Part shown: positions 1 to 51,795 of the stretch, piece by piece
How positions within the stretch are numbered: position 1 is the stretch's first letter
How the letters are laid out: every line of letters begins with the position of its first letter
Source: an uncultured archaeon
GTDB taxonomy: Archaea > Aenigmatarchaeota > Aenigmatarchaeia > CG10238-14 > SCSR01
Direction: 5' to 3'
Assembly: GCA_964366355.1 (NCBI GenBank)
Contig: CAYITO010000002.1
Coordinates: forward strand, 1 to 51,795
DNA: 51,795 nt
Program-made: the position numbers and the translations under genes
The notes under the pieces: generated by a model
Database searches by the model: none
The model's input: the letters and a program-made list of their open reading frames with translations, nothing else
Told to the model about the DNA's origin: nothing

Positions 1-1
1 G

Positions 2-496
2 AATTTGATAGTTTTGAAATTAAACGAAATGGGCAAGCCGACGCAAAATCTTTATGTTACAAAAGTTGACGGGGGAGTTCTTGTGCAAGATCACGATATT
101 AAAAATTTGGATGAACTCAAGGTTGTCACAAAATCGCAACCGACGGAAGAGCAAATAGCTGGCATGAGGTTTGCATGGAAAGTTGTGAAGCACGTGAAAT
201 CAAATGCCATAGTCATAGCTAAGGATGAGCAGACTTTTGAAATAGGCATAGGCCAGACTAGCAGAGTTAATGCAGTCAAGATTGCTTTGGATAGAGCTGG
301 TGAAAATGCGAAAGGTGCTGTCTTGGCTTCCGATGGGTTCTTTCCTTTCAGGGATTCTGTTGACTTGGCTGCAAAATACGGCATATCATCAATCATACAA
401 CCAGGCGGCTCTATAAGAGACAAGGAAGTTGTTGATGCTGCAGATGAACACAAAATTTCCATGGTGCTAACAGGCATTAGAGCATTTAAACATTGA
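2..496 (+). CDS. purH: Bifunctional purine biosynthesis protein PurH, C-terminal AICAR transformylase part; the 5' end lies outside the window
   Basis: The translation ends with PurH C-terminal motifs (FFPFRD, QPGGSIRD ... ISMVLTGIRAFKH). The frame stays open to the window edge. Confidence 0.8.
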   Translation, partial: NLIVLKLNEMGKPTQNLYVTKVDGGVLVQDHDIKNLDELKVVTKSQPTEEQIAGMRFAWKVVKHVKSNAIVIAKDEQTFEIGIGQTSRVNAVKIALDRAGENAKGAVLASDGFFPFRDSVDLAAKYGISSIIQPGGSIRDKEVVDAADEHKISMVLTGIRAFKH

Positions 497-511
497 TTTT
501 CAATTGAAATT

Positions 512-1411
512 ATGTCCACGCTGATGGATGCAAAGTCGCTCTTTGAGAAAATCAAGGAAGAAGTAAAAGCAGATGTCGATTCATTAAAGAAGAAGGGCAT
601 TAATCCTGGGTTGGCTGCAGTGGTTGTCAGCGAGGAAGCAATATCGCACACCTATGTTTTTTTCAAGCAAAAAGACTGCAAGGAAGTAGGCATCAATTCC
701 CAAATGATTGACTTGTCGAAAGTCGATCAGAGGAATAGGGAAAATGAAGCACTTAGAGCTATCAAAGATTTGAATGACAGCGATGCCATGCATGGCATAA
801 TCGTCCAGATGCCATTTCCGAATTTTGTAAATGAAGAGAAGATTTTCAATGCATTATCTCCAGACAAGGATGTGGATAGTCTGACGCCTTATAGGTTGGG
901 CAAAATATTGCGGGGGGAGTATACATATAATGATTTGCTGCCATGCACACCCAGAGGTGTTGTCGAACTTTTGAAATATTACAAGGTTGATGTTGCAGGC
1001 AAGGATGTTGCAATTATCGGCAGGAGCGTTCTCGTAAGCAATACTTTGAGAAAGATGTTAGAAGATATGGATGCCACTGCAACTTGTTACCATACAAAAA
1101 GTAAAAATTTAGTTGAAAAAATAAGGCAATCTGATATAATTGTTAGTGCTGCCGGCAGACCTCCGGAAATGTACAAGGGAAATTCATTCAGGCTAACGGG
1201 CAATATGATAAAGAACGGGGCTGTTGTAGTCGGGGTCGGCGTTAGAAAAGATGCAAAAACTGGCAAATTATATTTTGATGTTGATGTCGAGAGCATGAAA
1301 GGCATAGCATCATTTGTTACGCCGAATATTGGCGGTATTGGACTGATGACTCGAGCCATGCTTCTTAAGAATACAATTTTAGCATGCAAAAAACTAAATG
1401 GTATAATATGA
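512..1411 (+). CDS. folD: Methylenetetrahydrofolate dehydrogenase / methenyl-THF cyclohydrolase (FolD)
   Basis: 299 aa with typical FolD length and motifs. It lies in a folate/purine context next to purH. Confidence 0.8.
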   Translation: MSTLMDAKSLFEKIKEEVKADVDSLKKKGINPGLAAVVVSEEAISHTYVFFKQKDCKEVGINSQMIDLSKVDQRNRENEALRAIKDLNDSDAMHGIIVQMPFPNFVNEEKIFNALSPDKDVDSLTPYRLGKILRGEYTYNDLLPCTPRGVVELLKYYKVDVAGKDVAIIGRSVLVSNTLRKMLEDMDATATCYHTKSKNLVEKIRQSDIIVSAAGRPPEMYKGNSFRLTGNMIKNGAVVVGVGVRKDAKTGKLYFDVDVESMKGIASFVTPNIGGIGLMTRAMLLKNTILACKKLNGII

Positions 1412-2028
1412 AGAGAAAGTCAGAAGAAAAGTTCAATAAAAAGAAGGAAAAGAAGGTTACGAAAGAAAGCTTAAGAGCAGAAATTAAAGCCAAGAGAGAA
1501 AAGTTATTAGCAGAAGAAGTCAAGGAGAAAAGCCGACTCATTAAAGAAAAGTTATTTTCCCTGCCGGAATTCAAATCCGCGCATACTGTTGCCTTTTATG
1601 CAGACTTGAAGGAAAGCAAGGAGGTGGAAACCGGGGAGATGATCAAAGAATCCTTGGAGATGGGCAAAAGGGTTTTGATTCCCATAACAGATTTGATAGG
1701 AAAGAAGCTGGTGTTTTCAGAAATAAGGAAACTTGAAGATTTGTCGCCTGGAACTTTTGATATCTTGGAACCCATTCCAGAATTGAGAAAGATATTGCCA
1801 TATGAAGCCATAAGGCTCATAGTAGTGCCGGGGGTTGCATTTGATCTGCACGGACATAGGATTGGTTATGGGCTGGGATTTTATGACAGATGCCTATCTA
1901 AGTTGACAAGATACGTGACTAAAATAGGACTGGCGTTTGAATTGCAAATTGTTGACAAACTGCCTAGAGAAGATCATGATATAAAGTTGAATAAAGTTAT
2001 TACTGAAGAACGAATTATAGAACGCTGA
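1408..2028 (+). CDS. 5-formyltetrahydrofolate cyclo-ligase (MTHFS) with a Lys-rich N-terminal extension
   Basis: Pattern LRAEIKAKREKL ... AFYADLKESKEVETGEMI ... GLGFYDR is typical of the 5-FTHF cyclo-ligase family. The start is ambiguous (1384 or 1408) and overlaps the folD stop. Confidence 0.7.
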   Translation: MKRKSEEKFNKKKEKKVTKESLRAEIKAKREKLLAEEVKEKSRLIKEKLFSLPEFKSAHTVAFYADLKESKEVETGEMIKESLEMGKRVLIPITDLIGKKLVFSEIRKLEDLSPGTFDILEPIPELRKILPYEAIRLIVVPGVAFDLHGHRIGYGLGFYDRCLSKLTRYVTKIGLAFELQIVDKLPREDHDIKLNKVITEERIIER

Positions 2029-2039
2029 TAATCTAATTT

Positions 2040-3107
2040 TTAGATAAGTCTGATTTTATTACCTCTAAAAATTGCAACTAAATTTCTAGAATATGTAATT
2101 CTACCTATAACATCGGCTTCAACTCTATTTCTTTCAAGAAAATCTAATAAATCATCTTTAGAATTTTTAGAAACAATAAAAGAAAAACCCCATCCCAAAT
2201 TGAAAGTTTTTAAGAATTCTTTATCAGTTAATGTTACACCTAAATCTTTAGCTGTATCTTGTACTAATTGAAAGATCGGTTGAGGTTTGAAGTTGTTGAA
2301 CTCAAATCCTATTTTACTATCGTTAAATTTCATCAATTTTCCAAACTTCAAATAAGCATCTCCTGTAATATGAACGGCAGCTTTAATTTTAAATTTTTTA
2401 GCAACTTTTGAAAATGATTCAAAATATACTTTAGTTGGCTTTAAAACTTCGTGGACAAGTTCCGTATCAAAACCATTAGGTATATAAAATGGATTATATT
2501 TACCGCCCCATTTTTTAAACAAAATTCTTCTAACTAATGATATACCATTACTATGCAATCCGGAACTTCTTAATCCTATTATTACGTCATCGATTTCAAG
2601 ATTATTCCCCCAAATTATTTCATTCTCAGTAAGTTCACCCACACAGCTGCAAATTATATGAAAAGGATTTTCAGATACACCATTAATTAATTCCTTTACG
2701 TCAGCAATTTCTCCTCCTACAATTGGAACTCGTGCCTGATTTGCCCCTTTCTTAATACCTTTAACTAATTCTGAAATAATTTTTGGTTCAGATTTATGTA
2801 TATCAATATTATCTGCGAGTGAAACTGGTTTAGCACCAGAACGAATAATATCATTTACAGTCATAGCTACAGCATCAATTCCTATAGTATCAAACTTGTT
2901 TGCCAATTGAGCTATCAGAACTTTCGTACCAACTCCTTCAATTACATGATCTTGATATTTTCCGTTGCCAACAGAATATATAGTATTGTAAGGTAGTTTT
3001 GTCATGGGATATTCATAAGCTTTTTCGAAATCACTAAGATTGGCTTTTGATTCTGCTCTAGAATCTCTATCAACACCTGCATCAGAATAGGTAATTTCTT
3101 TTTCCAT
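2040..3107 (-). CDS. purM: Phosphoribosylformylglycinamidine cyclo-ligase (AIR synthetase, PurM)
   Basis: PurM-like N- and C-domains (DAGVD ... VGGEIADV). The likely start is the internal Met MEKEITY at 3107, not the ORF-track start at 3218. Confidence 0.85.
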   Translation of the reverse strand: MEKEITYSDAGVDRDSRAESKANLSDFEKAYEYPMTKLPYNTIYSVGNGKYQDHVIEGVGTKVLIAQLANKFDTIGIDAVAMTVNDIIRSGAKPVSLADNIDIHKSEPKIISELVKGIKKGANQARVPIVGGEIADVKELINGVSENPFHIICSCVGELTENEIIWGNNLEIDDVIIGLRSSGLHSNGISLVRRILFKKWGGKYNPFYIPNGFDTELVHEVLKPTKVYFESFSKVAKKFKIKAAVHITGDAYLKFGKLMKFNDSKIGFEFNNFKPQPIFQLVQDTAKDLGVTLTDKEFLKTFNLGWGFSFIVSKNSKDDLLDFLERNRVEADVIGRITYSRNLVAIFRGNKIRLI

Positions 3108-3159
3108 ATCTCTACTTTTGACAGTAGAATTTATAAATTGACTGAAAACAAAGTGGATT

Positions 3160-3411
3160 ATGATGTTCTCTCTAGATATATCAGAGGTTGCAGAGAGGAG
3201 ACTAAAGAAATTTGACAAAGAACTTCAAAGAAGGTTCTTCAAGAAAGTAGAAAAGTTGAAAATAAATCCATATCATGGCAAACCTCTACGATACGGCTTA
3301 TCTGGTACGTGGGAACTGTATTTTGAGAAAAGTTTTAGAATTTTGTATTCCATAGATAAGAACAGTAAGAAAGTAACTATTGAATCTATATGGCACAAAG
3401 ACGAATTTTAG
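3160..3411 (+). CDS. RelE/ParE-family type II toxin (mRNA interferase-like)
   Basis: 83 aa. GKPLRYGLSGTWELYFEKSFRILYSIDKNSKKVTIESIWHKDEF is the canonical RelE/ParE C-terminal core. Confidence 0.75.
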   Translation: MMFSLDISEVAERRLKKFDKELQRRFFKKVEKLKINPYHGKPLRYGLSGTWELYFEKSFRILYSIDKNSKKVTIESIWHKDEF

Positions 3412-3617
3412 ATATTAAGCTCTTTTTTGACATCATCTAAGGATCTGACTTTACCTTTTTTAATTGCTTCCTTGCCAGCCATAACCTCTTTCAGCAATTT
3501 TGGATTAGACAAAATCTCCAAGGTATCTGTTAAAGACTCCATCTCCCGTTTAGTTGCCATTCTGTTCTCTATTCTCCTCAATTCCTTGTAGATGTCCTCC
3601 AGCTTTATTTGGGCCAT
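3408..3617 (-). CDS. Small antitoxin-like protein, convergent with the RelE toxin and overlapping it by 4 bp
   Basis: 69 aa. Its C-terminus EILSNPKLLKEVMAGKEAIKKGKVRSLDDVKKEL resembles type II antitoxin C-termini and the antitoxin at 14212. A TATA-like tttataaa lies about 27 bp upstream on the minus strand. Confidence 0.5.
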   Translation of the reverse strand: MAQIKLEDIYKELRRIENRMATKREMESLTDTLEILSNPKLLKEVMAGKEAIKKGKVRSLDDVKKELNI

Positions 3618-3850
3618 AATTAAGAAATATGTATTGTTATTTATAAGTTTTATAAATTGAAGGAAGAAAAGAAAGGGGTTGTTGGGGAATGTTATACCTT
3701 AAGGGCTTTATTTTGAAAGTTTTTTGAATGAACTTCCGTTTTGCCCTTATCCCTTCCTTTCCAACCAAAAGACATTTCTATTCAGGATATAAAAACTTTT
3801 CCCAAAAAAAATATACAAAAATTTAAAAACCACTGCATTTATTTTGTTAA

Positions 3851-4651
3851 TCAAATCTTTTTCCTTACATAATCTACAATCGAATCAAAAATATACTTCC
3901 CGTCACCGTATTCTTCATTGCTGTTAGATGTCCAATCGGGATACTGAAACTTGAAAAAAGAATCTTCTGGATGGGGCATGAATGCCAAAACATTTCCCTC
4001 TGGATTGCATATACCAGCTATGTCATCAACAGAACCATTCGGATTAAACGGATACTCCCCATTGGCTAGTTCACCATCCTGTTTAGCATATCTCAAGACA
4101 ATTTGCTTGTTTTCATCCAATTTTTCCAGGACATCTTTTGGCGCAATAAAACGTCCCTCGCCATGCGCAGTTGGCGCCCTGATGAGCTTACCTATAGGCA
4201 CCGATTCTGTTAACTTGCAGTTGGAGCTTTGATTTTTCATTGTTATCCATCTGCATTCGAATCTTGCCGATGCGTTGTTTGCTAGGACTGCCTCCGGATA
4301 TTCCGACATGCCGTCTATTGCCGGCAGAAATCCCGCTTCAACTAGAATCTGGAAACCGTTGCACATGCCCAATAGCGCTCTACCGCTTCTTACAAACCTC
4401 TCCATCTCATCTCCAATTTTTGTCTTCAATTCCTTTCCGAAAATTGCACCTGAGCGAATGTAATCGCCATAGGAAAAACCGCCAGGTAGAACAACTAAAT
4501 GATAATCCAAAAGGTTTTGTTCTCTAGCAATCCTGTTCAAGTGGCATACATCAGCTTTAACGCCTAGATGATCCAGAACGTTCTTCACATCGCCATCTCT
4601 ATTGGTTCCAGCAACTCTAAGAATGCAAACACGTATATCGTCTGTATTCAT
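3851..4651 (-). CDS. purQ: Phosphoribosylformylglycinamidine synthase I, glutaminase subunit (PurQ)
   Basis: 266 aa class-I glutamine amidotransferase with PurQ-like sequence (LPGGFSYGDY ... GMCNGFQIL ... HPE). Confidence 0.85.
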   Translation of the reverse strand: MNTDDIRVCILRVAGTNRDGDVKNVLDHLGVKADVCHLNRIAREQNLLDYHLVVLPGGFSYGDYIRSGAIFGKELKTKIGDEMERFVRSGRALLGMCNGFQILVEAGFLPAIDGMSEYPEAVLANNASARFECRWITMKNQSSNCKLTESVPIGKLIRAPTAHGEGRFIAPKDVLEKLDENKQIVLRYAKQDGELANGEYPFNPNGSVDDIAGICNPEGNVLAFMPHPEDSFFKFQYPDWTSNSNEEYGDGKYIFDSIVDYVRKKI

Positions 4652-4714
4652 GTTATTTAGTTGTCGACTACATTTTAAAAGCTAATTATTCTAGTCTTAT
4701 ACTGTTTCCACATC

Positions 4715-5551
4715 TCAAGAGAAATACTCTGGAATTCTAATGAAATCATTGGCAAGCTGTTTAAGCGTTTTCCTATTCTCCGGCAAAGAACCTGCAATCA
4801 AATCTCTTCCTAAAGATATGACGAGTTTTAATACACCTGGGTTTAGAAGTAGCTTATCTCTTTTGAGGAGTCTAGATTCAAGAAGCTTAAAAGTATCTCT
4901 CAAATATCCAAATAAGCTGTCGCGCAAGGCAGTGGAATCTGAAAATCTATTGGGATTTATAACATAGTTATCAGAAGACTCTTTAGTTAAGACTCCCTGT
5001 TCCACCAAACTGTCAAAAACAGGTCTATATTCTTCCCTGAGTATATCGGCAGTGGGTCCTGATCTCATTGCCCTAATCCACGTTGGAGTCATGTAATAAT
5101 CAAACACGGGCTTTTCCACCATGTGCGATGCTATAGGAAGCAATAACGGGACTGCTGCATCACTGGCGCGCGTATGATAAGTTGAAAGTGTTATTCTAGT
5201 AAGTTCTTCCTTCGTGCCGAAGGCTAATGCAGCGACGTATTCGTCTTCATCCAGAGGTTGTACTTTAAATGGTAATCCTGTGCGTCGTCTAGTTGAAAAA
5301 CTCTGGAGAGCTTCCCTTGGCATATAGGTTATGTTAACTTGCGTTGGGAAATCATCGGTTCTAACATACTTTAAACCCAAAGTTCCCCGAGTTACGATAA
5401 CCATATCGACATCGGAATCTGGGTTGTGATAACCGTTGAATCGTGAACCTTCGCCATATGCTGCAAAACTATCTGGAGTATATAGTTCACGTGCCAAAAT
5501 TTTCAAGTCGCCGATGTTTAGTCCGCTGCTGACATCCACCGCTCCTTTCAT
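4715..5551 (-). CDS. Pol-beta-superfamily nucleotidyltransferase (KNTase-like), function unknown
   Basis: Carries the nucleotidyltransferase signature GS-x10-DSDVDMVIV. 278 aa with a helical C-terminal half. Confidence 0.5.
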   Translation of the reverse strand: MKGAVDVSSGLNIGDLKILARELYTPDSFAAYGEGSRFNGYHNPDSDVDMVIVTRGTLGLKYVRTDDFPTQVNITYMPREALQSFSTRRRTGLPFKVQPLDEDEYVAALAFGTKEELTRITLSTYHTRASDAAVPLLLPIASHMVEKPVFDYYMTPTWIRAMRSGPTADILREEYRPVFDSLVEQGVLTKESSDNYVINPNRFSDSTALRDSLFGYLRDTFKLLESRLLKRDKLLLNPGVLKLVISLGRDLIAGSLPENRKTLKQLANDFIRIPEYFS

Positions 5552-5716
5552 ATATCATCACCCAAGAGTTTCTTGATAGCGTATTCTACAAAATGGGACC
5601 TGTTCCTGAAAGCAGAGCTTCCCAGTATCGAATCCATATCTTGTAAAGTTTTCTCGTCGAGCGATATGCTTACTTTTTGCTTCATTTTACCACTAAGTAG
5701 TAAGAATTACTACTAT

Positions 5717-5757
5717 TTAAAGATTTCTATATTTCACTATATAATAGTAGTAACTAA
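5717..5757. repeat. 41-bp direct repeat copy A (ttaaagatttctatatttcactatataatagtagtaactaa). It is preceded by an inverted arm, ttactactatt, able to pair with aatagtagtaa
   Basis: Exact 41/41 identity with 6490..6530, read directly from the sequence. Confidence 0.9.
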
Positions 5758-5776
5758 AGAATATCGGTATCATCAA

Positions 5777-6091
5777 TTAAGCTTCTGGAAAGAATTGCTT
5801 AATCTTTTGTAAAATTTCTTGGGAATATCTAGGATTCAAACCCACCTGAACACCGTAATGCGTAGGCTTAGTTAGAATGAGGCCTTCTTTAACAAGTTCT
5901 TTAACTAATTTATCGATTCTACGAAGCCCTTCTTTTCCCAAATCTCTATTGCTCCAACCTTTCTTCAAATTTTCAAATGAAGTATGAGCTCCTCCCCATT
6001 TACCATGTCTAAATAATTTCAAAAGAATTCTGGATACAATTTGTTCGTCTGTAAACATTAGTCCACTTATAATACCTTTGGAAGGTAACAT
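5777..6091 (-). CDS. Hypothetical small protein, probably winged-helix, inside the repeat-bracketed cassette
   Basis: 104 aa ORF. Its start is 15 bp from the start of the divergent gene at 6106. No confident family assignment. Confidence 0.5.
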   Translation of the reverse strand: MLPSKGIISGLMFTDEQIVSRILLKLFRHGKWGGAHTSFENLKKGWSNRDLGKEGLRRIDKLVKELVKEGLILTKPTHYGVQVGLNPRYSQEILQKIKQFFPEA

Positions 6092-6105
6092 TTATATACC
6101 TTTAA

Positions 6106-6459
6106 ATGCTACACTATTCTATGGAAGATAAGACTCTGTTGATCGAAGCTTTAGGAGATAGTCCAACATTGCGCATAATAGATTTTTTTCTAGATAACCG
6201 TAGTGACTATTCCAAAAAGGAAATTATAGAGGCGACGGGTATGTCGAAAACCACTTTCTATAAAATTTGGGGCGCATTGAAGGAATTTTCGGTAGTGAAA
6301 TCCACAAGGAAATATGGAAAAGCACAATTGTTTTCCTTGGATGAAAGTAATGATGTAGTTAAGAAACTAATGGCTTTAGAATTTGCGCTCGGGAAACAGG
6401 CGATGGAAAAGGCAGTTGTAGAAAATAAGATCGCCATAGATGCTAAAAAGAAGCAGTAG
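6106..6459 (+). CDS. Archaeal winged helix-turn-helix transcriptional regulator
   Basis: 117 aa. LRIIDFFLDNRSDYSKKEIIEATGMSKTTFYKIWGALKEFSVV has a wHTH pattern. Confidence 0.6.
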   Translation: MLHYSMEDKTLLIEALGDSPTLRIIDFFLDNRSDYSKKEIIEATGMSKTTFYKIWGALKEFSVVKSTRKYGKAQLFSLDESNDVVKKLMALEFALGKQAMEKAVVENKIAIDAKKKQ

Positions 6460-6489
6460 AAGTGCAAGTGAAGAAATAATTTTCCTAGA

Positions 6490-6530
6490 TTAAAGATTTC
6501 TATATTTCACTATATAATAGTAGTAACTAA
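6490..6530. repeat. 41-bp direct repeat copy B
   Basis: Identical to 5717..5757. This copy lacks the upstream inverted arm. Confidence 0.9.
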
Positions 6531-6559
6531 TGATGGGGAAGGTCCCTAGAAGTACGAAA

Positions 6560-8449
6560 TCAAACAAGAAATGGCGGCAAATCAACTTTCGGTACTGCAA
6601 CAATGTATTCGTTGAATGCCAATATACCCTTATGCAGATTATCGCGCAAATATCCCCAACCATGTATGTAAACTGGATTAAATCCAGCAGGAGTTAAAAA
6701 ATAAATGTGTTCTATTCCTGCTTCTTCTAGTCGTTTATGGAATTCTTTTGTTTCCGTTTCAGACCAAATATCATTTATGCCTACATCTAGGTAAAGTGTC
6801 ATATGATTTATCTGCTCTTTAGGTGGTATTTTAACTTTATTAAAAATTACAAAATCGCCCTTTGTTGTAAAGGATATTGGATCATATAAAACATATCTTT
6901 GATAAAAACCACTATAACCTGCCAAAAACCCAAACAACTCAGGATGCCTAAATCCTATCCAAAAGGCGCCATGCCCACCAATAGAAAAACCCAAAATGCC
7001 CCGTGCTGATTTGTCTGCTATTGTTCTGTATGTGGAATCTATATATGGAATTAAATCCTTCACTATGTAGTCTTCATAATTGCCGCATGAACGGACTTCT
7101 GGATGTTTACTTACTGCAATGAAAGGATTGAACCCGCTACAACCATTTTCCAATCCACTGTCATCTATGTCGGGCATTACGAATATTATTTCTTCAAGAC
7201 CTTCTTTTGTAAGCTTATCCAAAGTTTTATCTATGTCCGCTTTTTTAAGCCAGGCATTATGGTCTTCTGCTGCTCCATGCATGAGATATAAAACTGGATA
7301 GTTTTTTGAACTAGAATAATAACTAGGTGGGAGGTATATGAGGTATTTTCTCTCCTTCTTCAAGGCTGGGCTATAAAAGCTCATCTCTGCAAAAGGTTGG
7401 CAATCCCCTTGCCCAATAGCGCACCAAGAACAAGTTCTACATGCCCAGTCAGAGGATGCAGACTTTATGGGTTTATAACTTCCATCAGAACATTTGTATA
7501 CACCTTGGTATGCTCCGCCACAACCAAGCCCCTGTTGCTGTTCTATTGTACCTTGATCATATTCCCCACATCTAACTCCTATGTATTCGTCACAAGTTAT
7601 TGGCTGAGATTCTATTGGTGATTCACTTCCCTGTGATTGACTTTTCCCAATAAGTGTAGGGGCACAAACACTCTGATAATCAAAATCTTGAGGCGGCTGT
7701 AGAAAGAAATTACAGCAATCACCATAACCTTCACATAAATTATCGCACCAGCATTCTTTACCATCACCGATACCAAATGATTTGCCACACTTATCTTTAG
7801 TACAGATAAGTCCAGCAGATTGTGGAATTCCTGATGATGTAGTAATCGGGGTCGGCGCAGATGATGGTTGCCCTCCGCAAAGCTGCTGATAATCAGAACA
7901 GCAATCTTTGTTACCAGTACAAATTGTATCACAGTAGCACGGCGGTGATGAGCCTAGTACTGGTTTATTATCTTTATTGCAATAGTTTTTACCGTCATCT
8001 GGATCAATATTTGCGCAACCACCAGAAGATTGAGGTGTTGGTTGTGGTGTGGGAGAAGGTGCAGCACCTTTGCAAACACTTTGATAACCTTGAGAGCCTG
8101 TGCAGCAATCACCATAACCTTCACATAAATTATCGCACCAGCATGGCTGAGAAGTAGAGGATACGCCTTCTCCACCGCATTTATTTTGGCAACTGCCTTC
8201 GTATGATGCAGATGGTATCGAAGTAGTGCTTACACACTGTCCATTGCTGCATGTAGTTCCTGAAGGGCATTTGATAAAATTCCAATCCTTGAAGCCATCG
8301 TTATTGATGTCTTTACATTCCCAAAGGAAATCAGTGCCTTGGCATACGGATGCCGTACATGCATCTTGTTGTGCCGTAACTATTAAATTAGATAATAGGA
8401 ATAACAAAGATCCTGTGACTGCAATAAAAAAGAAATATGAAAGTTTCAT
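6560..8449 (-). CDS. Secreted esterase (Esterase-D / putative-esterase fold, GFSIGGHG nucleophile elbow) with an N-terminal signal peptide and three somatomedin-B-like Cys-rich modules
   Basis: Signal peptide MKLSYFFFIAVTGSLLFLLS. The Cys-rich modules are ...CWCDNLCEGYGDCCTGSQGYQSVC, ...CYCDTICTGNKDCCSDYQQLC and ...CWCDNLCEGYGDCC...DYQSVC. The C-terminal half has a G-x-S-x-G esterase motif and a conserved His. Confidence 0.7.
   Translation of the reverse strand: MKLSYFFFIAVTGSLLFLLSNLIVTAQQDACTASVCQGTDFLWECKDINNDGFKDWNFIKCPSGTTCSNGQCVSTTSIPSASYEGSCQNKCGGEGVSSTSQPCWCDNLCEGYGDCCTGSQGYQSVCKGAAPSPTPQPTPQSSGGCANIDPDDGKNYCNKDNKPVLGSSPPCYCDTICTGNKDCCSDYQQLCGGQPSSAPTPITTSSGIPQSAGLICTKDKCGKSFGIGDGKECWCDNLCEGYGDCCNFFLQPPQDFDYQSVCAPTLIGKSQSQGSESPIESQPITCDEYIGVRCGEYDQGTIEQQQGLGCGGAYQGVYKCSDGSYKPIKSASSDWACRTCSWCAIGQGDCQPFAEMSFYSPALKKERKYLIYLPPSYYSSSKNYPVLYLMHGAAEDHNAWLKKADIDKTLDKLTKEGLEEIIFVMPDIDDSGLENGCSGFNPFIAVSKHPEVRSCGNYEDYIVKDLIPYIDSTYRTIADKSARGILGFSIGGHGAFWIGFRHPELFGFLAGYSGFYQRYVLYDPISFTTKGDFVIFNKVKIPPKEQINHMTLYLDVGINDIWSETETKEFHKRLEEAGIEHIYFLTPAGFNPVYIHGWGYLRDNLHKGILAFNEYIVAVPKVDLPPFLV
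7713..7754. repeat. Intragenic 42-nt exact duplication (copy 1) within the SMB-like modules
   Basis: cagcaatcaccataaccttcacataaattatcgcaccagcat is identical to 8103..8144. The offset is 390 nt, which is in frame. Confidence 0.9.
8103..8144. repeat. Intragenic 42-nt exact duplication (copy 2)
   Basis: Identical to 7713..7754. Confidence 0.9.
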
Positions 8450-8489
8450 TAATTAAAATTATGAATTTAACGCCAAATATAAATGTGAT

Positions 8490-10859
8490 TTAACTTAAAG
8501 TTTTCTTCCAAGAATTTCTTAAAGAATTTGCATCTGTGGCAATTATTTTATTGCCATTTAATCCATATACCTCGAAATTATTATTTTCAAGTACTTTTCC
8601 AATTTTTGCATGTGATATCTCTTTTGTCAAATCTTCAAACCTTTCTCTATCAAATTCGTTTACCTCAACTAAAAACCTGCTATTGGATTCTGAAAATAAT
8701 ACAAAATCATCCCTACCAATATTTTCAATTGGAACTTTACTCAAATCCACCTCTACACCATACCTACTGCTAAAAGCCATTTCAGCCAATGCTGCAGCCA
8801 ACCCTCCTTCAGACATATCATGACAAGCTTTCACATAACCAGCATCTATCGCAGCGGTAACTGCATCAAATGTTTTCTTCGCTTCCTCAGCGTTAACTTT
8901 CGGAACAGAATTTCCCAGATGCCCGTTTAACTTATAGTACTCACTACCGCCTAACTCAGGATAAGTCTTACCAACTATGTATAGCAAATTCCCAGGTTTC
9001 TTCAAATCTACTGATACAGCCTTTCTAACATCAGGAATTATGCCTAATGCTGTTATCAATAAAGATGGTGTGACAGCTCCTAAAGGCGATTCATTGTATA
9101 AACTGTCTTTACCAGAAATGAAAGGTGTTTGGCAGACTTTTGCTATGTCGTAACAAGCTTTAGCTGCTCTAACCAACCCACCTAACCTATCTGACTTCTC
9201 AGGATTACCCCAACAGAAATTATCCAATAATGCAATTCTCCTACCGCCTACAGCTACGTTATTTCTTATAGCTTCGTCTATAGCAGACGCTGCCATCCAG
9301 TAAGGATCGATCTTGCCGTAGTTAGGATTCATTCCAGATGATATGACTATTCCCTGCCAACTGTTAGCTAATGGTTTTAACACTGCGGCATCATTTGGGC
9401 CTGAAAATTCTCCATGCAATGGTTTCAATACAGTGTTGCCCTTTACTTCATGATCGTAAGTTCTTATAACAGATTCCTTGCTGGCGATGTTTGGTTGAGC
9501 CAATAGTTTCAAAACAATTTCTGTCAGGTCTTTTGGCATGTCAAATTTTGGTTCGGGATGTTCGGGCTTTTTCCATACAGCTTTTTTTGATGCAATAATT
9601 GGGTTGAAAAGAAATTCCAAATTCATCTCCCCGACCGAAGTTCCTTTGTAATGTATATTGGCCGTCTTGTCTTCAATGAATTTTCCAATCGGAGTCGCCT
9701 CGACATCCTCATCTGCGAATATGCCTAAAACTTTTTGCAAATTCTCATCAGGAACGACCAAAAGCATTCTTTCCTGCGATTCAGAGACAAAAATTTCCCA
9801 AGGATCCAACTTCTCCCTGAGCGGAACGGAATCCAGAAAAACACTCACTCCGACACCGGCTGAATAGGCCAATTCACAGGAACCGCATGATATGCCTCCC
9901 CCGCCAACATCGGTTATTGCCGACGCCAGTTTCCTGTCTCTGATCTCCAAAATTGCCCTTTTCAGTTTTTCCTGCTGTATAGGGTCTGCAATCTGGACTG
10001 CCGGCCTGAAAACTTCGGATTTCTTTGCCAGTTCAACAGACGCAAAAGTAACGCCGTGAATTCCGTCTCGTCCGGTTTTGTTTCCAGCAATCACCAGAAC
10101 ATCGCCAACTTTAATATCCTTTACAAACTTGTCTTTCGGGAGCAAGCCGACACATCCACAATAAACCAAAGGATTGCCCACGTATCCTTCGTCAAAATAA
10201 ATGGCGCCATTAACAGTCGGTATTCCCATTTTGTTTCCATAAGTGCCAACACCTGCGGTCACGCCATTGAAAATAAACTTCGGGTGCTTCATCTCTGCAG
10301 GCAGTTTTTTGTAATCATAATCCAGCGGACCGAAGCAAAGGACATCTGTATTAGCAATTGGCTCTGCCCAAACACCCAGTATATCCCTGATAACACCGCC
10401 GACGCCTGTGGCTGCCCCGCCGAATGGCTCGATTGCTGATGGATGGTTGTGCGTCTCGACTTTTATTGCTACAGCCTGCCCGTCGGCAAAATCAACTATG
10501 CCTGCATTGTCCTTGAATGTCAAGAACAACCACGGTGATTTCAATTCTTCGGTCACTTTGGCTATGTAAGTCTTGAATAGATTTTTTATTGTTCCATCCT
10601 CAGCAATGATTTCTCCTTTGAAGGTTTTGTGGGAGCAATGCTCGCTCCATGTCTGCGCTATGCATTCAATTTCAACATCGGTGGGGTTTCGATTTAGTTT
10701 TTTGTAGTGTTGCTGGATGAATTTCATTTCTTCAAGACTGAATGCTAGTTGATTTTCTTGGCTTAATTGAATTAACGCTTGATCGTCAGCATCCATAATG
10801 TTGATTTCGCATAGTAGAAATGGAAGTTGTTTTTTAATAAATAGTGCATTCATATCCAA
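8490..10859 (-). CDS. purL: Phosphoribosylformylglycinamidine synthase II (PurL)
   Basis: 789 aa with the PurL signature TWSEHCSHKTF and duplicated AIRS/AIRS-C domains. The start may be the internal Met at about 10796. Confidence 0.9.
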   Translation of the reverse strand: MDMNALFIKKQLPFLLCEINIMDADDQALIQLSQENQLAFSLEEMKFIQQHYKKLNRNPTDVEIECIAQTWSEHCSHKTFKGEIIAEDGTIKNLFKTYIAKVTEELKSPWLFLTFKDNAGIVDFADGQAVAIKVETHNHPSAIEPFGGAATGVGGVIRDILGVWAEPIANTDVLCFGPLDYDYKKLPAEMKHPKFIFNGVTAGVGTYGNKMGIPTVNGAIYFDEGYVGNPLVYCGCVGLLPKDKFVKDIKVGDVLVIAGNKTGRDGIHGVTFASVELAKKSEVFRPAVQIADPIQQEKLKRAILEIRDRKLASAITDVGGGGISCGSCELAYSAGVGVSVFLDSVPLREKLDPWEIFVSESQERMLLVVPDENLQKVLGIFADEDVEATPIGKFIEDKTANIHYKGTSVGEMNLEFLFNPIIASKKAVWKKPEHPEPKFDMPKDLTEIVLKLLAQPNIASKESVIRTYDHEVKGNTVLKPLHGEFSGPNDAAVLKPLANSWQGIVISSGMNPNYGKIDPYWMAASAIDEAIRNNVAVGGRRIALLDNFCWGNPEKSDRLGGLVRAAKACYDIAKVCQTPFISGKDSLYNESPLGAVTPSLLITALGIIPDVRKAVSVDLKKPGNLLYIVGKTYPELGGSEYYKLNGHLGNSVPKVNAEEAKKTFDAVTAAIDAGYVKACHDMSEGGLAAALAEMAFSSRYGVEVDLSKVPIENIGRDDFVLFSESNSRFLVEVNEFDRERFEDLTKEISHAKIGKVLENNNFEVYGLNGNKIIATDANSLRNSWKKTLS

Positions 10860-10963
10860 ACAATGTTTTTAGAAATTTATATAATTGAAAATTTTGTAAT
10901 AACACGAAATATTGACTTAAATTAATGAAAGATTTAAATAGTATCAAATGGTAATATGTACAT

Positions 10964-11245
10964 ATGTCACTAAGAGTAGACCTAGACAGAGAATTGGAAA
11001 GAAAATTTAGAGAATTAGCCATGCGCAGATACGGTTTTTCCAAAGGGGCTATTAAGAAGGCTGCTGAAACAGCCATTAAAAAATGGACTTACGAAGAAAA
11101 AATAACTGAGACGATGAAGAAAAAAGGTAAAAGTGGAGTTAATTTGATAGTTGGTGGTCTAGCTCATTTAAGAGGTAAAAAAACGTCTGTTGAGTTGCAA
11201 CACGAGGCAAAAAAATTATGGACAAAAATTGCTGAGGACAAATGA
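10964..11245 (+). CDS. vapB: Ribbon-helix-helix (CopG-like) antitoxin, VapB-type
   Basis: N-terminal strand-helix-helix LRVDLDRELERKFRELAMRRYGFSKGAIKKAAETAIKKW. It overlaps the downstream PIN gene by 4 bp (ATGA). Confidence 0.7.
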   Translation: MSLRVDLDRELERKFRELAMRRYGFSKGAIKKAAETAIKKWTYEEKITETMKKKGKSGVNLIVGGLAHLRGKKTSVELQHEAKKLWTKIAEDK

Positions 11246-11649
11246 CATATTTCATAGATTCTAACATTTTTCTAGAACTTGAACTTGAAGATGAACGAAA
11301 AGACGAATGTGAGCAATTTCTAACAAAAATAGTCGAAGGGACAGAAGGCGGTATAATTTCTGACTTTATAGTATATTCGATACTTATAGAACTTACACAA
11401 AAATCTACACTTACTGTAGCTAAAAATTTTCTAAATTTTCTCGAGCAAACAACAAATATTACGATATTTGTTCCAAATACACAAATTTTATCAAATACAT
11501 TTAACTTCATTAAAAAATATAAATTAGATTTTGATGACGCATTGGTTGTATCTTGCATGATGGCCAATAAAATTAAGAGGTTAGTTTCTTTTGACAAAGA
11601 TTTTGATAAGGTAAATGAAATAAAAAGAATAGAACCAAATCAAATTTAA
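11242..11649 (+). CDS. vapC: PIN-domain toxin VapC
   Basis: FIDSNIF near the N-terminus and DFDDALVVSCMMANKIKRLVSFDKDF at the C-terminus, giving the PIN acidic residues. Confidence 0.8.
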   Translation: MTYFIDSNIFLELELEDERKDECEQFLTKIVEGTEGGIISDFIVYSILIELTQKSTLTVAKNFLNFLEQTTNITIFVPNTQILSNTFNFIKKYKLDFDDALVVSCMMANKIKRLVSFDKDFDKVNEIKRIEPNQI

Positions 11650-11665
11650 CTGCAATTTATCAGAG

Positions 11666-11706
11666 CCAAAGGATGCATTTGGAAATTTAAATAACTTTAA
11701 TCTATT
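11666..11706. repeat. About 41-bp motif downstream of VapC-1 (ccaaaggatgcatttggaaatttaaataactttaatctatt), copy 1
   Basis: About 90% identical to 12455..12496. It contains the short inverted repeat ccaaa / tttgg. Confidence 0.8.
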
Positions 11707-11774
11707 TTGGTGGTCGCTATGCAATTGACTAGTTTAAAGTAAGACTTAAATATAAGTACTACGTACTACTATTC

Positions 11775-12011
11775 ATGAGAGAGGTAAAGGTAACTAGAAA
11801 ATACCAGATTACAATACCCGAGGATATACGTAAGGTACTTCAAATAACTATAGGTGAAAAGCTTCCTGTGGAGAGGAAAGGTAGGAACATAGTCATCGAA
11901 GCCAAAAAATCTATTGAAAAACCTTCCGACTATCTTTGGGGGATTTCCAAGAGGTCTACGAAAGTTGATGTTGTCGGACTGGTCAAGGGCTCTAGAAGAA
12001 AGATGAGATGA
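11775..12011 (+). CDS. vapB: AbrB/MazE/SpoVT-fold antitoxin, VapB-type
   Basis: KVTRKYQITIPEDIRKVLQITIGEKL is a swapped-hairpin motif. It overlaps the downstream PIN gene by 4 bp. Confidence 0.7.
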   Translation: MREVKVTRKYQITIPEDIRKVLQITIGEKLPVERKGRNIVIEAKKSIEKPSDYLWGISKRSTKVDVVGLVKGSRRKMR

Positions 12012-12442
12012 TGCAAAAGGCTTACATCGACACGAATATTTTTGATTATGTTGTATTAAGACATGAAATTTATGGCAAAGCTTGTAAAGAAATTTTGGAT
12101 GACATTGGAAGTGAATTGAATGCGTATTGCTCGTTTCTTGTACCTATAGAGATACTAGGCTCTCTGTCGGAAATTGAGATTGATATGGCATTTAAAGCAC
12201 TATCAACGTTTTTTGCATTTAAATTAACTCTTATAGAAATAGGTTCGAATCTTCTTTTAGAATCTAGTAAAATTATGAAAAGTACAAAGATAAATGGATA
12301 TGATGCTGTACATGTCGCAGCTATGAAAAGAGAAAATATCCATACTATAATCACTGAAAATTATAAAGATTTCAAAAAAATTCCTAGAATAAATATTGTT
12401 AGGCCTTTAAACTATAAAAAATGGAAAGAAAATTTAAAATAG
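12008..12442 (+). CDS. vapC: PIN-domain toxin VapC (second copy)
   Basis: YIDTNIF ... GYDAVHVAAMKRENIHTIITENYKDF. Confidence 0.8.
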   Translation: MMQKAYIDTNIFDYVVLRHEIYGKACKEILDDIGSELNAYCSFLVPIEILGSLSEIEIDMAFKALSTFFAFKLTLIEIGSNLLLESSKIMKSTKINGYDAVHVAAMKRENIHTIITENYKDFKKIPRINIVRPLNYKKWKENLK

Positions 12443-12454
12443 AGTATTCATATC

Positions 12455-12496
12455 CAAAAGGATGCGTTTGGAAATTTAAATACGTTTAATTTATTC
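12455..12496. repeat. About 41-bp motif downstream of VapC-2, copy 2
   Basis: ccaaaaggatgcgtttggaaatttaaatacgtttaatttatt, with 1 indel and 4 substitutions relative to copy 1. Confidence 0.8.
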
Positions 12497-13123
12497 ATAC
12501 TGCGATTTAGTTCTACGTAATTGCTGGCTTACAGTTCCTGGGTTTCTTACAGTTCTTCCTTCATGGAAAATCCTGTTCAACACAGTGGCAATTTCTGTAA
12601 CTTTCACCCCTCTACCTCTTCGTGCTTTATATGCTGGCAATCTAGCTAGGTCATGTGCTACCGTAGTTTCGTCTTCAGTCCAAAGTTTATAGCCTAATTT
12701 TTCTATTAGCGATATAGCGCTGCTTTTTCCTACAACTCTTTTTTGTTCTTCTGTCATCCCAAAAATACCCGATTTCCTCTGTTTTGTAAGTGTTCCTATT
12801 CTGCTACCGTGTTCAGAACGACGCTTTGCATACAACTCCTGTAATTCTTCTTTCCCAATCAGACCTGCATATGCACCCACTCTAAACCTACCATCATGTC
12901 CCGCAATAGCTGCATGTACTGCTAGCTTTGCAACACTTTCGCTAACGTCATATAATTCTCCAATATTGTAACCTTCAGATATTTCGGCTTGAGTTTGACC
13001 GTCTCTATAAGCGTCAGCTATTTGAGGCATATCATATTGAAGTCGCCTACCCAAATTTGTAGATTGCACTATTCCGCCAATCATCTTAGGTGTATAAATT
13101 CTGTTTGGTCCTACATTGCTCAT
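12491..13123 (-). CDS. Hypothetical protein with a possible HTH (TQAEISEGYNIGELYDVSESV). Its GC content looks somewhat higher than its neighbours
   Basis: 210 aa ORF with no recognisable catalytic motifs. Composition in sampled stretches is about 40-45% GC, against a visibly more AT-rich surround. Confidence 0.4.
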   Translation of the reverse strand: MSNVGPNRIYTPKMIGGIVQSTNLGRRLQYDMPQIADAYRDGQTQAEISEGYNIGELYDVSESVAKLAVHAAIAGHDGRFRVGAYAGLIGKEELQELYAKRRSEHGSRIGTLTKQRKSGIFGMTEEQKRVVGKSSAISLIEKLGYKLWTEDETTVAHDLARLPAYKARRGRGVKVTEIATVLNRIFHEGRTVRNPGTVSQQLRRTKSQYE

Positions 13124-13170
13124 GAATACTCACATTGTGTAGAGTACTTGAAATTATTTAAAGGAACTTC

Positions 13171-13806
13171 TCATTTAATTTTTAAAATCTTAGTAATACC
13201 ATAACCAAAAACAAATCCGCCAACATGCGCCCAAAATGCTATTCCACTTCCCACGCCACCGAGCAAACTGGCAGCACCGAAAAATATTTGCAACAAGAAC
13301 CAGCCGCCAATTACAACGAATGCAGGCATTTGGGTTAACATATACCCGAAACTTACAGTAACCCCGCCTTTTGGAAACAAAGCCAAATAAGCGCCGAGTA
13401 TTCCTGATATAGCACCTGATGCGCCTATCGCAGGTATACTAGAACCTATATTGGTTATGAAGTGTGTGAAAGTTGCGGCGATTCCTGAAAGAAAATATAA
13501 GACAATGAATCCGAATTTTCCATACTTGTCCTCCACATTATCCCCGAATATCCAAAGGTACCACATATTGCCGAATATGTGATCAAATCCTCCGTGCAGG
13601 AACATTGAAGTGAAAATTGTTACTAAAGAAAGTTGAGCTGGAATAAAACCATAATTGAAAACAACGTCATCTCTAGGTCCTAAAGTTGCAAAATCCAGAC
13701 TCCATAAGAATATAATCACATTTACTGCTATTAGAGAAATTGTAAGTATAGGAAATTTTTTGGTTCTAATTACATCGCCCACAGGAAAGAAAAATCCTTT
13801 ACTCAT
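13171..13806 (-). CDS. Rhomboid-family intramembrane serine protease
   Basis: Multi-TM protein with GASGAISGILGAY (GxSG) and a later His in a TM helix (HVGGFVFG). Confidence 0.8.
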   Translation of the reverse strand: MSKGFFFPVGDVIRTKKFPILTISLIAVNVIIFLWSLDFATLGPRDDVVFNYGFIPAQLSLVTIFTSMFLHGGFDHIFGNMWYLWIFGDNVEDKYGKFGFIVLYFLSGIAATFTHFITNIGSSIPAIGASGAISGILGAYLALFPKGGVTVSFGYMLTQMPAFVVIGGWFLLQIFFGAASLLGGVGSGIAFWAHVGGFVFGYGITKILKIK

Positions 13807-14054
13807 TTTATTTCCTCTATAGTTATCGCGTAATCATCTTTGTTTGGATTTGCCAAAAGTTTTTTGCACATCTCTTCAGCCTTTGCATGCGCATCATCTT
13901 TTGAATTGGCATCGAAAATCAAATTGTAGACTTTGCTTAACTTCACGCCCTCTACAGGAAATCTCAAACTTTGCAAGGATTTTTTAGTAGCCTCCCCCTC
14001 AGGATCAAACAAACCTTTCCTGAACCTTACTTCTATCTTCGCCGAATATTTCAT
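13803..14054 (-). CDS. purS: Phosphoribosylformylglycinamidine synthase subunit PurS
   Basis: 83 aa: KIEVRFRKGLFDPEGEATKKSLQSLRFP ... EEMCKKLLANPNKDDYAITIEE. It overlaps the rhomboid start by 4 bp. Confidence 0.8.
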   Translation of the reverse strand: MKYSAKIEVRFRKGLFDPEGEATKKSLQSLRFPVEGVKLSKVYNLIFDANSKDDAHAKAEEMCKKLLANPNKDDYAITIEEIK

Positions 14055-14211
14055 AATCTAATTGATTGCATTGATAAGGATAAAAATATACATTAACTAA
14101 ATAACTTGTTTAATTCTGGACTTTCAGTCATTAATTAATCACGAAGTATTACAGCTATCAGCTTCAAAATCAGATATAATCTTTATAAATGCATGGTGAC
14201 AATAACCAAAT

Positions 14212-14397
14212 ATGGTAAAGCTTGAAACATTGCATGCAGAACTAGATGAAATAAAAGGCAATGTGCAGAAGATACTCTTTATTCTAGAGAATGAAGGTGA
14301 AGTTAGAGAAGAAGTGTTGAAAGAATTGGAAGAAGCCAGAAATGCACCTAAAGAAAAATACATTTCTCATGAAAAGGTAAAGAAACTGATGAAATGA
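14212..14397 (+). CDS. Small antitoxin partner of the frameshifted RelE
   Basis: 61 aa acidic coiled protein ending ...YISHEKVKKLMK. Its stop overlaps the start of the RelE-like ORF (ATGA). Confidence 0.5.
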   Translation: MVKLETLHAELDEIKGNVQKILFILENEGEVREEVLKELEEARNAPKEKYISHEKVKKLMK

Positions 14398-14640
14398 ACT
14401 GGCAAGTAGAATGGTATGACAAAGCTCTTAAGAATCTTAATGCTCTTCATGTAGGAATTCGCGAAAGAGTCATAAAGCGTATTGACAAAGTTAAAGAGAA
14501 TCCCTTCCATTTTCTCGAGCATTTTGAGAGAAAAGGCTTTTACAAGCTGAGAATGGGCGATTGTATCTATTGATTTCCAAAATAAAATCATAAAGATTCA
14601 GGTCTTTGATCATAGAAGCAGAATATATGAAAGACTTTAA
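14394..14640 (+). pseudogene. RelE/ParE-family toxin gene disrupted by a frameshift
   Basis: Frame 1 gives MNWQVEWYDKALKNLNALHVGIRERVIKRIDKVKENPFHFLEHFERKGFYKLRMGDCIY* (stop at 14571-14573). The -1 frame from 14569 continues IDFQNKIIKIQVFDHRSRIYERL*, which is the canonical RelE C-terminal strand. The lesion lies within gattgtatctattgatt. Confidence 0.7.
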
Positions 14641-14819
14641 TAAAAATATTTTCTATCGTTACACTTCAATTTTGCCCACTCGGATATATAAATTCCCATT
14701 TTGAAATCTAGTTTTATAATTTTCAATGATGGCAACTCATATTTTTATTTCCAGCCATAGGCAATATTTCATAATCTTATATGAAATGCAATTTTTATTA
14801 ATTTATATTAAAACAGCAA

Positions 14820-15752
14820 CTATTGTTTCTTTTTATCATTGTTCACAGATCTAGACAAGGCCGTTCCGCTAACTACTGTATCTAAACCTAAATTTGTCGG
14901 GTAGAAAACTATTGTATTGCTTTGATCTTGGCTCACATCTGAAATTGTGGCAAGCTCTCTCAGCCTAACGGCAACCTGCCCTTTGCTTTTCATGAGAGTA
15001 TCAGCGGCTATTAATAAATTTTTCGAGGCCTCAACTTCACCTTCTGATGCAATTATAACTCCTCTTTTCTCTCTTTCAGCTTCGGCCTGTCTTGCCATTA
15101 TCCTTTTCATGTCCTCAGGCAACTCTATATTCTGCAACTCTATTCTTAGAATATCCACACCCCATTTGTCTGCCTCCTCATCAACTATTTTCTTGATTGA
15201 TTTAGCTATGTCTTCTCTCTTCTCCAAAAGTTCGTCTAAATTCCTTTGCCCTATGACATTCCTCAATGTCGTTTGGGAATACTGCTTAACGGAAAATAAA
15301 AAGTCCTGTATGTTAACTATGCTCTTCTTCGCATCTACAACCTGCATGAAAACTACGGCATCCACATCAACAGAAATGTTATCTCTGGTTATGCACTCCT
15401 GCCTTGGTATATCTGTCGTCCTGATTCTAAGATCCCGTGATATCGCCTCCTCGATAAATGGTATGAGAAAGAATATTCCGGGACCAGTTGTTCTAGAATA
15501 TTTTCCTAATCTCAAGACAATTGATTGTTCCCACTGGTTGTTTATCCTGACTGCCGAGAACCCTGCGTATGCAAAGAAAAATGCTGGGGCAAACCACAAA
15601 TATTGGCCTGTAGTCAAGCCAAGATAGCCGAAAATTGTCAAAGGAATTAATGCAATAATTATGGAAATTGCCCCTCTGCCAGTACCGCCGACTTCTTCGC
15701 TCGTCATGGTGGGTTCTGGCTCCTGCTCATCCCCGATGTTTATATGCACCAT
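14820..15752 (-). CDS. SPFH/Band-7 (stomatin/prohibitin-like) membrane protein
   Basis: N-terminal TM followed by an SPFH domain (IVLRLGKYSRTTGPGIFFLIPFIE ... ITRDNISVDVDAVVFMQV ...) and a coiled-coil tail. Confidence 0.85.
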   Translation of the reverse strand: MVHINIGDEQEPEPTMTSEEVGGTGRGAISIIIALIPLTIFGYLGLTTGQYLWFAPAFFFAYAGFSAVRINNQWEQSIVLRLGKYSRTTGPGIFFLIPFIEEAISRDLRIRTTDIPRQECITRDNISVDVDAVVFMQVVDAKKSIVNIQDFLFSVKQYSQTTLRNVIGQRNLDELLEKREDIAKSIKKIVDEEADKWGVDILRIELQNIELPEDMKRIMARQAEAEREKRGVIIASEGEVEASKNLLIAADTLMKSKGQVAVRLRELATISDVSQDQSNTIVFYPTNLGLDTVVSGTALSRSVNNDKKKQ

Positions 15753-15806
15753 TTAATCTAAGATAAGGCACTGCAAGTTTTTAAACTTGTCTTTTATATT
15801 ATTTTT

Positions 15807-16205
15807 ATGAAAGTCTTAATTGTATGCGGCAGCAAATCTGATGAACATATAGCACAAAAGGCCATGGATGTGCTAAAAGAAAATAACATTCCACATGAAT
15901 TTCATGTATCATCCGCCCATCGGGAGCCTGAAAAGACAAGTGAATTGATAAAAAATTCTGATGCTGACGTGTTTATTGCTGTAGCTGGATTGTCTGCTGC
16001 GTTGCCGGGATTTGTCGCGTCTTTGACAGACAAGCCTGTAATTGGAGTTCCAGTCAATGTAAAATTGGATGGGTTGGATGCATTACTATCAACTATGCAG
16101 GTTCCTCCAGGTGTGCCTGTAGCAACAGTTGGCATAGATAACGGGAAGAATGCGGCTTTGCTTGCAATTAGAATTTTAAAACTAAAGTACCATGACTTAA
16201 AGTAA
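15807..16205 (+). CDS. purE: N5-carboxyaminoimidazole ribonucleotide mutase (PurE)
   Basis: 132 aa: [10 protein letters not shown] ... SAHREPEKT ... [10 protein letters not shown]. Confidence 0.85.
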
Positions 16206-17321
16206 ATTTTCCATATTCTCATATTCCATTCCAAAAGCTTCAGCCACGCCTTTGTTGGTCAATTTCCCCTGGTAAGTATTCACGCCTTTCATCAATGCTT
16301 TATCGGACTTAACCGCTTTTTCAAATCCCATGTTGACAATCTTCAAGACGTATGGGAAAGTAGCGTTTGTTAATGCAAATGTTGAGGTGTTGGGAACTGC
16401 TCCAGGCATGTTTGGAACGCAATAATGAATCACACCTTCTTCGACGTATGTTGGATTTTGGTGAGACGTTGCCCGTGCAGTTTCTATACAACCCCCCTGA
16501 TCAATAGACACATCGATTACAACAGAACCTTTCTTCATTTTCATCACCATCTCGCGCGTAACCAATTTTGGCGCCTTATATCCTGTTATCGCAACTCCAC
16601 CTATCACCAAATCGGATTCTACAACAGATTTTTCTATGTTCGTTGGGTTTGACATGAGTGTTTTTATTCTACCTTGAGAAACATCGTCGATATACCTAAG
16701 CTGATTCAAGCTCCTGCCTATAATCGTGACGGCAGCACCCATCCCGCTCGCGACCTTTGCAGCACTCATGCCAACTACGCCGGTGCCTATCACAGTTATT
16801 TTTGCTGGTGCAACACCTGGCACACCGCCAAGCAATTTCCCAGAACCGCCATTTGTTTTTTCCAAATAATGCGCTCCGACTTGTACAGCCATCTTGCCAG
16901 CAACCTCGCTCATAGGTGTTAACAATGGCAAGAAATTGTCATCTAATTCAACAGTCTCGTAGGCTATGGAGGTAACTTTCCTATCCAACAATTCTTTGGT
17001 CAATCTCTCTTCTGCAGCCAAATGCAAATATGTGAAAAGTATCAACCCTTCACGTAAAAATGCAAATTCCGCTTCTAAAGGCTCTTTAACCTTAACGATC
17101 ATGTCGCACTTGTCCCAAATCTCTTTGGCCGAACTTACCATCGTTGCGCCTGATTTTTGGTATTCCTCATCCAAGAAATTGCTATTCACTCCAGCGCTTC
17201 TCTCAACCAAGACTTTATGTCCGTTAAGAACTAACTGATTAATTCCATGTGGAGTCAGTCCAACCCTGTTTTCCCCAGTTTTAATCTCTTTTGTGGTTCC
17301 AACTATCATCCGAATCTTCAT
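16197..17321 (-). CDS. ald: Alanine dehydrogenase
   Basis: 374 aa AlaDH/PNT family with an N-terminal substrate domain and a Rossmann GxGxxG ([12 protein letters not shown]). Confidence 0.8.
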
Positions 17322-17372
17322 TTTATGTAGTAGATTAAAGGATAAATAAATTCTATATACATATTAAACTAA

Positions 17373-18512
<1,140 letters not shown>

Positions 18513-18518
18513 TAACAC

Positions 18519-18986
18519 TTATCTAAGGCTCATTTTATAATCTAGTACAGAATCATAATCGAAACTACCTTTTTGCAAATCAAGAACCAATTCACAGTTG
18601 TTATCATCAGGTGCCCGTCTGAATATTATCCGTCTCCTTTCGAAATAATTTAGCAATGTATTTTTTACGTAAATTCTATTACATTTCTGATATTCTCTCA
18701 AACTTCTATCAATAGTATCTGCGTTTGATAATGAATTTCCACCAACTCGAACTCTCAATCCATCCATACCACCGTAATCTGCTTCTATTGTTCTAAGAAA
18801 TTCCATAAGGTAATTGGTTGTTTGAGGATCAGCTTCGTGCAACATGTATCCACTTCTATCACTGGGGTTGTAAACTCCAATGGCTATACATGGACCTAAG
18901 CCACCTGACTTTAAAACATCAGGGCAGGTTGCCTTTCTAAACTCATCGATACCGACAACAATTTCTCTCTGTTCTACCTTTCTCAT
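18519..18986 (-). CDS. CheD-like (chemoreceptor glutamine deamidase fold) protein, stand-alone
   Basis: EIVVGIDEFRKATCPDVLKSGGLGPCIAIGVYNPSDRSGYMLH ... GGMDGLRVRVGGNS matches the CheD family pattern (conserved Cys, then later His/Gly-rich segments). No che genes are visible in the window. Confidence 0.5.
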   Translation of the reverse strand: MRKVEQREIVVGIDEFRKATCPDVLKSGGLGPCIAIGVYNPSDRSGYMLHEADPQTTNYLMEFLRTIEADYGGMDGLRVRVGGNSLSNADTIDRSLREYQKCNRIYVKNTLLNYFERRRIIFRRAPDDNNCELVLDLQKGSFDYDSVLDYKMSLR

Positions 18987-19050
18987 ACTTCATCTTCCGC
19001 ATTTTTTAATTACTTAATAGCTATAAATCTTTCTTATTTGTAAGATTATT

Positions 19051-19090
19051 ATGCAGCTGATAAGAAGGGGTAAAGTTAAAGACGTATATT
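19051..19090. repeat. Decayed duplicate of the purC 5' end (atgcagctgataagaaggggtaaagttaaagacgtatatt), encoding MQLIRRGKVKDVYSLVPS*
   Basis: 35/40 identical to 19456..19495, the true purC start, and in the same orientation. Confidence 0.8.
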
Positions 19091-19455
19091 CTCTGGTCCC
19101 CAGCTAGGAGAAGGTGGCAATGGTGATCGAGCAAAATCATAACCTCCTCTCTCTCTAATTTTTCATGTATTTCTCTACCCCTTTCTTGACCAACCGTTTC
19201 AATATCACTTAATTATGTAGATTTTACAGATACAGAAAAAAGCAGCGCGGCAAAAAGATTAGCACTTCCTGAACCCAAAGACATTTGATATAAGAAATTC
19301 TATAGAGAGGTTCTTTAGAACCATGAAAGAAACAACCAAATCATTCTACAATAACTTTCCTTACAAGGATATTATTGCAGGCATTAAAGTTGACAGTATG
19401 TTATGGACTTAAGAAACAAGATTTATAACTAAATACTAAATTATTGCAGGGTTAT

Positions 19456-20286
19456 ATGCAATTAATAAGAAAAGGCAAAGTTAAAGACGTATATGATTAC
19501 GGCAATAGTAAATTACTTTTTGATTTTTCCAACCGTGTTTCTGCATTTGATGTTATACTGCCTTCGGAAATACCTAAGAAAGGCGAAGTCTTATGTAGGC
19601 TTGGTGAATTTTTCTTCAAAACACTTGATGTGCCAAACCATATGCTGGAAGTCATCAGACCGAACAAAATGATTGTGAAAAAACTTGATTTGATACCTAT
19701 AGAATGTGTTGTTAGAGGTTATTTGTACGGAAGTTTATATGAAAGAGTAAAAAACAGTGAAGTAAAACTTGATGGTGAGCCGATTTTAGCCAGCAAATTG
19801 CCAGAGCCTATGTTCGATCCTACTACAAAATTTGAGGAAAAGGATAGACCAATAACAAAAGATGAAATTACAAATGATAAGAAGTGGTTGACAGAAGAAG
19901 AATACGAATGGTTGAAGAACAAAAGTATCGAGCTATACAAGAAAATTTCACAAATTGCTGATAAGGCTGGATTTATCGTCGCCGATATCAAGTTTGAATT
20001 TGGCAAAGATGGAGAGGGCAATATACTTTTAGCTGATTCTATCGGACCTGACGAGTTTAGAATGTGGGATAAGAATAAATATGAAGTTGGTAAATCACAG
20101 GAGGCTTTTGACAAGCAGTTGGTTAGGGATTGGTTGATTGTTGCTGGCTATAAAAACGAGTTGGATAAAGCTAGAAAAGAAGGAAAAGGTATACCTAAAC
20201 CCCCTCTATTATCTGACGATATTGTCAGGAAAGTTACTGAAACTTACATTTATGTTTTTGAGAAGCTAACTGGGGAGAAATTTTAG
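19456..20286 (+). CDS. purC: SAICAR synthetase (PurC)
   Basis: MQLIRKGKVKDVYDY ... archaeal/bacterial PurC. The ORF-track start at 19444 is probably 4 codons too long. Confidence 0.85.
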   Translation: MQLIRKGKVKDVYDYGNSKLLFDFSNRVSAFDVILPSEIPKKGEVLCRLGEFFFKTLDVPNHMLEVIRPNKMIVKKLDLIPIECVVRGYLYGSLYERVKNSEVKLDGEPILASKLPEPMFDPTTKFEEKDRPITKDEITNDKKWLTEEEYEWLKNKSIELYKKISQIADKAGFIVADIKFEFGKDGEGNILLADSIGPDEFRMWDKNKYEVGKSQEAFDKQLVRDWLIVAGYKNELDKARKEGKGIPKPPLLSDDIVRKVTETYIYVFEKLTGEKF

Positions 20287-20398
20287 TTTTTTATATTTCA
20301 TTCTACACTAAACCAAAATTCAGCCATACAAATCCCTTTGTAAAGTAAAGAAATAAGCTCTATCTTTTAATTCCTTAAGTCGTTGGAAACTCTTTAAA

Positions 20399-20905
20399 TC
20401 AAATCTTTGAGAAAGATGACGATTTAGGGCTAATGCAAGTTCTCTTGGTATTTCCGTTTTCAGTTAATAAAGCCATTCTCATATGAAGTGCAGCATACAA
20501 AGGATTTTCAAATGGTGCAAATACTAACTCATCGCCATCGTGTAAATTTATTTCATACATAGTTGAATTAGTTTGAATTATTCTCGCTCCAATTTGCTGC
20601 AATCTTCTTAATTTATTGTCAGATTCGTTTCTGACCTGAGTAAGTCTTCTTTCGCTAGTAGTTTCCTGTCTTTCCAGAGCATTTTGTAAATTAGCCATCA
20701 TTTGCCCTTGTTCTTCATAAGCATTTTGCTTACTTGATAAATCCCATTTTAATCTTCGGTTATCTTTTTCCAATCCTTTTAACTGTCCTGATAAATCGTA
20801 TACTTCATGTCTTAACTGTACTGCTTCTGCTACAGCACTCCTTCTTCTCTCTTTTTCACGCTTTAATGCCCATTTTCTACCAAATAGAAAATCGAGTAAA
20901 TTCAT
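20399..20905 (-). CDS. Coiled-coil protein of unknown function. Its N-terminus MNLLDFLFGRK is reminiscent of ESCRT-III/PspA-type N-termini, which is speculative
   Basis: Heptad-rich and charged throughout. The start is assigned to an ATG 4 codons inside the ORF-track TTG start. Confidence 0.4.
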   Translation of the reverse strand: MNLLDFLFGRKWALKREKERRRSAVAEAVQLRHEVYDLSGQLKGLEKDNRRLKWDLSSKQNAYEEQGQMMANLQNALERQETTSERRLTQVRNESDNKLRRLQQIGARIIQTNSTMYEINLHDGDELVFAPFENPLYAALHMRMALLTENGNTKRTCISPKSSSFSKI

Positions 20906-20957
20906 AATCTTTCTCAATGTAGTGAAGTATTTAAGTTTATTTTCTAATCATCGCTTT

Positions 20958-21392
20958 ATGGTAACTAATATTGAACAAAAGCATAGTGTAAGGCTTGGAC
21001 CTTATCACAGAGTCATAGACGAACGCGGTAGAATAGCATTTAGAGGTACTGCTAATGTGGATAAAATAAGCCAAGCATATATTTATTGCGATGGATATTG
21101 GCCAATTTTAGTATCGCAGTCACCACCAGATGGAGATTTTCAATTTAATTATCTCGCACGATTAGACGGACAGGGGCGCATTCAATTGCCCGCAGAGATT
21201 AGAAATGCGTTAGGTATAAAGTTACCAACCACAGTTATTGTAAATGAGATGATAGTCCATGGAAATGGGCTAGATAGATATGAAGTACACTATGGACATG
21301 GAGGATACAAACCTACCAAAACTGAACCAAGAGGAGTTCTCCAACGCTTATCTGGGTTATTTTCCCGCCTAACGTCCTCTTTGTATCATTAA
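20958..21392 (+). CDS. Tandem AbrB/SpoVT-like (MraZ-like) double swapped-hairpin DNA-binding protein
   Basis: Two D-x-x-GRI motifs (DERGRIAFRG and DGQGRIQLPAEIRNALGI). An alternative GTG start lies at 20922. Confidence 0.45.
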   Translation: MVTNIEQKHSVRLGPYHRVIDERGRIAFRGTANVDKISQAYIYCDGYWPILVSQSPPDGDFQFNYLARLDGQGRIQLPAEIRNALGIKLPTTVIVNEMIVHGNGLDRYEVHYGHGGYKPTKTEPRGVLQRLSGLFSRLTSSLYH

Positions 21393-21446
21393 CCAATACA
21401 CAACTTTTAAACCTTATCTACAAATCTATATTTACCCTGTGGTAAC

Positions 21447-22787
21447 ATGTCAGTCCATCCAATAGAATACCGCTACTTCTATCCAGAAATGAAGAAACTA
21501 TGGACTGAAGAAAATAAACTTGAAACTTGGTTGAAAGTTGAGGCTACATTGGTAAAAGTTCATGCAAAACTCGGAACTATACCTCAATCTGCTGCAGATG
21601 AGATAGTAAAAAAGGCAAATTTGAATTTCGTAAAATTGGATAGAGTCAAGGAAATTGAAGAGGAAATACAGCACGATTTGATGGCCATGGTTAATGCATT
21701 AACCGAGGTCTGCGATGGGGAAGCTAAAAATTATGTCCATCTGGGAGCCACTTCTTATGACATAGAGGATACTGCGCTTGCACTGCAATTAAGAGATTCG
21801 GTGAAAATAATAGAAAATGACTTGAACGAATTAAAAGGTGGTTTGCTAAATTTAGCAAGTATCCACAAAGAAACCATCTGTATCGGAAGAACCCACGGAC
21901 AGCATGCATTGCCCACAACTTACGGAATGAAATTTGCACTCTGGGCAACGGAAATGAAAAGGCATATGGAAAGGCTTGATGATGTCAAGAAAAGAATTTT
22001 GGTAGGAAAGATGAGTGGAGCAGTTGGAACTAGCGCAAGCCATGGTGAAAAAGCTGAAGAAATAAACAAACTAGTGATGCAAGAGTTGAATTTAGGACAA
22101 GTGTTAATAACAACACAAGTTATTCAAAGGGACAGACATGCCGAATTACTAATGGATTTAGCATTAATAGCTGCAACTTTGGATAAGATTGCAAAAGAAA
22201 TTAGAAACCTACAGCGGACGGAGATAGCCGAGGTCATGGAGCCTGTAAAAGCCAAGCAGGTAGGCTCATCGGCTATGCCCCACAAAAGAAATCCGCACAA
22301 AAGCGAAAGGATATGCGGATTGGCCAGAATTATAAAATCGTTTGCACTTACTTCCTTGGAGAATGTATCTTTGGAACATGAAAGAGACCTAACCAACTCG
22401 GCTCCAGAAAGAATAATTTACCCAGAAACGTTCATTCTTCTCGACTATATGCTTAGACAGATGTCGCAGATAATGAATGGGTTGGAATTCAATTATGGCA
22501 ATATCAAAAGGAATTTGGAAATGACAAAAGGATTGATAATGACTGAGCATGTGATGAACGGTCTGGTGAAAAGGGGTATGGGGAGGCAGGAAGCCCATGA
22601 ATTTCTAAGAAACTGCTCTTCAGAGGTAATCAAAACTGGCAAAAGTCTAAAGGAAGTTCTGTTTGAGAAAGGCATATCCCAATATTTTACAGAAGAGGAA
22701 TTGGATTGGTACTTAGAACCTAAGAACTATATTGGTAACTCAATTGGATTGGTTGAAAATGTGATAAGAACTTTGGGCAAGTCCTAA
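21447..22787 (+). CDS. purB: Adenylosuccinate lyase (PurB)
   Basis: 446 aa fumarate-lyase superfamily with the signature region GSSAMPHKRNP. Confidence 0.9.
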   Translation: MSVHPIEYRYFYPEMKKLWTEENKLETWLKVEATLVKVHAKLGTIPQSAADEIVKKANLNFVKLDRVKEIEEEIQHDLMAMVNALTEVCDGEAKNYVHLGATSYDIEDTALALQLRDSVKIIENDLNELKGGLLNLASIHKETICIGRTHGQHALPTTYGMKFALWATEMKRHMERLDDVKKRILVGKMSGAVGTSASHGEKAEEINKLVMQELNLGQVLITTQVIQRDRHAELLMDLALIAATLDKIAKEIRNLQRTEIAEVMEPVKAKQVGSSAMPHKRNPHKSERICGLARIIKSFALTSLENVSLEHERDLTNSAPERIIYPETFILLDYMLRQMSQIMNGLEFNYGNIKRNLEMTKGLIMTEHVMNGLVKRGMGRQEAHEFLRNCSSEVIKTGKSLKEVLFEKGISQYFTEEELDWYLEPKNYIGNSIGLVENVIRTLGKS

Positions 22788-22829
22788 ACTACAGACAAAG
22801 CTTAATAAATTACGCTGTTATAATAAAAT

Positions 22830-23975
22830 ATGCTGGAAAGGAAAGAATTACAGGAAATTGCTTCGAATTATTCTAATGTAACTATCGGTGTTTTGGGCTC
22901 TCATTCTGCCGAGGAAGTTGGAATTGCCGCCAGGATATTTGGCTTTCCTACAGTTATCATATGCCAGAAAGGCAGGGATGATCTGTATGCCAAACACAAC
23001 AGACATCTATTCGATACTTTTATCACGCTGGACAAATTTTCAGACATGCTCAAAGACAATGTTCAGGAGAGATTGCGAGAATTAAACACGGTCTTCATAC
23101 CAAATCGCTCGTTTTCGGTGTATGTGGGCTATGATGGCATAGAAAATTCATTCAAAGTCCCTTTGTACGGCAACAGATTCCTTTTAAGGACGGAAGAGAG
23201 AACAGAATCAAAAAATCAATATTGGCTGCTTGAGAAGGCTGGAATAAGAATCCCGAAAAAGTTCAGTTCGCAAGATGAAATTGATAGGCTGGTAATAGTT
23301 AAAGTTCAGCAAAAACACAGGCCTAATGAAAGGGCGTTTTTCTACTGCAGCTCCAGCGAAGAGTTTGAAAAGAGATCAAATGAACTGCTAGGGAAAGACA
23401 TGATAACCAAAAATGATTTAGAGAAGGCGAGAATAGAGGAATTTGTCCTCGGTCAGAAATTCAATGCAAATTTCCACGGCTGGATAACAAAAGAAATTGG
23501 TGATTTTGATTTTGTTGGTTTTGACGAAAGAAAGCAAACCAACTTGCATGGAATATTGTCTTTGCCTGCAAAGGAGCAAATATCTGTAGATGTGCCGATA
23601 GTGAATGAGGAGGTTGGCCATTCAGGATTGACAATGAGGGAATCTCAAAAACCTTTAGTTTATGAGGCGGCTGAGAAATTTAGGAAAGTATGTGAAAAAG
23701 AGTTTGTACCCGGAATATTCGGATTGTTTGCCTTGCAGGGAGCATTGGCTTATGATAACAATAAACTGGAATTTTTTGTGTTTGATGTCAGTCCAAGAGT
23801 TCCCGGAGCGCCTGCAGTCGGTCCGACTTCGCCGGAAATGAGAAGACTTACGCTGAAATATGGAAATTTGCTGTCGCAATTCAATATGCCAAAAATTGAA
23901 TCGCCGATGGACTTATCTATGCTTGAAATAAAGTATGCTATTAAAAACAAGAGGCTTGATGATGTGGTTACATGA
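22830..23975 (+). CDS. purP: FAICAR synthetase PurP (ATP-grasp, formate-dependent), paralog 1
   Basis: IGVLGSHSAEEVG ... VPLYGNRFLLRTEER matches the archaeal PurP (MJ0136-like) family. Confidence 0.75.
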   Translation: MLERKELQEIASNYSNVTIGVLGSHSAEEVGIAARIFGFPTVIICQKGRDDLYAKHNRHLFDTFITLDKFSDMLKDNVQERLRELNTVFIPNRSFSVYVGYDGIENSFKVPLYGNRFLLRTEERTESKNQYWLLEKAGIRIPKKFSSQDEIDRLVIVKVQQKHRPNERAFFYCSSSEEFEKRSNELLGKDMITKNDLEKARIEEFVLGQKFNANFHGWITKEIGDFDFVGFDERKQTNLHGILSLPAKEQISVDVPIVNEEVGHSGLTMRESQKPLVYEAAEKFRKVCEKEFVPGIFGLFALQGALAYDNNKLEFFVFDVSPRVPGAPAVGPTSPEMRRLTLKYGNLLSQFNMPKIESPMDLSMLEIKYAIKNKRLDDVVT

Positions 23976-25120
23976 TTACAAAAGAAAAAATCAATGAAAC
24001 CCTGGAGAAGTTCGACAAGAATAAGATTACTATAGCCACAATCTGCTCCCATTCTGCTCTGCAAATATTTTTTGGCGCCAAACAGGAAGGTTTCAGGACT
24101 TTGGGAATTTGCAGCAGTGATACGCAGAAAAAATCCTATCAGGCATTTCAGTCATCCGCCCCTGATGAATTCCTGAAAGTTGAAAGCTGGAAGGATATTT
24201 TAGACGAGGGCTTCCAAGAGGAATTGATCAAGAAAAATGCTGTAATTGTTCCACACGGCTCGTTCGTAGAATACGTGGGCACAGATAATTTGTTGAACAA
24301 TCTTAAGGTTCCGATGTTCGGGAACAGACAAAGCCTAGAGTGGGAATCTGACAGGAACAAACAGAGGGAATGGCTTGAGAAGAACGCTGGACTTGAGATG
24401 CCAAAAGAATACAATAGAAATGAAGTGCAGCAGGGCAAACTTTATTTTGTCAAGTTCGGCGGGGCAAAGGGAGGAAAGGGCTTTTTCAAAATCAGATCGG
24501 CTGAACAGATTGACGAGGAAATAGAAAAGATGGTTAAGATAAAAATGTTATCGAAAGAGGATGTAAAATCAATCACTATTCAAGATTATATTCCTGGCAG
24601 CAGATATTATCATCACTTTTTCTTTTCCCCATTATCGAACAATGGCTGGGAGATTAATTACAATAGTCGGCCAGTTGGCGGAGTGACTTTGATGGGAATT
24701 GACAGAAGGGATGAAACTAACATCGATGATCTGCATAGAACAGGATTGAATCCAAGCGAGATGAGGGAAATTGGTATCATGCCGAGCTACAGCGTTGCTG
24801 GAAATACGCCGTTGATTGCAAGGGAATCCCAGTTGCCCAAAATTTTTGAACTGGCTGACAAATCTGTTAAAGCATCCATTAAATTGTTCCCTCCTGGAAT
24901 GGTGGGTCCATTTTGCATAGAAACGTTCTTCACACCTGAAATGAAATACATAGCATTTGAAGTATCTTGCAGGATTGTCGCGGGAACTAACCTGTATCCA
25001 TCCGGCTCGCCATATACAGTTTATGCATTCGGCGATGCTGCTATATCCACCGGCAGAAGAATCGCCCAGGAAGTCAAAACTGCAGTAAAAACTAATCAAC
25101 TAGAAAAAGTAATTTATTAA
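23972..25120 (+). CDS. purP: FAICAR synthetase PurP, paralog 2
   Basis: KITIATICSHSALQIFFGAKQEGFRTLGI ... VPHGSFVEYVG ... VPMFGNRQSLEWESDRNKQREWLEKNAGLEMPKEY is a close match to archaeal PurP. It overlaps paralog 1 by 4 bp. Confidence 0.85.
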   Translation: MITKEKINETLEKFDKNKITIATICSHSALQIFFGAKQEGFRTLGICSSDTQKKSYQAFQSSAPDEFLKVESWKDILDEGFQEELIKKNAVIVPHGSFVEYVGTDNLLNNLKVPMFGNRQSLEWESDRNKQREWLEKNAGLEMPKEYNRNEVQQGKLYFVKFGGAKGGKGFFKIRSAEQIDEEIEKMVKIKMLSKEDVKSITIQDYIPGSRYYHHFFFSPLSNNGWEINYNSRPVGGVTLMGIDRRDETNIDDLHRTGLNPSEMREIGIMPSYSVAGNTPLIARESQLPKIFELADKSVKASIKLFPPGMVGPFCIETFFTPEMKYIAFEVSCRIVAGTNLYPSGSPYTVYAFGDAAISTGRRIAQEVKTAVKTNQLEKVIY

Positions 25121-25122
25121 TT

Positions 25123-25617
25123 ATGAACAAAAAGGCCCTGCTTGAATCTGCTTTATTTGTTTCTGACAAGCCGTTGAGCCTGCAAAGACTGTCGGGCTTG
25201 GTTGGTGTTGGTTCTCAAGAGGAAATCAAGGAACTCGTAGAAGAGATGCAGCAAGATTTGGAGAAAGTCGACAGGGGTTTGGAACTGATTGAAACGCCTG
25301 AAGGCTATGAATTAAGAGTAAAGACGGAATATAGAGACCGCGTTGCCAGGCTTGCACCATTCTCGGATTTATCGGATGGCATGATGAGGACTCTGGCGAT
25401 AGTTGCAGTGAAGCAGCCAGTCAAACAATCGGTCATCGTCAGGTATCAGGGAAATAAGGCATATGGTTACATAGCTGAATTGGAAAAGAAGGGCCTGGTG
25501 AAGACGGAAAAGTACAGCAGGACCAAGCTGGTAAGCACAACACCAGATTTTGACAAATATTTTGGGAAGAGCAGCGTCGAGATCAAGAATATTCTGAAAG
25601 AGGAAGCCAAATCCTAA
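25123..25617 (+). CDS. scpB: Segregation and condensation protein B (ScpB)
   Basis: ESALFVSDKPLSLQRLSGL ... two winged-helix repeats. Confidence 0.75.
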   Translation: MNKKALLESALFVSDKPLSLQRLSGLVGVGSQEEIKELVEEMQQDLEKVDRGLELIETPEGYELRVKTEYRDRVARLAPFSDLSDGMMRTLAIVAVKQPVKQSVIVRYQGNKAYGYIAELEKKGLVKTEKYSRTKLVSTTPDFDKYFGKSSVEIKNILKEEAKS

Positions 25618-25648
25618 TTTATATATCTAGATTGCCAATAAAATTTCT

Positions 25649-26113
25649 ATGCCAAGGCCAAATTGGGATGAATATTTTATGGAGATGGCACACGTTGCCA
25701 AAAAGCGTTCTACATGCCTCTCTAGGCAAGCTGGCGCGGCCTTGGTGAAAGACAATCGGGTTATAGCAACTGGCTATAACGGAACCCCATCAAAGACAAA
25801 ACACTGCAACGAAGGTGGCTGTCAAAGGTGCAAGAACAAGATGGATGGAATCACGCCATCAGGGTCTGATTTAAGCAATTGTGCATGCTGCCATGCCGAG
25901 GAAAATGCAATAGTTCAAGCCGCTCTGCATGGTGTAAGTACGAAGGATACAACATTATATACAACATTCACTCCCTGCACACTGTGCTCGAAGATGATAA
26001 TCAATGCTCAGATAAAAAGAGTTGTTGCTGGCGAGGAATATAGTGACGACTTGGGCACGAAACTTCTAAGAGAAGCTAGTGTTCAATTGGATTTGTTCGA
26101 TTCTAAGAATTAA
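25649..26113 (+). CDS. dCMP/CMP deaminase (zinc-dependent cytidine deaminase family)
   Basis: HAEENAI ... PCTLCSKMII zinc-binding motifs. Confidence 0.8.
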   Translation: MPRPNWDEYFMEMAHVAKKRSTCLSRQAGAALVKDNRVIATGYNGTPSKTKHCNEGGCQRCKNKMDGITPSGSDLSNCACCHAEENAIVQAALHGVSTKDTTLYTTFTPCTLCSKMIINAQIKRVVAGEEYSDDLGTKLLREASVQLDLFDSKN

Positions 26114-26126
26114 AAGCTAAAAAAGT

Positions 26127-28001
26127 TTAAATCACGCCTGCTCTGACCAAAACCACTGCTATGATTATCACTACAACTACTATTGCGATTATAGGCAGTA
26201 CATCACCGCCTGCGCCTGGCACTGTTGGTGTTGGGGTTGGAGCTGGTGTTGGTGTGGGTTTCGGAGTTGGAGTCGGGGCTGGAACAGTACTGGGTACACT
26301 TGGAGCGGCCTCTTCAAATGAAATTGCAAATACTGAAAATCCAGGTGTCTCGGCTTCATAAGTTATGATGTCCGTGCCCTCCAAAACTTTGGTTGTGCTT
26401 AACCTGTTCCATACGCTATTTGCGAATCTGTTCAAATACATCTTGTCTGCATTTGCATTATTTGCAGTAATCCATTGCTTCTCTACTTTGAATTTGATTT
26501 TAGCCTTGTCTATAGAGCTTTCAGGCAGTCCAGATGGTTTTATATCCAAGTATCTGAATATTTTTCCTGGAGCTTCTGTCACATCTGCAGGCTTTGCATC
26601 CAGCTTATTTACAGTAACATAAACAGAAGTGACATCATTCTTTACAGTAATCGATATAGATGCTACATCACCTGTTTTGATTTCTGCTATCGCCTCTTTG
26701 CCTGCCGACACCTTTGCAATAAATACCTGTGTCTTTCCTTCTGATGGTGTTGAGACAACTGGCACTGATATGGTGGATGTTGTTCCAGGTCCTCCTGGTG
26801 CTGACGGCAGAAGCGTAATGGAGAACTTGACCTTCGATTCTGCTTTGTTGCTTGATGGGTCTGTACATTGCACCGTAATTGTGTGATCCCCGCTATTCAA
26901 ATCGCTAAGGGTAATATCTACACCTTGGCTTAGGGTCTTGAAGTTTCCGGTATTAATCTTATAATCACAACCTGTTGTGCCTGCCACGTTATCGCCAGCA
27001 TTGGCCTTAAATATGACTGTTGCTTCTGTGAATGCACTGCCGCCTGTAGGTTTAAGTATGTTAACATTTGGGTTTTCATTGTCGTTGGCAGTTATAATTA
27101 CTGTCACATTGGAAGCTGTGAAGTTTACATTCCCAGGGTTCAAAAATACTGTTGCGTTGTATGACCTGTTTGATAGCTGGGGTATAGAAGTAATGTTCAA
27201 GCCACTATCTCCTTGTATGTTCGTGAAGTTGAGCATTTTCCATCCAGAGATGTTGGTGTTCAGGCCAATGTATATAATTTCTCTGGTGGCGTTAGTAGTT
27301 ACACGGGAGTTGGTTGCATTGCTAAGGGTACTTGTTCTATTTTCATGGGCGGATATGTTGAATATCATATTTTCATTATTGACAAAATTATAGGTTCTGT
27401 TTCCGTTTGTTCCATTGAGCATGATAGATAGGTTTATCGGATGCTGTGGCACATAGAAGGTAACAGTTGTGGAGTTACCGAGTCCTCCTCCTACCGCAAG
27501 TGCATCTGTAGTATTGTAGGTACGTATTGTCAAGTTCCAGTTCCCAGCTGCTCCCAACTCTGTCTGGCTTATGTTAATCCACCACATGCCCCCTGTATCG
27601 TTGCCCATAAATGTGACATTAGTTCCTGAACCGTTCAACAGTCTGCCACTTGAATAAAATGTGAAGTTCAAGCTGCGGTTGTATGTTCCATCGCTGTTAT
27701 TTGCAGTGAGATTTTGATAAGCAAAAGTCCAAGTAACATTTGAAATGTTATAAAAATCAGTGGTCGCTGCAGTTGCATTATGTGTTATGTTTATAGCAAA
27801 ACTGTATATGTTAGAAGCGTTATATGTCTGGTTCCCTAAGTTCTTTATAGTGACATAAGACTCGTTTGTAGATAGATATGAGAAGTTTCCTCCAGTCATT
27901 TTAAACTGTGGAGTTGCCAACGCAGAAATCGACATTACTGATAAAGAAACCAAAGCTGTAAGAAAAACTAGCAATAATTTCGTTTGTGGTCTGTCAACCA
28001 T
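26127..28001 (-). CDS. Secreted cell-surface (S-layer-like) glycoprotein with an N-terminal signal peptide, dozens of N-x-S/T sequons, a Pro/Thr linker and a C-terminal TM anchor
   Basis: Signal peptide MVDRPQTKLLLVFLTALVSLSVMSISALA. More than 30 N-x-S/T sequons by eye. The C-terminus is PSTVPAPTPTPKPTPTPAPTPTPTVPGAGGDVLPIIAIVVVVIIIAVVLVRAGVI. Confidence 0.7.
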   Translation of the reverse strand: MVDRPQTKLLLVFLTALVSLSVMSISALATPQFKMTGGNFSYLSTNESYVTIKNLGNQTYNASNIYSFAINITHNATAATTDFYNISNVTWTFAYQNLTANNSDGTYNRSLNFTFYSSGRLLNGSGTNVTFMGNDTGGMWWINISQTELGAAGNWNLTIRTYNTTDALAVGGGLGNSTTVTFYVPQHPINLSIMLNGTNGNRTYNFVNNENMIFNISAHENRTSTLSNATNSRVTTNATREIIYIGLNTNISGWKMLNFTNIQGDSGLNITSIPQLSNRSYNATVFLNPGNVNFTASNVTVIITANDNENPNVNILKPTGGSAFTEATVIFKANAGDNVAGTTGCDYKINTGNFKTLSQGVDITLSDLNSGDHTITVQCTDPSSNKAESKVKFSITLLPSAPGGPGTTSTISVPVVSTPSEGKTQVFIAKVSAGKEAIAEIKTGDVASISITVKNDVTSVYVTVNKLDAKPADVTEAPGKIFRYLDIKPSGLPESSIDKAKIKFKVEKQWITANNANADKMYLNRFANSVWNRLSTTKVLEGTDIITYEAETPGFSVFAISFEEAAPSVPSTVPAPTPTPKPTPTPAPTPTPTVPGAGGDVLPIIAIVVVVIIIAVVLVRAGVI

Positions 28002-28206
28002 AATAATCTTTATTTTTCCTTATTTATAAATATTTGTTTAAGCGAATCAGCCTCGCTTTCGTTTGTTATATTATTGTGAAACTCTTATATAAACCTGCTT
28101 TTTTACCATTTCACTATGTTATAATAGTTAATTATTGTTAGGCTATAGAAGGCCTTTCTGAAGTTTTAGCTTTATTTTCTGCTCTATTCGGCTTCGTTTT
28201 TTTATT

Positions 28207-28884
28207 CTACTGACGCTTTGCCACAAGAACAAACTGATACGCAAATATGGTGGGGAAAAGGACTGCCAAAAGATACAGGAAATTATAGATAATGCCGAAT
28301 TTGGACAATGACGGATAAACAAGCTGTATTGGTATGGGGGTAAATTTTATCCTCTCAATCTCAAATCTTCTCAACAGTTGAGTTGCAGACTTCAAGGTAA
28401 AAAATCTCAAATGGGTTCTATCTAAAATGCCTTTGTCTTGGTATCCAAACCTGCCGAATAACAGGTTTAACCGCATATATATATTGGCAACATTGGGCAA
28501 GGAAACTATAATTCTTCCGCCTTTTTTTAAAAATTTGGAAAAAAGGGCTAAAACTGCATCCGGATTCCTTAAATGCTCTAGTACATCTGCGAAGACGATA
28601 TAATCAAACCTCTCCTTTATCTTTGGAACAGATGCTTCCAAATCTAATGTGAAAACCCGTTTGTAGGCGCCCCTGCACCTTCTTGCAGCTTCCTTGTCTT
28701 TATCTATCCCAAAAACTGTACAACCTTTGTTCCTTATTAGTCTTCCAATTATGCCATCATAGCACCCGACATCCAAAACTTGAGTATTGGACTGGATTAA
28801 TTTTGCAATTTGGTTATGACTGCTAAACCGGTCATCTTTATAGGCGTATTTTTTTATCATAATATCACAAAGAATTAATTTCAT
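28207..28884 (-). CDS. Class I SAM-dependent methyltransferase
   Basis: VLDVGCYDGIIG (motif I) ... DYIVFADVLEHL. Confidence 0.75.
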   Translation of the reverse strand: MKLILCDIMIKKYAYKDDRFSSHNQIAKLIQSNTQVLDVGCYDGIIGRLIRNKGCTVFGIDKDKEAARRCRGAYKRVFTLDLEASVPKIKERFDYIVFADVLEHLRNPDAVLALFSKFLKKGGRIIVSLPNVANIYMRLNLLFGRFGYQDKGILDRTHLRFFTLKSATQLLRRFEIERIKFTPIPIQLVYPSLSKFGIIYNFLYLLAVLFPTIFAYQFVLVAKRQ

Positions 28885-28933
28885 TTATGGAGTATCTATA
28901 AGTTATTGATAAAATGGCACATGGTGTAGGAAT

Positions 28934-29683
28934 GTGGTTGAAAAGCCGAAAATAATCGTGGTAATTCTTGCGCAGAATTCTGAGAAGACTATTGGAAAAA
29001 CTTATCAAGACATTCCACATGGGTTAGTGAAGAAAATAATTATACATGACGATGCCAGCAAGGATCGGACAGTTTATATTGCCAAAAGACTTGGTTTAGA
29101 GACAATTGTACAAAAAATATCTAAAGGTTATGGCGGATCGCAAAAGGCTGCCTATACAGAAGCACTGAAGCAGAATGCCGATGTCATAGTAATGTTGCAT
29201 GCTGATTATCAATATGATCCAAAGAAAATTCCGGAATTAGTAAGACCTCTGATTGAAGGAAAGCGTGATATAATGCTCGGTTCTAGGATGATTGGCAAAG
29301 GTGCATTGAGAGGCAGAATGCCTTTGTGGAGATATGTGGGAAATAAGGTTCTCACCAAGATTGAAAACATAGTTCTAGGATTGGATTTATCGGAATTTCA
29401 CACCGGACTTAGGGCTTATAACAGAAACTTCCTTCAAACCATCCCATTTAAACTTAATTCGGACGATTTCGTTTTTGATCAGCAGGTTCTGATACAGGCT
29501 GTAGTTTTTGGCTTTAAAGAAAGGATTGGTGAAATTGGCATTCCCACCCGGTATTTCAAAGAAGGCTCAAGCATAAGTCTTAAAAATTCATTGATATACA
29601 CATTAGACACGGTTAAAAGTCTCTTAATATATATTCTACACAAATACAGAATTAAAACTTCTAAAAATTTGATTAGAAAGTGA
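28934..29683 (+). CDS. Family-2 glycosyltransferase (dolichyl-phosphate sugar synthase-like)
   Basis: IIVVILAQNSEKTIGKT ... IIHDDASKDRT ... GT-A fold DxD region. Confidence 0.75.
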   Translation: MVEKPKIIVVILAQNSEKTIGKTYQDIPHGLVKKIIIHDDASKDRTVYIAKRLGLETIVQKISKGYGGSQKAAYTEALKQNADVIVMLHADYQYDPKKIPELVRPLIEGKRDIMLGSRMIGKGALRGRMPLWRYVGNKVLTKIENIVLGLDLSEFHTGLRAYNRNFLQTIPFKLNSDDFVFDQQVLIQAVVFGFKERIGEIGIPTRYFKEGSSISLKNSLIYTLDTVKSLLIYILHKYRIKTSKNLIRK

Positions 29684-29733
29684 ATTGCCTGCATTTTTAT
29701 TTTATAAAGTGTCTATTCTAACTAACGTTAGAC

Positions 29734-30849
29734 ATGCGCATCGCAATAACGAAACCGCATATATCTACTAGAAATAAGATATTGATTCTGCTGATTTTAG
29801 GCATTATTGTTAGATTGTTATTTTGGTCTTCCAAATTGTCATTTGTTGACAACGAAAGCATTTCGCATTTAAGATATGCTGAAAGTATAATGAATTTGGA
29901 GATTCCTAAAACCCAGTGGATAGGCACAAAAGACGGTTTTTATTCTTATGAATCTTACCCACCTAGCCTATATTTAATTACAGCTTCTTTTGGAATTTTT
30001 GCATCTAATATTTTTTCATTCACTCTCTTGGCAAAAATCGTTAGCCTAATTTTTTCTTTATTGACTCTTGCAGTTAGTGCAATCTATTCGCTTAAAATGA
30101 AAAATCATTATGTAATAGCATTAGTTGCCCTGATTCCCTTAGAGTGGTTCGAATCCTTACCGAGGTTTAATAACGACATTGTAGTGGCGTTTTTCGCTTC
30201 TTTGGTATTCCTGGTTGCATTAAAGGAGATTAATGCCAAAAATATGATTATTCTCGCTTTGTTTACTTCGCTGGCTCTACTTTCAAAATTTACTGCCATA
30301 TTGCTATTGATACCCATGCTACTCTACATTTGGTTTAATTCAAAAAATCTCAAATTCATTTTAATTTTCCTGGCCATCACGGCTTTTATTGCAGGTCCAT
30401 GGTATTTGAGAAATCTATTGCTTTATGGAGATCCCTTATTTGTTCCTTACACAGAAGCCGAACAGGCGGGCCCTAAAAGTCTTGCCTTCTTTATGGAGGG
30501 CTATGTATTCGGATTCTTCCCTTTTTGCACACTTGGTTACATTGAGGACATAGTAATTTTAGGCGTATCTGTTTTTCTCATATATACCATAATGAGAGGC
30601 TTGGAGGAAAGGTTTAGGCATATGGCATCTTCCAAGATTGTTGATCCGGCCGCCTTGTTTCTCCCATTGATATTTGTTGTTTGGATAGCCGTTAAATATG
30701 TATTTCCAAGTGGATCTGCTAAATATCTCCTTCCAGCTCTATTGCCTCTGGCGGTTATTTCTAGTTCCGGAACTAAAAACAAGTATATCGTTTGGTTTGT
30801 TAGCATTAGTTTTGCCTATCTGTTTATCAAAGTTTTATTAACATGCTGA
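29734..30849 (+). CDS. Polytopic membrane protein, probably a GT-C-type glycosyltransferase (ArnT/PMT-like), paralog 1
   Basis: 371 aa with about 10 predicted TM helices. It sits in a glycosylation gene context. The fold assignment is inference. Confidence 0.45.
   Translation: MRIAITKPHISTRNKILILLILGIIVRLLFWSSKLSFVDNESISHLRYAESIMNLEIPKTQWIGTKDGFYSYESYPPSLYLITASFGIFASNIFSFTLLAKIVSLIFSLLTLAVSAIYSLKMKNHYVIALVALIPLEWFESLPRFNNDIVVAFFASLVFLVALKEINAKNMIILALFTSLALLSKFTAILLLIPMLLYIWFNSKNLKFILIFLAITAFIAGPWYLRNLLLYGDPLFVPYTEAEQAGPKSLAFFMEGYVFGFFPFCTLGYIEDIVILGVSVFLIYTIMRGLEERFRHMASSKIVDPAALFLPLIFVVWIAVKYVFPSGSAKYLLPALLPLAVISSSGTKNKYIVWFVSISFAYLFIKVLLTC
29864..30260. repeat. About 400-bp near-identical segment (copy 1) shared by the two membrane-protein paralogs
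   Basis: agcatttcgcatttaagatatgctgaaagtataatgaatttggag ... ggagattaat is matched almost base-for-base at 31584..31980. The first clear mismatches fall near 30233 and 30237. Confidence 0.85.
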
Positions 30850-30861
30850 TAAAGTTTTAGT

Positions 30862-31416
30862 ATGAATGTCATTTTAAAGATTCTATTTAAGTTTCGTGCC
30901 AAATACTATGCGAAACATCTTTTTCCATATTTAAAGGGAACTGACAAGGTTTTGGATATTGGTGCTGGAAGTGGCTTTATCTCTGAACATTTGGCAGAAA
31001 AATGCTCAATGGAATTGGTTGATGTTAAGGATTACAACCAAACCTCACTTCCTTTGAAGATATTTGATGGCGAACATTTGCCTTATAGAAATAGCTCATT
31101 CGATAAATGCATTCTTGTAACTGTACTGCATCATGCTAGCTTGCCAAGGCAAATAAAATTATTAAAAGAAGCCAAAAGAGTTGGCAAAAAAGTTATAATC
31201 ATCGAGGCATTGTATTATAATTCTATTCAAAGCGTGTGGTTAAAATTCTACGATTTATTTTTAAATTTTATAGCAGGTGTTCCCGTAAAATGGACTTTCC
31301 ACGATGACAAGACTTGGAAACAGTTGTTTGGAAAAGTTGGCTTGAAATTGAAATCGGAAAAAGAATTCCCAGGAGCTATCGGATTGATAAAATTAAAGCT
31401 ATATGAGTTAGCATGA
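30862..31416 (+). CDS. Class I SAM-dependent methyltransferase
   Basis: VLDIGAGSGFISEHL (motif I) ... ILVTVLHH. Confidence 0.7.
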   Translation: MNVILKILFKFRAKYYAKHLFPYLKGTDKVLDIGAGSGFISEHLAEKCSMELVDVKDYNQTSLPLKIFDGEHLPYRNSSFDKCILVTVLHHASLPRQIKLLKEAKRVGKKVIIIEALYYNSIQSVWLKFYDLFLNFIAGVPVKWTFHDDKTWKQLFGKVGLKLKSEKEFPGAIGLIKLKLYELA

Positions 31417-31583
31417 TATTTCTTTAGTTGACTATCATTTACTTAATACGTTATAATTTAATTAAAAGGTGATACGGGATAAAAGGTTTAATATCACTTC
31501 CTATAAAGCATAAGATAATTCTCTTATTAGGTATAGGTATTATACTTCAAATTGTATATTGGAGTACTCGAATAAATATTTTT

Positions 31584-31980
31584 GACCACGATAGCATTTC
31601 GCATTTAAGATATGCTGAAAGTATAATGAATTTGGAGATTCCTAAAACCCAGTGGATAGGCACAAAAGACGGTTTTTATTCTTATGAATCTTACCCACCT
31701 AGCCTATATTTAATTACAGCTTCTTTTGGAATTTTTGCATCTAATATTTTTTCATTCACTCTCTTGGCAAAAATCGTTAGCCTAATTTTTTCTTTATTGA
31801 CTCTTGCAGTTAGTGCAATCTATTCGCTTAAAATGAAAAATCATTATGTAATAGCATTAGTTGCCCTGATTCCCTTAGAGTGGTTCGAATCCTTACCGAG
31901 GTTTAATAACGACATTGTAGTGGCGTTTTTCGCTTCTTTGGTATTCCTGGTTGCATTAAAGGAGATTAATACCAAAAATG
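31584..31980. repeat. About 400-bp near-identical segment (copy 2)
   Basis: See 29864..30260. The 3' parts of the two genes are much more diverged, which indicates gene conversion or a recent partial duplication. Confidence 0.85.
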
Positions 31981-32597
31981 TGATTATTCTCGCTTTGTTT
32001 ACATCTTTTGCGCTGTTATCAAATTATAATGCATTGGTGCTCGCCTTAGTTACTTTATTTTACATTAAAAACAATTCCAAGAACAGAAAATTAGTTATAA
32101 TGTTTATAGCTATAGTAGCTTTGCTTGCAGGTCCATGGTATTTGAGAAATCTATTGCTTTATGGAGATCCCTTATATGTGCCTTCGCTGATTCATACTGA
32201 AGATTATAAGCCTGCCAGAGGAGCAGGAATATTTTTTGAAAATTATTTTTTAGGGTTCTTTCCTAGTTGTATTGTTGGGCTTCACTTAAATTACATAACC
32301 CTGTTTTTAACAATTCTTATTATATTTTTTACAATGAGAAATTTAGAGGACAGATTTAAACACATGTTATCTCTCAAGATTGTTGATCCGATTGCGTTAT
32401 TTCTTCCACTTTTGTTGATTAGCTGGATTTTATTTGGTTATACTTATTCTGATTTATTTTCGCCACGTTATTTAATTTCAGGCATTTTGCCGTTATCTGT
32501 TGTCGCTTCTTCTAGCATTAAATCTAAATACGGATTTTGGATCATTTACATTGGATTTATGTATTTCTTTTTTCATAATTTCATAAATTGTTTGTAG
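31626..32597 (+). CDS. Polytopic membrane protein paralog 2. No canonical start codon lies upstream, although about 50 homologous in-frame codons are present
   Basis: The in-frame upstream translation YGIKGLISLPIKHKIILLLGIGIILQIVYWSTRINIFDHDSISHLRYAESI aligns to paralog 1 residues 10-50. It contains no ATG/GTG/TTG back to the stop at 31470-31472. Confidence 0.55.
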   Translation: MNLEIPKTQWIGTKDGFYSYESYPPSLYLITASFGIFASNIFSFTLLAKIVSLIFSLLTLAVSAIYSLKMKNHYVIALVALIPLEWFESLPRFNNDIVVAFFASLVFLVALKEINTKNVIILALFTSFALLSNYNALVLALVTLFYIKNNSKNRKLVIMFIAIVALLAGPWYLRNLLLYGDPLYVPSLIHTEDYKPARGAGIFFENYFLGFFPSCIVGLHLNYITLFLTILIIFFTMRNLEDRFKHMLSLKIVDPIALFLPLLLISWILFGYTYSDLFSPRYLISGILPLSVVASSSIKSKYGFWIIYIGFMYFFFHNFINCL

Positions 32598-32606
32598 TGT
32601 ATGTGC

Positions 32607-32636
32607 ATGGTAAACGTAATCAAAGCCGACGGCAAG
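32607..32636. repeat. Decayed duplicate of the 5' end of the ATP-cone gene (atggtaaacgtaatcaaagccgacggcaag, giving MVNVIKADGKL*)
   Basis: 27/30 identical, apart from a 3-nt indel, to 33180..33212 (atggtggacgtaataaaagccgacggcagcaag). Confidence 0.8.
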
Positions 32637-32669
32637 CTTTAATAGAATGCCAGCGTATCTTTATTTTGT

Positions 32670-32912
32670 ATGACCATGAAATCTGCAACAAACGAGGAAA
32701 GACTGTTAAGGCACTTGGAACCGAAGATAAGGAGAATAGTGCATGAAACTCTAAAGGAGGCCTTACCCAACGAAATATATTATCCTCCAGAATATAAGCT
32801 GAAAAAGAGCTTTGTAAAAAGGGTGTTGGAAGCTCAAAGAAGAGTTAAAGAAGGCAATGGAAAGACCTACACTTACGAAGAATTTAAAAGGAAGTTTCTA
32901 AAAGGTTTGTAG
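32670..32912 (+). CDS. Antitoxin partner of the RelE-like toxin (family unassigned)
   Basis: 80 aa, directly upstream of and abutting the toxin gene. Confidence 0.45.
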   Translation: MTMKSATNEERLLRHLEPKIRRIVHETLKEALPNEIYYPPEYKLKKSFVKRVLEAQRRVKEGNGKTYTYEEFKRKFLKGL

Positions 32913-33179
32913 ATGGAAAATCCTTATGATATTAAGATTGAATCCAAACTTGAAAAGTTGCTTAACAAGATAAAAAAGAAGGATAGGATTTTATACGAAA
33001 GGATTATTAAACAGATGCTAAAATTGGCTGAAACTCCTAAGCAAGGAAAACCATTGAGAAACATTCTAAAAGGTAAATGGAGAGTGCAAATTGGTCCTTT
33101 CGTATTGGTTTATGCAATTGACGAGAATCAACATAAAGTAGTATTTTTAGAGTTTGAACACCATGACAGGGTGTATTGA
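32913..33179 (+). CDS. RelE/ParE-family type II toxin
   Basis: GKPLRNILKGKWRVQIGPFVLVYAIDENQHKVVFLEFEHHDRVY. Its stop TGA is immediately followed by the ATG of the next gene. Confidence 0.75.
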   Translation: MENPYDIKIESKLEKLLNKIKKKDRILYERIIKQMLKLAETPKQGKPLRNILKGKWRVQIGPFVLVYAIDENQHKVVFLEFEHHDRVY

Positions 33180-33992
33180 ATGGTGGACGTAATAAAAGCC
33201 GACGGCAGCAAGCAGCCTTTCGAAAAATATAAAGTGGTTAGAACCTGCCTTAGAATGAAGGTAGATAGGGATGCTGCAGAGGGGATAGCAAACAGTATAG
33301 AAAAGAAGCTGTATGAAGGAATTGCAACCAAGCAAATCCTAAAGATGATCTTCAGTTACATAAGTGTATACAAGCCCCAAATGAAGCACCAAATAGATTT
33401 GCGGGAGGCTGTATGCCTATTAAGACCGAAACCTGATTTTGAACATTTCGTTGGGATGCTTCTAAAGGCTGAAGGATATGAAGTCAAAACAAACAAAATC
33501 GTCGCAGGAAGATGTGTAGAACATGAAATTGACGCTATTGCTAACAAGAGGAATGAAGCTTTGTATGTGGAAGCAAAACATCACTACAAGCCGCACTCTT
33601 ATACAGGCCTTGATGTTTTCCTTGAAACTCAGGCTACTTTTGAGGACTTGATAGAAGGCAAGAACAATTTTTCAAAGGCAGTTGTAATAACAAATGCCAA
33701 ACTGTCTGAACATGCCAAAAGATATGCGGAATGCAAGAATATTTCGGCCATAGGCTGGAGATATCCGAATGAAAATGGATTGGAATCTATGATAGAAAAG
33801 AATAGATTGTATCCGGTCACATTACTCAAAGGTTTGGATGTTAACATGCAAGCAAGACTGGCAGATAAGGGGATTATTTTGTTGAGCCAGCTTGCTGAAT
33901 ATAATGCGGAAAAATTGAACAAGATGGCGAAGATTGGCAAATCTAAAGCTAATCAAATCTTAAGGAAAGCCCATGAAATTTTAGGAAGCTGA
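33180..33992 (+). CDS. ATP-cone domain fused to an Mrr-like (PD-(D/E)xK) restriction-endonuclease domain and a C-terminal helix-hairpin-helix
   Basis: N-terminus VIKADGSKQPFEKYKVVRTCLRMKVDRDAAEGIANSIEKKL is an ATP-cone. The middle, FEHFVGMLLKAEGYEV ... HEIDAIA ... YVEAKHH ... AVVITNAKLSEHAKRYAECKNISAIGW, is Mrr_cat-like. The C-terminus, LLKGLDVNMQARLADKGIILLSQLAEYNAEKLNKMAKIGKSKANQIL, is an HhH. Confidence 0.6.
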   Translation: MVDVIKADGSKQPFEKYKVVRTCLRMKVDRDAAEGIANSIEKKLYEGIATKQILKMIFSYISVYKPQMKHQIDLREAVCLLRPKPDFEHFVGMLLKAEGYEVKTNKIVAGRCVEHEIDAIANKRNEALYVEAKHHYKPHSYTGLDVFLETQATFEDLIEGKNNFSKAVVITNAKLSEHAKRYAECKNISAIGWRYPNENGLESMIEKNRLYPVTLLKGLDVNMQARLADKGIILLSQLAEYNAEKLNKMAKIGKSKANQILRKAHEILGS

Positions 33993-34027
33993 ACCCACTT
34001 CAAAAGTTGTTGACGCCCAACTAAATT

Positions 34028-34714
34028 TTACGATTCGCAACCTATTCCATTTTTATTTCCATCAAATCGATGTGGATCTGGTGGCAAAACACGGAATTTT
34101 TTATACGATATATCCTTACAGTCCAAATCGGGCGGTGGCGGCGGGATACAAACATCGGGATAAGAAGGATCGCAGTTTTCTTTAGATTCGACGGTAGTAG
34201 ATTGTTGCCCTGACTGTGTACTATTTTGCTGAGTTTCTGTGGCGGCTTGTTGTGGCTGTTCACAATCGCTTGGACAAAGTTCGTAACTTTCGTCGGCATC
34301 GCATTTGCCATTTCCGCAGCATGTTGAAGAGTAGATAAGTGTGCAACTCCCAGAAACGCAAGAATTTTTATAACAACTATTCTTTTCCATTCCTTTGCAT
34401 CCCTCAACTTCACCTTTCAATACAGTATATTTGCATTTGAAGTCTGTTGTCTTGTTGCAATATTCATAGGTGCATGGGTTGCCGTCATTGCACGACTCTT
34501 TGCAACTTTCTTCAACCTTAACACTTTCTGCAGTCGCGGAAGATTTAGTTTCAGTTGGTTCTGGCTCATTGTCTATTTCAACAGCTGTAGTTTCCGATGT
34601 TATAATATATTTATCATTGTTAATGGAATTTTGAAAGCTGAAATTGGTTATAACATAAGTAGTTAGTGAAGAAATTGCCACGGCCAAAACAAGGTAGATT
34701 GCAAGCTTATCCAT
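34028..34714 (-). CDS. Secreted Cys-rich protein with a C-terminal Excalibur (extracellular Ca-binding) domain
   Basis: Signal/TM segment MDKLAIYLVLAVAISSLTTYVI. About 24 Cys. The C-terminal DCKDISYKKFRVLPPDPHRFDGNKNGIGCE matches the Excalibur DxDxDGxxCE pattern. Confidence 0.6.
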   Translation of the reverse strand: MDKLAIYLVLAVAISSLTTYVITNFSFQNSINNDKYIITSETTAVEIDNEPEPTETKSSATAESVKVEESCKESCNDGNPCTYEYCNKTTDFKCKYTVLKGEVEGCKGMEKNSCYKNSCVSGSCTLIYSSTCCGNGKCDADESYELCPSDCEQPQQAATETQQNSTQSGQQSTTVESKENCDPSYPDVCIPPPPPDLDCKDISYKKFRVLPPDPHRFDGNKNGIGCES

Positions 34715-34746
34715 AGATTTAATTGTTTTAGATAAAATATATTTAA

Positions 34747-35592
34747 TTAAGAAATCCTTTTTGACAGAAAATCCTTAGCCACCTTCTCGTAATCTTCAGG
34801 CATGCCTATATCAGCCCAATACCCGTTGTAAACAAATCCGTACAGATTTTCCTTCTTCACCAGCTCTGCAAATATATCGTTCTCAAGCGAGACCATCTTG
34901 TTCTTGGCAATGAACCTGAATATCTCCGGCTCCAGAACACACAAGCCTGCATTGATCAATCCCGATGTCGCGTACTTTGGCTTTTCTGTGAAATCAACTA
35001 TCCTTCCTTCATCATTAATTTCAACCAGCCCGAATCTTCTTGCATCCTTCGCCTTCCAGAGAACTAGCGTGCCTAAAGCCTGTTTCTCCTTGTGGAATTT
35101 CATGATTTCCTTGAGGTCAATGTTCCCAAACAAGACATCCCCGTATGTGAAGAAGAAGGGTGAGTTGACCAAATTCTCAGCATTCTTCAAAGCCCCTCCT
35201 GTGCCAAGTGGGTTTTTCTCCGGGGCGTATTGTATGTTGATTCCCAGTGACGAGCCGTCTCCAAAATATTTTACAATATGCTCGGCCATATAGCCTATTG
35301 ACAAAACAAAATTATTGAAGCCTTGGCTGCTGTAGAATTGCAATGTATGTTCTAGAATCGGCTTATATCCCAAAGGCAGCATTGACTTGGGTATTGATAG
35401 CGTCAGGGGCCTCATTCTGCTCCCCTCACCGCCGCACAAGATGACTACTTTGGTTGCTTCCCTTGCGAGCTTCTCTTTCACAGATTCGATGATAAATGTC
35501 CCCTTTTTCCTTTCAGGAACCTTCGCTGAAAGCTCCTTCCACAAATCCGGAGGGAATTCAATTGACGTCCTGTGCTTGAACATGCCAATCAC
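34747..35592 (-). CDS. Sugar-phosphate nucleotidyltransferase (RmlA/ManC-like) with a ribbon-helix-helix-like N-terminal extension
   Basis: VVILCGGEGSRMRPLT ... GTGGAL is the NTP-transferase core. The 45 aa N-terminal extension SIEFPPDLWKELSAKVPERKKGTFIIESVKEKLARE has an RHH pattern, with no internal Met. Confidence 0.65.
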   Translation of the reverse strand: MIGMFKHRTSIEFPPDLWKELSAKVPERKKGTFIIESVKEKLAREATKVVILCGGEGSRMRPLTLSIPKSMLPLGYKPILEHTLQFYSSQGFNNFVLSIGYMAEHIVKYFGDGSSLGINIQYAPEKNPLGTGGALKNAENLVNSPFFFTYGDVLFGNIDLKEIMKFHKEKQALGTLVLWKAKDARRFGLVEINDEGRIVDFTEKPKYATSGLINAGLCVLEPEIFRFIAKNKMVSLENDIFAELVKKENLYGFVYNGYWADIGMPEDYEKVAKDFLSKRIS

Positions 35593-35665
35593 TAATATGT
35601 GAAATTTGTTTATATATAAACTTTATGTACATAGAACTTATATGGTTAAATATAGCGTATAACTA

Positions 35666-36880
35666 TTGTCTTTTATGCCTACAAAGCCTGCAGACCTAAG
35701 CAATTCTATAGTTTTCTTGCGTGTGGATATGAATTCCCCGATGGATCCTTCCGGGAAATTTTTGGACGAACACAGGGTAATAGACGGTGTGAATGCGATA
35801 AAATGGTGCTTTTCCAATGATGCTGATGTTGTTGTAGTGATATCTCACCAAGGCAGGAAGAAGGAGGAGACATTAAAACCGCATTTTAAAATAGTCAACA
35901 AGCACTTTCCGAATAGGGCTAAATTTATTGACAACATTTCTGATTTACCAAAAGAAGCTGAGGCTGCAAAAAAGGATAGTATACTCCTATTGGAAAATAT
36001 CAGAAGTTTGGACCAAGAGAAAAAGTATGATGATGTAACCAAGACTGCACTCTATAATGCCTTCAAGGAGACAGAAAAATTAACCGGTAAAAGAATCATC
36101 TATGCCAAGGACGACTTGTCTGTTTGCCACAGGAAGGATTTGAGCGTGTATGGGCTGCCGATGCAACTGAAATCCGAAGGGCATGAAGTAGTTGCAGGCC
36201 AGCTGCTTAGAAATGAATTGGATAGGGTAAAGATAACCAAGGAAAAGATATCGCATGGAAATGTAATCTGCCTCTGGGGCGGGGGAAAGTTTGAAGATTA
36301 TCTGCATTTGTTTGAACCATTTTTGACAAAATACAAAAACGCTATTGTTTTGACCGCGGGCCCATTGGCATTGCTGATGTCTAAAGCAAGCGGGAAGGAC
36401 ATAGGCGAAAATGAAAAGATGTTTAATATCAATGGGGATGTTGTTGAAAGGGCCAATAAAATAATGGAAAAATATGGCAACAGGATACTTGTGCCGAAGG
36501 ATTTCTATGTAGAAAATTCCAATGGAAAGGAACTTGTGGATAATGGGAATTTAAATGGATTGATTGTTGACATTGGACCTAAGACCGTCAGGCTTTACAA
36601 GAGCATCGTAGCGAAAAATAAACATTCAACTATAATAGGGAATGGTCCGTTGGGGGAGTATGAGAAACTGCCGAATGCCAAAGGGACCATACAAGTTTAC
36701 ACAGAAGTATTCAGCCCCTTGAGAAAACATTTTGTTATAGGCGGCGGTGGGGATTTCAACACCATGATGGATATCCTTGGATTTGTGCCGAATATGCGTA
36801 GCAGCGGTGGGAAGGCTTTTCTTGAACTTTTGGCGTTCGGAACATTGCCTGGTTTAGAGCCTCTAGAACTTCGTAGATGA
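35666..36880 (+). CDS. pgk: Phosphoglycerate kinase (archaeal type)
   Basis: 404 aa: FLRVDMNSP ... archaeal PGK pattern. It is first in a pgk-gap-tpiA cluster. Confidence 0.85.
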   Translation: MSFMPTKPADLSNSIVFLRVDMNSPMDPSGKFLDEHRVIDGVNAIKWCFSNDADVVVVISHQGRKKEETLKPHFKIVNKHFPNRAKFIDNISDLPKEAEAAKKDSILLLENIRSLDQEKKYDDVTKTALYNAFKETEKLTGKRIIYAKDDLSVCHRKDLSVYGLPMQLKSEGHEVVAGQLLRNELDRVKITKEKISHGNVICLWGGGKFEDYLHLFEPFLTKYKNAIVLTAGPLALLMSKASGKDIGENEKMFNINGDVVERANKIMEKYGNRILVPKDFYVENSNGKELVDNGNLNGLIVDIGPKTVRLYKSIVAKNKHSTIIGNGPLGEYEKLPNAKGTIQVYTEVFSPLRKHFVIGGGGDFNTMMDILGFVPNMRSSGGKAFLELLAFGTLPGLEPLELRR

Positions 36881-36884
36881 TTTT

Positions 36885-37913
36885 ATGGTAGAAGTTTCTG
36901 TTAACGGATATGGAACTATAGGGAAGAGGGTGGCTGAAGCTGTAACAAAGCATCCCAAACTAAAGTTGGTTGGTGTTTCCAAGTATACGCCCGATCAAGA
37001 TGCTAAACTTGCAATATCCTGCGGATTGAATGTTTTTGTCCCGAAGGATTCTGTCAAAAGTTTTGAATCCAAAGGGATTGGTGTTGCTGGCTCTGTTGAT
37101 GACATGATAACTAGAAGCGAGATTGTTGTTGATGCATCGGGCGATAAAAAAGGTGTTCTAAACAAGCAAGCCGTATATAAGCCGCAAAACAAAAAAGCGA
37201 TATTCCAGGGTGGGGAGGAGGCTGATGTTGCAGATGTCAGCTTCAATGCGCGAAGCAATTTCGAACAAGCAAAAGGAAAGCAATTTGTTAGGGTGGTTAG
37301 CTGCAATACAACTGCTTATTGCAGATTACTAAAACCTTTGATTGAAAATTATAAAATAAAATACATAAACGCGTTTCTTATAAGAAGAGGTGCTGACTTA
37401 AGCGATGCGAAGGGTTCTGCACTGAATGCTGTGGAGTGGAAAGCACATTCGCACCATGCACATGACGTCCAGACTGTTTTGGGAAATATTCCAATCTCAA
37501 GCGTTGCGTTTAAAGTTCCCCACACGCATTCGCACATAAATTCAATGAGCATTATCTTCGAAAACGGAACCCCAAGCAAAGATGATTTGATAGATATCTA
37601 TTCAAAAGAAAGCAGGGTTGCAGTGCTGAACAACGCCAGCACCAGTGCGCAGATTGTGGAAGCGGCAAGGGATTTGGAATTGCCAAGGAATGACACGTAT
37701 GTTGCAGCGATGCTTGCAAACACTGTGGAAATAAATGATGGCGGGGTTTTCTTCAGCTTCTCAGTTCCCCAGGAATCTATAGTAGTCCCAGAAAATGTCG
37801 ACGCAATAATATCTCAAGCTGGCCTGATGCCTAAGGAAGAATCTATTAAACTTTCGAACGAAATTTTAAACATACCAAAAATAAAATCAAGTTTGGAAAA
37901 AATATTTGCTTGA
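36885..37913 (+). CDS. gap: Glyceraldehyde-3-phosphate dehydrogenase, archaeal type II
   Basis: VSVNGYGTIGKRVAEAV ... SCNTTA ... archaeal GAPDH. Confidence 0.85.
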   Translation: MVEVSVNGYGTIGKRVAEAVTKHPKLKLVGVSKYTPDQDAKLAISCGLNVFVPKDSVKSFESKGIGVAGSVDDMITRSEIVVDASGDKKGVLNKQAVYKPQNKKAIFQGGEEADVADVSFNARSNFEQAKGKQFVRVVSCNTTAYCRLLKPLIENYKIKYINAFLIRRGADLSDAKGSALNAVEWKAHSHHAHDVQTVLGNIPISSVAFKVPHTHSHINSMSIIFENGTPSKDDLIDIYSKESRVAVLNNASTSAQIVEAARDLELPRNDTYVAAMLANTVEINDGGVFFSFSVPQESIVVPENVDAIISQAGLMPKEESIKLSNEILNIPKIKSSLEKIFA

Positions 37914-37924
37914 ATTGATTTGTC

Positions 37925-38605
37925 ATGAAAATTAGAACCCCTCTTCTATTGCTGAATCTAAAAGTTTATGACGAGGCTATAGAAAATTATTTGGGAATAG
38001 CAAAGGTTGCAAAAAAGGTTTCTGACGACTTGGGTGTTAGTATTGCTATCGCCCCTTCACATCTGACTTTGAAAGAAGTGTCGAAGATTTTGCCAACATT
38101 TGCACAAAATATAGAGCCATTCGAACCAGGTGCGCATACTGGCAGCGTGCTTGCAGAAGAGGTGAGGAAATCTGGAGCTGTTGGTTCATTAATCAATCAT
38201 TCGGAAAAAAGATTGAATCCAACTGATGTGAAAACTTGTATTGATAGATGCAGGCAAAATGAACTCATTTCAGTTGTTTGTGTTGCCAATGTAAGCGAAG
38301 CAAAGGAATATGCAAAGTTTCATCCTGATTTTATTGCAATCGAACCACCAGAACTTATAGGGGGCAAAGTTTCTGTTTCTACGGCAAATCCTAAGATTGT
38401 AACAGATAGTGTAACCGCGGTAAAAAATGTCTCTAAGAATGTGGAGGTTCTATGCGGAGCTGGTATAAAGACTAGAGAAGATATAGAGAAAGCATTGGAG
38501 TTGGGAGTAGTTGGTGTGTTGGTTAGCTCTGGAATTGTGAAAGACAGGAATGTGGAAAATGCTATTCGTGATGCAGCTAATAGTTTGAAATCAAAGAAAT
38601 ATTAA
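37925..38605 (+). CDS. tpiA: Triosephosphate isomerase (short archaeal form)
   Basis: 226 aa: LNLKVYDE ... INHSEKRL ... IAIEPPELIGG. Confidence 0.85.
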   Translation: MKIRTPLLLLNLKVYDEAIENYLGIAKVAKKVSDDLGVSIAIAPSHLTLKEVSKILPTFAQNIEPFEPGAHTGSVLAEEVRKSGAVGSLINHSEKRLNPTDVKTCIDRCRQNELISVVCVANVSEAKEYAKFHPDFIAIEPPELIGGKVSVSTANPKIVTDSVTAVKNVSKNVEVLCGAGIKTREDIEKALELGVVGVLVSSGIVKDRNVENAIRDAANSLKSKKY

Positions 38606-38650
38606 AACTAAGTTAACGCTGCTTTATTTTTTGTTCTATAAGTGTAAAAT

Positions 38651-39283
38651 CTACCGTGGTTTCAGATTCTTATTTTCATAAGGGCATAGCTTTTCTACAG
38701 GGCAAGCATAACATTTGGGAATTGGAGCTTTGCATATTTCTCTTCCGAATTGGACTAGTAATTGATTGACTATTGCCCTATTTTTAGGAATCAGCTTATG
38801 CAGTTTTTCTCTAATAATTTCAGGCCTATCTTTTTTATAAGCCATATGCCAACGCTTAGAAATTGTAGCAACGTGCGTGTCTACAGGAATTACATCCTTC
38901 CCATATGCAAACAATAAGATGATATCACTTGTCTTCTCTCCGACTCCGGGCAGTTTCATTAAATCTTCCTTTGTTCTCGGTACTTCTCCATGATATTTTT
39001 CTACAAGCATCCTGCATGTCTTAAGGATATTTTTAGACTTTTGCCTGTAAAATCCAACCGGATATACCAATTTTTGTATCTCTTTTGGTGACAATTTTAG
39101 CATTTTCTTTGGAGTATTTGCAATTTTCAACAATCTCTCTTGGGCAGGAAATGTAGTTTCATCTTTGGTCCTATGTGAAAGCATTCCATGAATCAAAACT
39201 TCGAATGGTTCTTCTTTCCTAACTTCTACAGGATAAAGCTTATTAAGAATGCTGATTATTTTAATTAGAGTCGCCCTTTTCAT
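38651..39283 (-). CDS. nth: Endonuclease III family DNA glycosylase (HhH-GPD, [4Fe-4S])
   Basis: LPGVGEKTSDIIL ... VDTHV and a C-terminal Cys cluster (CKAPIPKCYACPVEKLC). Confidence 0.8.
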   Translation of the reverse strand: MKRATLIKIISILNKLYPVEVRKEEPFEVLIHGMLSHRTKDETTFPAQERLLKIANTPKKMLKLSPKEIQKLVYPVGFYRQKSKNILKTCRMLVEKYHGEVPRTKEDLMKLPGVGEKTSDIILLFAYGKDVIPVDTHVATISKRWHMAYKKDRPEIIREKLHKLIPKNRAIVNQLLVQFGREICKAPIPKCYACPVEKLCPYENKNLKPR

Positions 39284-39333
39284 TATTCCACTTATGCGAC
39301 TGAAAGGTATAATATATATTCCTGCCTTGTTTA

Positions 39334-39957
39334 GTGGTGAGACTATTGATTAAAGCTGTAATCTTCGATTATTATGGCGTAATGTGCCCTAGGATTGCAC
39401 CGATCCTAGCTAGAGAAACGGCCAAACAATTCAAAGTGAGCTATTCTAAAATGACGCCGAAGATGGATAAGCTGCTGGATTTGATGGATGATAGAAGCAT
39501 TAACTTTTACGAGTATTGGGATAAATTGAAAAAAATATTCAAAAACAAAAATGCAAAATTATCAGAGCACAGCAAAATCTGGAGAGATGTTTCATTGGGA
39601 TTGAACTTAAATCCAAAAATGATAGATTTGGTGATAAAACTTAGGAAATTGGGTTACAAGGTTCCTGTGCTTACAAATGTTGCCAATAAAATGGCTGATT
39701 ATAACAAGATTAAAGGAAGATACAAGATATTCAAACCTGTTTTTCTATCTTACAAAATCGGACTGAAGAAACCCTCTCCAAAAATATTTCTGCATGCAGT
39801 AAAGAAATTGAAACTGAAACCAGATGAATGCATCTTTATTGACGACAAGAAAAATTATCTTGCGGGGGCAAGAGCTGTTGGTATCAAAACTATCCTTTTT
39901 GAAAATTCCACCCAACTCAAAAAAGAATTGAAAAGATTTGGTATCAATGGTGTTTGA
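39334..39957 (+). CDS. HAD-superfamily hydrolase
   Basis: AVIFDYYGVM (motif I DxD-like) ... IFIDDKKNYLAGARAVGIKTILF (motifs III/IV). Confidence 0.6.
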   Translation: MVRLLIKAVIFDYYGVMCPRIAPILARETAKQFKVSYSKMTPKMDKLLDLMDDRSINFYEYWDKLKKIFKNKNAKLSEHSKIWRDVSLGLNLNPKMIDLVIKLRKLGYKVPVLTNVANKMADYNKIKGRYKIFKPVFLSYKIGLKKPSPKIFLHAVKKLKLKPDECIFIDDKKNYLAGARAVGIKTILFENSTQLKKELKRFGINGV

Positions 39958-42748
39958 GACTCTCAGCAAAGGATTGCAGAAAGTAATACAAAAGAGATTC
40001 AAGGAGCCCACACTCCCTCAGAAATTGGCCATTCCATCTATAGCATCTGGTTTGAATACTCTTGTGATCGCTCCCACTGGATCTGGCAAGACAGAAGCGG
40101 CGCTGCTTAAAATTTTTGACAAAATCATAACAGAAAAACCAAAGGCTATCAGCGCGCTTTATGTCACTCCCATGCGAGCGCTCAACAGGGATATGCTGGA
40201 TAGAATTCTGTGGTGGGCAAAGGAATTGGAGCTCGAGGTATCGGTCAGGCATGGCGATACATCTCCCCATGAAAGGCGATTGCATGTTGAATTTCCCCCA
40301 GACATCATGATAACAACACTGGAACAATTGCAACCGATGCTGACAGGCAAGAGGATAAGAGAGCTTCTCAGGAATGTTAAATATGTGATTCTAGATGAAG
40401 TACACGAGGCTGTGGATTCAAAGCGCGGGGTGCAACTCACAATTGCATTAGAACGGATAAGGGAGTTGTGCGGAGATTTTCAGCTGATAATGCTGTCCGC
40501 TACTGTGGCAAACCCGGAAGAGGTCGGCGCGTTCTTTTCGGGAGGTAGGGTTGTAAAATTAGTGAAAGCTGATACTGTAAAGCAAGTTGATATAAAAGTT
40601 ATAAGTCCAAGGCCCAAGCCGGAAGATAATAAGATAGCCGGCAAGATATTTTCGTCCAAGGAAACCTCGGCAAGATTGAGAACTATAATGGAGTTAATCA
40701 AAGAATCAAAAGCGACATTGGTATTTACAAATACAAGGGATTTTGCAGAAATACTTGCGAGTCGAATAAAAGCTCTTGATAAAAAGTTCCCAGTGGAAAT
40801 TCATCACAGCTCCTTGAGCAAGGAAGTAAGAATTAAGGCTGAAAAGGATTTTAAACAGGAGAAGACAAAATCCTTGATTGCAACCAGCAGCCTACAGCTC
40901 GGAATTGACATAGGAGCGGTAGATTTGGTTTTGCAGTATATGTCGCCACGCCAGGTGACGCAATTGATACAAAGGGTTGGGAGATCCGGCCATGAACTTT
41001 CCAGAATAAGCAAAGGGATTGTGATCGCAGCTGACGAAGACGATATTTTTGAATCGGCGGTCATAGCCCGAAAGGCTTTGAATAGTGAATTGGAGCCGTT
41101 GGTTTTGCATGAAAACTCGTATGACGTTTTGGCGCATCAATTGATAGGCCTGACTTTTGACTTTGGCACTGTTGAATTGGAAAAGGCTTACACAATCATA
41201 AAGCGTGCATATCCGTACAGAAACTTGACATACGCGGAATTTTTGGAAGTCTGCAAGCAGTTGGATAGATTGGGATTGATTTTTCTGAATGGCTACATAA
41301 GGAAAAAGACAAGAGGATTTAGCTATTATTTTGAAAACCTTTCAACCATACCAACATTAAAGCAGTACAGAATTTTCAACATCATCGACAACTCATTCGT
41401 CGGTGTTTTGGACGAGGAATTCATTGCACTGCACGGAGACCCAAACACCACATTCATAGTGAAAGGCCAGCCTTGGAAGATAATTACCGTAGAAGGTGAC
41501 AAGGTCATGGTCGAGCCTGTCGAGGACATAGAAGCAGCCATACCAGGATGGGAGGGTGAATTAATTTCTGTTTTATATGATGTGTCGCAGGAAGTTGGCA
41601 GGTTAAGGGGTTTGATTAAGAACATGTTGAGGAGCAAAAGTGAAAATGAAACTATCCATGAAATAATGGGCCTTTATCCTGTTGACGAGAATTGTGCAAA
41701 GGACATGTTAAAATTAGTAAAAAACCAGGCCAAGTTTGGAATTGTTCCTGACGACAAGACAATTTTGGTAGAGGATTTCGAGAATTTAGTTGTCATAAAT
41801 TCATGTTTCGGAACAAATGTCAATGAAACTCTGGGAAGGTTTATTGTTGCATTGCTGACTAGCAGGGTTGGTTCAGTCGGATTGAAAACTGACCCTTACA
41901 GAATCATGATCCAATTCCAGCAGAAGAATGTAAGCCTGATTAAAGATATTCTGTTGAACACGAAACCGGAGCATCTGCAAAGCTATCTTGAGATGAGTTT
42001 AAGCAAAAGTGAATTGTTCCAATGGAAATTTGTGCATGTGGCGAAAAGGTTCGGCGCCATATCAAGAGATGCAGAATTTGGCAAAGTTAAAATGCAGAGA
42101 ATAATCGACGATTTTGCGGGCACGCCGATATTCAAAGAAACACTGAAAGAATTGGAGACTGAGAAGCTTGACATTGAAAAGGCCATTGATATTTTGAGGG
42201 AAATACAAAACAAGGAAATTTCTGTAATCTTCAAACCTGGGTTGTCTCCAATTGGCAAAATAGGGGTGCAGCACAAATATGCAGAAGTTATAGGTCCTGA
42301 GAAGCCTGAGCGTGAGATTTTTGAATTGTTCAAGCAAAGATTGCTCAATACAAAAATTAGGTTGGTGTGCGTTAATTGCGGCAATTGGGATCAAGTTATC
42401 GCTGTAAAAGACGTCGATAATAATGTGAAATGCAAAAAATGCGATGCAAGATTGCTTGCAGTATTGAAGGAAAGGTGGACGGGCGCTACAAAAATCATCA
42501 AGAAAGTCCTGAGAAAATCGCCATTAACTCAAGAAGAACGGATGAAACATGAAAGAGCTAAACAAAGGGCAGAACTTTTCATAGTCTACAGACGCAAGGC
42601 TGCATTAGCAATGGCCGGAAGAGGAATAGGGGCAACTACCGCCAAAAGAATTTTGGGCAAATACCACAAAGATGAAGATGATTTGATGAGAGCTATTCTA
42701 CAGGCAGAAAGGATTTTTATTAAAAATAGGCGTTTCTGGAGCGTCTGA
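39938..42748 (+). CDS. Lhr-like superfamily-2 ATP-dependent helicase with a C-terminal zinc ribbon
   Basis: APTGSGKTEAAL (motif I), DEVHE (II), SAT (III), QRVGRSGH (VI). The C-terminus has CVNCGNW ... CKKCDARL. Confidence 0.75.
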   Translation: MVSMVFETLSKGLQKVIQKRFKEPTLPQKLAIPSIASGLNTLVIAPTGSGKTEAALLKIFDKIITEKPKAISALYVTPMRALNRDMLDRILWWAKELELEVSVRHGDTSPHERRLHVEFPPDIMITTLEQLQPMLTGKRIRELLRNVKYVILDEVHEAVDSKRGVQLTIALERIRELCGDFQLIMLSATVANPEEVGAFFSGGRVVKLVKADTVKQVDIKVISPRPKPEDNKIAGKIFSSKETSARLRTIMELIKESKATLVFTNTRDFAEILASRIKALDKKFPVEIHHSSLSKEVRIKAEKDFKQEKTKSLIATSSLQLGIDIGAVDLVLQYMSPRQVTQLIQRVGRSGHELSRISKGIVIAADEDDIFESAVIARKALNSELEPLVLHENSYDVLAHQLIGLTFDFGTVELEKAYTIIKRAYPYRNLTYAEFLEVCKQLDRLGLIFLNGYIRKKTRGFSYYFENLSTIPTLKQYRIFNIIDNSFVGVLDEEFIALHGDPNTTFIVKGQPWKIITVEGDKVMVEPVEDIEAAIPGWEGELISVLYDVSQEVGRLRGLIKNMLRSKSENETIHEIMGLYPVDENCAKDMLKLVKNQAKFGIVPDDKTILVEDFENLVVINSCFGTNVNETLGRFIVALLTSRVGSVGLKTDPYRIMIQFQQKNVSLIKDILLNTKPEHLQSYLEMSLSKSELFQWKFVHVAKRFGAISRDAEFGKVKMQRIIDDFAGTPIFKETLKELETEKLDIEKAIDILREIQNKEISVIFKPGLSPIGKIGVQHKYAEVIGPEKPEREIFELFKQRLLNTKIRLVCVNCGNWDQVIAVKDVDNNVKCKKCDARLLAVLKERWTGATKIIKKVLRKSPLTQEERMKHERAKQRAELFIVYRRKAALAMAGRGIGATTAKRILGKYHKDEDDLMRAILQAERIFIKNRRFWSV

Positions 42749-43195
42749 TCATCTAAGTGAATTCTCAAATTTTCTAAATTTCAAAATGGTAAAAACCAAA
42801 ACAGCTGATACTGTAGCTAAAATATAACTTCCGGCACCCGCAGCTAGTCCTATGCCCGCAACAGTCCATAAGCTGGCTGCAGTAGTTATTCCTTGCACAT
42901 GCCCTCTGCTACCAATAATGCTACCCGCACCAATGAAACCTATTCCAGTAACTATGGCTGCTGCAATTCTTGCAGGGTCTAAGCTGAATTCAAAAATTGA
43001 AATCACTGTGAACAAACATGCCCCAAGCGAAACAAGCATGTGCGTTCTTAAGCCGGCTGGTTTGTGGGACACTTGCCTTTCCCATCCAACTACTGCCCCC
43101 AACAATACAGAAAGTATCAATCTAAAAACGGGTTCGACAACAGACGATTGACCAACAAAAAATTCCGCAGTAGTACCAACCAAGTCCAGCGTCAT
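42749..43195 (-). CDS. mgtC: MgtC/SapB-family membrane protein
   Basis: RLILSVLLGAVVGWERQ ... is a typical MgtC N-terminal region. Four TM helices. Confidence 0.75.
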   Translation of the reverse strand: MTLDLVGTTAEFFVGQSSVVEPVFRLILSVLLGAVVGWERQVSHKPAGLRTHMLVSLGACLFTVISIFEFSLDPARIAAAIVTGIGFIGAGSIIGSRGHVQGITTAASLWTVAGIGLAAGAGSYILATVSAVLVFTILKFRKFENSLR

Positions 43196-43247
43196 AATAA
43201 AATTTTATTGAAGTTAGTTTAAATAAATAGCATTCGATATTTTCACT

Positions 43248-43841
43248 ATGCGCGGCAAGTTTGTCGTCATATACGGAATTAACAACATTGGAAAAACAAC
43301 TCAGGCCAAGCTTGTGGTTCAATATTTTCTAGGCAAAGGTTTGAAGGCGGATTATATGAAGTATCCGATATATGATATGAAACCTTCCGGTCCATTTTTG
43401 GATGGTGTCTTGAGAAGCGGCAAGCAGGAAATTTCCGAGGAAGAGTTGCAGATGTGGTTTACTGTTAACAGATTGCAATTCCAGCCTATTTTGAAAAAGA
43501 AACTTAATCATGAAATAAACATTGTTGCTGAGGATTACATAGGAACTGGACTGGCATGGGGCTCGGCGAAAGGTGCGGACTATAATTGGTTGAAGTCAAT
43601 TAACTCAACATTGATGAAAGAGGATATGGGGATTCTGCTTGATGGCGAAAGGTTTGTATTCGCAAAAGAAGATCGACACATTCATGAAATTGATGCGAAG
43701 CTTATGGAAAAAGTGAGAAAAAGGTTCATTGACATAGGAAGGGAATTTGACTGGCACATAGTAAATGCGAATCAGGGCAATGAAAAAGTTTTTTCAGACA
43801 TATTGTCCATCTTGCGAGAAAATAGGATTTTTGAATTTTAG
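43248..43841 (+). CDS. tmk: Thymidylate kinase-family P-loop kinase
   Basis: MRGKFVVIYGINNIGKTTQAKLV is the Tmk-like N-terminus. It has a DRH/DYIGTG region and a lid. Confidence 0.6.
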   Translation: MRGKFVVIYGINNIGKTTQAKLVVQYFLGKGLKADYMKYPIYDMKPSGPFLDGVLRSGKQEISEEELQMWFTVNRLQFQPILKKKLNHEINIVAEDYIGTGLAWGSAKGADYNWLKSINSTLMKEDMGILLDGERFVFAKEDRHIHEIDAKLMEKVRKRFIDIGREFDWHIVNANQGNEKVFSDILSILRENRIFEF

Positions 43842-43885
43842 GATAATATAATTCCTTTGTTGATGTAGTGAAAAGTTTATATTAA

Positions 43886-43901
43886 TGTGATACGTATCAC
43901 A
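43886..43901. promoter_or_regulatory. 16-bp perfect palindrome tgtgatacgtatcaca between a TATA-like box (tttatatta, about 43876) and the ATG at 43906
   Basis: Read directly. The palindrome ends 4 nt before the start codon, implying a leaderless mRNA with an operator over the TSS. Confidence 0.6.
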
Positions 43902-43905
43902 TAGT

Positions 43906-44115
43906 ATGAAAGAGTTTGTCTTGCTTTTTGACATACCTAGAGAAGAGCACAAAGTTGAAGTTAAAGCTTGGAGAGATTTGCACAGAATGGGTGCTAGGAT
44001 GATACAACATTCAGTTTGGAAGTCAGATAAACTTCAAAATTTGATAGATGTAGCGATATTCATTAAAAAATCCGGCGGTATGGCAAGAATCCTAGAAGAA
44101 AGGTTTGTATTTTGA
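43906..44115 (+). CDS. Small Cas2-like protein, solitary (no cas1 and no CRISPR array in the window)
   Basis: FVLLFDIPREEHKVEVKAWRDLHRMGARMIQHSVWKSD parallels the Cas2 N-terminus (hhhhYDI ... RR.KV.K.L...G.RvQ.SVFEC). 69 aa, shorter than typical Cas2. Family assignment is tentative. Confidence 0.4.
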   Translation: MKEFVLLFDIPREEHKVEVKAWRDLHRMGARMIQHSVWKSDKLQNLIDVAIFIKKSGGMARILEERFVF

Positions 44116-44213
44116 TGGGTCTGCCCGGATTCGAACCGGGGTTTACGCGATTTTGAAAGTTTCGTCAACGCGCCGTCCTTTGCGGATTTTTTAAACCGCT
44201 AGACTACAAACCC
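44116..44213 (-). tRNA. tRNA-Val (anticodon GAC) with a 12-nt intron at 37/38 and a possible second insertion in the D-loop
   Basis: Minus-strand sequence GGGTTTG TA GTCT [AGCGGTTTAAAAAATCCGCAAA] GGAC G GCGCG TTGACG[AAACTTTCAAAA]T CGCGT AAAC CCCGG TTCGAAT CCGGG CAGACCC A. The acceptor and T arms are perfect. U33 and purine-37 are present. Confidence 0.65.
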
Positions 44214-44249
44214 ATTAATCAAATTAATATAAATAGTTTAAATAATTAT

Positions 44250-44966
44250 ATGGATTTTTTCAGCCATCTGGATTTGCCCCATGTAAAGTACGCATTCTAT
44301 GACCTATTATTGAACAACAAGGGAATTGCAGAAGACATACAAAAAGAAATAAAACCGTTATCGGCACAGAATTTGTTGGTAATAGGAAATGTGGGAGTGG
44401 CTAGGGAGTTGATGAATAAAGGGTTTTTTGTGACAATCTTTGCCATGTCAGATGAGATGAAGAATTATGCGAGAAAGCAGTTGCCAACTGCGAATGTAAT
44501 TGTTGGGGATGTCAAAAATTCTAATTTTAGGGAAAAATTCGATTCAATAATTTGTTTGGGAGATACTTTATCCCACATTGTAGATGATAGAGATGTTCAT
44601 ATGGCATTGGCAAATTTTCATAAGATGCTGAAATATGGCGGTGTAATTTTGCTTGAAAATTTGACAGCATCAAAAGTTTTGGAGAATACCAGTGAAAATA
44701 TCATAACTAAGGTTGAAAACAACGATGTTAAAATTAAAAGGACTTCTTCGCTGAAGATTGTGGGCGAGAAGCCACCAACTGCACTTTGGAAAGTTACCTA
44801 TGAATTGATGCAGAATGGTCAGAGAAATATTTATGAAGAAAATTTTAGGATAAGAGGTTTTACTGAAAATGAAATCGAGAGATTTTTGAAAGCAACAAAT
44901 TTTGAATTGGTAAAGTTCTTGACCAGCCAAAAGGGCAATAATTTTGTGACTATTGCTAGAAAATAA
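44250..44966 (+). CDS. Class I SAM-dependent methyltransferase
   Basis: LLVIGNVGVARELMNKG (motif I) ... IICLGDTLSHI. Confidence 0.65.
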   Translation: MDFFSHLDLPHVKYAFYDLLLNNKGIAEDIQKEIKPLSAQNLLVIGNVGVARELMNKGFFVTIFAMSDEMKNYARKQLPTANVIVGDVKNSNFREKFDSIICLGDTLSHIVDDRDVHMALANFHKMLKYGGVILLENLTASKVLENTSENIITKVENNDVKIKRTSSLKIVGEKPPTALWKVTYELMQNGQRNIYEENFRIRGFTENEIERFLKATNFELVKFLTSQKGNNFVTIARK

Positions 44967-44977
44967 AATTATTTTAT

Positions 44978-45601
44978 TTAAATGCCATCCGCGTCTAATT
45001 CTCCGAAAAGTTCTCTAAAGGCAGGTGGAATTTCAATTTTCTTTCTTGGTTCCATTTTTAAAACTTGAACTATTTCATCAACAGTGCTGACATCTTCGGG
45101 TTTCGTATCGAGAAATAATCCTACAAAGGCTGTATCCTCAGCTTGCGTACTATCATAACCCATAATTAAATAAGGTGTTTGCTCCAAGCCAGATTGTCTC
45201 TCTAAAAGACCTACGCCACCTCCTGTGTACAACTTAGTTTTGACAACTACACATCCCAATGATCTATTTTCAATTCTAAGTTGAATACTACTTAATCCAT
45301 ACCCATCTGAACGTAAGCTGTCTGCTAAATTTTCCGCTTTACCAACATCGTATCCTTCTGCTCGCCTACCAAAGACCACTGCAGTTAATTTAGAAGGCAA
45401 CCAATCAATTGAGGCAATACCAAACAAATTGTAACCATATTTATCTGCAACTTCTGTAAGAATAGAGTAACTCTGTTGTGATCCACTATTTTCTATAACT
45501 GCTCTATTAGCACGTAAGTCATTCAAAACTTGAAGAACACTAATTCCTTCATACATAATAATGACATTATTTATCGTTGAATATTTTAAAGTTGAGCTCA
45601 A
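44978..45601 (-). CDS. Hypothetical protein (no recognised family)
   Basis: 207 aa ORF with ordinary codon usage. It overlaps the start of the downstream methyltransferase gene by 4 bp. Confidence 0.4.
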   Translation of the reverse strand: MSSTLKYSTINNVIIMYEGISVLQVLNDLRANRAVIENSGSQQSYSILTEVADKYGYNLFGIASIDWLPSKLTAVVFGRRAEGYDVGKAENLADSLRSDGYGLSSIQLRIENRSLGCVVVKTKLYTGGGVGLLERQSGLEQTPYLIMGYDSTQAEDTAFVGLFLDTKPEDVSTVDEIVQVLKMEPRKKIEIPPAFRELFGELDADGI

Positions 45602-46113
45602 GTTATCTTATACAAATAAGTATAAAAATGGCCTGTTTTAATTTTACTAACTTCATTCCAACCTTTGAAGATATGAGATGCAGAAATTATTCTAGTACCT
45701 TTTTTTAATTCCCTCTTCAGTTTTGGCTTCAACTTTTCGTTCAATCTTGGAGTAAGATATATGATAACAACGCTAGCTCCGGACAAATTTTGCTTGAACA
45801 AATCACCTTTGATTAAATTCACTTTATTGGAAACATTGTGTTTTTTAACATTCCATTTAGACAGTTCATGAAGCAAAAAATTTTTCTCTATTCCAACGCA
45901 TCTAGCCCCATACTCCTTAGCTGCTGCAATGAGCACTCTGCCATCACCAGAACCTAGATCGTATACAACATCATTTTTCTTGACTTTGGCCAATTTCAAA
46001 ATTTTTCTAACAGTTTCCATAGGCAGTGGCACGAAAAACCCCGATTGTGTGGCGATGGAAATTATCCCCAAAACCAGCGGTATTTCAAAGAGCAACAGCC
46101 ATTCATTTGCCAT
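45598..46113 (-). CDS. Membrane-anchored class I SAM-dependent methyltransferase
   Basis: N-terminal TM helix, then VYDLGSGDGRVLIAAA (motif I) ... VVIIYL. Confidence 0.65.
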   Translation of the reverse strand: MANEWLLLFEIPLVLGIISIATQSGFFVPLPMETVRKILKLAKVKKNDVVYDLGSGDGRVLIAAAKEYGARCVGIEKNFLLHELSKWNVKKHNVSNKVNLIKGDLFKQNLSGASVVIIYLTPRLNEKLKPKLKRELKKGTRIISASHIFKGWNEVSKIKTGHFYTYLYKIT

Positions 46114-46148
46114 TTAATAATATTCTATTTTCTAGAATTTAGAAGCAG

Positions 46149-46245
46149 CGCCTAGGGCGAGATTTGAACTCGCAAGGTCTTTCGACCGCTGGTTACTCGC
46201 CAAAGGATAGCAAACCAGTGCCATACCAGGTTAGGCGACCTAGGC
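46149..46245 (-). tRNA. tRNA-Ser (anticodon GCU), class II with a long variable arm and a 13-nt intron at 37/38
   Basis: Minus strand: GCCTAGG TC GCC TAACCTGGTAT GGC A CTGGT TTGCTA[TCCTTTGGCGAGT]A ACCAG CGGTCGAAAGACCTT GCGAG TTCAAAT CTCGC CCTAGGC G. All stems are perfect and the total is 97 nt. Confidence 0.85.
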
Positions 46246-46294
46246 ATCAATTAATAATCTAAACCCTTATATATTTGATTTTGTTTTTTATAAT

Positions 46295-47839
46295 ATGAAG
46301 CCTGATACCATCCTTGTACTGGATTTTGGGGGGCAATACGCTCATCTGATCGGTAGAAGAATTAGGGAAAATGGCGTCTATTCAGAAGTTGTTTCTTCCA
46401 ATATTTCTGCAGTAGATTTAGCAAACTTGTCAGCAAAATTCAATATCAAAGGCTTAATCCTATCAGGAGGGCCAGCGAGCGTTTACGATTTGGGCTCTCC
46501 TAAGATAAGCAGAACAATTGTAGATTCTAGACTGCCTCTGCTTGGACTGTGTTATGGACATCAATTGTTATCGCATGTTTTTGGCGGTAATGTAAAGAAA
46601 GCCGAGAGGAAAGAATTTGGTCATACACTCGCCCAAGTAACAAAACCAGTCTCTATCTTAAACAAGTTAAACAGGACCGAAAAAGTCTGGATGAGCCATG
46701 GCGATACTGTTTTCAGCATGCCTTCCGAGTTTGAAACCTTGGCATCAACCCCAAATTGCCCTGTAGCAGCATTCAGGCATAAGGTAAAACCCATCTTCGG
46801 AATACAATGGCATCCTGAAGTCATCCACACAGTAAATGGAGACGTGATATTCAGAAATTTCATTTTTGATATTTGCAAATGTGAAAGCAATTGGCAGCCT
46901 GTGAATTTCATCAAAAGTGCCATAAATGAGATCAAACAAGATGTTGGAAATGAAAAGGCGATAATTGCATTGAGCGGTGGTATAGACTCTTCTACTGCCG
47001 CATTGCTTGCCTCAAAAGCGCTTGGCAAGAATCTAGTTGCTGTTTTTGTTGACCATGGATTCATGAGAGAAGGTGAGACTGAAGAAATAAAAAGAATTTT
47101 CAAGAATTCAGGAATCAACTTGGTAACAGTTGATGCAAAGAAGCAATTTCTAAACAAATTGAAAGGAGTGATAGATCCTGAAGAGAAAAGAAAAATTATT
47201 GGCAATGAATTCATCAAAGTGTTTGAAAAATTTGCTGAGAAAGTTAAAGCTACCTACTTGCTACAAGGAACCATTTACCCTGATAGAATTGAATCCGGTT
47301 CTACAAAGCATTCAGACAGGATAAAAACGCATCACAATGTTGGCGGAGTGCCGGGTAAAATAAAATTCAAAAAAATTGTCGAACCTTTGAGAGATTTGTA
47401 TAAGGATGAAGTTAGGAAAATTGCTGAAGAACTGAGTATGCCGATAAACATAGTTAGAAGACAGCCGTTTCCAGGGCCTGCTTTGGCAGTCAGAATAATT
47501 GGCGAAGTTGATGAAAAGAAAATTGATATTGTGAGGAAAGCTGACAGGATTGTTACAGATGAGTTAGAAAGAAGTAATTTCCATGACAAATTATGGCAAT
47601 ATTTTGCAATTTTGACTGATACAAAAACCACGGGTGTTAAAGGCGACGCTAGAGCTTATGGGTATACGGTTGCGATAAGGGCTGTTGAAAGTAAAGAGGC
47701 TATGACTGCCAATTTTGCGAAACTGCCTTATGAAGTTCTGGAGAAAATTTCTACAAGGATAACAAATGAAGTGCCGGAAGTATCGAGAGTTGTGTATGAC
47801 ATAACTCACAAGCCCCCATCAACGATAGAATGGGAATGA
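46295..47839 (+). CDS. guaA: GMP synthase, fused glutamine amidotransferase + ATP-pyrophosphatase form (GuaA)
   Basis: N-terminal GATase (LGLCYGHQLL ... HPE) and C-terminal SGGIDSST PP-loop in a single 514-aa ORF. Confidence 0.9.
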   Translation: MKPDTILVLDFGGQYAHLIGRRIRENGVYSEVVSSNISAVDLANLSAKFNIKGLILSGGPASVYDLGSPKISRTIVDSRLPLLGLCYGHQLLSHVFGGNVKKAERKEFGHTLAQVTKPVSILNKLNRTEKVWMSHGDTVFSMPSEFETLASTPNCPVAAFRHKVKPIFGIQWHPEVIHTVNGDVIFRNFIFDICKCESNWQPVNFIKSAINEIKQDVGNEKAIIALSGGIDSSTAALLASKALGKNLVAVFVDHGFMREGETEEIKRIFKNSGINLVTVDAKKQFLNKLKGVIDPEEKRKIIGNEFIKVFEKFAEKVKATYLLQGTIYPDRIESGSTKHSDRIKTHHNVGGVPGKIKFKKIVEPLRDLYKDEVRKIAEELSMPINIVRRQPFPGPALAVRIIGEVDEKKIDIVRKADRIVTDELERSNFHDKLWQYFAILTDTKTTGVKGDARAYGYTVAIRAVESKEAMTANFAKLPYEVLEKISTRITNEVPEVSRVVYDITHKPPSTIEWE

Positions 47840-47907
47840 AACCATTATTATGCCAGTGCTTGTAAACTTTATTAATTTGTTTCAACAATTATTGATAGGA
47901 GGATGGT

Positions 47908-48207
47908 ATGACAATAGCAGTAAAAGATATTCAAGAGATGTTCAACAAGGATGTCTTCACAAGCAAAGGCGTATATTGCGGCAGGATAACTGACATGGAA
48001 CTTGATCTTTCAAGGTTCAAAGTTCGTTCGTTGGTCATCGAAGCTGCCAAAAATTCAAGTTTGGGTAAATTGGTCGGCGGCAAGAAAGGAATAATTGTTC
48101 CTTATCCTGTAGTCCAAGCGGTCGGAGATGTCGTGCTGGTAAACCACAAGATTCTATCCGGCATGTCCGAGGAACCAGGCACTGAAGCCCAGCCGGTTGA
48201 AGCTTGA
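47908..48207 (+). CDS. PRC-barrel domain protein
   Basis: 99 aa: VKDIQEMFNKDVFTSKGVYCGRITDMELDLSRFKVRSLVIE ... IIVPYPVVQAVGDVVLV. A Shine-Dalgarno-like GGAGGA lies 5 nt upstream of the start. Confidence 0.6.
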   Translation: MTIAVKDIQEMFNKDVFTSKGVYCGRITDMELDLSRFKVRSLVIEAAKNSSLGKLVGGKKGIIVPYPVVQAVGDVVLVNHKILSGMSEEPGTEAQPVEA

Positions 48208-48478
48208 TCTCATGGAAGAAGACAAAATCCCAGTGAAGACGAAAGAAGTTCCCTGGTCTAAGACTGGCGAGGCCTATATACTTACTGATACAGAGACCAA
48301 GAAGAATTATACTCTAGATCCTATTTCTTTTCTTGTGTGGGTCCAATGCGATGGCAAGACTCAAGTAGATAAGATAGTAGACATCTTTGCAGTTAATGGG
48401 AATAGGGACATAGTCAAGGCTGCCGTTTCTGGTGTGCTGGATAAGCTGGCTAATAGTGGGCTTATAAAATGGTTATAG
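48197..48478 (+). CDS. PqqD-like (RiPP-recognition-element fold) small protein
   Basis: NYTLDPISFLVWVQCDGKTQVDKIVDIFA ... DIVKAAVSGVLDKLANSGLI matches the PqqD family pattern. It overlaps the PRC-barrel gene by 11 nt. Confidence 0.55.
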   Translation: MKLDLMEEDKIPVKTKEVPWSKTGEAYILTDTETKKNYTLDPISFLVWVQCDGKTQVDKIVDIFAVNGNRDIVKAAVSGVLDKLANSGLIKWL

Positions 48479-48667
48479 CTTTCCTAGTCTAGAATTCTTT
48501 CGTATAATAAATAAATAAAAATCAAAGAAAATCAAATTTCATTCCTATATTCCCAAGCTTTCTTCTTCGTCTTCCCAATCCTCGAACGGATCGAATACAT
48601 CGTCTTTCATTGCCAACCCTCCTGAAGTTTAATTCCCCCACAAAAAAAGGAAAAGTGGGGAAGGATT

Positions 48668-49813
48668 TCATCGTATGATGTCAATCCCCAAAGTACTGCT
48701 AAGCTCTCTTACAACAGGCCTGTCGTAGCTTACTGGGCCTAGAATGTAAGGTGATTTTACTCCAGTAATTATCGCGATTACTTGGATCTTGCCCTTGAAT
48801 TCAGGCAAAATTCTTGCTCCCCAGAACACTGTTGCTGAGGGGTCCAAGTGCTGCGCTACTGTTTCACCGATGAGATTAACCTCTTCGAGCCTCATGTCTT
48901 CTCCTCCGGTGATGTGCACAAGTGCACCTGCTGAACCTGCGTAATCTACTTCCAACAACGGATTCATCAATGCTTTTGTGATTGAATCTCGTGCCCGGTC
49001 GCTGCTGTTGGATTCACCCACTCCTATTGCCGCCACCCCGCCTGCACTCATTACCGACTTTATGTCTGCGTAATCGAGGTTTACCAAGCTAGGCAGTGTT
49101 ATAGTTTCTGTGATTCCTTTTACCATGCTGGCAACGAGTTCGTCTGCTATTGCAAACGCCTGCTGGACTGATAGATTGCCTGCATATTTCAGCAGTTTGT
49201 CATTTTCAATGACTATTACTGTGTCTGTCACCTGTCTAAGGGCTGCCAAGCCGTCTTCGGCCTTGTTTATTCTTGCACCTTCGACCTTGAAAGGCATAGT
49301 TACTACTGCGATTACGATAGCTCCCGTTGACTTTGCCATCTCGCAAACCACCGGAATGCTACCTGTTCCTGTTCCTTTGCCCAAACCGGCAATGGCGAAC
49401 AGCAAATCTACACCATCGAGAACCTCTTTGATTTCATTTCTGTTCTCTTCGGCCGATTTCCTGCCTATTTCAGGATGCCCGCCGCAACCCAACCCGCGTG
49501 TCAATTCTCTACCGATGAGAATCTTCTTGTCAGCTTTACCCACGGCCAAGTGTTTCGCATCTGTATTCAAAGAAACAGTTACGGCACCTTCGACTCCCAT
49601 CTCGGTGAGTCTTGTTACAGTGTTCTGTCCTGCTCCTCCACAACCTACAACAGCGATTTGGGCCTTCTTTATTTGAAAGCCGAACTCTTGTTCTGCTAGT
49701 TTATAGTAATCAACGTTGGCAAATGTTGCACCTGAGGTTGATTCCAATTTGAACCTTGTTGTAGGAGATTCTTCGTTAGGCTTTCCTAGCGCGCTTCTTA
49801 CTATTGATTCCAT
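48668..49813 (-). CDS. ftsZ: Cell division GTPase FtsZ
   Basis: GCGGAGQN ... GLGKGTGTGS tubulin/FtsZ signature. The real start is likely the ATG at 49813, preceded by AGGAGG (49821-49826, minus strand), rather than the TTG at 49837. Confidence 0.9.
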   Translation of the reverse strand: MESIVRSALGKPNEESPTTRFKLESTSGATFANVDYYKLAEQEFGFQIKKAQIAVVGCGGAGQNTVTRLTEMGVEGAVTVSLNTDAKHLAVGKADKKILIGRELTRGLGCGGHPEIGRKSAEENRNEIKEVLDGVDLLFAIAGLGKGTGTGSIPVVCEMAKSTGAIVIAVVTMPFKVEGARINKAEDGLAALRQVTDTVIVIENDKLLKYAGNLSVQQAFAIADELVASMVKGITETITLPSLVNLDYADIKSVMSAGGVAAIGVGESNSSDRARDSITKALMNPLLEVDYAGSAGALVHITGGEDMRLEEVNLIGETVAQHLDPSATVFWGARILPEFKGKIQVIAIITGVKSPYILGPVSYDRPVVRELSSTLGIDIIR

Positions 49814-49939
49814 TTTTTCTCCTCCTATTCTCTTCAAAATATATTTTGTATCATCGAAAACCCCTTTATAAGGTTTCGATAAACTACTTTTACGAGGATT
49901 AGTCGATTATAAAAACTAGTGACTAAGACCATTCGTTAC

Positions 49940-49997
49940 AAACCCGTAGTTAAGTTCGACGTGAATTTTAAAGTTCGTTTAAACCCGTAGTTAAGTT
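49940..49997. promoter_or_regulatory. Two exact 17-bp direct repeats (aaacccgtagttaagtt at 49940-49956 and 49981-49997) upstream of ftsZ
   Basis: Read directly. The repeats are spaced 41 bp apart and lie about 125-185 bp upstream of the ftsZ start. Confidence 0.6.
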
Positions 49998-50151
49998 GAT
50001 ATCAGTAAAACTAATTTCTAGTGGGAATATTTAAAGGATTTCTAATTTATAATGTATATCTTGCAGTAGATAATTGCGGGAATTTGGAAAATTTTCGGAA
50101 AAAACACAATTAATTGTATAAAGAATTTGCTTGGATACTAGCTGTAGTTTG

Positions 50152-50184
50152 CAACACGTGTTACATTATTTGTCGCACGTGCGA
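50152..50184. promoter_or_regulatory. Tandem palindromes sharing a CACGTG core: aacacgtgtt (50152-50161) and gtcgcacgtgcgac (50171-50184)
   Basis: Read directly. They lie at the 3' boundary of the truncated PEPC ORF, in the region upstream of ftsZ. Confidence 0.5.
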
Positions 50185-50189
50185 CATCA

Positions 50190-50711
50190 TTAAAATTTTC
50201 TATATAAAAATTTTGTGCTTAACCCAAAAAACCCCTTACAGAACCCGCTCTTACAATATTTTCTTCCAGACTTGTAAAATTCCGTCACCCTAATCAACGA
50301 GTTTACTGATGTGACCATTGGTAAAGCCACTTCAAAGATAGGTGATATACCATCATTATAGAATTCCTTTGCGGCATCAAAGCTCCTTGGAATGGATTCC
50401 AAAGTTTCTATGAGAATCTTCGCCTCATTCTTCTCCACATCAGGATTAGGCACTCTGAGTGTTAGGAAGAAATCTTTACCAAGCACATTTCTTGAAAAGA
50501 AGGGCTCGTATCTGGTGAAAAGCTTCTTGACAACATAATTGTCCACTTCCTTGCCTTCGCAGTCCCATAATTGCTCCTGGCATTTCAAGTGTGAATAGGC
50601 ATAAAAGGCTTCCTTTATCTCATCCTCTCCTTCTAGTATAGAATTTGTAGCAAAGAATGGTGTACGCACATTATCGGGATGTTGTGTTGACATTGTTCTT
50701 GGTATCTGCAT
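50190..50711 (-). pseudogene. Archaeal-type phosphoenolpyruvate carboxylase, N-terminal remnant (about 150 of roughly 500 aa)
   Basis: IPRTMSTQHPDN ... EAFYAYSHLKCQEQLWDCEGKEVDNYVVKKLF ... LRVPNPDVEKNEAKILIETLESIPRSFD matches the archaeal PEPC N-terminus. Similarity is lost near the 3' end, and no continuation ORF exists before ftsZ. Confidence 0.55.
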
Positions 50712-50766
50712 TAGGTAAAATTGTGTGGAAATTTCTATTAATAGTTTAGATTTTCTATATGATTTT

Positions 50767-51057
50767 ATGCCAGACTACTGGAAGATTGACAAAGAATTGG
50801 TAAAGCGTGTTGCCGAAAATTCGAAACTAAAACTGACAGATGAAGAGATGGAAAAATTTACCAAACAACTATCAGATGTGCTCACTACTTTCAGAAAACT
50901 TGACGAAGTTGACACCAAAGATGTAAAGGCGTCCTTCCATCCGCAGGAGATGAAAAATGTCTTTAGAGATGACAAGGCAGTGGATTGGAAGTGGCAGCCT
51001 CTAGCCAACACCAAGCACAAGGAAGGAAAGCATTTCAAAGGACCGAAGATCGTATGA
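50767..51057 (+). CDS. gatC: Glu/Asp-tRNA amidotransferase subunit C (GatC)
   Basis: IDKELVKRVAENSKLKLTDEEMEKFTKQLSDVLTTFRKLDEVDTKDV ... is the GatC pattern. The start is assumed to be the Met at 50767. Confidence 0.7.
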   Translation: MPDYWKIDKELVKRVAENSKLKLTDEEMEKFTKQLSDVLTTFRKLDEVDTKDVKASFHPQEMKNVFRDDKAVDWKWQPLANTKHKEGKHFKGPKIV

Positions 51058-51795
51058 AGTCTGTTTCTGTAAAGCAGTTTCTACAAGATACGAGAGATGG
51101 TAATATAGATTTGGGAGACTTTTTCTCCAAAGTCATTGAGAAAAACGAAGTCATCCAGGAGAAATATGGTGCATTTATCACATTTTTACAGAAGCTTGAG
51201 GCGCCAAGGAAGAAAGGCGTTTTATACGGATTGCCTCTATCAGTAAAAGACAACATCTGCACTAGGAACATTCAAACAACTGCGGGCAGCAGGATACTTG
51301 AAGGGTACATGCCTCCGTTCGATGCTACGGCTGTTGATTGGACAAAGAATGAAGGGGCTGTAGTCATAGGCAAGACTGTGATGGATGAGTTTGGTTTTGG
51401 TACTTTTTCTGTCAATTCTGCCTACGGCATCCCCAAAAATCCGTTGGATGCAGACAGGACATGTGGTGGCAGCAGCGGTGGGGCATCCTGTTTGACATTA
51501 GCCGCCGACTTTCCGCATGTTGCTTTAGCCGAATCTACCGGTGGGAGCATATCATGCCCGGCAGCATTTACTGGCACTGTAGGATTGACCCCTACATACG
51601 GATTGGTTTCACGTTGGGGTTTGATTGATTATGCCAACAGTCTTGATAAGATCGGCTGCATAGGTAAGGCTGTTTATGATGTAGCGCTACTGTTGTCTGC
51701 CATAGCTGGCAGCGATGCGCAAGATTCTACCTCATTAACCACATCCAAACAAGACTATACAAAATATCTTGTAAAAAATGTCAAAGGTATGAAGA
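51054..51795 (+). CDS. gatA: Glu/Asp-tRNA amidotransferase subunit A (GatA, amidase signature), 3' end outside the window
   Basis: Its ATG overlaps the gatC stop (ATGA). It contains the amidase signature GGSSGGASCL ... and runs to the window edge. Confidence 0.8.
   Translation, partial: MKSVSVKQFLQDTRDGNIDLGDFFSKVIEKNEVIQEKYGAFITFLQKLEAPRKKGVLYGLPLSVKDNICTRNIQTTAGSRILEGYMPPFDATAVDWTKNEGAVVIGKTVMDEFGFGTFSVNSAYGIPKNPLDADRTCGGSSGGASCLTLAADFPHVALAESTGGSISCPAAFTGTVGLTPTYGLVSRWGLIDYANSLDKIGCIGKAVYDVALLLSAIAGSDAQDSTSLTTSKQDYTKYLVKNVKGMK

Follow-up and report, generated by a model that had tools for sequence, protein, structure and literature searches.

Copied gene starts around small accessory cassettes in an archaeal purine-synthesis cluster look like scars of recombination with diverged DNA

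Six small accessory cassettes, mostly toxin-antitoxin pairs, are present in the purine-synthesis cluster of an uncultured archaeon, each with the promoter or start of the neighbouring gene copied on both sides, and the question raised by this locus is how such an arrangement arose. We analysed the whole stretch of 51,795 nucleotides (hereafter the window), a Bathyarchaeia contig recovered from Hainich groundwater, and compared it with the corresponding loci of relatives (L followed by a number).

Self-comparison of the window identified four direct-repeat pairs of 38-44 nt with 85-100% identity flanking cassettes of 365-770 bp, and these are the four main bracketed cassettes that an initial annotation of the sequence had put forward. 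BLAST E-values across the whole window were 3e-15 (wHTH), 4e-7 (VapBC-2), 3e-4 (purC) and 4e-3 (nuclease). Seven direct pairs lying no more than 4 kb apart were detected at E<0.01, three of which are accounted for by coding paralogy and are not cassette brackets, and no inverted pair within that distance was detected in the same comparison at E<1. Against the four main pairs, the chance expectation was about 0.06 per simulated or shuffled window. To the annotated list we add a duplication of the purL start and a pair at purM. Repeat length ranged from 12 to about 100 nt across the sites, with target-specific sequence at each.

That these repeats are chance likenesses of AT-rich promoters, or an artefact of metagenome assembly, is highly improbable. 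The purM (12 nt exact) and purS (15 nt exact) repeats are each insignificant alone and the coverage of the source contigs was low (about 4x), but the E-values of the long repeats, the lack of inverted pairs and the low chance expectation all speak against this reading. The cassette junctions also recurred in separate assemblies of three replicates and are therefore not misassemblies, and the relatives' arrangements were recovered from more than one assembly source (L001 = L176, L168 = L169). The chance or artefact reading is effectively refuted for the four long repeats, and the purM and purS cases were accepted as insertions because relatives show empty sites. The purS case is the RelE pseudogene module that had been ranked as weaker; its repeat is indeed only 15 nt of exact match, but its insertion was confirmed by the empty sites.

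At purM, a promoter region is found on both sides of a convergent gene pair.
3130-3151: proximal copy, TATA-box region immediately upstream of purM (2040-3107, minus strand)
3152-3648: Cassette 1, ParE/RelE toxin 3160-3411 (plus strand) and 69-aa partner 3408-3617 (minus strand)
3649-3670: distal copy, native purM upstream region, now preceding the 69-aa gene
The two copies are identical at 18 of 22 positions with a 12-nt exact core (TCAATTTATAAA), and the sequence upstream of the distal copy (ACATTCCCCAACAACCCCTTTC...) runs colinear with what natively precedes purM in L175. The toxin was assigned by Pfam (ParE_toxin, E=2e-7) and the cassette has a GC content of 34%. The convergent pair also adjoins purM in L177 and is missing from L175 and L178.

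At the wHTH site, the repeat is a promoter.
5717-5760: full promoter copy upstream of an RHH gene (5548-5685, minus strand)
5761-6489: Cassette 2, divergent small winged-helix proteins 5777-6091 (minus strand) and 6106-6459 (plus strand)
6490-6533: 44-nt promoter stump adjoining the esterase stop codon (6560)
The copies are identical at 41 of 41 positions (5717-5757 vs 6490-6530), or 43 of 44 over their full length. The full copy has its homologue in a conserved promoter that precedes the 170-aa/RHH45 operon (89% identity to L177 across 94 nt, 83% to L175), and the stump matches the L175/L177 promoter at 95% over 40-42 nt, after which similarity ends; this junction was found again in an independent assembly (L086). 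The winged-helix proteins gave weak HTH hits in Pfam and belong to a widespread GbsR/MarR-like family (best other match 71% identical). Different genes are present at this position in L175 and L177.

The purL site carries three promoter copies and two VapBC cassettes, and the purL start is duplicated too.
10839-10896 (minus strand): proximal functional copy, promoter B' plus start A; purL = 8490-10853 (minus strand)
10964-11649 (plus strand): Cassette 3a, VapBC-1, 93-aa antitoxin and 135-aa PIN toxin (Pfam PIN, E=1.6e-13), GC 30%
11668-11706 (minus strand): middle promoter copy B, start codon absent, 90% identical to 12457-12495 over 39 nt
11775-12442 (plus strand): Cassette 3b, VapBC-2, MazE/AbrB antitoxin 11775-12011 (MazE_antitoxin, 1.3e-9) and PIN toxin 12008-12442 (PIN, 1.7e-11)
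12437-12495 (minus strand): distal copy, promoter B'' plus pseudo-start A' (encodes MNTLF*)
The start pair (A 10839-10860, A' 12437-12458) shares 91% identity over 22 nt, identity between B' and the remaining purL promoter copies is 67-70%, and the tail of vapC2 runs antisense across purL-like sequence. The purL ATG was fixed at 10853 because PurL is 787 aa in all relatives.

At purS, the cassette separates the gene from a stump of its own upstream region.
14045-14059 (minus strand): proximal copy (AGATTATGAAATATT), includes the purS ATG; purS = 13803-14054 (minus strand)
14060-14762: Cassette 4, 61-aa gene 14212-14397 (plus strand) and frameshifted RelE 14394-~14640 (plus strand), the C-terminus of which carries on in the +1 frame
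14763-14797 (minus strand): distal stump, native promoter, ATG + 10 nt, then a decayed remnant to about +32
The proximal copy is identical to 14763-14777 at 15 of 15 positions and is invariant across all six aligned purS 5' copies from five genomes. The distal stump matches the native purS upstream region of L169 at 35 of 35 positions, and those of L175 and L178 (-45..-1) at 37 of 43. Both Cassette 4 genes are called as genes in the ENA contigs.

The purC and nuclease sites each retain a pseudo-start that includes an ATG.
19050-19089 (plus strand): purC distal pseudo-start (MQLIRRGKVKDVY), stop after 5 codons, native upstream context kept
19090-19454: Cassette 5, insert of 365 bp with no intact gene
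19455-19494 (plus strand): purC proximal functional start; purC = 19456-20286
32597-32634 (plus strand): nuclease distal pseudo-start (MVNVIKADGKL*), pairs with 33171-33207
32635-33170 (plus strand): Cassette 6, candidate antitoxin of 80 aa (32670-32912) plus ParE/RelE toxin 32913-33179
33171-33207 (plus strand): nuclease proximal functional start; ATP-cone/Mrr nuclease = 33180-33992
The purC pair (40 nt, 85%) includes the purC ATG at 19456, and its six differences are each synonymous or R/K. No ORF of at least 50 aa was found on the plus strand of Cassette 5, where the only ORFs read by eye span about 29 and 39 codons. L168 carries an insert at the corresponding site that is homologous to the right ~110 nt of Cassette 5, and L168 has a purC pseudo-start of its own (L168 1115-1141 / 1434-1460, 27 nt at 89%). 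The nuclease pair (38 nt, 87%, one gap) includes the nuclease ATG at 33180, which the stop codon of the Cassette 6 toxin overlaps (Pfam ParE_toxin, 9.3e-11, with the alignment reaching the last profile position). The nuclease pseudo-start resembles the native start of L168 (ATGATAAACGTAATC) more closely than it does the functional start of the window (ATGGTGGACGTAATA). Pfam thus bore out the annotated toxin-antitoxin identities (PIN twice, MazE/AbrB, ParE/RelE twice), and at each insertion, as the annotation had noted, the downstream gene stays intact and a pseudo-start or promoter stump is left upstream.

Comparison with relatives (78-86% protein identity) revealed, for five of the six sites, a single repeat copy and no cassette, the empty site coinciding exactly with the repeat. 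Thus purC directly follows purA in L170, L172 and L174, purL directly follows a rhomboid gene in L175 and L177, purS directly faces purE in L169 and L175, the nuclease comes after an S-layer gene in L168, and one repeat copy leads directly into purM in L175 and L178. The purine gene backbone is ancestral, and the cassettes were inserted into it. Another species shares the purC and purM insertions, which are therefore old; among the genomes compared, the remaining four sites were found occupied in the window's own strain only. The rhomboid-purL spot holds two VapBC pairs in the window, HEPN-MNT in L001/L176, an IS200/IS605 TnpA in L178 and no cargo in L175 and L177. Many other variable genes in the same backbone carry no repeats, which is the expected outcome of clean two-sided homologous exchange.

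Could a dedicated system, with a recombinase encoded elsewhere (integron-like, a tyrosine/serine integrase or Cas1-like), mobilise the cassettes and target gene starts? The purL site has been used repeatedly by different cargo, its layout is array-like (repeat-cassette-repeat-cassette-repeat), and archaeal att cores are similar in size to the 38-44-nt repeats. Integron cassettes are likewise small, promoterless or compact, often toxin-antitoxin pairs and sometimes arrayed, and in integrase att-site duplications direct repeats of about 40 bp flank elements that regenerate a gene end. Here, by contrast, no integrase or transposase was found by Pfam (cassette and accessory ORFs and a sample of others) or by reading the translations of the remaining ORFs, as the annotation had stated, and no tRNA gene was found in the window. 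No attC-like hairpins, attC structures or terminal inverted repeats were present at the cassettes, the six repeats share no motif or common core, and the relatives' loci contain no recombinase except the unrelated IS200 TnpA of L178. These results agree with the earlier view that IS and integron models, with their transposase or IntI, do not fit. They do not agree with a single recombinase: each repeat copies its local target and lengths vary eightfold, and target-specific repeats of 12 to about 100 nt argue against one recombinase or a fixed staggered cut. With two purL copies unlike in allelic origin as well (below), a dedicated system is very unlikely.

The closest known pattern is the "insertion with long target duplication" of bacterial restriction-modification units (2000, Gene 259:99; Furuta, Abe & Kobayashi 2010, PMC2853133; Lim et al. 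2012, PMC3457768), a counterpart to an arrangement previously regarded as unexplained. Here too, direct repeats that exceed 30 bp and differ in length enclose a short unit of selfish or addictive genes, a single target copy in a related genome aligns with both of them, and the insert lacks a transposase or integrase, in line with the published criteria (PMC2853133). The locus differs in its cargo, where type II toxin-antitoxin pairs and small regulators take the place of restriction-modification genes, and in its archaeal host (no archaeal case passed the published screen; PMC2853133). In addition, six events crowd a single biosynthetic cluster, promoter and gene-start stumps make up the repeats, and there is evidence for different allelic origins of the two copies. 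Under such a duplication, 12-100 nt between two nicks would be filled in, giving copies identical at first and diverging later. The 41/41 wHTH repeat with its abrupt end, the clustering of four repeats at 38-44 nt and a possible GTGTAT microhomology at the RelE88 cassette's right-hand junction are consistent with this, but the wide spread of repeat lengths is not, and neither is the purL site.

In L176, the distal, non-functional purL copy is identical to the native sequence of L177 at 39 of 39 promoter and 53 of 57 coding positions (100%/93%), whereas the proximal, functional copy is 71% identical to L177 yet matches the native promoter of L175 at 33 of 36 positions (92%); duplication with later decay predicts the reverse. 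By purS (85%) and rhomboid (88%), L176 and L177 are sisters, but they are no closer in purL (81.4%, against 81.6% for L176-L175), so that a breakpoint falls at the cassette. The proximal purL promoter of the window is identical to the native promoter of L178 at 34 of 37 positions and the distal one to that of L175 at 35 of 38, while the two are 29/37 (78%) identical to each other, below either cross-species match. As L175 and L178 differ at nine positions and the proximal promoter differs from L178 at three, convergence would be required under duplication. The order B''-A'-VapBC2-B is also not duplication-insert-duplication, unless the most similar pair is the older. The two purL copies differ in allelic lineage of origin, the strong evidence for this coming from the purL site in two genomes, and this points to recombination with diverged donor DNA and not to a target-duplicating enzyme; we consider long target duplication possible but doubtful. 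A signal of two natural types at purS and purC was within the noise of AT-rich alignments. Among the purC, nuclease and purL copies, differences were mostly synonymous or conservative (7 of 11 substitutions synonymous), and relatives carry the variant codons as natural alleles.

Different allelic origins and the discordant L176 purL would also follow if a foreign cassette and a xenologous core gene had been added beside the resident gene, and the redundant resident later deleted down to its promoter and first codons; the window does contain other truncated or duplicated genes (a PEP carboxylase fragment, PMT_2 paralogues). This is unlikely, since random deletions should give widely varied stumps but the coding sequence retained is about 60 nt at most in all six, insertion plus deletion is demanded at each of six sites, and no intermediate with two full gene copies was found in the relatives' contigs examined.

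Our preferred explanation, to which we give about an even chance, is that the repeats are recombination scars, in which a resident 5' stump and an imported homeologous copy were joined through homology-anchored illegitimate or single-crossover recombination. On the best reading, a dedicated start-codon-targeted insertion mechanism is not needed; the scars look like sloppy recombination with the DNA of related strains, as known in bacteria. The conserved purine genes would serve as a backbone, with related Bathyarchaeia lineages bearing differing accessory genes in between. DNA of a diverged relative, linear or circular, would enter with a cassette and the promoter and 5' end of the adjoining core gene, or sometimes the entire gene. 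Homologous recombination within the shared gene would form one junction and an illegitimate event a few codons inside the resident gene the other; alternatively, a circle could give the same product by a single crossover in a short shared segment. The product would be a resident promoter and 5' stump, the cassette, and an intact gene joined to a promoter and start of imported, homeologous origin. Selection would retain only products with whole essential pur genes, and long repeats would recombine and delete the insert, so that persisting repeats would be short (~12-100 nt); addictive toxin-antitoxin pairs may additionally counter loss. The start-codon-proximal bias, for which the annotation had proposed a dedicated mechanism, can thus be explained by selection and survivorship. 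The data show directly that cassettes were inserted, that relatives have empty sites, that mobility functions are absent and that the two purL copies differ in allelic origin. In what order the steps took place, in what form the donor DNA arrived, and what selection and addiction contributed is what we infer. The authors of the long-target-duplication work also offered an alternative that involves homologous recombination with a diverged locus.

The recombination model alone does not predict that the stumps are all 5' ends, as found at all sites, and never 3' ends. The identical wHTH copies fit de novo duplication equally well, and ordinary homologous recombination would need more than the 12-15 nt of exact repeat found at purM and purS, which look more like microhomology joins. 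Homology-facilitated (one-sided) illegitimate recombination reportedly occurs in naturally transformable bacteria (de Vries & Wackernagel 2002; Prudhomme et al. 2002), in which it is said to have been demonstrated experimentally as insertion-deletion; we know of no demonstration in archaea. As proposed for this locus, foreign DNA next to a homologous anchor is integrated with one homologous junction and the other at microhomology (putative in the window), mobility genes are not needed, and donor-type sequence on the anchor side is accounted for, although a retained 5' stump, a duplication, is a special outcome of that process. In the minimal mobile elements reported from Neisseria (Saunders & Snyder 2002), strains likewise differ in the cassette at one position between conserved genes, with exchange via homologous recombination in the flanks, which matches the variable genes at every pur-gene junction; those elements have no flanking repeats, whereas six junctions here carry stumps.

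No circular or polymorphic form of a cassette was observed, exact-protein look-ups returning the same strain only, and no donor genome with a cassette beside the gene but without a stump was found among the relatives. A 421-nt conversion tract, 99-100% identical, between nearby paralogues in the window shows that direct-repeat recombination is active in this genome. The PEP carboxylase fragment is a 5' fragment at 50190-50711, and the PMT_2 paralogues lie in tandem around a methyltransferase.

The window (51.8 kb, 38% GC) is a Bathyarchaeia contig; nearly all of its PurL relatives are Bathyarchaeia. Exact look-ups of PurS, the winged-helix protein wHTH117 and the 45-aa RHH gene product (RHH45) found identical proteins only in Hainich groundwater well H51 assemblies; all matches were from the same H51 strain and gave no presence/absence polymorphism. 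For comparison we used contigs of about six related species (L001, L168-L170 and L172-L178, where L001 corresponds to L176 and L168 and L169 are one organism), reached via PurC and PurL homologues at 78-86% identity. PurL scans of genome and metagenome collections returned L001 as the sole close relative (83% identity), with the rest at most 69% identical. Small genes of 30-35% GC are scattered among the purine genes of the backbone.

Backbone genes of the window
Purine genes: purM, purQ, purL, purS, purE, purA, purC, purB, two purP
After the purP genes: scpB, dcd, an S-layer-like gene, an ATP-cone/Mrr nuclease gene

The four main bracketing repeats of the initial annotation were present as it described them (38-44 nt), confirming the observation, and its list was extended to six insertion events. 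The inserts are 365-771 bp long. In each case a proximal copy of the repeat belongs to the adjoining intact gene, and a distal copy lies on the far side of the cassette as a pseudo-start or promoter stump. Across sites the repeats range from 12 to about 100 nt, each copying its own local target, and the junctions were recovered in separate assemblies of three replicates.

Direct repeats at the cassettes (window coordinates)
purM TATA box: 12 nt exact, brackets a ParE/RelE pair
5717-5757 / 6490-6530: wHTH pair repeat, 41/41 identical, 43/44 over 44 nt
10839-10860 / 12437-12458: purL start duplicate, 22 nt, 91%
11668-11706 / 12457-12495: VapBC-2 repeat, 39 nt, 90%
14045-14059 / 14763-14777: purS repeat, 15 nt exact including the purS ATG, brackets a 61-aa gene and a frameshifted RelE
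19050-19089 / 19455-19494: purC repeat, 40 nt, 85%
32597-32634 / 33171-33207: nuclease repeat, 38 nt, 87%

The order at the purL site on the + strand is purL start and promoter, VapBC-1, promoter, VapBC-2, pseudo-start and promoter. In a BLAST self-comparison of the window, seven direct pairs within 4 kb were obtained at E<0.01 and no inverted pair below E=1. A seed-and-extend scan also gave seven direct and zero inverted pairs, compared to approximately 0.06 pairs per simulated or block-shuffled window. Three of the seven direct pairs reflect paralogy within coding sequence: two fall in a pair of PMT_2-like genes and one in the gene of a 629-aa Cys-rich esterase. The esterase pair, a 42-nt perfect direct repeat (7713-7754 / 8103-8144), is a domain repeat in the part of the gene that encodes the Cys-rich N-terminal region, unrelated to the cassettes. 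The short purM and purS repeats were non-significant alone and are supported as insertions by empty sites in relatives. The RelE-like ORF of the purS cassette (14394-14640, +) encodes 59 aa, and its reading resumes in the +1 frame (IDFQNKIIKIQVFDHRSRIYERL), which marks either a frameshifted RelE pseudogene or, in an assembly of low coverage, a sequencing error.

Relatives with empty sites at five of the six sites establish that these are real insertions. At purC, L170, L172 and L174 have purA immediately followed by purC with a spacer of 4-40 nt. The contig L168 is also occupied: its insertion comes with a separate purC pseudo-start (27 nt, 89%) and is homologous in its right part to the insert of the window. 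The event therefore either predates the split of the two lineages or is recurrent. A reading of the 365-bp purC insert as a decayed form of the 112/119-aa gene found at purA/purC in relatives was rejected on comparison. At purS, the gene faces purE directly in L169 and L175; the distal copy of the window together with 20 nt upstream is 35/35 identical to the native promoter of L169, and the repeat (15 nt exact) perhaps extends to about 37 nt. At purM, the native upstream region is uninterrupted in L175 and L178, the window and L177 have the inserted pair in common, placed right after the TATA box, and the repeat spans 12-22 nt. The nuclease gene of L168 directly follows the S-layer gene, with neither the cassette of RelE88 (the ParE/RelE toxin at the nuclease) nor a 4.5-kb methyltransferase/glycosyltransferase island that occupies 28131-32596 of the window between the S-layer-like gene and the nuclease. 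No flanking repeat was found for this island, with its left junction placed at about 28131.

At purL, rhomboid is followed directly by purL in L175 and L177. In L176 a HEPN-MNT pair sits between two copies of the purL promoter and first 20 codons (83 nt, 67% identical, E=2e-7). L178 carries an IS200/IS605-type TnpA (Y1_Tnp; 2133-2816) exactly in the rhomboid/purL spacer, with hairpin ends and no promoter/start repeat of the kind that brackets the HEPN-MNT pair. With two VapBC pairs in the window, HEPN-MNT in L176 and TnpA in L178, this spot is an insertion hot spot for unrelated kinds of element.

In L175 and L177 the sequence of the wHTH repeat (41-44 nt) recurs, at 95% over 40-42 nt, as the conserved promoter of an operon comprising a 170-aa gene, RHH45 and a nucleotidyltransferase gene. 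The promoter is single-copy there, but its neighbouring genes differ from those of the window, where the second copy is a 44-nt stump beside the esterase gene. The 170-aa gene, which lies between promoter and RHH45 in L177 (4310-4865) and L175 (6887-7449), is missing from the window (5686-5716), and the promoter and 5' leader are joined directly to the RHH45 start codon. RHH45 and a 278-aa protein without Pfam match (4715-5685, -) are kept in L175 (45 aa and 279 aa) and could form a toxin-antitoxin-like backbone pair of an uncharacterised kind. A protein search with wHTH117 showed a widespread family with no near-identical copy elsewhere, and thus no sign of recent transfer.

The two copies at purL differ in origin. 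The non-functional distal copy of L176 is identical to the native purL 5' region of L177 at 39/39 promoter and 53/57 coding positions, while its functional proximal copy has 71% identity to L177 and matches the native promoter of L175 at 33/36 positions. L176 and L177 are sisters at purS (85%) and rhomboid (88%), but their purL genes share only 81.4%, compared to 81.6% between L176 and L175; this drop places a phylogenetic breakpoint at the cassette. In L176 the distal copy is thus the stump of the resident gene, and the proximal promoter and start were imported with the cassette from another lineage, probably along with the whole of purL. A two-step variant of the explanation favoured below, in which a xenologous gene copy was acquired and the resident gene was then deleted, would leave the same two lineages side by side in L176, and we regard it as improbable.

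In the window, the promoter of the proximal purL copy matches L178 at 34/37 positions and that of the distal copy matches L175 at 35/38, with 29/37 identity between the two copies and nine differences between L175 and L178. Duplication followed by decay would need several convergent changes to give these matches. The key result is that the purL copies in the window and L176 are not simple duplicates. At purC, the nuclease and purL, most of the substitutions that separate the copies are synonymous or conservative (7/11 synonymous), and the variant codons are natural alleles in relatives. The distal nuclease pseudo-start of the window is nearer to the native start of L168 than the window's own functional start is. 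Donor-type (discordant) sequence on the anchor side was seen in L176, and the window evidence is at the promoter level only. The evidence for different origin is solid only at purL, in two genomes; a comparison of two natural upstream types at purS and purC gave a signal within the noise of AT-rich alignments.

A serious rival is that each repeat arose de novo as a long duplication of the resident target. The wHTH copies, identical at 41/41 positions, are compatible with target duplication, but the purL copies of L176 and the window match different lineages, and on balance we consider this explanation rather unlikely. The 12-15-nt repeats look like microhomology joins. A GTGTAT match, a possible microhomology, was seen at the RelE88/nuclease junction.

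Known classes of element did not account for the cassettes. No integrase or transposase was detected in the cassettes or in the window ORFs scanned with Pfam or read as translations, and the window yielded no tRNA gene. Terminal inverted repeats and attC-like palindromes or hairpins were absent from the cassette ends, inverted-repeat searches were negative, and no motif recurred across the six repeats or across the cassette termini. Viral-contig scans returned no relatives of RelE88 or of VapC2, the PIN toxin of the second VapBC cassette. An IS, transposon or MITE origin was rejected on the lack of terminal inverted repeats, the lack of a transposase in the window and the spread in repeat length; an integron on the lack of IntI or another integrase and of imperfect palindromes at the ends, with repeats that copy the local target; and an integrase-mediated integrative element on the lack of an integrase in the element, a tRNA in the window and a common att core. 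The integrase evidence covers this one contig and bears on an integrase acting in cis rather than in trans from elsewhere in the genome. The spread in length and the target specificity of the repeats speak against one site-specific recombinase and against a staggered cut of fixed length.

The initial annotation is partly supported: the insertions are real and are not accounted for by IS or integron models, whereas its uncharacterised start-codon-targeted mechanism or dedicated recombinase is neither needed nor favoured, given no shared motif, variable repeat length and purL copies of different origin. Among 115 PurL loci, upstream duplicates of the purL start numbered 16 on the same strand and zero on the opposite strand (E<0.01), and those other than L001 lay in neighbouring coding sequence (purM and others) and were rejected as compositional or paralogous rather than stumps. 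Scanning for repeats in loci from other Bathyarchaeia and from Dehalococcoidia (1.2 Mb) returned mostly paralogues and a CRISPR array, so on this sample the repeat-bracket pattern is not general.

The closest described pattern is insertion with long target duplication, reported by the Kobayashi group for bacterial restriction-modification units that lack mobility genes, lie between repeats of >30 bp whose length varies, have an empty-site counterpart holding a single repeat copy and arise by an unknown mechanism; their screen yielded no archaeal case (PMC2853133). As an alternative, the group also weighed homologous recombination with a diverged locus (PMC3457768). Our cassettes are alike in that both repeat copies align with a single empty-site sequence at five sites (purC, L170/L172/L174; purL, L175/L177; purS, L169/L175; nuclease, L168; purM, L175/L178), and in having no mobility genes and inserts below 20 kb. 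Repeats exceed 30 bp at four sites (38-44 nt), with purM and purS below this length. They are unlike in cargo (VapBC, RelE/ParE pairs, wHTH and a decayed insert, not restriction-modification), in their archaeal host, in density, with six events packed into 33 kb of a single biosynthetic cluster, in repeats that are gene starts or promoters and in direct evidence that one copy was imported. Sulfolobus vapBC loci have been reported beside degenerate IS copies, unlike the present situation. The literature searched held nothing specific on repeat-flanked toxin-antitoxin cassettes in archaea and nothing useful on duplication outcomes of homology-facilitated illegitimate recombination.

We favour homology-anchored recombination with diverged donor DNA. 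This could take the form of homologous exchange in a core gene with an illegitimate join a few codons into the resident gene, or of a circle carrying the cassette and the gene's 5' region, integrated by a single crossover. Selection would keep the pur genes intact, long direct repeats would be unstable and toxin-antitoxin pairs addictive, which together would explain the short 5' stumps and the preponderance of toxin-antitoxin cargo. The window pattern is also similar to the outcome of homology-facilitated illegitimate recombination and to 'minimal mobile elements' in Neisseria. More speculatively, toxin-antitoxin and other small cassettes in this Bathyarchaeia clade could be truly mobile, each bringing along a short stretch of a conserved gene's promoter or start as a 'homing arm'; they would loop out between the repeats and re-enter the same start in other genomes as circles, through host recombination or an undiscovered trans-acting enzyme, with addiction protecting the unstable repeat-flanked insert. 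We think this quite doubtful; if true, cassette arrays would be built up at gene starts by a system that needs no integrase and is addressed by homology.

The locus suggests a concrete, testable mechanism, homology-anchored illegitimate recombination leaving 5' stumps. It provides six dated snapshots within a single conserved operon; five of them have an empty-site counterpart in relatives, and a donor/recipient signature is kept at purL in L176. It extends the long-target-duplication pattern to Archaea and to toxin-antitoxin cargo, and bears on how toxin-antitoxin modules enter chromosomes without mobility genes and on how small accessory genes are exchanged among archaea in which no competence or conjugation system is known. 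Gene calling and promoter prediction in metagenome-assembled genomes can also go wrong at short pseudo-starts and duplicated promoters of this kind.

Elsewhere in the backbone, junctions such as purC/purB are occupied by a different gene or genes in each genome, without detectable repeats (purC/purB: window 20287-21446; L168 2280-4253; L170 3534-3962; L172 6872-8562; L173 1115-1381; L174 3530-4255). By analogy, this variation resembles the cassette replacement between conserved flanks described for 'minimal mobile elements'. The tandem PMT_2-like paralogues (29734-30849 and 31626-32597; 68% protein identity overall), which flank a SAM methyltransferase gene (30862-31416), share a 421-nt tract at 99-100% identity (29846-30266 / 31582-32002). 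The tract looks like recent gene conversion or a large-scale repeat-insert-repeat layout, and as a conversion tract it indicates that repeat-mediated recombination is active in the genome. Finally, a PEP carboxylase ORF (50190-50711, -) matches archaeal PF14010 only up to about position 147 of the 493-position profile, its continuation being absent in every frame, and forms a 5' gene stump beside ftsZ.

Follow-up and report, generated by a model that had tools for sequence, protein, structure and literature searches.

Genes and repeats at the locus

The sequence analysed here is a 51.8-kb contig of an uncultured groundwater archaeon, and the term window refers to this whole stretch of DNA. Read along the minus strand, the locus comprises a secreted esterase gene (6560–8449), a short spacer (6531–6559), a 41-nt sequence (copy 2, 6490–6530), a 732-bp cassette of two divergent genes (5758–6489), an identical 41-mer (copy 1, 5717–5757), a 31-nt leader (5686–5716) and an operon encoding a 45-residue ribbon-helix-helix (RHH) protein (5548–5685) and a putative nucleotidyltransferase of 278 residues (4715–5551). 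The esterase contains Cys-rich repeats and an esterase domain (Pfam Esterase E=1.2e-26, Somatomedin_B E=4.7e-14).

An exact repeat search returned the two copies of the 41-mer that an earlier note on this DNA had reported, and no further match at ≤3 mismatches in the window. As that note held, a perfect repeat of this size is beyond chance, with zero expected in 100 shuffles. The 773 bp it gave as the cassette size is in fact the start-to-start period of the copies, the DNA between them measuring 732 bp. The repeat runs to 44 nt with a single mismatch (5758 versus 6531), and since a low-coverage variant contig from the same sample (L001) has T at 5758, the repeat is 44/44 there. All four junctions were recovered in each of the independently assembled replicates (R1, R2 and R3) of sample Hain_H51_01um, and one contig of 3969 nt (L089), 99.97% identical to the window, covers both copies; an assembly artefact is therefore ruled out. 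As a separate observation, the left end of contig L002 carries 33 divergent nt without match in the window, which could reflect a chimera or a rare variant.

Within the cassette, two winged-helix genes diverge from a common, putative promoter region. The plus-strand gene (6121–6459) encodes an ArsR/SmtB/MarR-like protein of 112 residues with a long C-terminal helix (117 residues from the longest-ORF start at 6106), which has 233 homologues at 55–71% identity; its AlphaFold model (pLDDT 90.6) matches CzrA, SmtB and MarR-family proteins in Foldseek (E about 2e-4, probability 1.0). The minus-strand gene (5777–6058) encodes 93 residues (104 from the longest-ORF start at 6091) and has 72 homologues, mostly of 92–96 residues. 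Its model (pLDDT 93.6) retrieves MarR-like proteins, F-93 of SSV1 and PadR, with E values of 0.009–0.04 and TM scores of 0.55–0.65. Sequence-level Pfam winged-helix matches of both proteins lie below the curated cutoffs; judged from the models and their Foldseek matches, both are modelled with the winged helix-turn-helix fold, with a beta-hairpin wing after the H-T-H, in agreement with the earlier assignment. A distance of 15 bp between the head-to-head starts, also proposed, holds for the longest ORFs only (6091 and 6106). Judging by gene calls and by how long the homologues are, the starts should instead be at 6058 and 6121, leaving a 62-bp shared region (6059–6120) with TTTATATA / TATATAAA boxes, which is strongly conserved with respect to locus L077 and probably serves as a divergent promoter.

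At other chromosomal loci the two winged-helix genes are conserved as a divergent pair, which in L078 and L086 is flanked by genes for topoisomerase IB and an M24 peptidase, one on either side. In L077, where it occupies a different locus and is 84% identical to the cassette at the DNA level, it adjoins DUF357. Flanking repeats were considered as a general trait of the pair and rejected, as none were found in L078 or L077; L082 carries just a weak tRNA-like 35-nt repeat pair (71%).

On the other side of copy 1, the RHH gene is CopG/NikR/MazE-like, with weak NCBIfam RHH matches (E about 0.004) and 14 homologues. It is translationally coupled to the nucleotidyltransferase gene, with an overlap of 4 nt between the RHH stop and the nucleotidyltransferase start; the Pfam NTP_transf_2 match of the latter is weak (E=0.011, below the curated cutoff). 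The repeats had been described as lying between the nucleotidyltransferase and esterase genes; this is right for the esterase side, but copy 1 adjoins the RHH gene, with the nucleotidyltransferase gene behind it.

A conserved putative promoter and its empty sites

On the minus strand, the 41-mer appears to form the upstream two-thirds of a conserved promoter and leader of ~72 nt, hereafter P41, at the head of the RHH operon. Conservation, position and TATA-like boxes are what points to its promoter and probable operator function. Copy 1, still followed directly by the conserved leader and then by the RHH operon, contains the TTACTACT motif once, along with TATA-like boxes (TTATATAG, AAATATAG). 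The leader, delimited by alignments with relatives, is not duplicated; it carries an 8-bp stem (AGTAGTAA/TTACTACT) and, 5 nt ahead of the ATG, the Shine-Dalgarno-like sequence AGTGGT, and its fold is not significant against shuffled sequences (z = -1.2). Short motifs recur in the P41 promoter, TTACTACT three times and ATATAG twice with 11-nt spacing. Orthologous single copies in L003, L090, L094 and L095 are 90–97% identical to copy 1. Between species, P41 with its leader is 85–97% identical, against just 72–83% for the coding DNA of RHH and purQ. The repeat does lie between genes, in the AT-rich intergenic DNA of the earlier description, but it is not anonymous sequence: it most plausibly represents a conserved promoter, and probably also an operator, belonging to the RHH operon next to it.

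In related archaea the P41 core is also found at the head of other genes, with additional loci in L072, L076, L097 and L075, the last being another contig of the same sample that carries a P41-type promoter. Behind P41 the RHH gene is the sole constant gene, in six contexts (L003, L090 and L094–L097), and in some species it comes second in the operon. The remaining cargo differs between species, the nucleotidyltransferase being one variable cargo; for P41 cargo genes in other species, Pfam and NCBIfam gave no function match except a nucleoside-hydrolase-like protein in L003. This co-conservation of P41 with the RHH gene is suggestive of an RHH-regulated, toxin-antitoxin-like operon, in which the RHH protein would be a candidate for binding P41 and regulating its own expression. 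Autoregulated operons of the RHH (CopG/Arc/MetJ) type, including type II toxin-antitoxin systems, likewise couple a small RHH gene to variable downstream cargo, and the promoter here has repeated short motifs. Unlike in those systems, the family assignment here is weak, with RHH and nucleotidyltransferase matches below curated cutoffs, the RHH gene is second in some species, and binding and toxicity are putative.

A hairpin at the first copy had also been proposed, and its arms are real: 5707–5717 pairs with 5743–5753 over 11 nt with 100% complementarity and 25 nt between the arms. The second copy lacks the partner arm, as the note had remarked, because the left arm sits in the non-duplicated leader. 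A functional hairpin was nevertheless rejected. In alignments the pairing is broken in L003, L094 and L090, with no compensating changes, and the fold energy is no better than that of shuffled sequences, not clearly standing out either for the window copy (z = -2.0) or for L094 (z = -0.6). A known RNA family or riboswitch was rejected as well, an Rfam search returning no match even at E up to 1.

The earlier note had further predicted alleles lacking the cassette and holding a single copy of the repeat, and these exist in three related genomes. In L094 and L095 the order is esterase, a spacer of ~25 nt, one copy of the element, leader and RHH gene, while in L090 the esterase is followed by one copy of the element and then the operon; the esterase, whose ortholog lies directly upstream of the single-copy element in all three, is the upstream neighbour of the target. 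The cassette is missing from the corresponding site in L003, L090/L004, L094 and L095. Moreover, the window minus 773 bp is colinear with the L094, L095 and L090 loci on both flanks, including the esterase-side spacer (6531–6559), which aligns with the spacer of L094 and L095 (TTCTAGG..CATCA) and is ancestral. Copy 2 duplicates the upstream promoter part; it keeps the ancestral upstream flank, lacks the leader, and points towards the 3' end of the 112-residue protein gene, and its likeness to the relatives ends at the 3' edge of the 41-mer. Given the empty sites in the relatives, the 732-bp gene pair and one of the 41-mers came in by an insertion in which the target was duplicated, and the empty sites and colinear alignment uphold the idea of an inserted regulatory cassette with a target-site duplication.

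Origin of the duplication

The 41-mer is not the only duplication of this kind in the window. At least three further small cassettes on the contig lie between 28–40-nt duplications of a neighbour's 5' end or promoter. Direct repeats spaced 150–2500 nt and scoring ≥18 number four on the contig versus none in 25 shuffles, and each of them is a duplicated promoter or 5' end around a small cassette. The duplication lengths vary by event (28–41 nt), the sequences of the other duplications are unrelated, and toxin-antitoxin pairs are the cargo at other duplicated sites. Weaker 22-nt repeats are seen at 3130/3649 (82% identical) and, as a copy of the purL start, at 10839/12437. Neither is significant alone, scores of about 16 being reached in 6 of 25 shuffles, and as further events they are only suggestive.

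We consider it likely that the locus arose by insertion of a regulator-gene module with a long target duplication of P41. The ancestral order would have been esterase, spacer, P41, leader and RHH gene. A 732-bp divergent winged-helix module with its own promoters would have entered at the boundary between P41 and the leader, leaving 41 bp (possibly 44 bp) of target on either side, with no element-encoded recombinase involved. As a putative mechanism we favour either the repair of a break with staggered ends or a switch of template during replication, in which a donor stretch was copied and the target rejoined about 40 nt behind the point of exit. The template-switch variant is little supported, since junction microhomology is ≤3 nt (TCA) and occurs only in the low-coverage variant L001. 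Selection would then retain only events in which the duplication spares the promoters and gene starts on either side. Copy 1 with its leader would still drive the RHH and nucleotidyltransferase genes, whereas copy 2 would be a leaderless duplicate beside the esterase gene, which may fire antisense transcription or just add a regulator binding site. The polarity of the change follows from parsimony: the relatives could have undergone a precise deletion at the 41-bp repeat, but even then an insertion must first have created the structure.

Among the other explanations, the copies could be the attL and attR sites of a small circular element carrying its own 41-mer, integrated site-specifically by an integrase supplied in trans and able to excise again, in the manner of an integron cassette or satellite element; the junction of its circle would read ...TTTTCCTAGA + 41-mer + AAGAATATCGG... 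Perfect 41–44-bp direct repeats around an insert, with a single copy at the empty sites, are what such an element would produce, and archaeal att cores are typically of this size. The P41 core is also present at several loci, so that a cassette could have acquired a copy. We regard this origin as improbable all the same. A Pfam scan of the about 50 proteins of the 51.8-kb contig revealed no integrase, transposase or Cas1, so that no recombinase gene lies in the cassette or elsewhere on the contig; one encoded elsewhere in the genome could conceivably act in trans. The other element-bearing loci are all unoccupied, none of those examined having a second P41 copy, and the att-like boundary of the earlier note finds no support here. 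The other duplications on the contig, unrelated in sequence and 28–40 nt long, are not explicable by one recombinase and one att site. Furthermore, other archaea carry the winged-helix pair as a stable part of the chromosome, and it is hardly found in viral contigs. In these contigs the 112-residue protein has only two distant matches (47–48% identity) and P41 none, and a viral or plasmid origin was rejected on the strength of these two results.

It is likewise improbable that a Campbell-type single crossover took place between a chromosomal P41 and a circularised winged-helix pair bearing about 41 bp of a P41-type promoter, the donor being a locus where the pair adjoined such a promoter. One single crossover gives precisely the repeat-insert-repeat structure, and P41-type promoters do occur at more than one locus in the lineage, including L075 of the same sample; with the core also present at L072, L076 and L097, recombination between paralogous promoter copies is conceivable. 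However, the paralogs diverge immediately upstream (L075 has ATTGTAAC where the window has ATTAGTTAC), while both window copies are identical up to the edge where conservation stops. In addition, a homology of 41 bp is very short for recombination to be efficient, the pair in L077 has no P41 nearby on the visible side, and for every further duplicated target on the contig the model would require a separate homology that was already there.

Finally, copy 2 is very improbable as an adaptive promoter duplication that placed the cassette under RHH-operon control: it faces the cassette and has lost none of the conserved positions in the upstream part of the promoter, but it lacks the conserved leader, its TTTAAATA box is cut between TTTAA and TCTA, the whole antisense 112-residue protein gene separates it from the 93-residue protein gene to which it is sense, and its boundaries in the empty-site alignment fit a simple target duplication. 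Such a role would be a possible consequence rather than the origin, and is in that sense compatible with insertion by long target duplication.

Relation to known insertions and significance

Classical transposition also duplicates target sequence on both sides of an insert. However, the known duplications of IS elements, MITEs and casposons are short and of fixed length, as a rule under 10 bp, those of casposons being 14–15 bp. No terminal inverted repeats were found at the insert ends, where the longest exact inverted run is 5 nt and none joins the ends, nor any termini common to the five inserts, and transposon-like ends were rejected on this basis. The locus thus shows neither the terminal inverted repeats nor the short duplication of fixed length of DDE transposons, MITEs and casposons: the duplication is 41 bp, lengths depend on the event, and neither transposase nor Cas1 was found on the contig. 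The duplications of IS1630 are 19–26 bp (PMC2853133). Integration of archaeal and bacterial elements by tyrosine integrases shares with this locus the identical direct repeats of ~40–50 bp and the single copy at the empty site; it differs in that no integrase, tRNA target or site reuse is seen here, and the insert is 732 bp of ordinary chromosomal regulators.

The pattern corresponds to that of insertion with long target duplication (Nobusato et al. 2000, Gene 259:99; Furuta, Abe & Kobayashi 2010, NAR 38:2428, PMC2853133), a rare and little understood process recognised since 2000 by genome comparison, essentially for bacterial restriction-modification genes. These genes insert with target duplications of 46–47 bp to ~400 bp that often span translation starts, without mobility genes, by a mechanism stated as unknown (PMC2853133, PMC3874152); the 46-bp and 47-bp cases are from H. 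influenzae and T. thermophilus, respectively (PMC2853133). The criteria of Furuta et al. (2010) ask for duplications >30 bp around inserts <20 kb without linked integrase, transposase or prophage genes, and for a single copy to which both repeats align at a relative's empty site; the class was defined on restriction-modification systems. Here the duplication is 41/41 (44/44 in L001), the insert is 732 bp, a scan of the about 50 proteins of the contig found no mobility genes, and in L094, L095 and L090 the empty site has a single copy with which both repeats align. Both cases present a small unit without mobility genes between direct repeats of >30 bp and of comparable length, both of which align to one copy at the empty site of a relative, and in both the repeats often cover a gene start, so that the neighbouring genes stay intact.

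The cargo differs while the architecture of the event is the same: instead of restriction-modification genes, the insert encodes two winged-helix regulators, with toxin-antitoxin pairs at other sites. The host is archaeal, whereas the published screen passed no archaeal case (PMC2853133); moreover, the duplicated target is here a conserved promoter and probable operator, and at least four events lie within 52 kb. The pattern is thereby extended to an archaeal host, to regulator-pair and toxin-antitoxin cargo, and to at least four events on one 52-kb contig.

A bolder idea, which we hold to be unlikely, is that this archaeal lineage has a dedicated insertion mechanism, which puts promoter-bearing two-gene cassettes, such as toxin-antitoxin or regulator pairs, at promoters and gene starts through staggered cuts of ~30–60 nt. 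Cuts of this width, about as much DNA as a transcription-initiation complex or a repressor complex covers when bound, would account for the long duplications. In that case the 41-mer would be the stretch of the RHH-operon promoter that such a complex had protected.

The practical effect on the genome is modest, namely an additional promoter copy, probably crippled, and a pair of regulators at a new place. For the 41-mer event the empty sites of the relatives fix the junctions to the base, and many such events in a population would amount to a junction set from which stagger length, microhomology and target preference could be read. Furthermore, a strongly conserved promoter and leader linked to a small RHH gene with variable cargo is a candidate for a regulatory module in a lineage that has hardly been studied.

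Identity of the 41-bp duplication and its empty sites

The 41-mer TTAAAGATTTCTATATTTCACTATATAATAGTAGTAACTAA occurs exactly at 5717-5757 (copy 1) and 6490-6530 (copy 2), as the earlier note had stated, with no further match in the window at up to three mismatches, and none expected in shuffled sequence. The repeat can be extended to 44 nt with one mismatch. At window position 5758 the same-sample contig L001 reads T (its position 60-62) where the window reads A, making the repeat 44/44 there; the duplication may originally have reached this far, TCA then being a microhomology of 3 nt at the junction, or the T may be a sequencing error at low coverage. The window is in itself an entire contig of 51,795 bp. 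The sample is 0.1-µm-filtered groundwater from Hainich well H51, of which the replicates R1, R2 and R3 were assembled separately. Each junction is covered by contigs from the separate R1, R2 and R3 assemblies, and a contig of 3969 nt, 99.97% identical to the window (L089), covers both copies. Since the junctions recur across replicate assemblies and a sequencing read is longer than 41 bp, the duplication is genuine and is not an assembly product. A further same-sample contig with 2x coverage, L002, departs from the window starting 11 nt right of copy 1: its positions 1-33 (window 5736-5768) are wholly unlike the window, the remaining 1624 nt being identical, and this left end may be a chimera formed at the end of the contig, or may reflect a rare variant with a rearrangement.

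Related genomes provide the empty site. In loci L094 and L095, the stop codon of the esterase gene is followed by a spacer of about 25 nt, one copy of the element, the leader and a ribbon-helix-helix (RHH) gene, while in L090 the order is esterase, one element copy and operon. The window minus 773 bp aligns over the full length with all three loci. Moreover, the spacer beside copy 2 (TTCTAGGGACC..CATCA) is that of the relatives, as is the leader beside copy 1; this alignment of the reconstructed site shows that copy 2 keeps the ancestral upstream flank and copy 1 the downstream one. Because each copy retains one ancestral flank, the 732 bp in between (5758-6489) are an insert that duplicated a 41 bp target, and parsimony over three lineages favours a gain here over repeated loss elsewhere. 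On its upstream side the duplication ends where the conserved element ends; on its downstream side it stops between the putative promoter part and the leader, within a TTTAAATA box, after TTTAA.

These one-copy sites support the proposal of the earlier note that a regulatory cassette was inserted within a target duplication. Its alternative of an att-like boundary finds no support, no recombinase having been found among the roughly 50 contig proteins scanned and no second copy at the other loci that carry the element. The note had placed the cassette between a nucleotidyltransferase gene and the secreted esterase gene, which is correct on the esterase side (6560-8449, minus strand), but at copy 1 the RHH gene intervenes. 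It had also described a hairpin at copy 1. The inverted repeat (5707-5717 with 5743-5753) is present, but its role as a functional feature is unsupported: the fold is not clearly better than those of shuffles (z between -2.0 and -0.6) and is unconserved in relatives. Most simply, it is a side effect of the repeated motif TTACTACT.

The probable promoter element and the winged-helix cargo

The RHH gene (45 aa; 5548-5685, minus strand), missed previously, shows weak profile matches (NikR/MazE-type) and lies between copy 1 and the nucleotidyltransferase gene (4715-5551, minus strand), whose start is overlapped by its stop. On the minus strand, copy 1 and the next 31 nt lead straight into the RHH start codon (TTAGTTACTACTATTATATAGTGAAATATAGAAATCTTTAA followed by ATAGTAGTAATTCTTACTACTTAGTGGTAAA ATG). 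The related genomes each have a single element of about 72 nt immediately upstream of an operon in which the RHH gene is always present; these are L003 (purQ protein 87% identical to that of the window), L004 and L090 (two contigs of one species, 82%), and L094, L095 and L096 (a single species). Compared with the window copy, the element of these species is 85-97% identical; for the RHH and purQ coding sequences the figure is only 72-83%. Since this non-coding DNA is better conserved than the surrounding genes, it is under selection. It contains TATA-like boxes, three copies of TTACTACT, one of them inverted, and, about 5 nt ahead of the start codon, an AGTGGT/GTGAT that resembles a Shine-Dalgarno sequence; it has no Rfam match. 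These sequence features fit a promoter with a short leader, which is probably also the operator of the RHH protein. Furthermore, the invariant core TATATAGTGAAATATAGAAATCTTTAAATA is also found in front of unrelated genes on three short contigs from metagenomes, including one from the same sample (L075). Thus the element belongs to a small lineage-specific family of putative promoters and is not unique to this site.

The cargo that follows the promoter, leader and RHH gene differs entirely by species, and in two species cargo precedes them too. It consists of the nucleotidyltransferase alone in the window, of a 173-aa protein and a nucleoside-hydrolase-like protein in L003 (4267-5865), of 243-aa, 305-aa, nucleotidyltransferase and DUF218 proteins in L090 (2597-5861), and of 181-aa, 292-aa, 276-aa and DUF218 proteins in L095 (1499-4528), membrane proteins being among the examples. 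In L097 (219-2944), a more distant version of the element precedes an RHH gene and then an orphan gene of 838 aa, in a different context. Promoter, leader and RHH gene with changing cargo look like a small variable-cargo module.

The insert itself carries two head-to-head genes, of 112 aa (6121-6459, plus strand) and 93 aa (5777-6058, minus strand). This arrangement had been recognized from the sequence, but the real starts, judged by the lengths of homologues and by gene calls, are at 6058 and 6121 rather than at 6091/6106. AlphaFold models built from homologue alignments (pLDDT 90.6 and 93.6) predict winged helix-turn-helix folds for both proteins, in agreement with their first identification; one model resembles ArsR/SmtB/MarR proteins, with a long C-terminal helix, and the other MarR-like proteins, viral F-93 and PadR. 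Homologues at 55-74% identity number 233 for one gene and 72 for the other, in genomes that include ones labelled Aenigmarchaeota, Nitrosopumilus and Nitrosotalea; viral contigs almost entirely lack the pair. Elsewhere the same divergent pair, with a gap of about 60 bp, occupies stable chromosomal contexts, between topoisomerase IB and M24 peptidase genes in L078 and L086 and adjoining DUF357 in L077. The cassette shares 84% DNA identity with L077, and the similarity stops at the stop codon of the 93-aa gene. No repeats flank the pair in L078 or L077, a weak tRNA-like pair does in L082, and the cassette has no terminal inverted repeats. In L082, a distant genome, tRNA-like 3'-end sequences (GGTTCAAATCCCACC...) at 4612-4646, 5369-5394 and 5754-5789 lie either side of the winged-helix pair and a neighbour, and may be due to chance or mark a tRNA-linked integration there.

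Similar duplications along the contig

Direct repeats spaced by 150-2500 nt were scanned (match +1, mismatch -2), with 25 dinucleotide-preserving shuffles as control. Eight repeats in the window score at least 18, against 0 in the 25 shuffles. Three correspond to a 1.7-kb tandem gene duplication and one to a repeat inside the esterase gene. The former (29846-30448 / 31582-32184; period 1736 bp) has 543/603 identical positions, with the first 300 nt at 99%, and takes in the 5' part of a PMT_2-like glycosyltransferase gene; between the copies lies a methyltransferase gene. The latter is a perfect 42-nt repeat (7713-7754 / 8103-8144) within Somatomedin-B-like cysteine-rich repeats, with a third, diverged copy at 7899-7940.

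The remaining four are of one kind, a target duplicated on both sides of an insert. Besides the promoter around the winged-helix pair (41/41), the purL promoter (11668-11706 / 12457-12495, 35/39) brackets an AbrB-like gene and PIN gene pair, the first 13 codons of purC (19050-19089 / 19455-19494, 34/40) a 365-nt insert, and the start of an ATP-cone/Mrr-like gene (32607-32634 / 33180-33207, 25/28 in the best-scoring core; 27/31 over the wider 32604-32634 / 33177-33207) a RelE/ParE-like pair (32670-32912 and 32913-33179). The purL promoter in fact has three copies (10858-10896, 11668-11706 and 12457-12495), and two copies exist of the first seven purL codons (10839-10860 and 12437-12458), the true start being at the 10839-10896 copy. 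Two unrelated PIN-toxin pairs lie between these copies: one couples a 93-aa antitoxin to a 135-aa PIN protein, the other an AbrB-like antitoxin of 78 aa to a PIN protein of 144 aa; in L003, purL directly follows the rhomboid gene, without PIN cassettes. The purC insert lacks a convincing ORF and matches nothing in Rfam; it may represent a cassette that has decayed. Between purQ and purM, a ParE-toxin cassette (3160-3617) is enclosed by a weak 22-nt repeat (3130-3151 / 3649-3670, 82% identical) that includes the presumed purM promoter and is not significant by itself. The cassette genes are convergent with a 4-nt overlap, an odd arrangement also seen in L003, while in L090 and L004 purQ adjoins purM and the cassette is absent. 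No end sequences are common to the inserts.

The contig also bears most purine-pathway genes (purM, purQ, purL, purE, purA, purC and purB), with two PurP genes, typical of archaea. Two tRNA genes (44116-44213 and 46149-46245) detected with Rfam are 97-98 nt long and both are missed by ARAGORN, which points to archaeal introns; these presumed introns are the main evidence here for an archaeal host. A Pfam scan of the contig's roughly 50 proteins revealed no integrase, transposase or Cas1.

Mode of insertion

A transposon is not supported, since inverted ends are lacking and the duplications, besides being long, differ in length; nor is site-specific integration, as no recombinase was found on the contig and no other locus with the element has a second copy. 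More generally, the variable lengths, the unrelated targets and the failure to find a recombinase or common ends speak against any one enzyme that acts with a constant stagger or at a constant att site. We favour one of two routes: a staggered break could have been repaired with its long overhangs filled in around a captured fragment, or a replication template switch could have re-entered the target behind the point at which it had left. At the junctions, microhomology does not exceed 3 nt. In a genome whose genes lie only tens of bases apart, selection would retain only those events that regenerate a promoter or gene start on both sides. Copy 1 with its leader should still drive the RHH and nucleotidyltransferase genes after the insertion. 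Copy 2, without the leader and part of one TATA-like box, faces the 3' end of the 112-aa gene and may be a source of antisense transcripts, simply a second binding site for the regulator of this promoter, or silent.

Insertion with long target duplication is known from genome comparisons of restriction-modification genes, without mobility genes; the duplications measure 46-47 bp in Haemophilus and Thermus, reach about 400 bp in Helicobacter, and often span a translation start or stop, so that the target gene survives. Double-strand breakage is suspected, the mechanism not being established, and no archaeal case passed the published screen (PMC2853133; PMC3874152). The 41-mer case resembles these in its empty site, a duplication of more than 30 bp, a small insert and the lack of mobility genes on the contig, and differs in cargo and host. 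It adds a new archaeal case, unusual in cargo and in target, to a mode of insertion that is already known though mechanistically unexplained, and its recurrence along the contig is a more interesting result than the single 41-mer event.

What the first reader, a model, noticed from the sequence alone, without database searches (positions are those of the whole stretch)
6560..8449. Secreted archaeal esterase carrying three somatomedin-B-like cystine modules, one pair recently duplicated
- Domain call: the N-terminal half has three modules with the spacing C-x-C-D-x2-C-x3-GDCC-x-D-Y-x3-C (for example CWCDNLCEGYGDCCTGSQGYQSVC). This is the hallmark of the somatomedin-B fold.
- Why unusual: that fold is known essentially from eukaryotic extracellular proteins (vitronectin, ENPPs). 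Finding it on an archaeal esterase is unexpected.
- Recency: a 42-nt stretch is identical at 7713-7754 and 8103-8144, so module 1 and module 3 were duplicated or converted recently.
Basis: partly seen in the sequence, partly recalled or inferred. Interest (0 to 1): 0.6.

Follow-up and report, generated by a model that had tools for sequence, protein, structure and literature searches.

The report
Archaeal secreted esterase with somatomedin-B modules
A groundwater DPANN-type archaeon encodes an exported CE1-type esterase carrying three genuine somatomedin-B (SMB) domains; this "animal" module turns out to be common on secreted hydrolases of Myxococcota and scattered in DPANN archaea, so the protein is an unusual domain combination, not a unique anomaly.

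Summary
The ORF at 6560-8449 (-), 629 aa, is real. It was assembled identically in three Hainich groundwater replicates.

**SMB call: confirmed**
- Pfam PF01033 scores 52.9 bits for the whole protein.
- Each module passes alone (31.5, 32.8 and 26.7 bits against a cutoff of 23.1).

**Esterase**
- The C-terminal half is a CE1/feruloyl-esterase-like hydrolase with an intact Ser-Asp-His triad.

**Host**
- The host is archaeal: it has PurP, intron-type tRNAs and a PGF-pre-PGF protein.

1. SMB is not essentially eukaryotic. A motif scan of GTDB species genomes found at least 117 loci where about 0.07 were expected by chance. Most are Myxococcota and at least 4 are DPANN archaea. Of 113 ORFs, 102 are Pfam-positive, and they are fused to proteases and other secreted enzymes.
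2. The 42-nt identity is a short gene-conversion patch on the CWCDNLCEGYGDCC core, from module 1 to module 3. It is not a recent module duplication, because the flanks are unrelated.

**Rarity and function**
- The SMB-esterase fusion is rare: two or three proteins in 5.8 billion clusters.
- SMB function here is inferred to be a targeting or adhesion array, like a CBM.
- No paper describing prokaryotic SMB domains was found.

The parts
6560..8449 (-). Whole gene: 629-aa exported multi-module esterase (the stop codon is 6560-6562)
   Evidence: ORF list. Identical product in independent assemblies.
8369..8449 (-). aa 1-27, MKLSYFFFIAVTGSLLFLLSNLIVTAQQ: N-terminal signal peptide or membrane anchor (inferred from the sequence)
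   Evidence: Hydrophobic N-terminus read from the translation and predicted as a helix at aa 4-32. A similar N-terminus occurs in the SMB relatives P0065, P0069 and P0067. No signal-peptide predictor was available.
8219..8368 (-). aa 28-77: N-terminal 6-Cys beta-rich module with no family assignment
   Evidence: Cys at 31, 36, 45, 61, 67 and 72. pLDDT is about 77-88 even in the single-sequence model, which predicts beta strands. No Pfam hit. The tail ...CPSGTTCSNGQC resembles ...CPYGCSDGAC in P0065 and the L112 protein.
8069..8194 (-). SMB module 1 (aa 86-127), SCQNKCGGEGVSSTSQPCWCDNLCEGYGDCCTGSQGYQSVCK
7874..8020 (-). SMB module 2 (aa 144-192): long first loop and canonical CYCDTICTGNKDCCSDYQQLC
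   Evidence: Pfam 32.8 bits alone. It matches the back-translated SMB core motif. An ortholog occurs in P0065.
7661..7807 (-). SMB module 3 (aa 215-263), with a 10-residue insertion after the CC
   Evidence: Pfam 26.7 bits alone. Orthologs in P0031 and P0067 have different cores.
8103..8144 (-). Gene-conversion patch, donor copy (core of module 1, CWCDNLCEGYGDCC)
   Evidence: 42-nt exact repeat. 13 of 14 codons are identical, while the flanks are 39% and 52% identical.
7713..7754 (-). Gene-conversion patch, acceptor copy (core of module 3)
   Evidence: The direction is inferred from orthologs: P0069 keeps this core in a module-1-type domain, whereas P0031 and P0067 have other cores in module-3-type domains.
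7400..7594 (-). aa 286-350: second unassigned Cys-rich segment (8 Cys) between SMB3 and the esterase
   Evidence: Cys positions. No Pfam hit. Low model confidence.
6563..7387 (-). aa 355-629: CE1/esterase-D-type alpha/beta hydrolase. Ser489 lies in GFSIGG, Asp560 in GINDIW and His596 in YIHGW. Cys437 and Cys455 are conserved.
   Evidence: Pfam PF00756 at 1.2e-26. The best solved relatives are the CE1 enzyme 7b5v (3.1e-25) and ferulic acid esterases. The triad residues and the Cys pair are conserved in P0002-P0005.

Best explanation
The gene encodes an exported, disulfide-rich, modular serine esterase of a low-GC DPANN-type archaeon from the 0.1-um fraction of Hainich groundwater.

**Architecture.** After an N-terminal signal peptide or anchor come, in order:
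1. a small 6-Cys beta module;
2. three bona fide somatomedin-B (SMB) domains separated by Pro/Thr/Ser-rich linkers;
3. a further Cys-rich segment;
4. a CE1-type (feruloyl/acetyl-esterase-like) alpha/beta-hydrolase with an intact Ser489-Asp560-His596 triad.

**Likely mechanism (inferred).** The catalytic domain cleaves ester substituents on an extracellular polymer. The SMB array occupies the position that carbohydrate-binding modules hold in other CE1 enzymes. It would act as a disulfide-stabilised targeting or adhesion stalk that holds the enzyme on a surface or ligand, such as the cell's own envelope, a host cell or a polymer.

**Evolution.** The modules belong to a pool of SMB module types shuffled among secreted proteins of this lineage. 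They are fused elsewhere to SLT-like, Ig-like and other C-terminal domains. The same pattern is seen more broadly in Myxococcota, where SMB is appended to many secreted hydrolases. A short gene conversion copied the 14-codon core of module 1 onto module 3.

**Shown:** domain identities, fold, triad, archaeal context, prokaryotic distribution and the conversion patch.

**Inferred:** export, disulfide formation, substrate class and the binding role of SMB.
For: - **Esterase.** PF00756 scores 1.2e-26. The closest solved relatives are the CE1 enzyme 7b5v (3.1e-25) and ferulic acid esterases. GFSIGG, Asp and His are conserved in the 4 closest relatives, and there is an invariant Cys pair.
- **Extracellular location.** The protein has a hydrophobic N-terminus. 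38 of its 40 Cys lie in aa 31-350. It has PT-rich linkers.
- **Archaeal host.** The window encodes PurP (DUF1246/DUF1297) and a PGF-pre-PGF protein. It has tRNA hits of about 98 nt that ARAGORN missed. The nearest esterase homolog is annotated Aenigmarchaeota.
- **Module pool.** P0069, P0065, P0031 and P0067 carry orthologs of modules 1, 2 and 3 with other C-terminal domains.
- **Prokaryotic pattern.** At least 117 loci carry the motif. All 150 motif sites lie in full 8-Cys contexts. 102 of 113 ORFs are Pfam-positive. Partners include trypsin, subtilase, M4, M12B, C1, beta-lactamase-fold proteins and CBM60. Five proteins from archaeal-labelled MAGs pass the Pfam cutoff.
- **Conversion.**
Against: - No experiment or ligand information exists for any prokaryotic SMB domain, so the binding role is an analogy with CBM-bearing CE1 enzymes and with eukaryotic SMB protein-protein interactions.
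- Substrate class is uncertain. All NCBIfam matches are far below their equivalog cutoffs, and weaker matches to enterochelin esterase and PHA depolymerase exist.
- The fold model used a 19-row alignment of SMB-like modules, which could bias it.
- Signal-peptide cleavage and disulfide connectivity could not be computed.
- The phylum of the host was not determined directly.
Confidence: 0.6

Rival explanations
1. The SMB modules are inert structural spacers. They would be disulfide-knotted beads with PT linkers that hold the esterase away from the cell surface or protect it from proteolysis, and they would have no specific ligand.
For: - The modules alternate with Pro/Thr/Ser-rich linkers.
- In prokaryotes the module is attached to very different enzymes and at either end of the protein. 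That would fit a generic stabilising or spacer role.
- Close esterase relatives work with a different N-terminal domain.
Against: - Three distinct module types are each conserved as orthologs across different proteins. This argues for type-specific function and not for interchangeable beads.
- All characterised eukaryotic SMB domains are interaction modules (established knowledge of vitronectin binding to PAI-1 and uPAR).
Confidence: 0.25
2. The catalytic domain is not a carbohydrate (CE1-type) esterase. It would be another esterase-D-fold enzyme, such as a siderophore (enterochelin/IroE-like) esterase, a PHA depolymerase or a lipid or peptidoglycan deacetylating esterase used against neighbouring cells.
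For: - There are NCBIfam sub-threshold matches to enterochelin esterase (2.2e-7) and to short-chain-length PHA depolymerase (6.5e-5).
- There is a PDB match to an IroE-like hydrolase (2.6e-5).
- The related SMB protein P0065 has an SLT/lysozyme-like C-terminus. This hints that the SMB protein set may target cell envelopes.
Against: CE1 and feruloyl esterase matches are about 15-20 orders of magnitude stronger: 3.1e-25 for 7b5v and 6.6e-20 for the xylanase/feruloyl esterase model.
Confidence: 0.2
3. Modules 1 and 3 are a recent whole-module tandem duplication.
For: A 42-nt exact repeat and the shared YQSVC tail.
Against: - Outside the core, only 4 of 17 aligned residues on the 5' side are identical, with 20 of 51 nt identical and 0 of 4 shared codons.
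- Module 3 has a 10-residue insertion.
- Modules 1 and 3 each have separate orthologs in P0069 and in P0031 and P0067.
Confidence: 0.04
4. The SMB-like modules are a convergent Cys-rich motif, or the gene is eukaryotic contamination or an assembly chimera in the MAG.
For: - SMB is a very short domain whose scores are dominated by Cys.
- All the prokaryotic examples come from MAGs.
Against: - Every module scores above the Pfam gathering threshold.
- The gene lies 40 nt downstream of purL in a 51.8-kb contig full of archaeal genes.
- The gene was assembled identically three times.
- The bacterial examples sit on contigs of up to 1 Mb and are fused to bacterial enzyme domains.
Confidence: 0.02

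Closest known systems
Vitronectin N-terminal somatomedin-B domain (PDB 3bt1_B, 1oc0_B)
   Same: - Same 8-Cys signature, C-x3-C-xn-C-x-C-D-x2-C-x5-C-C-x-D-Y-x3-C.
- 42% identity and 2.2 A rmsd over 36 of 40 residues to the model of module 1.
- Same Pfam family.
   Different: - Vitronectin has a single SMB that binds PAI-1 and uPAR in vertebrate plasma and matrix.
- This protein has three modules in an archaeal enzyme.
- Modules 1 and 3 have insertions after the CC, and module 2 has a long first loop.
- Ligands are unknown.
ENPP1/ENPP2 (autotaxin)/ENPP3 and EndoU (PP11) tandem SMB domains
   Same: - Tandem SMB modules lie N-terminal to a secreted hydrolase domain.
- The core CRCDNLC in autotaxin is nearly identical to CWCDNLC here.
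- EndoU 9ftw is the best PDB sequence hit at 7.5e-4.
   Different: - The catalytic partner there is a phosphodiesterase or an endoribonuclease, not an alpha/beta-hydrolase esterase.
- Those are eukaryotic proteins.
- In ENPPs the SMBs pack against the catalytic domain, whereas here long PT linkers suggest beads on a string.
CE1 carbohydrate esterases with an N-terminal binding module (e.g. PDB 7b5v, CE1 + CBM48; XynZ feruloyl esterase 1jjf)
   Same: - Esterase-D/CE1 fold with a GxSxG nucleophile and a Ser-Asp-His triad.
- Modular secreted enzymes with non-catalytic N-terminal modules.
   Different: - The accessory modules are SMB and other Cys-rich knots instead of CBMs.
- Activity and substrate are untested.
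Unpublished prokaryotic SMB-bearing secreted proteins (Myxococcota; DPANN: Woesearchaeota L030/L101/L112, Ainarchaeum L044; P0065, P0069, P0031, P0067)
   Same: - Same SMB consensus, SCxGxCGx7CxCDxxCxxxGDCCxDYxxxC.
- Same logic of SMB appended to secreted enzymes.
- The DPANN-like relatives share orthologous module types, PT linkers and signal-peptide style.
   Different: - Their partners are proteases, beta-lactamase-fold proteins, BNR/sortilin, and SLT-like or Ig-like domains.
- Only P0003, and probably the truncated P0002, combine SMB with this esterase. Those have one SMB plus a different middle domain.

Membership tests
Somatomedin B domain (Pfam PF01033 / SCOP g.64) | Profile-HMM match above the curated gathering score | tested here: met
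   Whole protein 52.9 bits against 23.1. Modules alone score 31.5, 32.8 and 26.7 bits.
Somatomedin B domain (Pfam PF01033 / SCOP g.64) | Eight conserved Cys in about 40 residues, with the C-x-C-D-x2-C-x5-C-C core and a terminal Cys | tested here: met
   All three modules have 8 Cys. The core spacing is exact in all three. The canonical CC-x-D-Y-x3-C tail occurs only in module 2, and modules 1 and 3 have 5- and 10-residue insertions.
Somatomedin B domain (Pfam PF01033 / SCOP g.64) | Compact disulfide-knot fold superimposable on solved SMB domains | tested here: met
Somatomedin B domain (Pfam PF01033 / SCOP g.64) | Four disulfide bonds with the SMB connectivity | not testable with these tools
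This needs mass-spectrometric disulfide mapping or a solved structure.
Somatomedin B domain (Pfam PF01033 / SCOP g.64) | Protein-protein interaction function (PAI-1, uPAR or integrin type binding) | not testable with these tools
   No ligand data exist for any prokaryotic SMB. No paper was found.
Esterase D / carbohydrate esterase family 1-like (Pfam PF00756) | Profile match above the gathering score and similarity to solved CE1 enzymes | tested here: met
   PF00756 scores 94.5 bits against 22. 7b5v scores 3.1e-25, and ferulic acid esterases score from 2.2e-23 to 2e-15.
Esterase D / carbohydrate esterase family 1-like (Pfam PF00756) | GxSxG nucleophile elbow plus an Asp and His triad | tested here: met
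   GFSIGG (Ser489) aligns with GLSMGG of 7b5v. Asp560 and His596 are conserved in P0002-P0005. The Asp and His assignments come from family conservation, not from a structural superposition.
Esterase D / carbohydrate esterase family 1-like (Pfam PF00756) | Feruloyl or acetyl-xylan esterase activity | not testable with these tools
   The NCBIfam xylanase/feruloyl esterase equivalog scores 70.8 bits against a cutoff of 1200. That is domain-level similarity only.

The most novel reading that the evidence does not exclude
SMB is not a holozoan invention. It would be an old prokaryotic extracellular module, abundant in Myxococcota and present in DPANN archaea, that entered the holozoan lineage by horizontal transfer. 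In episymbiotic DPANN archaea, arrays of distinct SMB module types would serve as host- or surface-adhesion devices that deliver hydrolases (esterase, SLT-like lysozyme) to a partner cell's envelope.
Probability: 0.2. Interest if true: 0.65.

Novelty: new variant of a known kind. Interest (0 to 1): 0.45.

Why it matters
- **Textbook view.** The SMB domain is treated as an animal extracellular-matrix and plasma module, and one fold-phylogeny study uses it as a Holozoa synapomorphy (PMC9541633).
- **What this gene shows.** The gene and the survey it prompted show canonical SMB domains in archaea and, in large numbers, in Myxococcota. There they are systematically attached to secreted hydrolases.
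- **Consequences.** This changes the phyletic picture of the fold. It also gives simple prokaryotic systems for asking what an SMB knot binds. For poorly understood DPANN archaea, it points to a family of disulfide-rich modular exoenzymes that may act at the interface with other cells.
- **The gene itself.** It is a rare architecture, not a new principle.

Tried and rejected
1. A word-indexed homolog search with the SMB region alone returned nothing, not even the protein itself. The prefilter fails on this composition. I replaced it with an exhaustive phmmer search.
2. Single-sequence AlphaFold of the full protein was unusable for aa 77-629 (mean pLDDT 38.5). I therefore did not run fold searches on that model.
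3. A profile search with the 74-module alignment retrieved only 15 small proteins from 51 candidates. They were useful only as permitted rows for the structure alignment.
4. A context look-up for P0031 failed because it is not on record. The taxonomy of P0065, P0069 and P0067 could not be obtained because the sources give them no names.
5. The metagenome scan for relatives of the fusion found only the same protein in a third replicate.
6. My first script reported a "44-nt" exact patch because it did not check the core itself. Recounting gives a 42-nt exact match, with 41 of 42 core nt plus 1 upstream nt.
7. I considered and rejected eukaryotic contamination, a convergent motif and whole-module duplication (see the rival explanations).
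8. I did not attempt a phylogeny of 40-residue domains to settle the direction of transfer, because there is too little signal.
Full report
**1. The observation**

The ORF at 6560-8449 on the minus strand is present and encodes 629 aa. Pfam finds Esterase PF00756 (aa 360-578, E=1.2e-26) and Somatomedin_B PF01033. The SMB hit has E=4.7e-14 and 52.9 bits against a gathering score of 23.1, in three stretches.

The three modules lie at these positions:

| Module | Residues | Window coordinates | Pfam bits alone |
|---|---|---|---|
| 1 | aa 86-127 | 8069-8194 | 31.5 |
| 2 | aa 144-192 | 7874-8020 | 32.8 |
| 3 | aa 215-263 | 7661-7807 | 26.7 |

Each has eight Cys, and each passes the Pfam threshold when scanned alone. 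The 42-nt exact repeat 7713-7754 = 8103-8144 is confirmed, and the module-2 copy is 62% identical. The identical protein is found in independently assembled contigs from Hainich groundwater well H51 (0.1-um fraction). Replicates R2 and R3 carry the whole protein, and R1 carries its C-terminal part. The ORF and the repeat are therefore not assembly artefacts.

**2. Is it really SMB?**

- **Sequence search against the PDB.** A search with aa 80-270 returns only SMB-bearing proteins: EndoU (7.5e-4), autotaxin, vitronectin and ENPP1.
- **Structure model.** A single-sequence AlphaFold run was useless for this region. Module 1 with a 19-row alignment of SMB-like modules (A2) gave mean pLDDT 78.3.
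- **Foldseek.** All 24 matches are SMB proteins, although the E-values are only 2-6.

It is not met, so the SMB call stands.

**3. The rest of the protein**

- **N-terminus.** The sequence MKLSYFFFIAVTGSLLFLLSNLIVTAQQ looks like a signal peptide or anchor. This is inferred from the sequence, and the model predicts a helix there.
- **aa 28-77.** This is a 6-Cys beta-rich module with no family assignment.
- **aa 286-350.** This is another segment with eight Cys and no family assignment.
- **Cys distribution.** 38 of the 40 Cys lie in aa 31-350.
- **Linkers.** The segments between modules are Pro/Thr/Ser-rich.
- **C-terminal domain.** It is closest to CE1 carbohydrate esterases and ferulic acid esterases: 7b5v at 3.1e-25, 7xrt at 2.2e-23 and XynZ 1jjf at 6.8e-16. 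GFSIGG (Ser489) aligns with the nucleophile elbow. Asp560 (GINDIW), His596 (YIHGW) and a Cys437/Cys455 pair are conserved in the four closest relatives.
- **Caveat on substrate.** NCBIfam matches are all far below their equivalog cutoffs, so the substrate is not established.

**4. Host and context**

- The window encodes PurL immediately upstream on the same strand.
- It also encodes PurP (DUF1246/DUF1297), which is archaea-specific by established knowledge.
- It encodes a PGF-pre-PGF protein.
- It has two tRNA hits of about 98 nt that ARAGORN's bacterial mode missed. That fits intron-containing archaeal tRNAs.
- The nearest named esterase homolog is from an Aenigmarchaeota MAG.

The host is archaeal and probably DPANN. 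I did not determine the phylum directly.

**5. Is SMB outside eukaryotes unexpected?**

The literature I could search treats SMB as eukaryotic. PMC9541633 lists SCOP g.64 as a Holozoa synapomorphy. No paper combined "somatomedin B" with Myxococc* or DPANN, and nothing under PF01033 dealt with prokaryotes.

The sequence data say otherwise:

- **Motif scan.** I scanned 185,579 GTDB species genomes for the back-translated core C-x-C-D-x2-C-x5-C-C-x-D-[YF]. Uniform base composition predicts about 0.07 chance matches. This is my calculation: 17 fixed bases, 9 Y and 1 W over 1.2e12 positions. The window control gave 0.00 in shuffles.
- **Full signature.** All 150 motif sites sit in a complete 8-Cys SMB context, and 138 were extracted as full modules by pattern. 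The consensus is SCxGxCGx7CxCDxxCxxxGDCCxDYxxxC.
- **Taxonomy.** Most loci are Myxococcota, some on contigs of up to 1 Mb. At least four are DPANN archaea: Woesearchaeota L030, L101 and L112, and Ainarchaeum L044. One more, L034, is labelled Methanosarcinales.
- **Pfam confirmation.** 102 of 113 ORFs are positive, as are all five proteins from archaeal-labelled MAGs that I tested.
- **Fusion partners.** They include trypsin, subtilase, thermolysin M4, reprolysin M12B, papain C1, beta-lactamase-fold proteins, CBM60, AA12 and BNR/sortilin.

SMB is therefore a recurrent accessory module of secreted prokaryotic enzymes. It is placed at either end of the protein, and in about 20 ORFs it is the extreme C-terminal module.

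**6. The fusion and the module pool**

Among the 48 homologs of the whole protein, only P0003 also combines SMB with this esterase. It has one SMB plus a different middle domain. The N-terminally truncated P0002 probably does too. The closest relatives P0004 and P0005 have no SMB.

An exhaustive phmmer search with aa 80-270 against 1.84 billion representatives gave 59 hits at E<=1e-3. The best non-self hit, a fish mucin-like protein, scores highly because it has many SMB repeats. The closest hits module by module are unnamed metagenomic proteins with similar signal peptides and PT linkers:

| Protein | Module type it carries | Other features |
|---|---|---|
| P0069 | module 1, identical CWCDNLCEGYGDCC core and CCTGDQGYQSLC tail | Ig-like C-terminal region |
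| P0065 | module 2 | SLT/lysozyme-like C-terminus |
| P0031, P0067 | module 3, cores CYCDTACVGYGDCC and CWCDSACKGIGDCC | other C-terminal domains |

The three window modules are therefore old, distinct paralog types that are shuffled among secreted proteins of this lineage.

**7. The repeat**

| Region (module 1 vs module 3) | Codons aligned | nt identity | Identical codons among identical residues |
|---|---|---|---|
| 14-codon core | 14 | 41/42 | 13/14 |
| 5' flank | 17 | 20/51 | 0/4 |
| 3' flank | 11 | 17/33 | 3/5 |

With this gene's codon usage, identical codons at all 14 positions have P of about 6e-5. I estimate about 1e-3 for 13 or more. Together with the ortholog comparison in section 6, the best reading is a short gene-conversion tract from module 1 onto module 3. 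It is not a recent duplication of a module.

**8. Mechanism**

Shown: an archaeal modular protein with three SMB domains and an intact CE1-type catalytic domain.

Inferred: the protein is exported, and the Cys-rich modules fold into disulfide knots outside the cell. The SMB array then acts like the binding modules of other CE1 enzymes. It would target or tether the esterase to a polymer or a cell surface, where the esterase removes ester substituents.

Rivals are listed separately with their evidence. They include an inert spacer role for SMB, another esterase specificity, whole-module duplication, and convergence or contamination.

**9. Verdict**

The protein is a new architectural variant built from known domain kinds. 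The wider by-product is of moderate interest for domain evolution: canonical SMB domains are common in Myxococcota and present in DPANN archaea, and the searched literature does not mention this. Interest 0.45.

Noticed in passing
window 2040-3218, 8490-10859, 17376-18512, 21447-25120, 46295-47839: The window is dense in de novo purine-synthesis genes: an AIR-synthase-related protein, PurL, PurA, PurB, two adjacent PurP-type genes (the second, 23972-25120, is assumed by position and size and was not scanned) and GuaA. Many DPANN archaea are described as lacking nucleotide biosynthesis (my own knowledge), so this genome may be metabolically less reduced.
   Followed up: partly
window 44116-44213 and 46149-46245 (-): Two Rfam tRNA hits are 97-98 nt long and cover the full 71-position model, yet ARAGORN in bacterial mode missed both. 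They are probably intron-containing archaeal tRNAs.
   Followed up: no
window 26127-28001 (-): A 624-aa protein carries a PGF-pre-PGF domain (TIGR04213, 3.6e-29). It is a likely archaeosortase-type surface protein.
   Followed up: no
window 8219-8368 (aa 28-77); L112; P0065: An unassigned 6-Cys beta module is predicted confidently even from a single sequence (pLDDT about 80). Its ...CPxG..CxxGxC tail recurs in Woesearchaeota L112 and in P0065, next to CxDxDGGxxY..KG motifs. It may be an undescribed DPANN extracellular module family.
   Followed up: partly
loci L001-L117 (alignment A3): The Myxococcota ORFs that carry SMB also carry other "eukaryote-type" Cys-rich modules: Dicty_CTDC in 7 ORFs, and TNFR_c6 (3.2e-39) and TSP1_ADAMTS in one each. 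L072 encodes a protein of more than 2,600 aa with 7 SMB modules.
   Followed up: no
L003, L006, L013, L017, L049, L062, L067, L071, L072, L074; L034: Several 'binchicken' MAGs titled 'uncultured Enterobacteriaceae bacterium' carry myxobacteria-like multi-SMB proteins. These organism names look like placeholders or mislabels. The 'Methanosarcinales' label of L034 should be treated with the same caution.
   Followed up: no
P0006 (alignment A4): One esterase relative has GFANGG in place of GFSxGG and lacks the conserved Asp and His context. It is a probable catalytically dead paralog that keeps the N-terminal domain.
   Followed up: no
P0002-P0007 N-terminal regions: The close esterase relatives carry a conserved domain of about 180 aa with a repeated 'LSKGWNLI(G/T)(Y/S)P' motif and no Pfam assignment. 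It sits where the window protein has SMB2, SMB3 and the second Cys-rich segment.
   Followed up: no
L120 564-788: A HicA-toxin gene lies directly upstream of the SMB-esterase homolog P0003.
   Followed up: no

What the first reader, a model, noticed from the sequence alone, without database searches (positions are those of the whole stretch)
26127..32597. Cell-surface glycosylation island with a ~400-bp gene-conversion tract and a start-less membrane-protein paralog
- Contents: an S-layer-like glycoprotein with dozens of N-glycosylation sequons and a Pro/Thr stalk plus C-terminal TM. It is followed by a methyltransferase, a GT2, a polytopic GT-C-like membrane protein, another methyltransferase, and a second membrane-protein paralog.
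- Repeat: the paralogs share about 400 bp of almost identical DNA (29864-30260 vs 31584-31980). The rest of the two genes is diverged, which implies recent gene conversion.
- Missing start: paralog 2 has about 50 homologous in-frame codons upstream of its first ATG (31626), with no ATG/GTG/TTG. It is either N-terminally truncated (lacking TM1) or non-canonically initiated.
- Relevance: such cassettes are typical of variable surface-glycan loci.
Basis: seen in the sequence. Interest (0 to 1): 0.55.

Follow-up and report, generated by a model that had tools for sequence, protein, structure and literature searches.

The report
Tandem archaeal glycosyltransferase paralogs, one start-less
An uncultured groundwater archaeon carries two neighbouring copies of a membrane sugar-transferase gene that share short patches of identical DNA; the second copy has lost its start codon by one base change, while the long 400-bp identical stretch is missing from another assembly of the same genome and may be an assembly error.

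Summary
Gene A (29734-30849) and gene B share an exact 378-nt run, 29857-30234 = 31593-31970 (offset 1736, not 1720). B has 51 homologous in-frame codons (31473-31625) with no ATG, GTG or TTG.

Both genes encode compact GT-C-fold glycosyltransferases. They sit in a low-GC surface-glycan cluster between housekeeping genes.

Two new results:
- **The long tract is not reproducible.** An independent assembly (L001) matches the window over 12.6 kb except for one SNP and 83 differences, all within 31673-31904. There B keeps its own middle, about 63% identical to A. Only three short patches of 80, 66 and 51 nt are robust. These cover conserved motifs and show very low synonymous divergence (pS 0.05-0.19 against 0.69 elsewhere), so they reflect DNA-level homogenisation. 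Sister contigs loop or break at or within 1 nt of k=55 boundaries of these patches. The long tract is therefore either a very recent conversion haplotype or a mis-path; I rate this about even.
- **The missing start is real.** It is identical in three assemblies. A 1x-coverage contig from the 0.2-µm fraction has T at 31477, which makes an in-frame GTG. The window allele is thus probably a GTG→GGG start loss.

The start-less codons encode TM1 and the conserved GT-C acidic motif, so the annotated 323-aa product would very probably be inactive.

The finding is ordinary in kind and of modest interest.

The parts
26127..28001 (-). Surface (S-layer-like) glycoprotein, 624 aa. It has an N-terminal signal-like hydrophobic segment, 33 N-glycosylation sequons confined to aa 39-298, an Ig-like region, a PGF-pre-PGF domain, a Pro/Thr stalk and a C-terminal TM segment.
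   Evidence: 33 sequons against 13.3 +/- 3.2 expected; TIGR04213, 101.7 bits, cutoff 28. No PGF-CTERM model hit at E <= 0.01.
28207..28884 (-). Class I SAM-dependent methyltransferase (MT1), divergently transcribed from the GT2 gene.
   Evidence: Methyltransf_23, E = 5e-20; Methyltransf_11/12/25/31.
28934..29683 (+). GT2 glycosyltransferase, 249 aa. It most resembles polyprenyl/dolichyl-phosphate sugar synthases (AglJ, Dol-P-hexose transferase, PpgS, ArnC).
   Evidence: Glycos_transf_2, E = 9e-19; the best NCBIfam hits are all polyprenol-P-sugar synthases, and all fall far below the equivalog cutoffs.
29734..30849 (+). Paralog A, a compact 371-aa GT-C (GT-C_A) fold glycosyltransferase of the PMT_2/DUF8201 type. 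TM1 spans aa 12-33 and JM1 spans aa 40-53. D39/E41 sit at the JM1 tip. A TATA-like box (29701-29708) lies about 30 nt upstream of the ATG.
   Evidence: PMT_2, 29.0 bits, cutoff 26.1; PF26626; pLDDT 89, pTM 0.90; top 31 PDB hits are all GT-C enzymes; conserved acidic column and His.
30862..31416 (+). Class I SAM-dependent methyltransferase (MT2), 184 aa, between the two GT-C paralogs.
   Evidence: Methyltransf_11, E = 2e-9; Methyltransf_25.
31473..32597 (+). Paralog B, full homologous reading frame of 374 codons after the stop at 31470-31472. There is no ATG, GTG or TTG before 31626.
   Evidence: codon alignment to A; identical in L001 and twice in L002.
31476..31478 (+). Codon GGG in the window, L001 and L002, but GTG in contig L005 (31477 G->T). 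This is the probable ancestral start codon of B.
   Evidence: Only 6 of 2982 possible single substitutions in L005 would create an in-frame start upstream of TM1. The other L005 difference (30771) is synonymous.
31473..31625 (+). The start-less segment of 51 codons. It encodes TM1 and most of juxtamembrane helix 1, including D38-H39-D40 and His44, which align with the family's nearly invariant acidic residue and His.
   Evidence: column >= 90% D; helix boundaries in A. PMC12041299 describes the catalytic Asp at the JM1 tip in GT-C_A enzymes.
31626..32597 (+). The ORF from the first ATG (323 aa), which is the public gene model. It begins at the residue equivalent to Met53 of A, the end of JM1.
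   Evidence: P0002 323 aa; P0001 322 aa; P0003 318 aa.
29857..30234 (+). A-copy of the 378-nt exact repeat as it stands in the window.
31593..31970 (+). B-copy of the 378-nt exact repeat as it stands in the window.
31593..31672 (+). Patch 1, 80 nt exact with A 29857-29936 in all assemblies. It encodes SISHLRYAESIMNLEIPKTQWIGTKDG.
31673..31904 (+). Assembly-variable middle. It is A-type in the window. In L001 and L002 it is a B-specific sequence, about 63% identical to A and 3 nt shorter. All 83 clustered window-versus-L001 differences lie here.
31905..31970 (+). Patch 2, 66 nt exact with A 30169-30234 in all assemblies. It encodes NNDIVVAFFASLVFLVALKEIN. The L002 hybrid switches from B to A inside this patch.
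32125..32175 (+). Patch 3, 51 nt exact with A 30389-30439. It encodes AGPWYLRNLLLYGDPL.

Best explanation
**What the locus is.** This is a surface-glycan gene cluster of an uncultured groundwater archaeon.

**Proposed pathway (inferred).**
- Two tandem, compact GT-C-fold transferases, A and B, would then use such lipid-linked sugars on the outer face. The likely acceptor is a glycan on the adjacent sequon-rich surface protein.
- Two SAM-dependent methyltransferases would modify the sugars.

**History of the paralogs (shown and inferred).**
- A and B are old paralogs. Synonymous sites are saturated outside the patches, and dN/dS is about 0.25.
- Three conserved-motif segments of 80, 66 and 51 nt have been homogenised at the DNA level by short-tract gene conversion.

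**State of B in the window.**
- B has lost its start codon by a single G-for-T change, GTG to GGG at 31476-31478.
- A co-occurring variant still carries the GTG, so the loss looks polymorphic in the population.
- The start-less codons encode TM1 and the acidic motif at the tip of juxtamembrane helix 1 that GT-C_A enzymes need for catalysis.
- The allele is therefore most likely a fresh null, or at best poorly translated. The annotated 323-aa product would be inactive.

**The extra 232 nt.** This stretch turns the patches into one 378-nt identical tract in the window. It is either a very recent A-to-B conversion present in part of the population, or a wrong path through the assembly graph. I rate these about equally.
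For: **Shown**
- Gene families.
- GT-C fold: with PMT_2 above cutoff for A and 50 of 64 remote homologues matching PMT_2.
- A conserved acidic residue and His lie in the start-less segment. Their position matches the JM1 tip, and PMC12041299 states that all GT-C_A enzymes have an essential Asp there.
- Patch homogenisation: pS is 0.05-0.19 in the patches against 0.69 outside. Only about 50% (61 of about 123) of same-amino-acid codons outside the patches use the same codon, whereas the patches contain runs of 26, 22 and 16 identical codons.
- Start region: identical in the window, L001 and twice in L002. L005 carries GTG at 31476-31478 together with a synonymous variant elsewhere.
- Tract variability: 83 of the 84 window-versus-L001 differences fall in 31673-31904.
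- Graph signatures:
  - L002 ends at 31647, exactly 55 nt into patch 1.
  - L007 starts at 31917, 54 nt before the first B-specific base.
  - The L002 hybrid switches from B to A inside patch 2.
  - In that sample the 3' part of B after patch 2 is held only from 32233, on a separate 3x contig (L009).
- The sister contigs found here carry the names of that study's H51 filter-fraction replicates, which were assembled one by one with metaSPAdes v3.13. metaSPAdes deliberately collapses larger bulges.

**Inferred**
- The pathway logic is drawn by analogy with Haloferax volcanii AglD/AglS/AglP (PMC3871713).
Against: - No expression, glycan or activity data exist.
- The GTG allele rests on one contig of 1x coverage.
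- Apart from the start, B has no disabling lesion. The 51 start-less codons remain open, which has a chance probability of about 0.02 at this base composition. B may therefore still be translated from a non-canonical codon. ATA at 31479 lies 5 nt after a GGTGAT Shine-Dalgarno-like motif, the same spacing as the one clear SD-led gene in the window.
- The GT2 and GT-C assignments are at family level only, well below equivalog cutoffs.
- The acceptor could be a lipid or another protein rather than the neighbouring glycoprotein.
- Read error-correction or bulge collapse could have sharpened the patches from about 95% to 100% identity.
Confidence: 0.6

Rival explanations
1. The 378-nt identity tract is an assembly artefact. 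The real genome is L001-like, with B keeping its own middle. In the window's assembly, the path between the two shared patches (80 and 66 nt, both longer than k=55) went through the A-type middle. This could happen by bulge collapse, or by a coverage gap in the B middle.
For: - L001 differs from the window only in 31673-31904, plus one SNP.
- L002 takes a third path, a B/A hybrid with a loop, and stops exactly 55 nt into patch 1. L007 starts within 1 nt of the k=55 boundary of patch 2.
- The contigs have SPAdes-style names and 3-5x coverage.
- The sister contigs come from that study's per-replicate metaSPAdes v3.13 assemblies. metaSPAdes collapses larger bulges than SPAdes.
Against: - The window is a 51.8-kb contig, which suggests higher coverage than the sister contigs. 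Random gaps are then unlikely, and a 378-nt repeat is normally resolved by read pairs.
- The two middles are only about 63% identical, and I could not verify that metaSPAdes would collapse so diverged a bulge.
- L007 carries an A-type base at 31980 next to a B-type base at 31971. That combination needs real reads, or mis-correction of reads, so recombinant molecules may exist.
Confidence: 0.45
2. The 378-nt tract is a genuine, very recent A-to-B gene conversion, primed by the flanking identical patches. It is present in one sub-population, while L001-type cells keep the unconverted B. The L002 hybrid could then be a real unequal-crossover product.
For: - The short patches show that conversion has occurred at this locus.
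- The rest of the 12.6 kb is identical apart from one SNP, as expected for a recent event.
- L007 shows a mosaic SNP.
- Strain-level variants exist in the population, in L005 and L009.
Against: The contig ends and the loop coincide with k=55 graph vertices, as listed for the artefact rival. Coverage is low, and there is no read-level evidence.
Confidence: 0.45
3. B is a functional full-length gene translated from a non-canonical initiator. The best candidate is ATA at 31479-31481, which lies 5 nt downstream of GGTGAT (31468-31473). The GGG/GTG difference would then be irrelevant or only modulatory.
For: - The GGTGAT-N5 spacing equals that of the SD-led gene at 4715-5551, which has GGTGAT-N5-ATG.
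- The 51 codons stay open and keep TM1 and the acidic motif.
- There are no other lesions.
Against: - GGTGAT occurs 21 times in the window, mostly inside genes, so one intergenic occurrence is weak evidence.
- Most genes here have a TATA-like box about 27-33 nt upstream of the start, which implies leaderless mRNAs. From general knowledge, leaderless mRNAs depend on a canonical 5' start codon.
- A variant with an in-frame GTG one codon upstream exists.
Confidence: 0.12
4. B is expressed by a +1 ribosomal frameshift, or the sequence has a one-base error. In either case the out-of-frame GTG at 31469 would join the main frame at the A-run 31481-31484.
For: GTG at 31469 opens a 14-codon frame that overlaps the start of the B frame. 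AAA-AGG is formally a possible +1 slip site (sequence).
Against: - Three independent Illumina assemblies agree base for base.
- There are no homologues with which to test conservation of a slip site.
- The explanation is ad hoc.
Confidence: 0.03

Closest known systems
GT-C_A fold polyprenyl-phosphate-sugar-dependent glycosyltransferases (Pfam PMT_2 PF13231, clan GT-C; for example ArnT, PglB/AglB/STT3, AftB, ALG3/6/9, PMT)
   Same: - The model has a multi-helix membrane core with TM1, then two juxtamembrane helices, then TM2 onwards.
- An acidic residue sits at the JM1 tip.
- PMT_2 scores above its cutoff for A.
- Foldseek hits are exclusively GT-C enzymes (TM-score normalised to the query 0.5-0.59).
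   Different: - The proteins are very compact, about 371 aa, with no soluble extracytoplasmic domain.
- Sequence similarity to any solved structure is undetectable.
- The nearest homologue outside the locus is only 33% identical.
- Donor and acceptor are unknown.
Haloferax volcanii AglD / AglS / AglP module of S-layer N-glycan completion
   Same: The parts list matches. A GT2 makes a Dol-P-sugar inside the cell. A membrane transferase adds that sugar to the already protein-linked glycan outside. A SAM methyltransferase modifies a sugar. The genes are clustered (PMC3871713).
   Different: - No sequence comparison with AglS was made.
- The GT2 scores far below the AglJ and Dol-P-hexose transferase cutoffs.
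- Here there are two tandem GT-C paralogs.
- No oligosaccharyltransferase AglB was recognised among the window ORFs scanned.
Patchy (mosaic) gene conversion between tandem paralogs in multigene families
   Same: Short tracts of near-zero synonymous divergence are embedded in saturated paralogs, and they coincide with the most conserved protein motifs.
   Different: Directionality and frequency are unknown. The longest apparent tract is not reproducible across assemblies.
De Bruijn-graph misassembly at intragenomic repeats longer than k (metaSPAdes, k=55)
   Same: Three assemblies give three different paths through the same two shared nodes. Contig ends fall on, or within 1 nt of, the 55-mer boundaries.
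   Different: The assembler and coverage of the window's own contig are unknown. No reads were available to prove a mis-path.

Membership tests
GT-C fold glycosyltransferase (Pfam PMT_2, PF13231) | Profile match at or above Pfam's gathering score | tested here: met
   A scores 29.0 bits against a cutoff of 26.1. The extended B scores only 18.1 bits, below the cutoff. 50 of 64 remote homologues match PMT_2.
GT-C fold glycosyltransferase (GT-C_A class) | Conserved N-terminal structural module: TM1, two juxtamembrane helices, TM2-7 | tested here: met
   The AF2 model of A has pLDDT 89 and pTM 0.90. The Foldseek top 31 PDB hits are all GT-C enzymes: STT3, ArnT, AglB, PglB, AftB, ALG3/6/9, Emb and Pmt4.
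GT-C fold glycosyltransferase (GT-C_A class) | Catalytically essential acidic residue at the tip of juxtamembrane helix 1 | tested here: met
   The alignment column is at least 90% Asp in 64 homologues. A has D39/E41 and B has D38/D40. JM1 starts at residue 40 in the model. The rule is stated in PMC12041299. In B this residue lies upstream of the first ATG.
GT-C fold glycosyltransferase | Use of a polyprenyl-phosphate-linked sugar donor on the outer membrane face | not testable with these tools
   Only context is available. The adjacent GT2 has as its best matches polyprenyl-P sugar synthases.
Dolichyl/polyprenyl-phosphate sugar synthase GT2 (AglJ, AglD, DPM1, ArnC type) | Equivalog-level profile match | tested here: not met
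   AglJ scores 72.7 bits against a cutoff of 325. DPhHxTase scores 59.8 against 375. PpgS scores 48.3 against 370. Resemblance is at family level only. The Pfam GT2 domain is met.
Gene-conversion tract between paralogs | Synonymous divergence collapses inside the tract relative to the flanks | tested here: met
   pS is 0.05-0.19 in the three patches against 0.69 outside them. Runs of 26, 22 and 16 identical codons occur, against about 50% codon identity at conserved residues elsewhere.
Gene-conversion tract between paralogs | The tract is reproducible in independent assemblies or reads | tested here: inconclusive
   Where independent contigs cover them, the patches are as in the window: all three in L001, patches 1-2 in L002, and the A copies of patches 1-2 in L003. 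The central 232 nt (31673-31904) is A-type only in the window. It is B-specific in L001 and L002. No reads were available.
Pseudogene by start-codon loss | No canonical initiator in the homologous N-terminal frame, and this is not a sequencing error | tested here: met
   The region is identical in three assemblies, four copies in all.
Pseudogene by start-codon loss | An allele or orthologue with an intact start at the homologous position | tested here: inconclusive
   L005 has GTG at 31476-31478 but at 1x coverage. No orthologues exist in the databases.
Pseudogene by start-codon loss | Further decay (frameshifts, stops, relaxed constraint) | tested here: not met
   The B frame is intact to its stop, and all family motifs are kept. 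Any inactivation is therefore recent.
PGF-CTERM / archaeosortase-processed surface protein | PGF-pre-PGF domain followed by a PGF-CTERM sorting signal | tested here: inconclusive
   The PGF-pre-PGF domain is met (101.7 bits, cutoff 28). No PGF-CTERM model hit was found at E <= 0.01. The C-terminus reads ...VPGAGGDVLPIIAIVVVVIIIAVVLVRAGVI. No archaeosortase was looked for.

The most novel reading that the evidence does not exclude
The three assemblies may be reporting real molecules. In this groundwater archaeal population, the tandem GT-C paralogs would then recombine often, giving conversion of the middle module, a B/A hybrid with a duplicated GT-C+methyltransferase unit, and variable tract ends. 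A start-codon on/off polymorphism would add further variation. Together these would form a cassette-like system that diversifies the surface glycan within one otherwise clonal population, perhaps under virus or host-contact pressure.
Probability: 0.25. Interest if true: 0.5.

Novelty: new member of a known kind. Interest (0 to 1): 0.3.

Why it matters
- **Biology.** The locus gives a concrete, testable AglD/AglS-like glycan-finishing module in an uncultured archaeon. Its GT-C enzymes are unusually small and divergent. It also shows a natural on/off variant of one of them.
- **Method.** It is a cautionary case. An apparent 'recent gene-conversion tract' in a metagenome-assembled genome disappears in a sister assembly. 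Contig ends sit at or within 1 nt of k-mer-sized boundaries of the shared patches. Mosaic-paralog claims from short-read MAGs therefore need read-level support.
- **Annotation.** All three public gene models for B (323, 322 and 318 aa) start at an internal Met and omit TM1 and the conserved acidic (presumed catalytic) motif.

Tried and rejected
- **Close homologues.** The word-indexed search of 5.8 billion proteins returned only the four proteins of this locus. An exhaustive phmmer search of 1.84 billion representatives gave a nearest outside hit of 33% identity. No orthologue comparison of starts or of island variability was therefore possible.
- **GTDB representative genomes.** No relative of A was found.
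- **JGI/ENA metagenome scan.** This returned only one more Hainich contig, L003.
- **Exact lookup of the window's 323-aa B.** It is not on record.
- **PDB by sequence profile.** No meaningful hit. The fold had to be tested by structure prediction.
- **Context of the nearest homologue P0006 (L090).** No GT2 or methyltransferase is shared, so it gives no support for a conserved operon.
- **ARAGORN.** It found no tRNAs, whereas Rfam found two tRNA matches of 97-98 nt against a 71-position model, consistent with introns.
- **Shine-Dalgarno argument for an ATA start.** I considered it but judged it weak, because GGTGAT is mostly intragenic.
- **TATA-to-start spacing for B.** This did not discriminate between candidate starts (sequence).
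- **Purifying selection on protein as an explanation for the identical patches.** Rejected, because synonymous sites are identical too.
- **Lineage.** GuaA is 83% identical to an 'uncultured archaeon' MAG from study ERP119705. The next hits are Archaeoglobaceae (68%) and Hadarchaeum (64%). The phylum is unresolved, and I do not claim DPANN.

Full report
**Source and setting.** The window is a complete 51,795-nt contig of an NCBI metagenome-assembled genome. Near-identical contigs come from well H51 of the Hainich groundwater observatory. They derive from the 0.1-µm and 0.2-µm filter fractions and were assembled replicate by replicate with metaSPAdes v3.13.

The organism is an archaeon. Evidence is two tRNA matches of 97-98 nt against a 71-position model, consistent with introns, PurP-type purine genes, and TATA-like boxes about 27-33 nt upstream of most first genes. 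Its phylum is unresolved.

The cluster of interest lies between housekeeping genes: ScpB and dCMP deaminase upstream, PGK, GAPDH and TIM downstream. Its GC content is lower than that of the flanks.

**Checking the observation.**
- The 624-aa surface protein has 33 sequons, all within aa 39-298, against 13.3 +/- 3.2 expected. It also has a PGF-pre-PGF domain, a Pro/Thr stalk and a C-terminal TM segment.
- MT1, GT2, GT-C-like A, MT2 and paralog B follow.
- A and B share an exact 378-nt run, 29857-30234 = 31593-31970. Two mismatches and 22 further identical nt follow, and a 51-nt run lies at 30389-30439 = 32125-32175.
- B's homologous frame opens after TGA at 31470-31472. It runs for 51 codons with no ATG, GTG or TTG before the ATG at 31626.

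**What the proteins are.**
- A passes Pfam PMT_2 (29.0 against a cutoff of 26.1) and carries DUF8201 in precomputed annotation.
- The family is sparse. Beyond this locus the best hit among 1.84 billion representatives is 33% identical. Even so, 50 of 64 remote homologues match PMT_2 and 23 match PMT.
- An AlphaFold model of A, built on that alignment, is confident (pLDDT 89, pTM 0.90). Its 31 best PDB matches are all GT-C enzymes.
- The model has TM1 at residues 12-33 and the first juxtamembrane helix at residues 40-53.
- The alignment shows a nearly invariant acidic residue at that helix's tip (column at least 90% Asp; A has D39/E41, B has D38/D40) and a conserved His. All GT-C_A enzymes have a catalytically essential Asp at this position (PMC12041299).
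- The best NCBIfam matches of the GT2 are all polyprenyl-phosphate sugar synthases (AglJ, Dol-P-hexose transferase, PpgS, ArnC). They are far below equivalog cutoffs.
- The parts list therefore parallels the Haloferax AglD (Dol-P-sugar synthase), AglS (outside transferase) and AglP (methyltransferase) logic (PMC3871713). This is an analogy, not a tested membership.

**The identity tract.** Contig L001 (replicate R3, 12,587 nt) aligns to window 24004-36593 with 84 differing alignment columns (81 substitutions plus a 3-nt deletion). One is at 33169, and the other 83 all lie in 31673-31904. In L001, B has its own middle, about 63% identical to A and 3 nt shorter, which matches the divergence of the rest of the gene. 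The features that hold wherever an independent contig covers them are three patches of 80, 66 and 51 exact nt.

These patches are not explained by protein conservation alone.
- Outside the patches, only about half (61 of about 123) of codons for conserved residues are the same codon.
- The patches contain runs of 26, 22 and 16 identical codons.
- pS falls from 0.69 outside to 0.05-0.19 inside.

DNA-level homogenisation, most simply short-tract gene conversion, is therefore supported. The patches coincide with the family's most conserved motifs: SISHLRY...YPP, NNDIVVAFF and PWYLRN..YGDP.

**Is the long tract real?** Three assemblies give three different paths through the same two shared nodes.
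- In the window, B carries the A-type middle.
- In L001, B carries its own middle.
- L002 (replicate R2) runs A, MT2, then a hybrid made of B-left, B-middle and A-right, then MT2 again, then B-left. The hybrid switches from B to A inside patch 2.

Contig ends coincide with graph boundaries.
- L002 ends at 31647, exactly 55 nt into patch 1.
- L007 (replicate R1) starts at 31917, 54 nt before the first B-specific base at 31971.
- In R2 the only held contig covering B's 3' part, L009 (3x coverage), starts at 32233.

These are the marks of a k=55 de Bruijn graph at repeats longer than k. Coverage is 3-5x, and metaSPAdes deliberately collapses larger bulges.

There are arguments the other way.
- The window contig is long, which suggests better coverage than the sister contigs.
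- The two middles are very different, so bulge collapse is not assured.
- L007 has an A-type base at 31980 next to a B-type base at 31971. That combination needs real recombinant reads or mis-corrected reads.

I cannot decide this without reads. I rate artefact and genuine recent conversion about equally.

**The missing start.** The region 31416-31640 is identical in the window, in L001 and in both copies in L002, so it is not a random error. Contig L005 (0.2-µm fraction, 994 nt, 1x coverage) differs from the window at two positions.
- 30771 is a synonymous GGA→GGG change in A.
- 31477 is G→T, which turns the second codon after the stop from GGG into GTG, in frame.

Only 6 of the 2982 possible single substitutions in that contig would create an in-frame canonical start upstream of TM1. 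Chance is therefore unlikely, roughly 0.4% for two differences. With GTG, the protein would be 373 aa, against 371 aa for A, with a matching N-terminus.

The simplest reading is a polymorphic point loss of the start codon. The window allele would be a fresh null or a poorly translated gene. A product starting at ATG 31626, which is the public gene model at 323, 322 or 318 aa, would lack TM1 and the acidic motif at the JM1 tip, and would very probably be inactive.

Two alternatives remain open.
- **ATA start.** ATA at 31479 follows a GGTGAT motif by 5 nt, the same spacing as the SD-led gene at 4715-5551. However, GGTGAT is mostly intragenic here.
- **+1 frameshift.** A shift from GTG at 31469 is formally possible but ad hoc.

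**Verdict.** The locus is an ordinary but well-defined surface-glycan cluster. It contains tandem, divergent GT-C paralogs that have exchanged short DNA patches. One paralog is start-disabled in this strain. The striking ~400-bp tract should not be cited as gene conversion until reads confirm it.

Noticed in passing
32604-32634 and 33177-33207 (with 32670-33179 between them): A 31-nt imperfect direct repeat (87% identity) flanks a two-gene toxin-antitoxin cassette: an 80-aa putative antitoxin and a ParE toxin. The upstream copy is a dead 11-codon remnant (MVNVIKADGKL*). It mimics the 5' end of the downstream ATP-cone/Mrr_cat gene (MVDVIKADGSKQ...). The cassette seems to have been inserted with duplication of that gene's start.
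   Followed up: partly
L005 (= window 30544-31537), position 31477: A 1x-coverage contig from the 0.2-µm filter fraction carries T instead of G. This creates an in-frame GTG start for paralog B. It also has a synonymous variant at 30771. This points to a second, closely related strain.
   Followed up: yes
L002 (window-equivalent 27742-31647): The contig holds an extra unit, a B/A hybrid GT-C followed by a second copy of MT2. It ends exactly 55 nt into the first shared patch. This is either a looped misassembly or an unequal-crossover variant.
   Followed up: partly
L007 (= window 31917-33594), position 31980: The replicate R1 contig has the A-type base at 31980 but the B-type base at 31971. 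This is a mosaic at the edge of patch 2. It could be a variable conversion endpoint or mis-correction of reads between paralogs.
   Followed up: partly
44116-44213(-) and 46149-46245(-): Rfam found two tRNA matches of 97-98 nt against a 71-position model, which points to introns. ARAGORN, run with its default settings, missed both.
   Followed up: no
22830-23975 and 23972-25120: Two tandem PurP-type genes (DUF1246 + DUF1297, archaeal FAICAR synthetase family) have overlapping stop and start. This is another tandem paralog pair in the window.
   Followed up: no
6560-8449(-): A 629-aa protein combines a putative esterase domain with a Somatomedin B domain (E = 5e-14). The Somatomedin B domain is best known from animal proteins, which makes it unusual here.
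   Followed up: no
34028-34714(-): A 228-aa cysteine-rich protein has an N-terminal TM or signal segment and a weak match to the Dictyostelium CTDC repeat. It lies beside a sugar nucleotidyltransferase (34747-35592), so it may also belong to the surface cluster.
   Followed up: no
31626-32597 (public protein models P0002, P0001, P0003): All database gene models for paralog B start at the internal Met. They omit TM1 and the conserved acidic motif. Automated annotation therefore hides the start problem.
   Followed up: yes

Follow-up and report, generated by a model that had tools for sequence, protein, structure and literature searches.

A DUF2683-like/RelE toxin-antitoxin cassette at the duplicated start of an AF1548-family ATP-cone nuclease gene in Aenigmatarchaeota

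Some integrative elements, such as e14 in icd and the elements that integrate into tRNA genes, restore the end of the gene into which they insert, and chromosomal integrons and genomic islands carry toxin-antitoxin (TA) modules as mobile cassettes. The classical ATP-cone, a domain of NrdR and of ribonucleotide reductases, has a KR motif. The structurally solved member of the nuclease family considered here is AF1548 of Archaeoglobus fulgidus (PDB 1Y88), in which D38, E51, and K53 have been predicted as the catalytic triad (PMC1821046, the 2007 GOS paper). That prediction is all that our literature search returned for the family, with nothing on an ATP-cone joined to the nuclease and nothing useful on DUF2683.

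In a 51,795-nucleotide stretch of DNA from an uncultured archaeon of the Aenigmatarchaeota, here called the window, a gene of the AF1548 family is preceded by a two-gene TA cassette, and the first 27–31 nt of the gene lie on both sides of that cassette, on the left as a seemingly dead 11-codon stub and on the right as the start of the intact gene (Table 1). We consider it probable that a self-promoted type II TA cassette of 543 bp, consisting of a DUF2683-like antitoxin and a RelE/ParE toxin, has become embedded in the first ~30 nt of the gene and that it is a facultative, selfish addiction module exchanged by recombination.

Table 1. Features of the locus and of the region upstream, with positions in the window.
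Feature	Position	Strand	Remarks
Ancestral intergenic region preceding the nuclease gene in relatives	27952..28131	.	80% identity to L014 and L003 intergenic DNA
Second, lineage-specific insertion: glycosylation gene block	28132..32606	.	Ends 9 nt ahead of the stub
Orphan stub of the nuclease gene start (MVNVIKADGKL, then stop)	32607..32642	+	Left repeat copy (repeat core 32604-32634)
Cassette left end and putative archaeal promoter	32634..32669	+	AAGC + TTTAATAG (32638-32645)
Antitoxin-like gene, 80 aa, distantly related to DUF2683	32670..32912	+	
RelE/ParE-superfamily toxin gene, 88 aa	32913..33179	+	Stop TGA (33177-33179) adjoins the nuclease ATG
TATA-like TATTTTTA in the toxin 3' end	33142..33149	+	~30 nt upstream of the nuclease ATG
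Right direct-repeat copy, the functional nuclease gene start	33177..33207	+	
ATP-cone/Mrr_cat PD-(D/E)xK nuclease/AF1548-like HhH gene, 270 aa	33180..33992	+	
ATP-cone domain	33189-33353	+	PF03477
Mrr_cat PD-(D/E)xK nuclease domain	33432-33746	+	PF04471; D118, E131, K133
AF1548-like HhH domain	33810-33983	+	PF22357

The direct repeat spans 31 nt, the left copy (TGCATGGTAAACGTAATCAAAGCCGACGGCA) matching the right copy (TGAATGGTGGACGTAATAAAAGCCGACGGCA) at 27 of 31 positions without gaps and at an offset of 573 nt, and the two copies bracket the 543-bp cassette. Random 31-mers of the window, compared with their own upstream 1 kb, mostly score 15–20/31, and the sole source of null scores of 26/31 or higher is a genuine 1.7-kb tandem duplication elsewhere in the window; the duplicated gene start asserted in a preliminary description of this DNA is confirmed. 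Among ~98 nuclease-gene loci, an upstream copy of the gene start (at least 20/28) is confined to those that bear the cassette, apart from one random-looking exception at 20/28. The stop codon of the stub, TAA (32640-32642), falls within the TATA-like box of the cassette, and stubs of equal length with the same right junction (AAGC/TTTAATA, with the slash marking the boundary) are found at L003, L006, L095, L010, and L100. In no lineage is the stub identical to its own gene start, or one repeat copy to the other. The window stub is the least decayed among the lineages; the idea that stub and gene start have undergone gene conversion in the lineage of the window was rejected, the stub matching its own start at 25/28 positions, the L003 and L006 starts at 25/28, and the L014 start at 26/28. 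A gapped extension of the repeat to 38 nt (GTGTAT...), into the last codons of the toxin, was set aside as probably coincidental, because toxins at unrelated loci also end in AY. The same stub, cassette, and gene structure recurs in three further assemblies of the same population (L001, L002, and L094; 99.9% identical), which excludes an assembly artefact.

Relatives provide both empty and occupied versions of the site. The gene is present with neither cassette nor repeat at L014/P0005, L099/P0008, L008/P0015, L097/P0011, and L098/P0016, and L014 and L099 also share their intergenic DNA and divergent upstream gene with the occupied sites. At the occupied sites L003, L010, and L100 the layout of stub, cassette, and gene is that of the window, with an identical left junction and with a toxin stop that adjoins or overlaps the nuclease ATG, and the repeat-to-gene spacing is 572–573 nt in four lineages. 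At L006 and L095 the stub and the antitoxin gene are kept, and a different RelE-like gene, in inverted orientation, has taken the place of the toxin gene. Lineages with and without the cassette are interspersed on the nuclease tree, where the sisters P0011 (empty) and P0012 (occupied) are 89% identical in amino acid sequence, and the cassette is missing from 5 of 11 typed close relatives and from all 78 of the GTDB loci farther away, in all of which the nuclease is intact and conserved to the same degree. A search of metagenomes with the antitoxin gave at least three loci and undersamples the frequency of the cassette. No recombinase or integrase gene is found among the called neighbours of any occupied locus, and the insert consists of the two TA genes only. 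The claim that a RelE-type cassette was inserted at the gene start is supported by these cassette-less relatives at the same site, two of them with the same upstream intergenic DNA, and since none of them carries an upstream stub, the similarity cannot be assigned to an upstream ORF conserved in relatives that have no TA cassette.

The cassette family also occurs at two unrelated loci, L101 and L103. The L101 cassette, in which the toxin gene is frameshifted, is flanked by a ~77-nt duplication of an aminotransferase 3' end (alignment score 40, null maximum 24), seen at the protein level as a remnant peptide, SYATAYEKIEKVMDRIEKCLRK versus SYATSYEKIEEATDRIERCLRK. The independent insertion sites examined for a flanking duplication are the present locus, L101, and, as the third, L103, where a flanking repeat was looked for and not found. 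Gene-end duplications were not significant around the other TA modules examined, namely the window pair at 3160-3617, the vapBC-like and ParE-like pairs of L010, and the replacement module of L006, and a search of viral contigs found no relative of the cassette.

In the window, the ancestral intergenic region lies ~4.5 kb away from the stub and adjoins a minus-strand gene (26127-28001) whose orthologue at L014 is the divergent gene upstream (50% amino acid identity). The glycosylation block that now follows it contains a minus-strand methyltransferase gene, a GT2 gene, a PMT_2/DUF8201 glycosyltransferase gene, a second methyltransferase gene, and a 5'-truncated glycosyltransferase paralogue, and includes a repeat with a 1736-nt period (99% over 300 nt). 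To judge from this layout, the block removed the predicted ancestral proximal promoter of the nuclease gene.

The left end of the cassette carries a candidate promoter, in which TTTAATAG begins 32 nt ahead of the antitoxin ATG and is followed by a T-rich box at 32657-32666, and the block AAGCTTTAATA is invariant across all six cassette-bearing lineages. TATA-like 8-mers upstream of 48 long ORFs in the window cluster at -34 to -29, and the box of the cassette fits this genome-wide position, which points to promoter function. Related AAG-TTTAT/ATTAAT elements precede the cassette homologues at L101 and L103. The second TATA-like element, in the toxin 3' end, also lies near the genome-typical position and is a possible internal promoter of the nuclease gene. 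An Rfam scan found no known RNA element in the region, and two tRNAs elsewhere in the window.

The first cassette gene encodes a protein that matches PF10884 (DUF2683) under the cutoff (E=0.0037), with the motif YPPES...GKGKTY and a dN/dS of ~0.1. Its family is small (39 proteins), with distant members that carry PF10884, and in three independent genomic contexts it directly precedes a RelE/ParE toxin. The AF2 model has three helices (pLDDT 79.5, pTM 0.41) and no significant fold match in Foldseek searches of the PDB, and there is likewise no PDB sequence match and no Pfam match above threshold. It is thus the context that marks this protein, which has no recognizable DNA-binding fold, as antitoxin-like. 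The second gene product matches PF05016 (E=9e-11, 42.6 bits, cutoff 23), and its profile matches the PDB RelE entry 9g12 and Rv2866 (E about 1e-8 to 3e-8); it is not an equivalog of YafQ, since its score against the NCBIfam YafQ model is far under the cutoff (46.5 against 87.25). Its dN/dS is 0.05–0.09 between lineages. As in type II TA modules, a small co-oriented gene adjoins the toxin gene and the pair recurs as a unit. The antitoxin-like ORF, the toxin gene, and the nuclease gene follow one another without a spacer (TAG/ATG and TGA/ATG), the second junction being the fusion of RelE stop and nuclease ATG that had been noted in the preliminary description.

The nuclease domain (PF04471, E=3e-11) has an intact D...(D/E)xK motif, with D118, E131, and K133 invariant in 38/38 sequences and equivalent to D38, E51, and K53 of AF1548, and its fold matches are 1Y88, NucS, and type IIM/IV restriction enzymes. 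The HhH domain that follows it matches PF22357 (25.1 bits, cutoff 23.9), as do 34 of the 38 relatives, and there is a full-length alignment to 1Y88. The ATP-cone agrees with PF03477 in sequence, over profile positions 3–64 of 88 only, and in its four-helix/beta-hairpin cone fold; K6 and K18 are invariant, and the residue after K6 is A or F, not R. Domain searches therefore back the ATP-cone, Mrr, and HhH parts that had been proposed for this gene, though the fusion is not a local novelty and belongs to a conserved archaeal family with more than 581 GTDB species loci, found in hundreds of archaeal species that include Aenigmatarchaeota, Bathyarchaeia, Methanoculleus, and Asgard archaea. A suggested role as a defence or repair effector fares unevenly. 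PADLOC-DB 2.0 gave no match to the three proteins save one that is non-significant (E=0.007), and ORF clustering across 80 GTDB loci found no nuclease neighbour common to clades and no conserved defence-type neighbours, results by which membership of a defence system and a conserved functional partner of the nuclease were, respectively, rejected. A defence role is disfavoured because a PADLOC match and a conserved island context are lacking and the residues are strongly conserved; the distribution looks like that of a conserved core gene rather than a defence-island gene, and a repair or housekeeping nuclease fits better. The ATP-cone suggests that the nuclease is gated by the nucleotide pool.

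Selection on the cassette and its linkage to the nuclease bear on whether the three genes form one system. The dN/dS values of 0.05–0.13 indicate purifying selection on both cassette genes, the toxin-nuclease junctions are zero-nt or overlap by 1 nt in four diverged lineages (the window, L003, L010, and L100), and the window nuclease has no ancestral promoter, all of which would be expected if the TA pair had been recruited to regulate the ATP-cone nuclease, as a stress or infection switch or as a tripartite TA/defence unit, with linkage selected for joint function. We regard this as improbable, given that the nuclease is intact in the close and distant relatives without the cassette, that L006 and L095 have swapped the toxin gene for an inverted gene and left the nuclease with its own upstream region, and that the cassette family also lies beside unrelated genes and has no PADLOC match. 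Of the three-gene unit put forward in the preliminary description, the zero-nt junctions stand, but the cassette is facultative, is exchanged between lineages, and has a swapped or broken toxin gene in some of them, so that a functional unit is possible at most. The stub might instead serve the TA operon as a leader peptide or uORF rather than being debris, since its 11-codon frame, ending at the TAA of the TATA box, is free of indels in the window, L095, L006, L010, and L003, where it has a GTG start. This is hardly credible, however, for a sequence that decays freely (MVNVIKADGKL, MANVTKPYCKL, VANVTENNGKL, MSNATKDYSKL), that has no start codon in L100, that is no more similar among close lineages than the neighbouring intergenic DNA, and that has no promoter of its own in the window.

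The origin of the repeat can be read in other ways as well. An incoming fragment with cassette and nuclease could have replaced the resident allele with its left end joined illegitimately at codon ~10, so that the stub is what remained of the resident gene, and some of the divergence data accord with such an event. The dS of the antitoxin gene is 0.65 between the window and L006 and 0.83 between the window and L003, with the nuclease saturated, whereas between L006 and L095 it is 0.49 for the antitoxin and 0.23 for the nuclease, estimates that are noisy for genes of 78–88 codons; third-position identity differs between cassette and nuclease genes (Fisher p 7e-5 to 2e-3). The divergence of the cassette thus does not track that of the host gene, and lateral exchange is suggested because the synonymous divergence of the cassette is below that of the adjacent nuclease, which also makes the cassette younger than the host-gene divergence. 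Moreover, L097 is a recombinant that resembles L008 in its 5' flank (97% identity) and first ~45–60 nt (90%) and L100 in the remainder, so that an inter-lineage homologous recombination breakpoint in the first ~60 nt of the gene is directly seen, and the lack of identity between the repeat copies is also as expected. Replacement of this kind is nevertheless a minority reading, although one to be taken seriously: over nuclease codons 1–30, beside the cassette, similarity between the window and other lineages is not raised, and the identical left junction in all lineages means that any such event happened once, after which both models predict the same structure. A relic of an integrative element, with the repeat as attL and attR of an integrase that targets gene starts and the element whittled down to its TA pair, would account for a direct repeat that regenerates the target gene and for the recurrence of the cassette at one precise site across lineages. 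It is very unlikely, as no integrase or other element gene adjoins the occupied sites, the insert of the window has only 543 bp and the spacing from repeat to gene is 572–573 nt in four lineages, viral contigs gave no relative, and the second insertion, with its longer duplication in a different gene, does not fit a single att specificity.

We therefore favour the facultative TA cassette, which would be an optional passenger, separate from the machinery of the nuclease; some but not all lineages of one Aenigmatarchaeota subclade carry it, and the divergence data and the L097 recombinant speak for its exchange by recombination. The duplication probably dates from the arrival of the cassette, as a long duplication of the target produced by a staggered break or by template switching, or else as a remnant of the resident allele; with its start duplicated, the conserved gene would have survived the insertion, and recombination between the repeats would also open a route to precise loss of the cassette. 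Behind the cassette promoter, the nuclease gene may now be a third cistron, for which termination-reinitiation is the probable mode of translation; its expression would then come under TA autoregulation. Such co-transcription and translational coupling, which we infer from the geometry, would be strongest in the window, where the 4.5-kb insertion removed the ancestral promoter, though the TATA-like element in the toxin 3' end could drive the nuclease independently. More tentatively, and with more doubt than confidence, the DUF2683-like/RelE cassette may act in DPANN archaea as a mobile but non-autonomous unit, inserting into the terminal 30–80 nt of genes with duplication of the gene end, by template switching or widely staggered breaks; the host gene would stay intact and be welded to the cassette, such that only precise, repeat-mediated loss is tolerated, the unit would spread between lineages via the conserved repeat, and the nuclease would fall under TA autoregulation in some of them. 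If gene-end duplication proves regular for the family, this would be a previously undescribed way for TA modules to move in archaea. The series of empty site, occupied site, toxin swap, and recombinant offers a natural before and after of chromosomal colonization by a TA module, and shows how such a module can reside within a conserved gene without killing it. Attention is also drawn to the ATP-cone/PD-(D/E)xK/HhH family itself, which combines a solved structure and invariant catalytic residues with a presence in hundreds of archaeal species.

Compared with known systems, the nuclease belongs to the same family as AF1548 (Mrr_cat with AF1548-like_C), with a predicted nuclease function for both, though the crystallized chain of AF1548 (199 aa) is without the ATP-cone that is N-terminal in all 38 relatives sampled here. 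Unlike in NrdR and ribonucleotide reductases, the ATP-cone is fused to a PD-(D/E)xK nuclease rather than to a repressor or reductase, and it has KA or KF in place of the classical KR, with nucleotide binding predicted. The TA pair resembles RelBE and YafQ-DinJ in having a small antitoxin gene upstream of an adjoining RelE/ParE-fold toxin gene of ~88 aa, but the antitoxin is a helical, DUF2683-like protein and not RelB, DinJ, or a recognizable RHH or HTH protein, and the mRNA-interferase activity is putative. Like integron and island TA cassettes, this one is a promoter-bearing two-gene unit that is found at several loci, is patchy among close relatives, and has undergone toxin turnover; unlike the integron cassettes, it has no attC-like site or integron context and sits in gene termini with a target duplication. 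As with e14-type elements, directly repeated copies of a gene terminus flank the insert, which leaves the target gene intact and could be excised precisely, but the insert has no integrase, is only 543 bp long, shows duplications of ~30 and ~77 nt at its two sites, and targets the 5' end of a protein gene at one of these and the 3' end at the other.

The preliminary description of this DNA held that a duplicated gene start brackets the toxin-antitoxin (TA) cassette and that the toxin stop is joined directly to the nuclease ATG, and both proposals are borne out. An ungapped direct repeat of 31 nt flanks the cassette (32604-32634 vs 33177-33207, 27/31 identical, spacing 573 nt), well above the 15-20/31 that random 31-mers of the window nearly always reach against their own upstream 1 kb; the rare control scores of at least 26/31 come from a genuine 1.7-kb tandem duplication nearby. 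The three ORFs are contiguous with zero spacer, reading ...TAG/ATG... from antitoxin to toxin and ...TGA/ATG... from toxin to nuclease. Because the identical layout is present in three further assemblies of the same groundwater population, the repeat-bracketed structure is confirmed and an assembly artifact is excluded. At toxin codon 86 (33168-33170) the window has AGG (R) and these three assemblies have AAG (K), which is the sole difference between the window and one of them, L001, over the 2.1 kb compared.

Features of the window considered in the text
Feature	Coordinates	Strand	Remarks
Long ORF	2040-3218	-	purM-like by eye
RelE/ParE-like toxin, 83 aa	3160-3411	+	second such toxin in the window
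ORF, 69 aa	3408-3617	-	GK-rich C-terminal motif; 4-nt overlap with the 83-aa toxin
Long ORF	3851-4651	-	purQ-like by eye
Ancestral intergenic region	27952-28131		4.5 kb away from the stub
Glycosylation-gene block	28132-32606		inserted; reaches to 9 nt from the stub
Tandem duplication in the block	29843-30142 and 31579-31878		1736-nt period, 99% identical
Stub ORF, 11 codons	32607-32642	+	MVNVIKADGKL(stop); nt 1-28 are a repeat of the 270-aa gene's start
Antitoxin-like ORF, 80 aa	32670-32912	+	
Toxin ORF, 88 aa	32913-33179	+	
TATA-like TATTTTTA	33142-33149		within conserved toxin codons ...VFLEFEHH...
Nuclease ORF, 270 aa	33180-33992	+	
Cys-rich protein, 228 aa	34028-34714	-	weak Dicty_CTDC repeat match
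tRNA genes (Rfam), 97-98 nt	44116-44213 and 46149-46245	-	

Loci in other genomes (L numbers, with their nuclease proteins as P numbers) provide comparative proof, at the level of sequence, that the cassette was inserted into the nuclease gene start. In L014, from an Aenigmatarchaeota groundwater MAG with a 72% identical nuclease (P0005), the divergently transcribed upstream gene is the same as in the occupied sites, and the ~200-nt intergenic region, which aligns base by base with those of L003, L006, and L095, leads directly into the intact nuclease gene with neither cassette nor stub. In L003 that intergenic DNA is followed by a decayed 30-nt gene start, the cassette, and the intact nuclease gene. 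There are four further empty sites (L099/P0008, L008/P0015, L097/P0011, and L098/P0016). The search of relatives upholds the proposed insertion and goes against the contrary reading, that the stub belongs to an upstream ORF conserved in relatives devoid of TA genes. Besides the window, the occupied sites L003/P0006, L010/P0017, and L100/P0012 have one common architecture, with a stub of equal length, an invariant left junction (AAGC/TTTAATA), and a toxin stop that abuts the nuclease ATG, in L010 with a 1-base overlap. Across ~98 loci the gene start has an upstream copy at those with the cassette or its antitoxin and nowhere else, bar one random-looking 20/28 match, and a cassette within 3 kb is absent from all 78 of the more distant GTDB loci (L016-L093).

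The 88-aa protein scores 42.6 bits against Pfam PF05016 (cutoff 23), its profile search of the PDB matched RelE 9g12 and Mtb Rv2866, and it falls under the cutoff for the YafQ equivalog; it is a new member of the RelE/ParE toxin superfamily. The 80-aa protein gives a sub-threshold match to DUF2683. It is one of 39 proteins that make up a small family, the distant members of which are annotated PF10884, with the common motif YPPES...F(V/I)KRV...GKGKTY. Its AF2 model consists of three helices, for which no significant structural neighbor was found. In three unrelated genomic settings, a RelE/ParE toxin follows immediately after a member of this family, and from this context we assign the 80-aa protein as a putative antitoxin of an uncharacterized DUF2683-like family.

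The cassette is facultative, kept by selection, and passed between lineages, and it behaves as a selfish addiction module and not as an obligatory partner of the nuclease. In a neighbor-joining nuclease tree, P0017 (occupied) falls outside the clade that unites the other close relatives; that clade mixes occupied and empty sites, and the occupied P0012 and empty P0011 are 89% identical. The nuclease gene of L097 (P0011; 1750-1900 compared) is recombinant, with a 5' flank 97% and a first ~45-60 nt 90% identical to L008 and the remainder following the L100 lineage, showing inter-lineage homologous recombination inside the conserved gene start, so that a breakpoint there does indeed swap the upstream state. 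Antitoxin dS is 0.65 (window-L006) and 0.83 (window-L003), pairs for which the nuclease is saturated, and third-position identity in the three pairings of the window, L010, and L100 is 0.60-0.66 for the toxin vs 0.41-0.49 for the nuclease (Fisher p from 7e-5 to 2e-3 for cassette vs nuclease divergence). A generally low synonymous rate in the cassette is not the explanation, because the closely related L006 and L095 differ more in the antitoxin than in the nuclease (dS 0.49 vs 0.23). Both cassette genes are under purifying selection (dN/dS 0.05-0.13). The antitoxin C terminus and toxin N terminus occur in two allelic forms, type 1 in the window, L010, and L100, and type 2 in L003 and the unrelated locus L101. 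Three loci, L006, L015, and L095, keep both stub and antitoxin but have the toxin swapped for a 47-aa ORF and an inverted, divergent RelE-like gene. In the P0007/P0002 lineage (L006 4420-5000, L095 970-1550) this inverted gene codes for 104 aa (34% identical), and the kept antitoxin, 83-86% identical to that of the window, is an orphan, since its original toxin has been replaced.

A second, independent insertion with gene-end duplication is seen in L101 (GCA_964646855.1, CAZYHQ010000004.1, 2600-3295), where a type 2 cassette, its toxin carrying a 1-nt frameshift, adjoins the 3' end of an aminotransferase gene in convergent orientation. The promoter side of this cassette carries a duplicate of ~77 nt from the aminotransferase end (the last ~25 codons; local alignment score 40, where 300 shuffles gave 24 at most), and this remnant translates as SYATAYEKIEKVMDRIEKCLRK vs SYATSYEKIEEATDRIERCLRK for the genuine C terminus. 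At both sites it is the promoter side that has the remnant, and the toxin stop directly adjoins the intact gene; no flanking gene-end repeat was found at the third cassette locus, L103, or at four other TA modules. A single att specificity is argued against by the two different targets and the different lengths, ~30 and ~77 nt. Both cases are better fitted by an insertion that would duplicate a variable stretch of target, via widely staggered breaks or template switching, or alternatively by allelic replacement with one illegitimate junction, and under either route selection would pass an event only if the gene end is regenerated. The direct repeat may also offer a route to precise cassette loss, with which the clean empty sites are compatible without proving it.

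In the window, the original proximal promoter of the nuclease has been removed because the glycosylation-gene block was inserted. This block (~4.5 kb) contains a methyltransferase, a GT2, a PMT_2/DUF8201 glycosyltransferase, a methyltransferase, and a 5'-truncated glycosyltransferase paralogue. The cassette has a TTTAATAG box beginning 32 nt 5' of the antitoxin ATG, matching the position at which TATA-like motifs before long ORFs in the window cluster (-34 to -29), and a AAGCTTTAATA block is invariant across lineages. A leaderless or short-leader mRNA that starts at the putative cassette promoter may span antitoxin, toxin, and nuclease, with the nuclease translated by termination-reinitiation at TGA/ATG. 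Like the complexes of other type II systems, the antitoxin-toxin complex may autoregulate this promoter, in which case nuclease levels would track the TA state. The TATA-like TATTTTTA within the toxin gene could act as an independent nuclease promoter.

The ATP-cone, Mrr, and HhH domains ascribed to the 270-aa protein are correct, with matches to all three Pfam models (Mrr_cat, E=3e-11; ATP-cone, 26.3 bits vs a cutoff of 25.8; AF1548-like_C, 25.1 vs 23.9), and ATP-cone and Mrr_cat were matched in 38/38 sampled relatives. The family profile matches Archaeoglobus fulgidus AF1548 (PDB 1Y88) at E=4.5e-39, and D118, E131, and K133, invariant in the 38 sequences, are the counterpart of its predicted triad D38/E51/K53 (PMC1821046); the present nuclease is of the same family with an ATP-cone added. 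A protein search yielded 890 relatives that share this architecture and measure ~270-280 aa, and GTDB holds at least 581 confirmed loci, the matches listed including Aenigmatarchaeota, Bathyarchaeia, Methanoculleus, Asgard lineages, Iainarchaeota, and Undinarchaeota. The gene represents a conserved archaeal family rather than a local fusion; the combination of ATP-cone and AF1548-type architecture is already in Pfam-annotated databases yet unstudied, and we found no literature on the function of this nuclease. Within the subclade of the window its neighborhood is conserved: NTP-transferase and PGK are found in the window, L003, and L008, as is TIM on contigs long enough, with GAPDH also in the window and L003, and in L006 and L098 an NTP-transferase is near within the extent of called genes. 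High residue conservation, one copy per locus, and clade-specific synteny give it the look of a core gene. A defense or repair effector had been envisaged: the defense part is disfavored, as no neighbor is common to different phyla and PADLOC defense models matched none of the antitoxin, toxin, and nuclease proteins, and the gene would most naturally be taken to encode a nuclease for repair, or one that responds to the nucleotide pool, in preference to a defense-island gene. The slot directly downstream, holding the Cys-rich protein in the window, weak Dicty_CTDC proteins in L097 and L098 (a little farther downstream in L099), and LTD-domain proteins in L006, L008, and L010, looks like a fast-evolving surface protein slot.

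The second toxin of the window and the 69-aa ORF are convergent and lie between the purM-like and purQ-like ORFs. Convergent pairs of a toxin gene and a small ORF, unusual for a TA pair, are also present in L006 (4474-4933) and L010 (8293-8799). L010 additionally carries a vapBC-like pair of the PIN/MazE type and another ParE-like gene (7520-8160), 3-4 kb downstream of the nuclease locus; these small genomes are densely populated with TA modules. Both Rfam tRNA genes probably contain introns; ARAGORN, unlike Rfam, returned zero tRNA for the window.

The locus is instructive about how TA modules move in DPANN archaea and points to a widely conserved, uncharacterized ATP-cone nuclease. Integrative elements that regenerate their target gene include e14 at icd and the tRNA-integrating elements, and the cassette is like these in that the target gene is regenerated and unlike them in being without a recombinase. 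What is unusual is its geometry and dynamics: a 543-bp promoter-plus-TA unit lies inside a gene terminus with a long duplication of that terminus flanking it, and different lineages show one and the same site empty, occupied, toxin-swapped, or recombinant. The duplication signature is seen again at a second gene.
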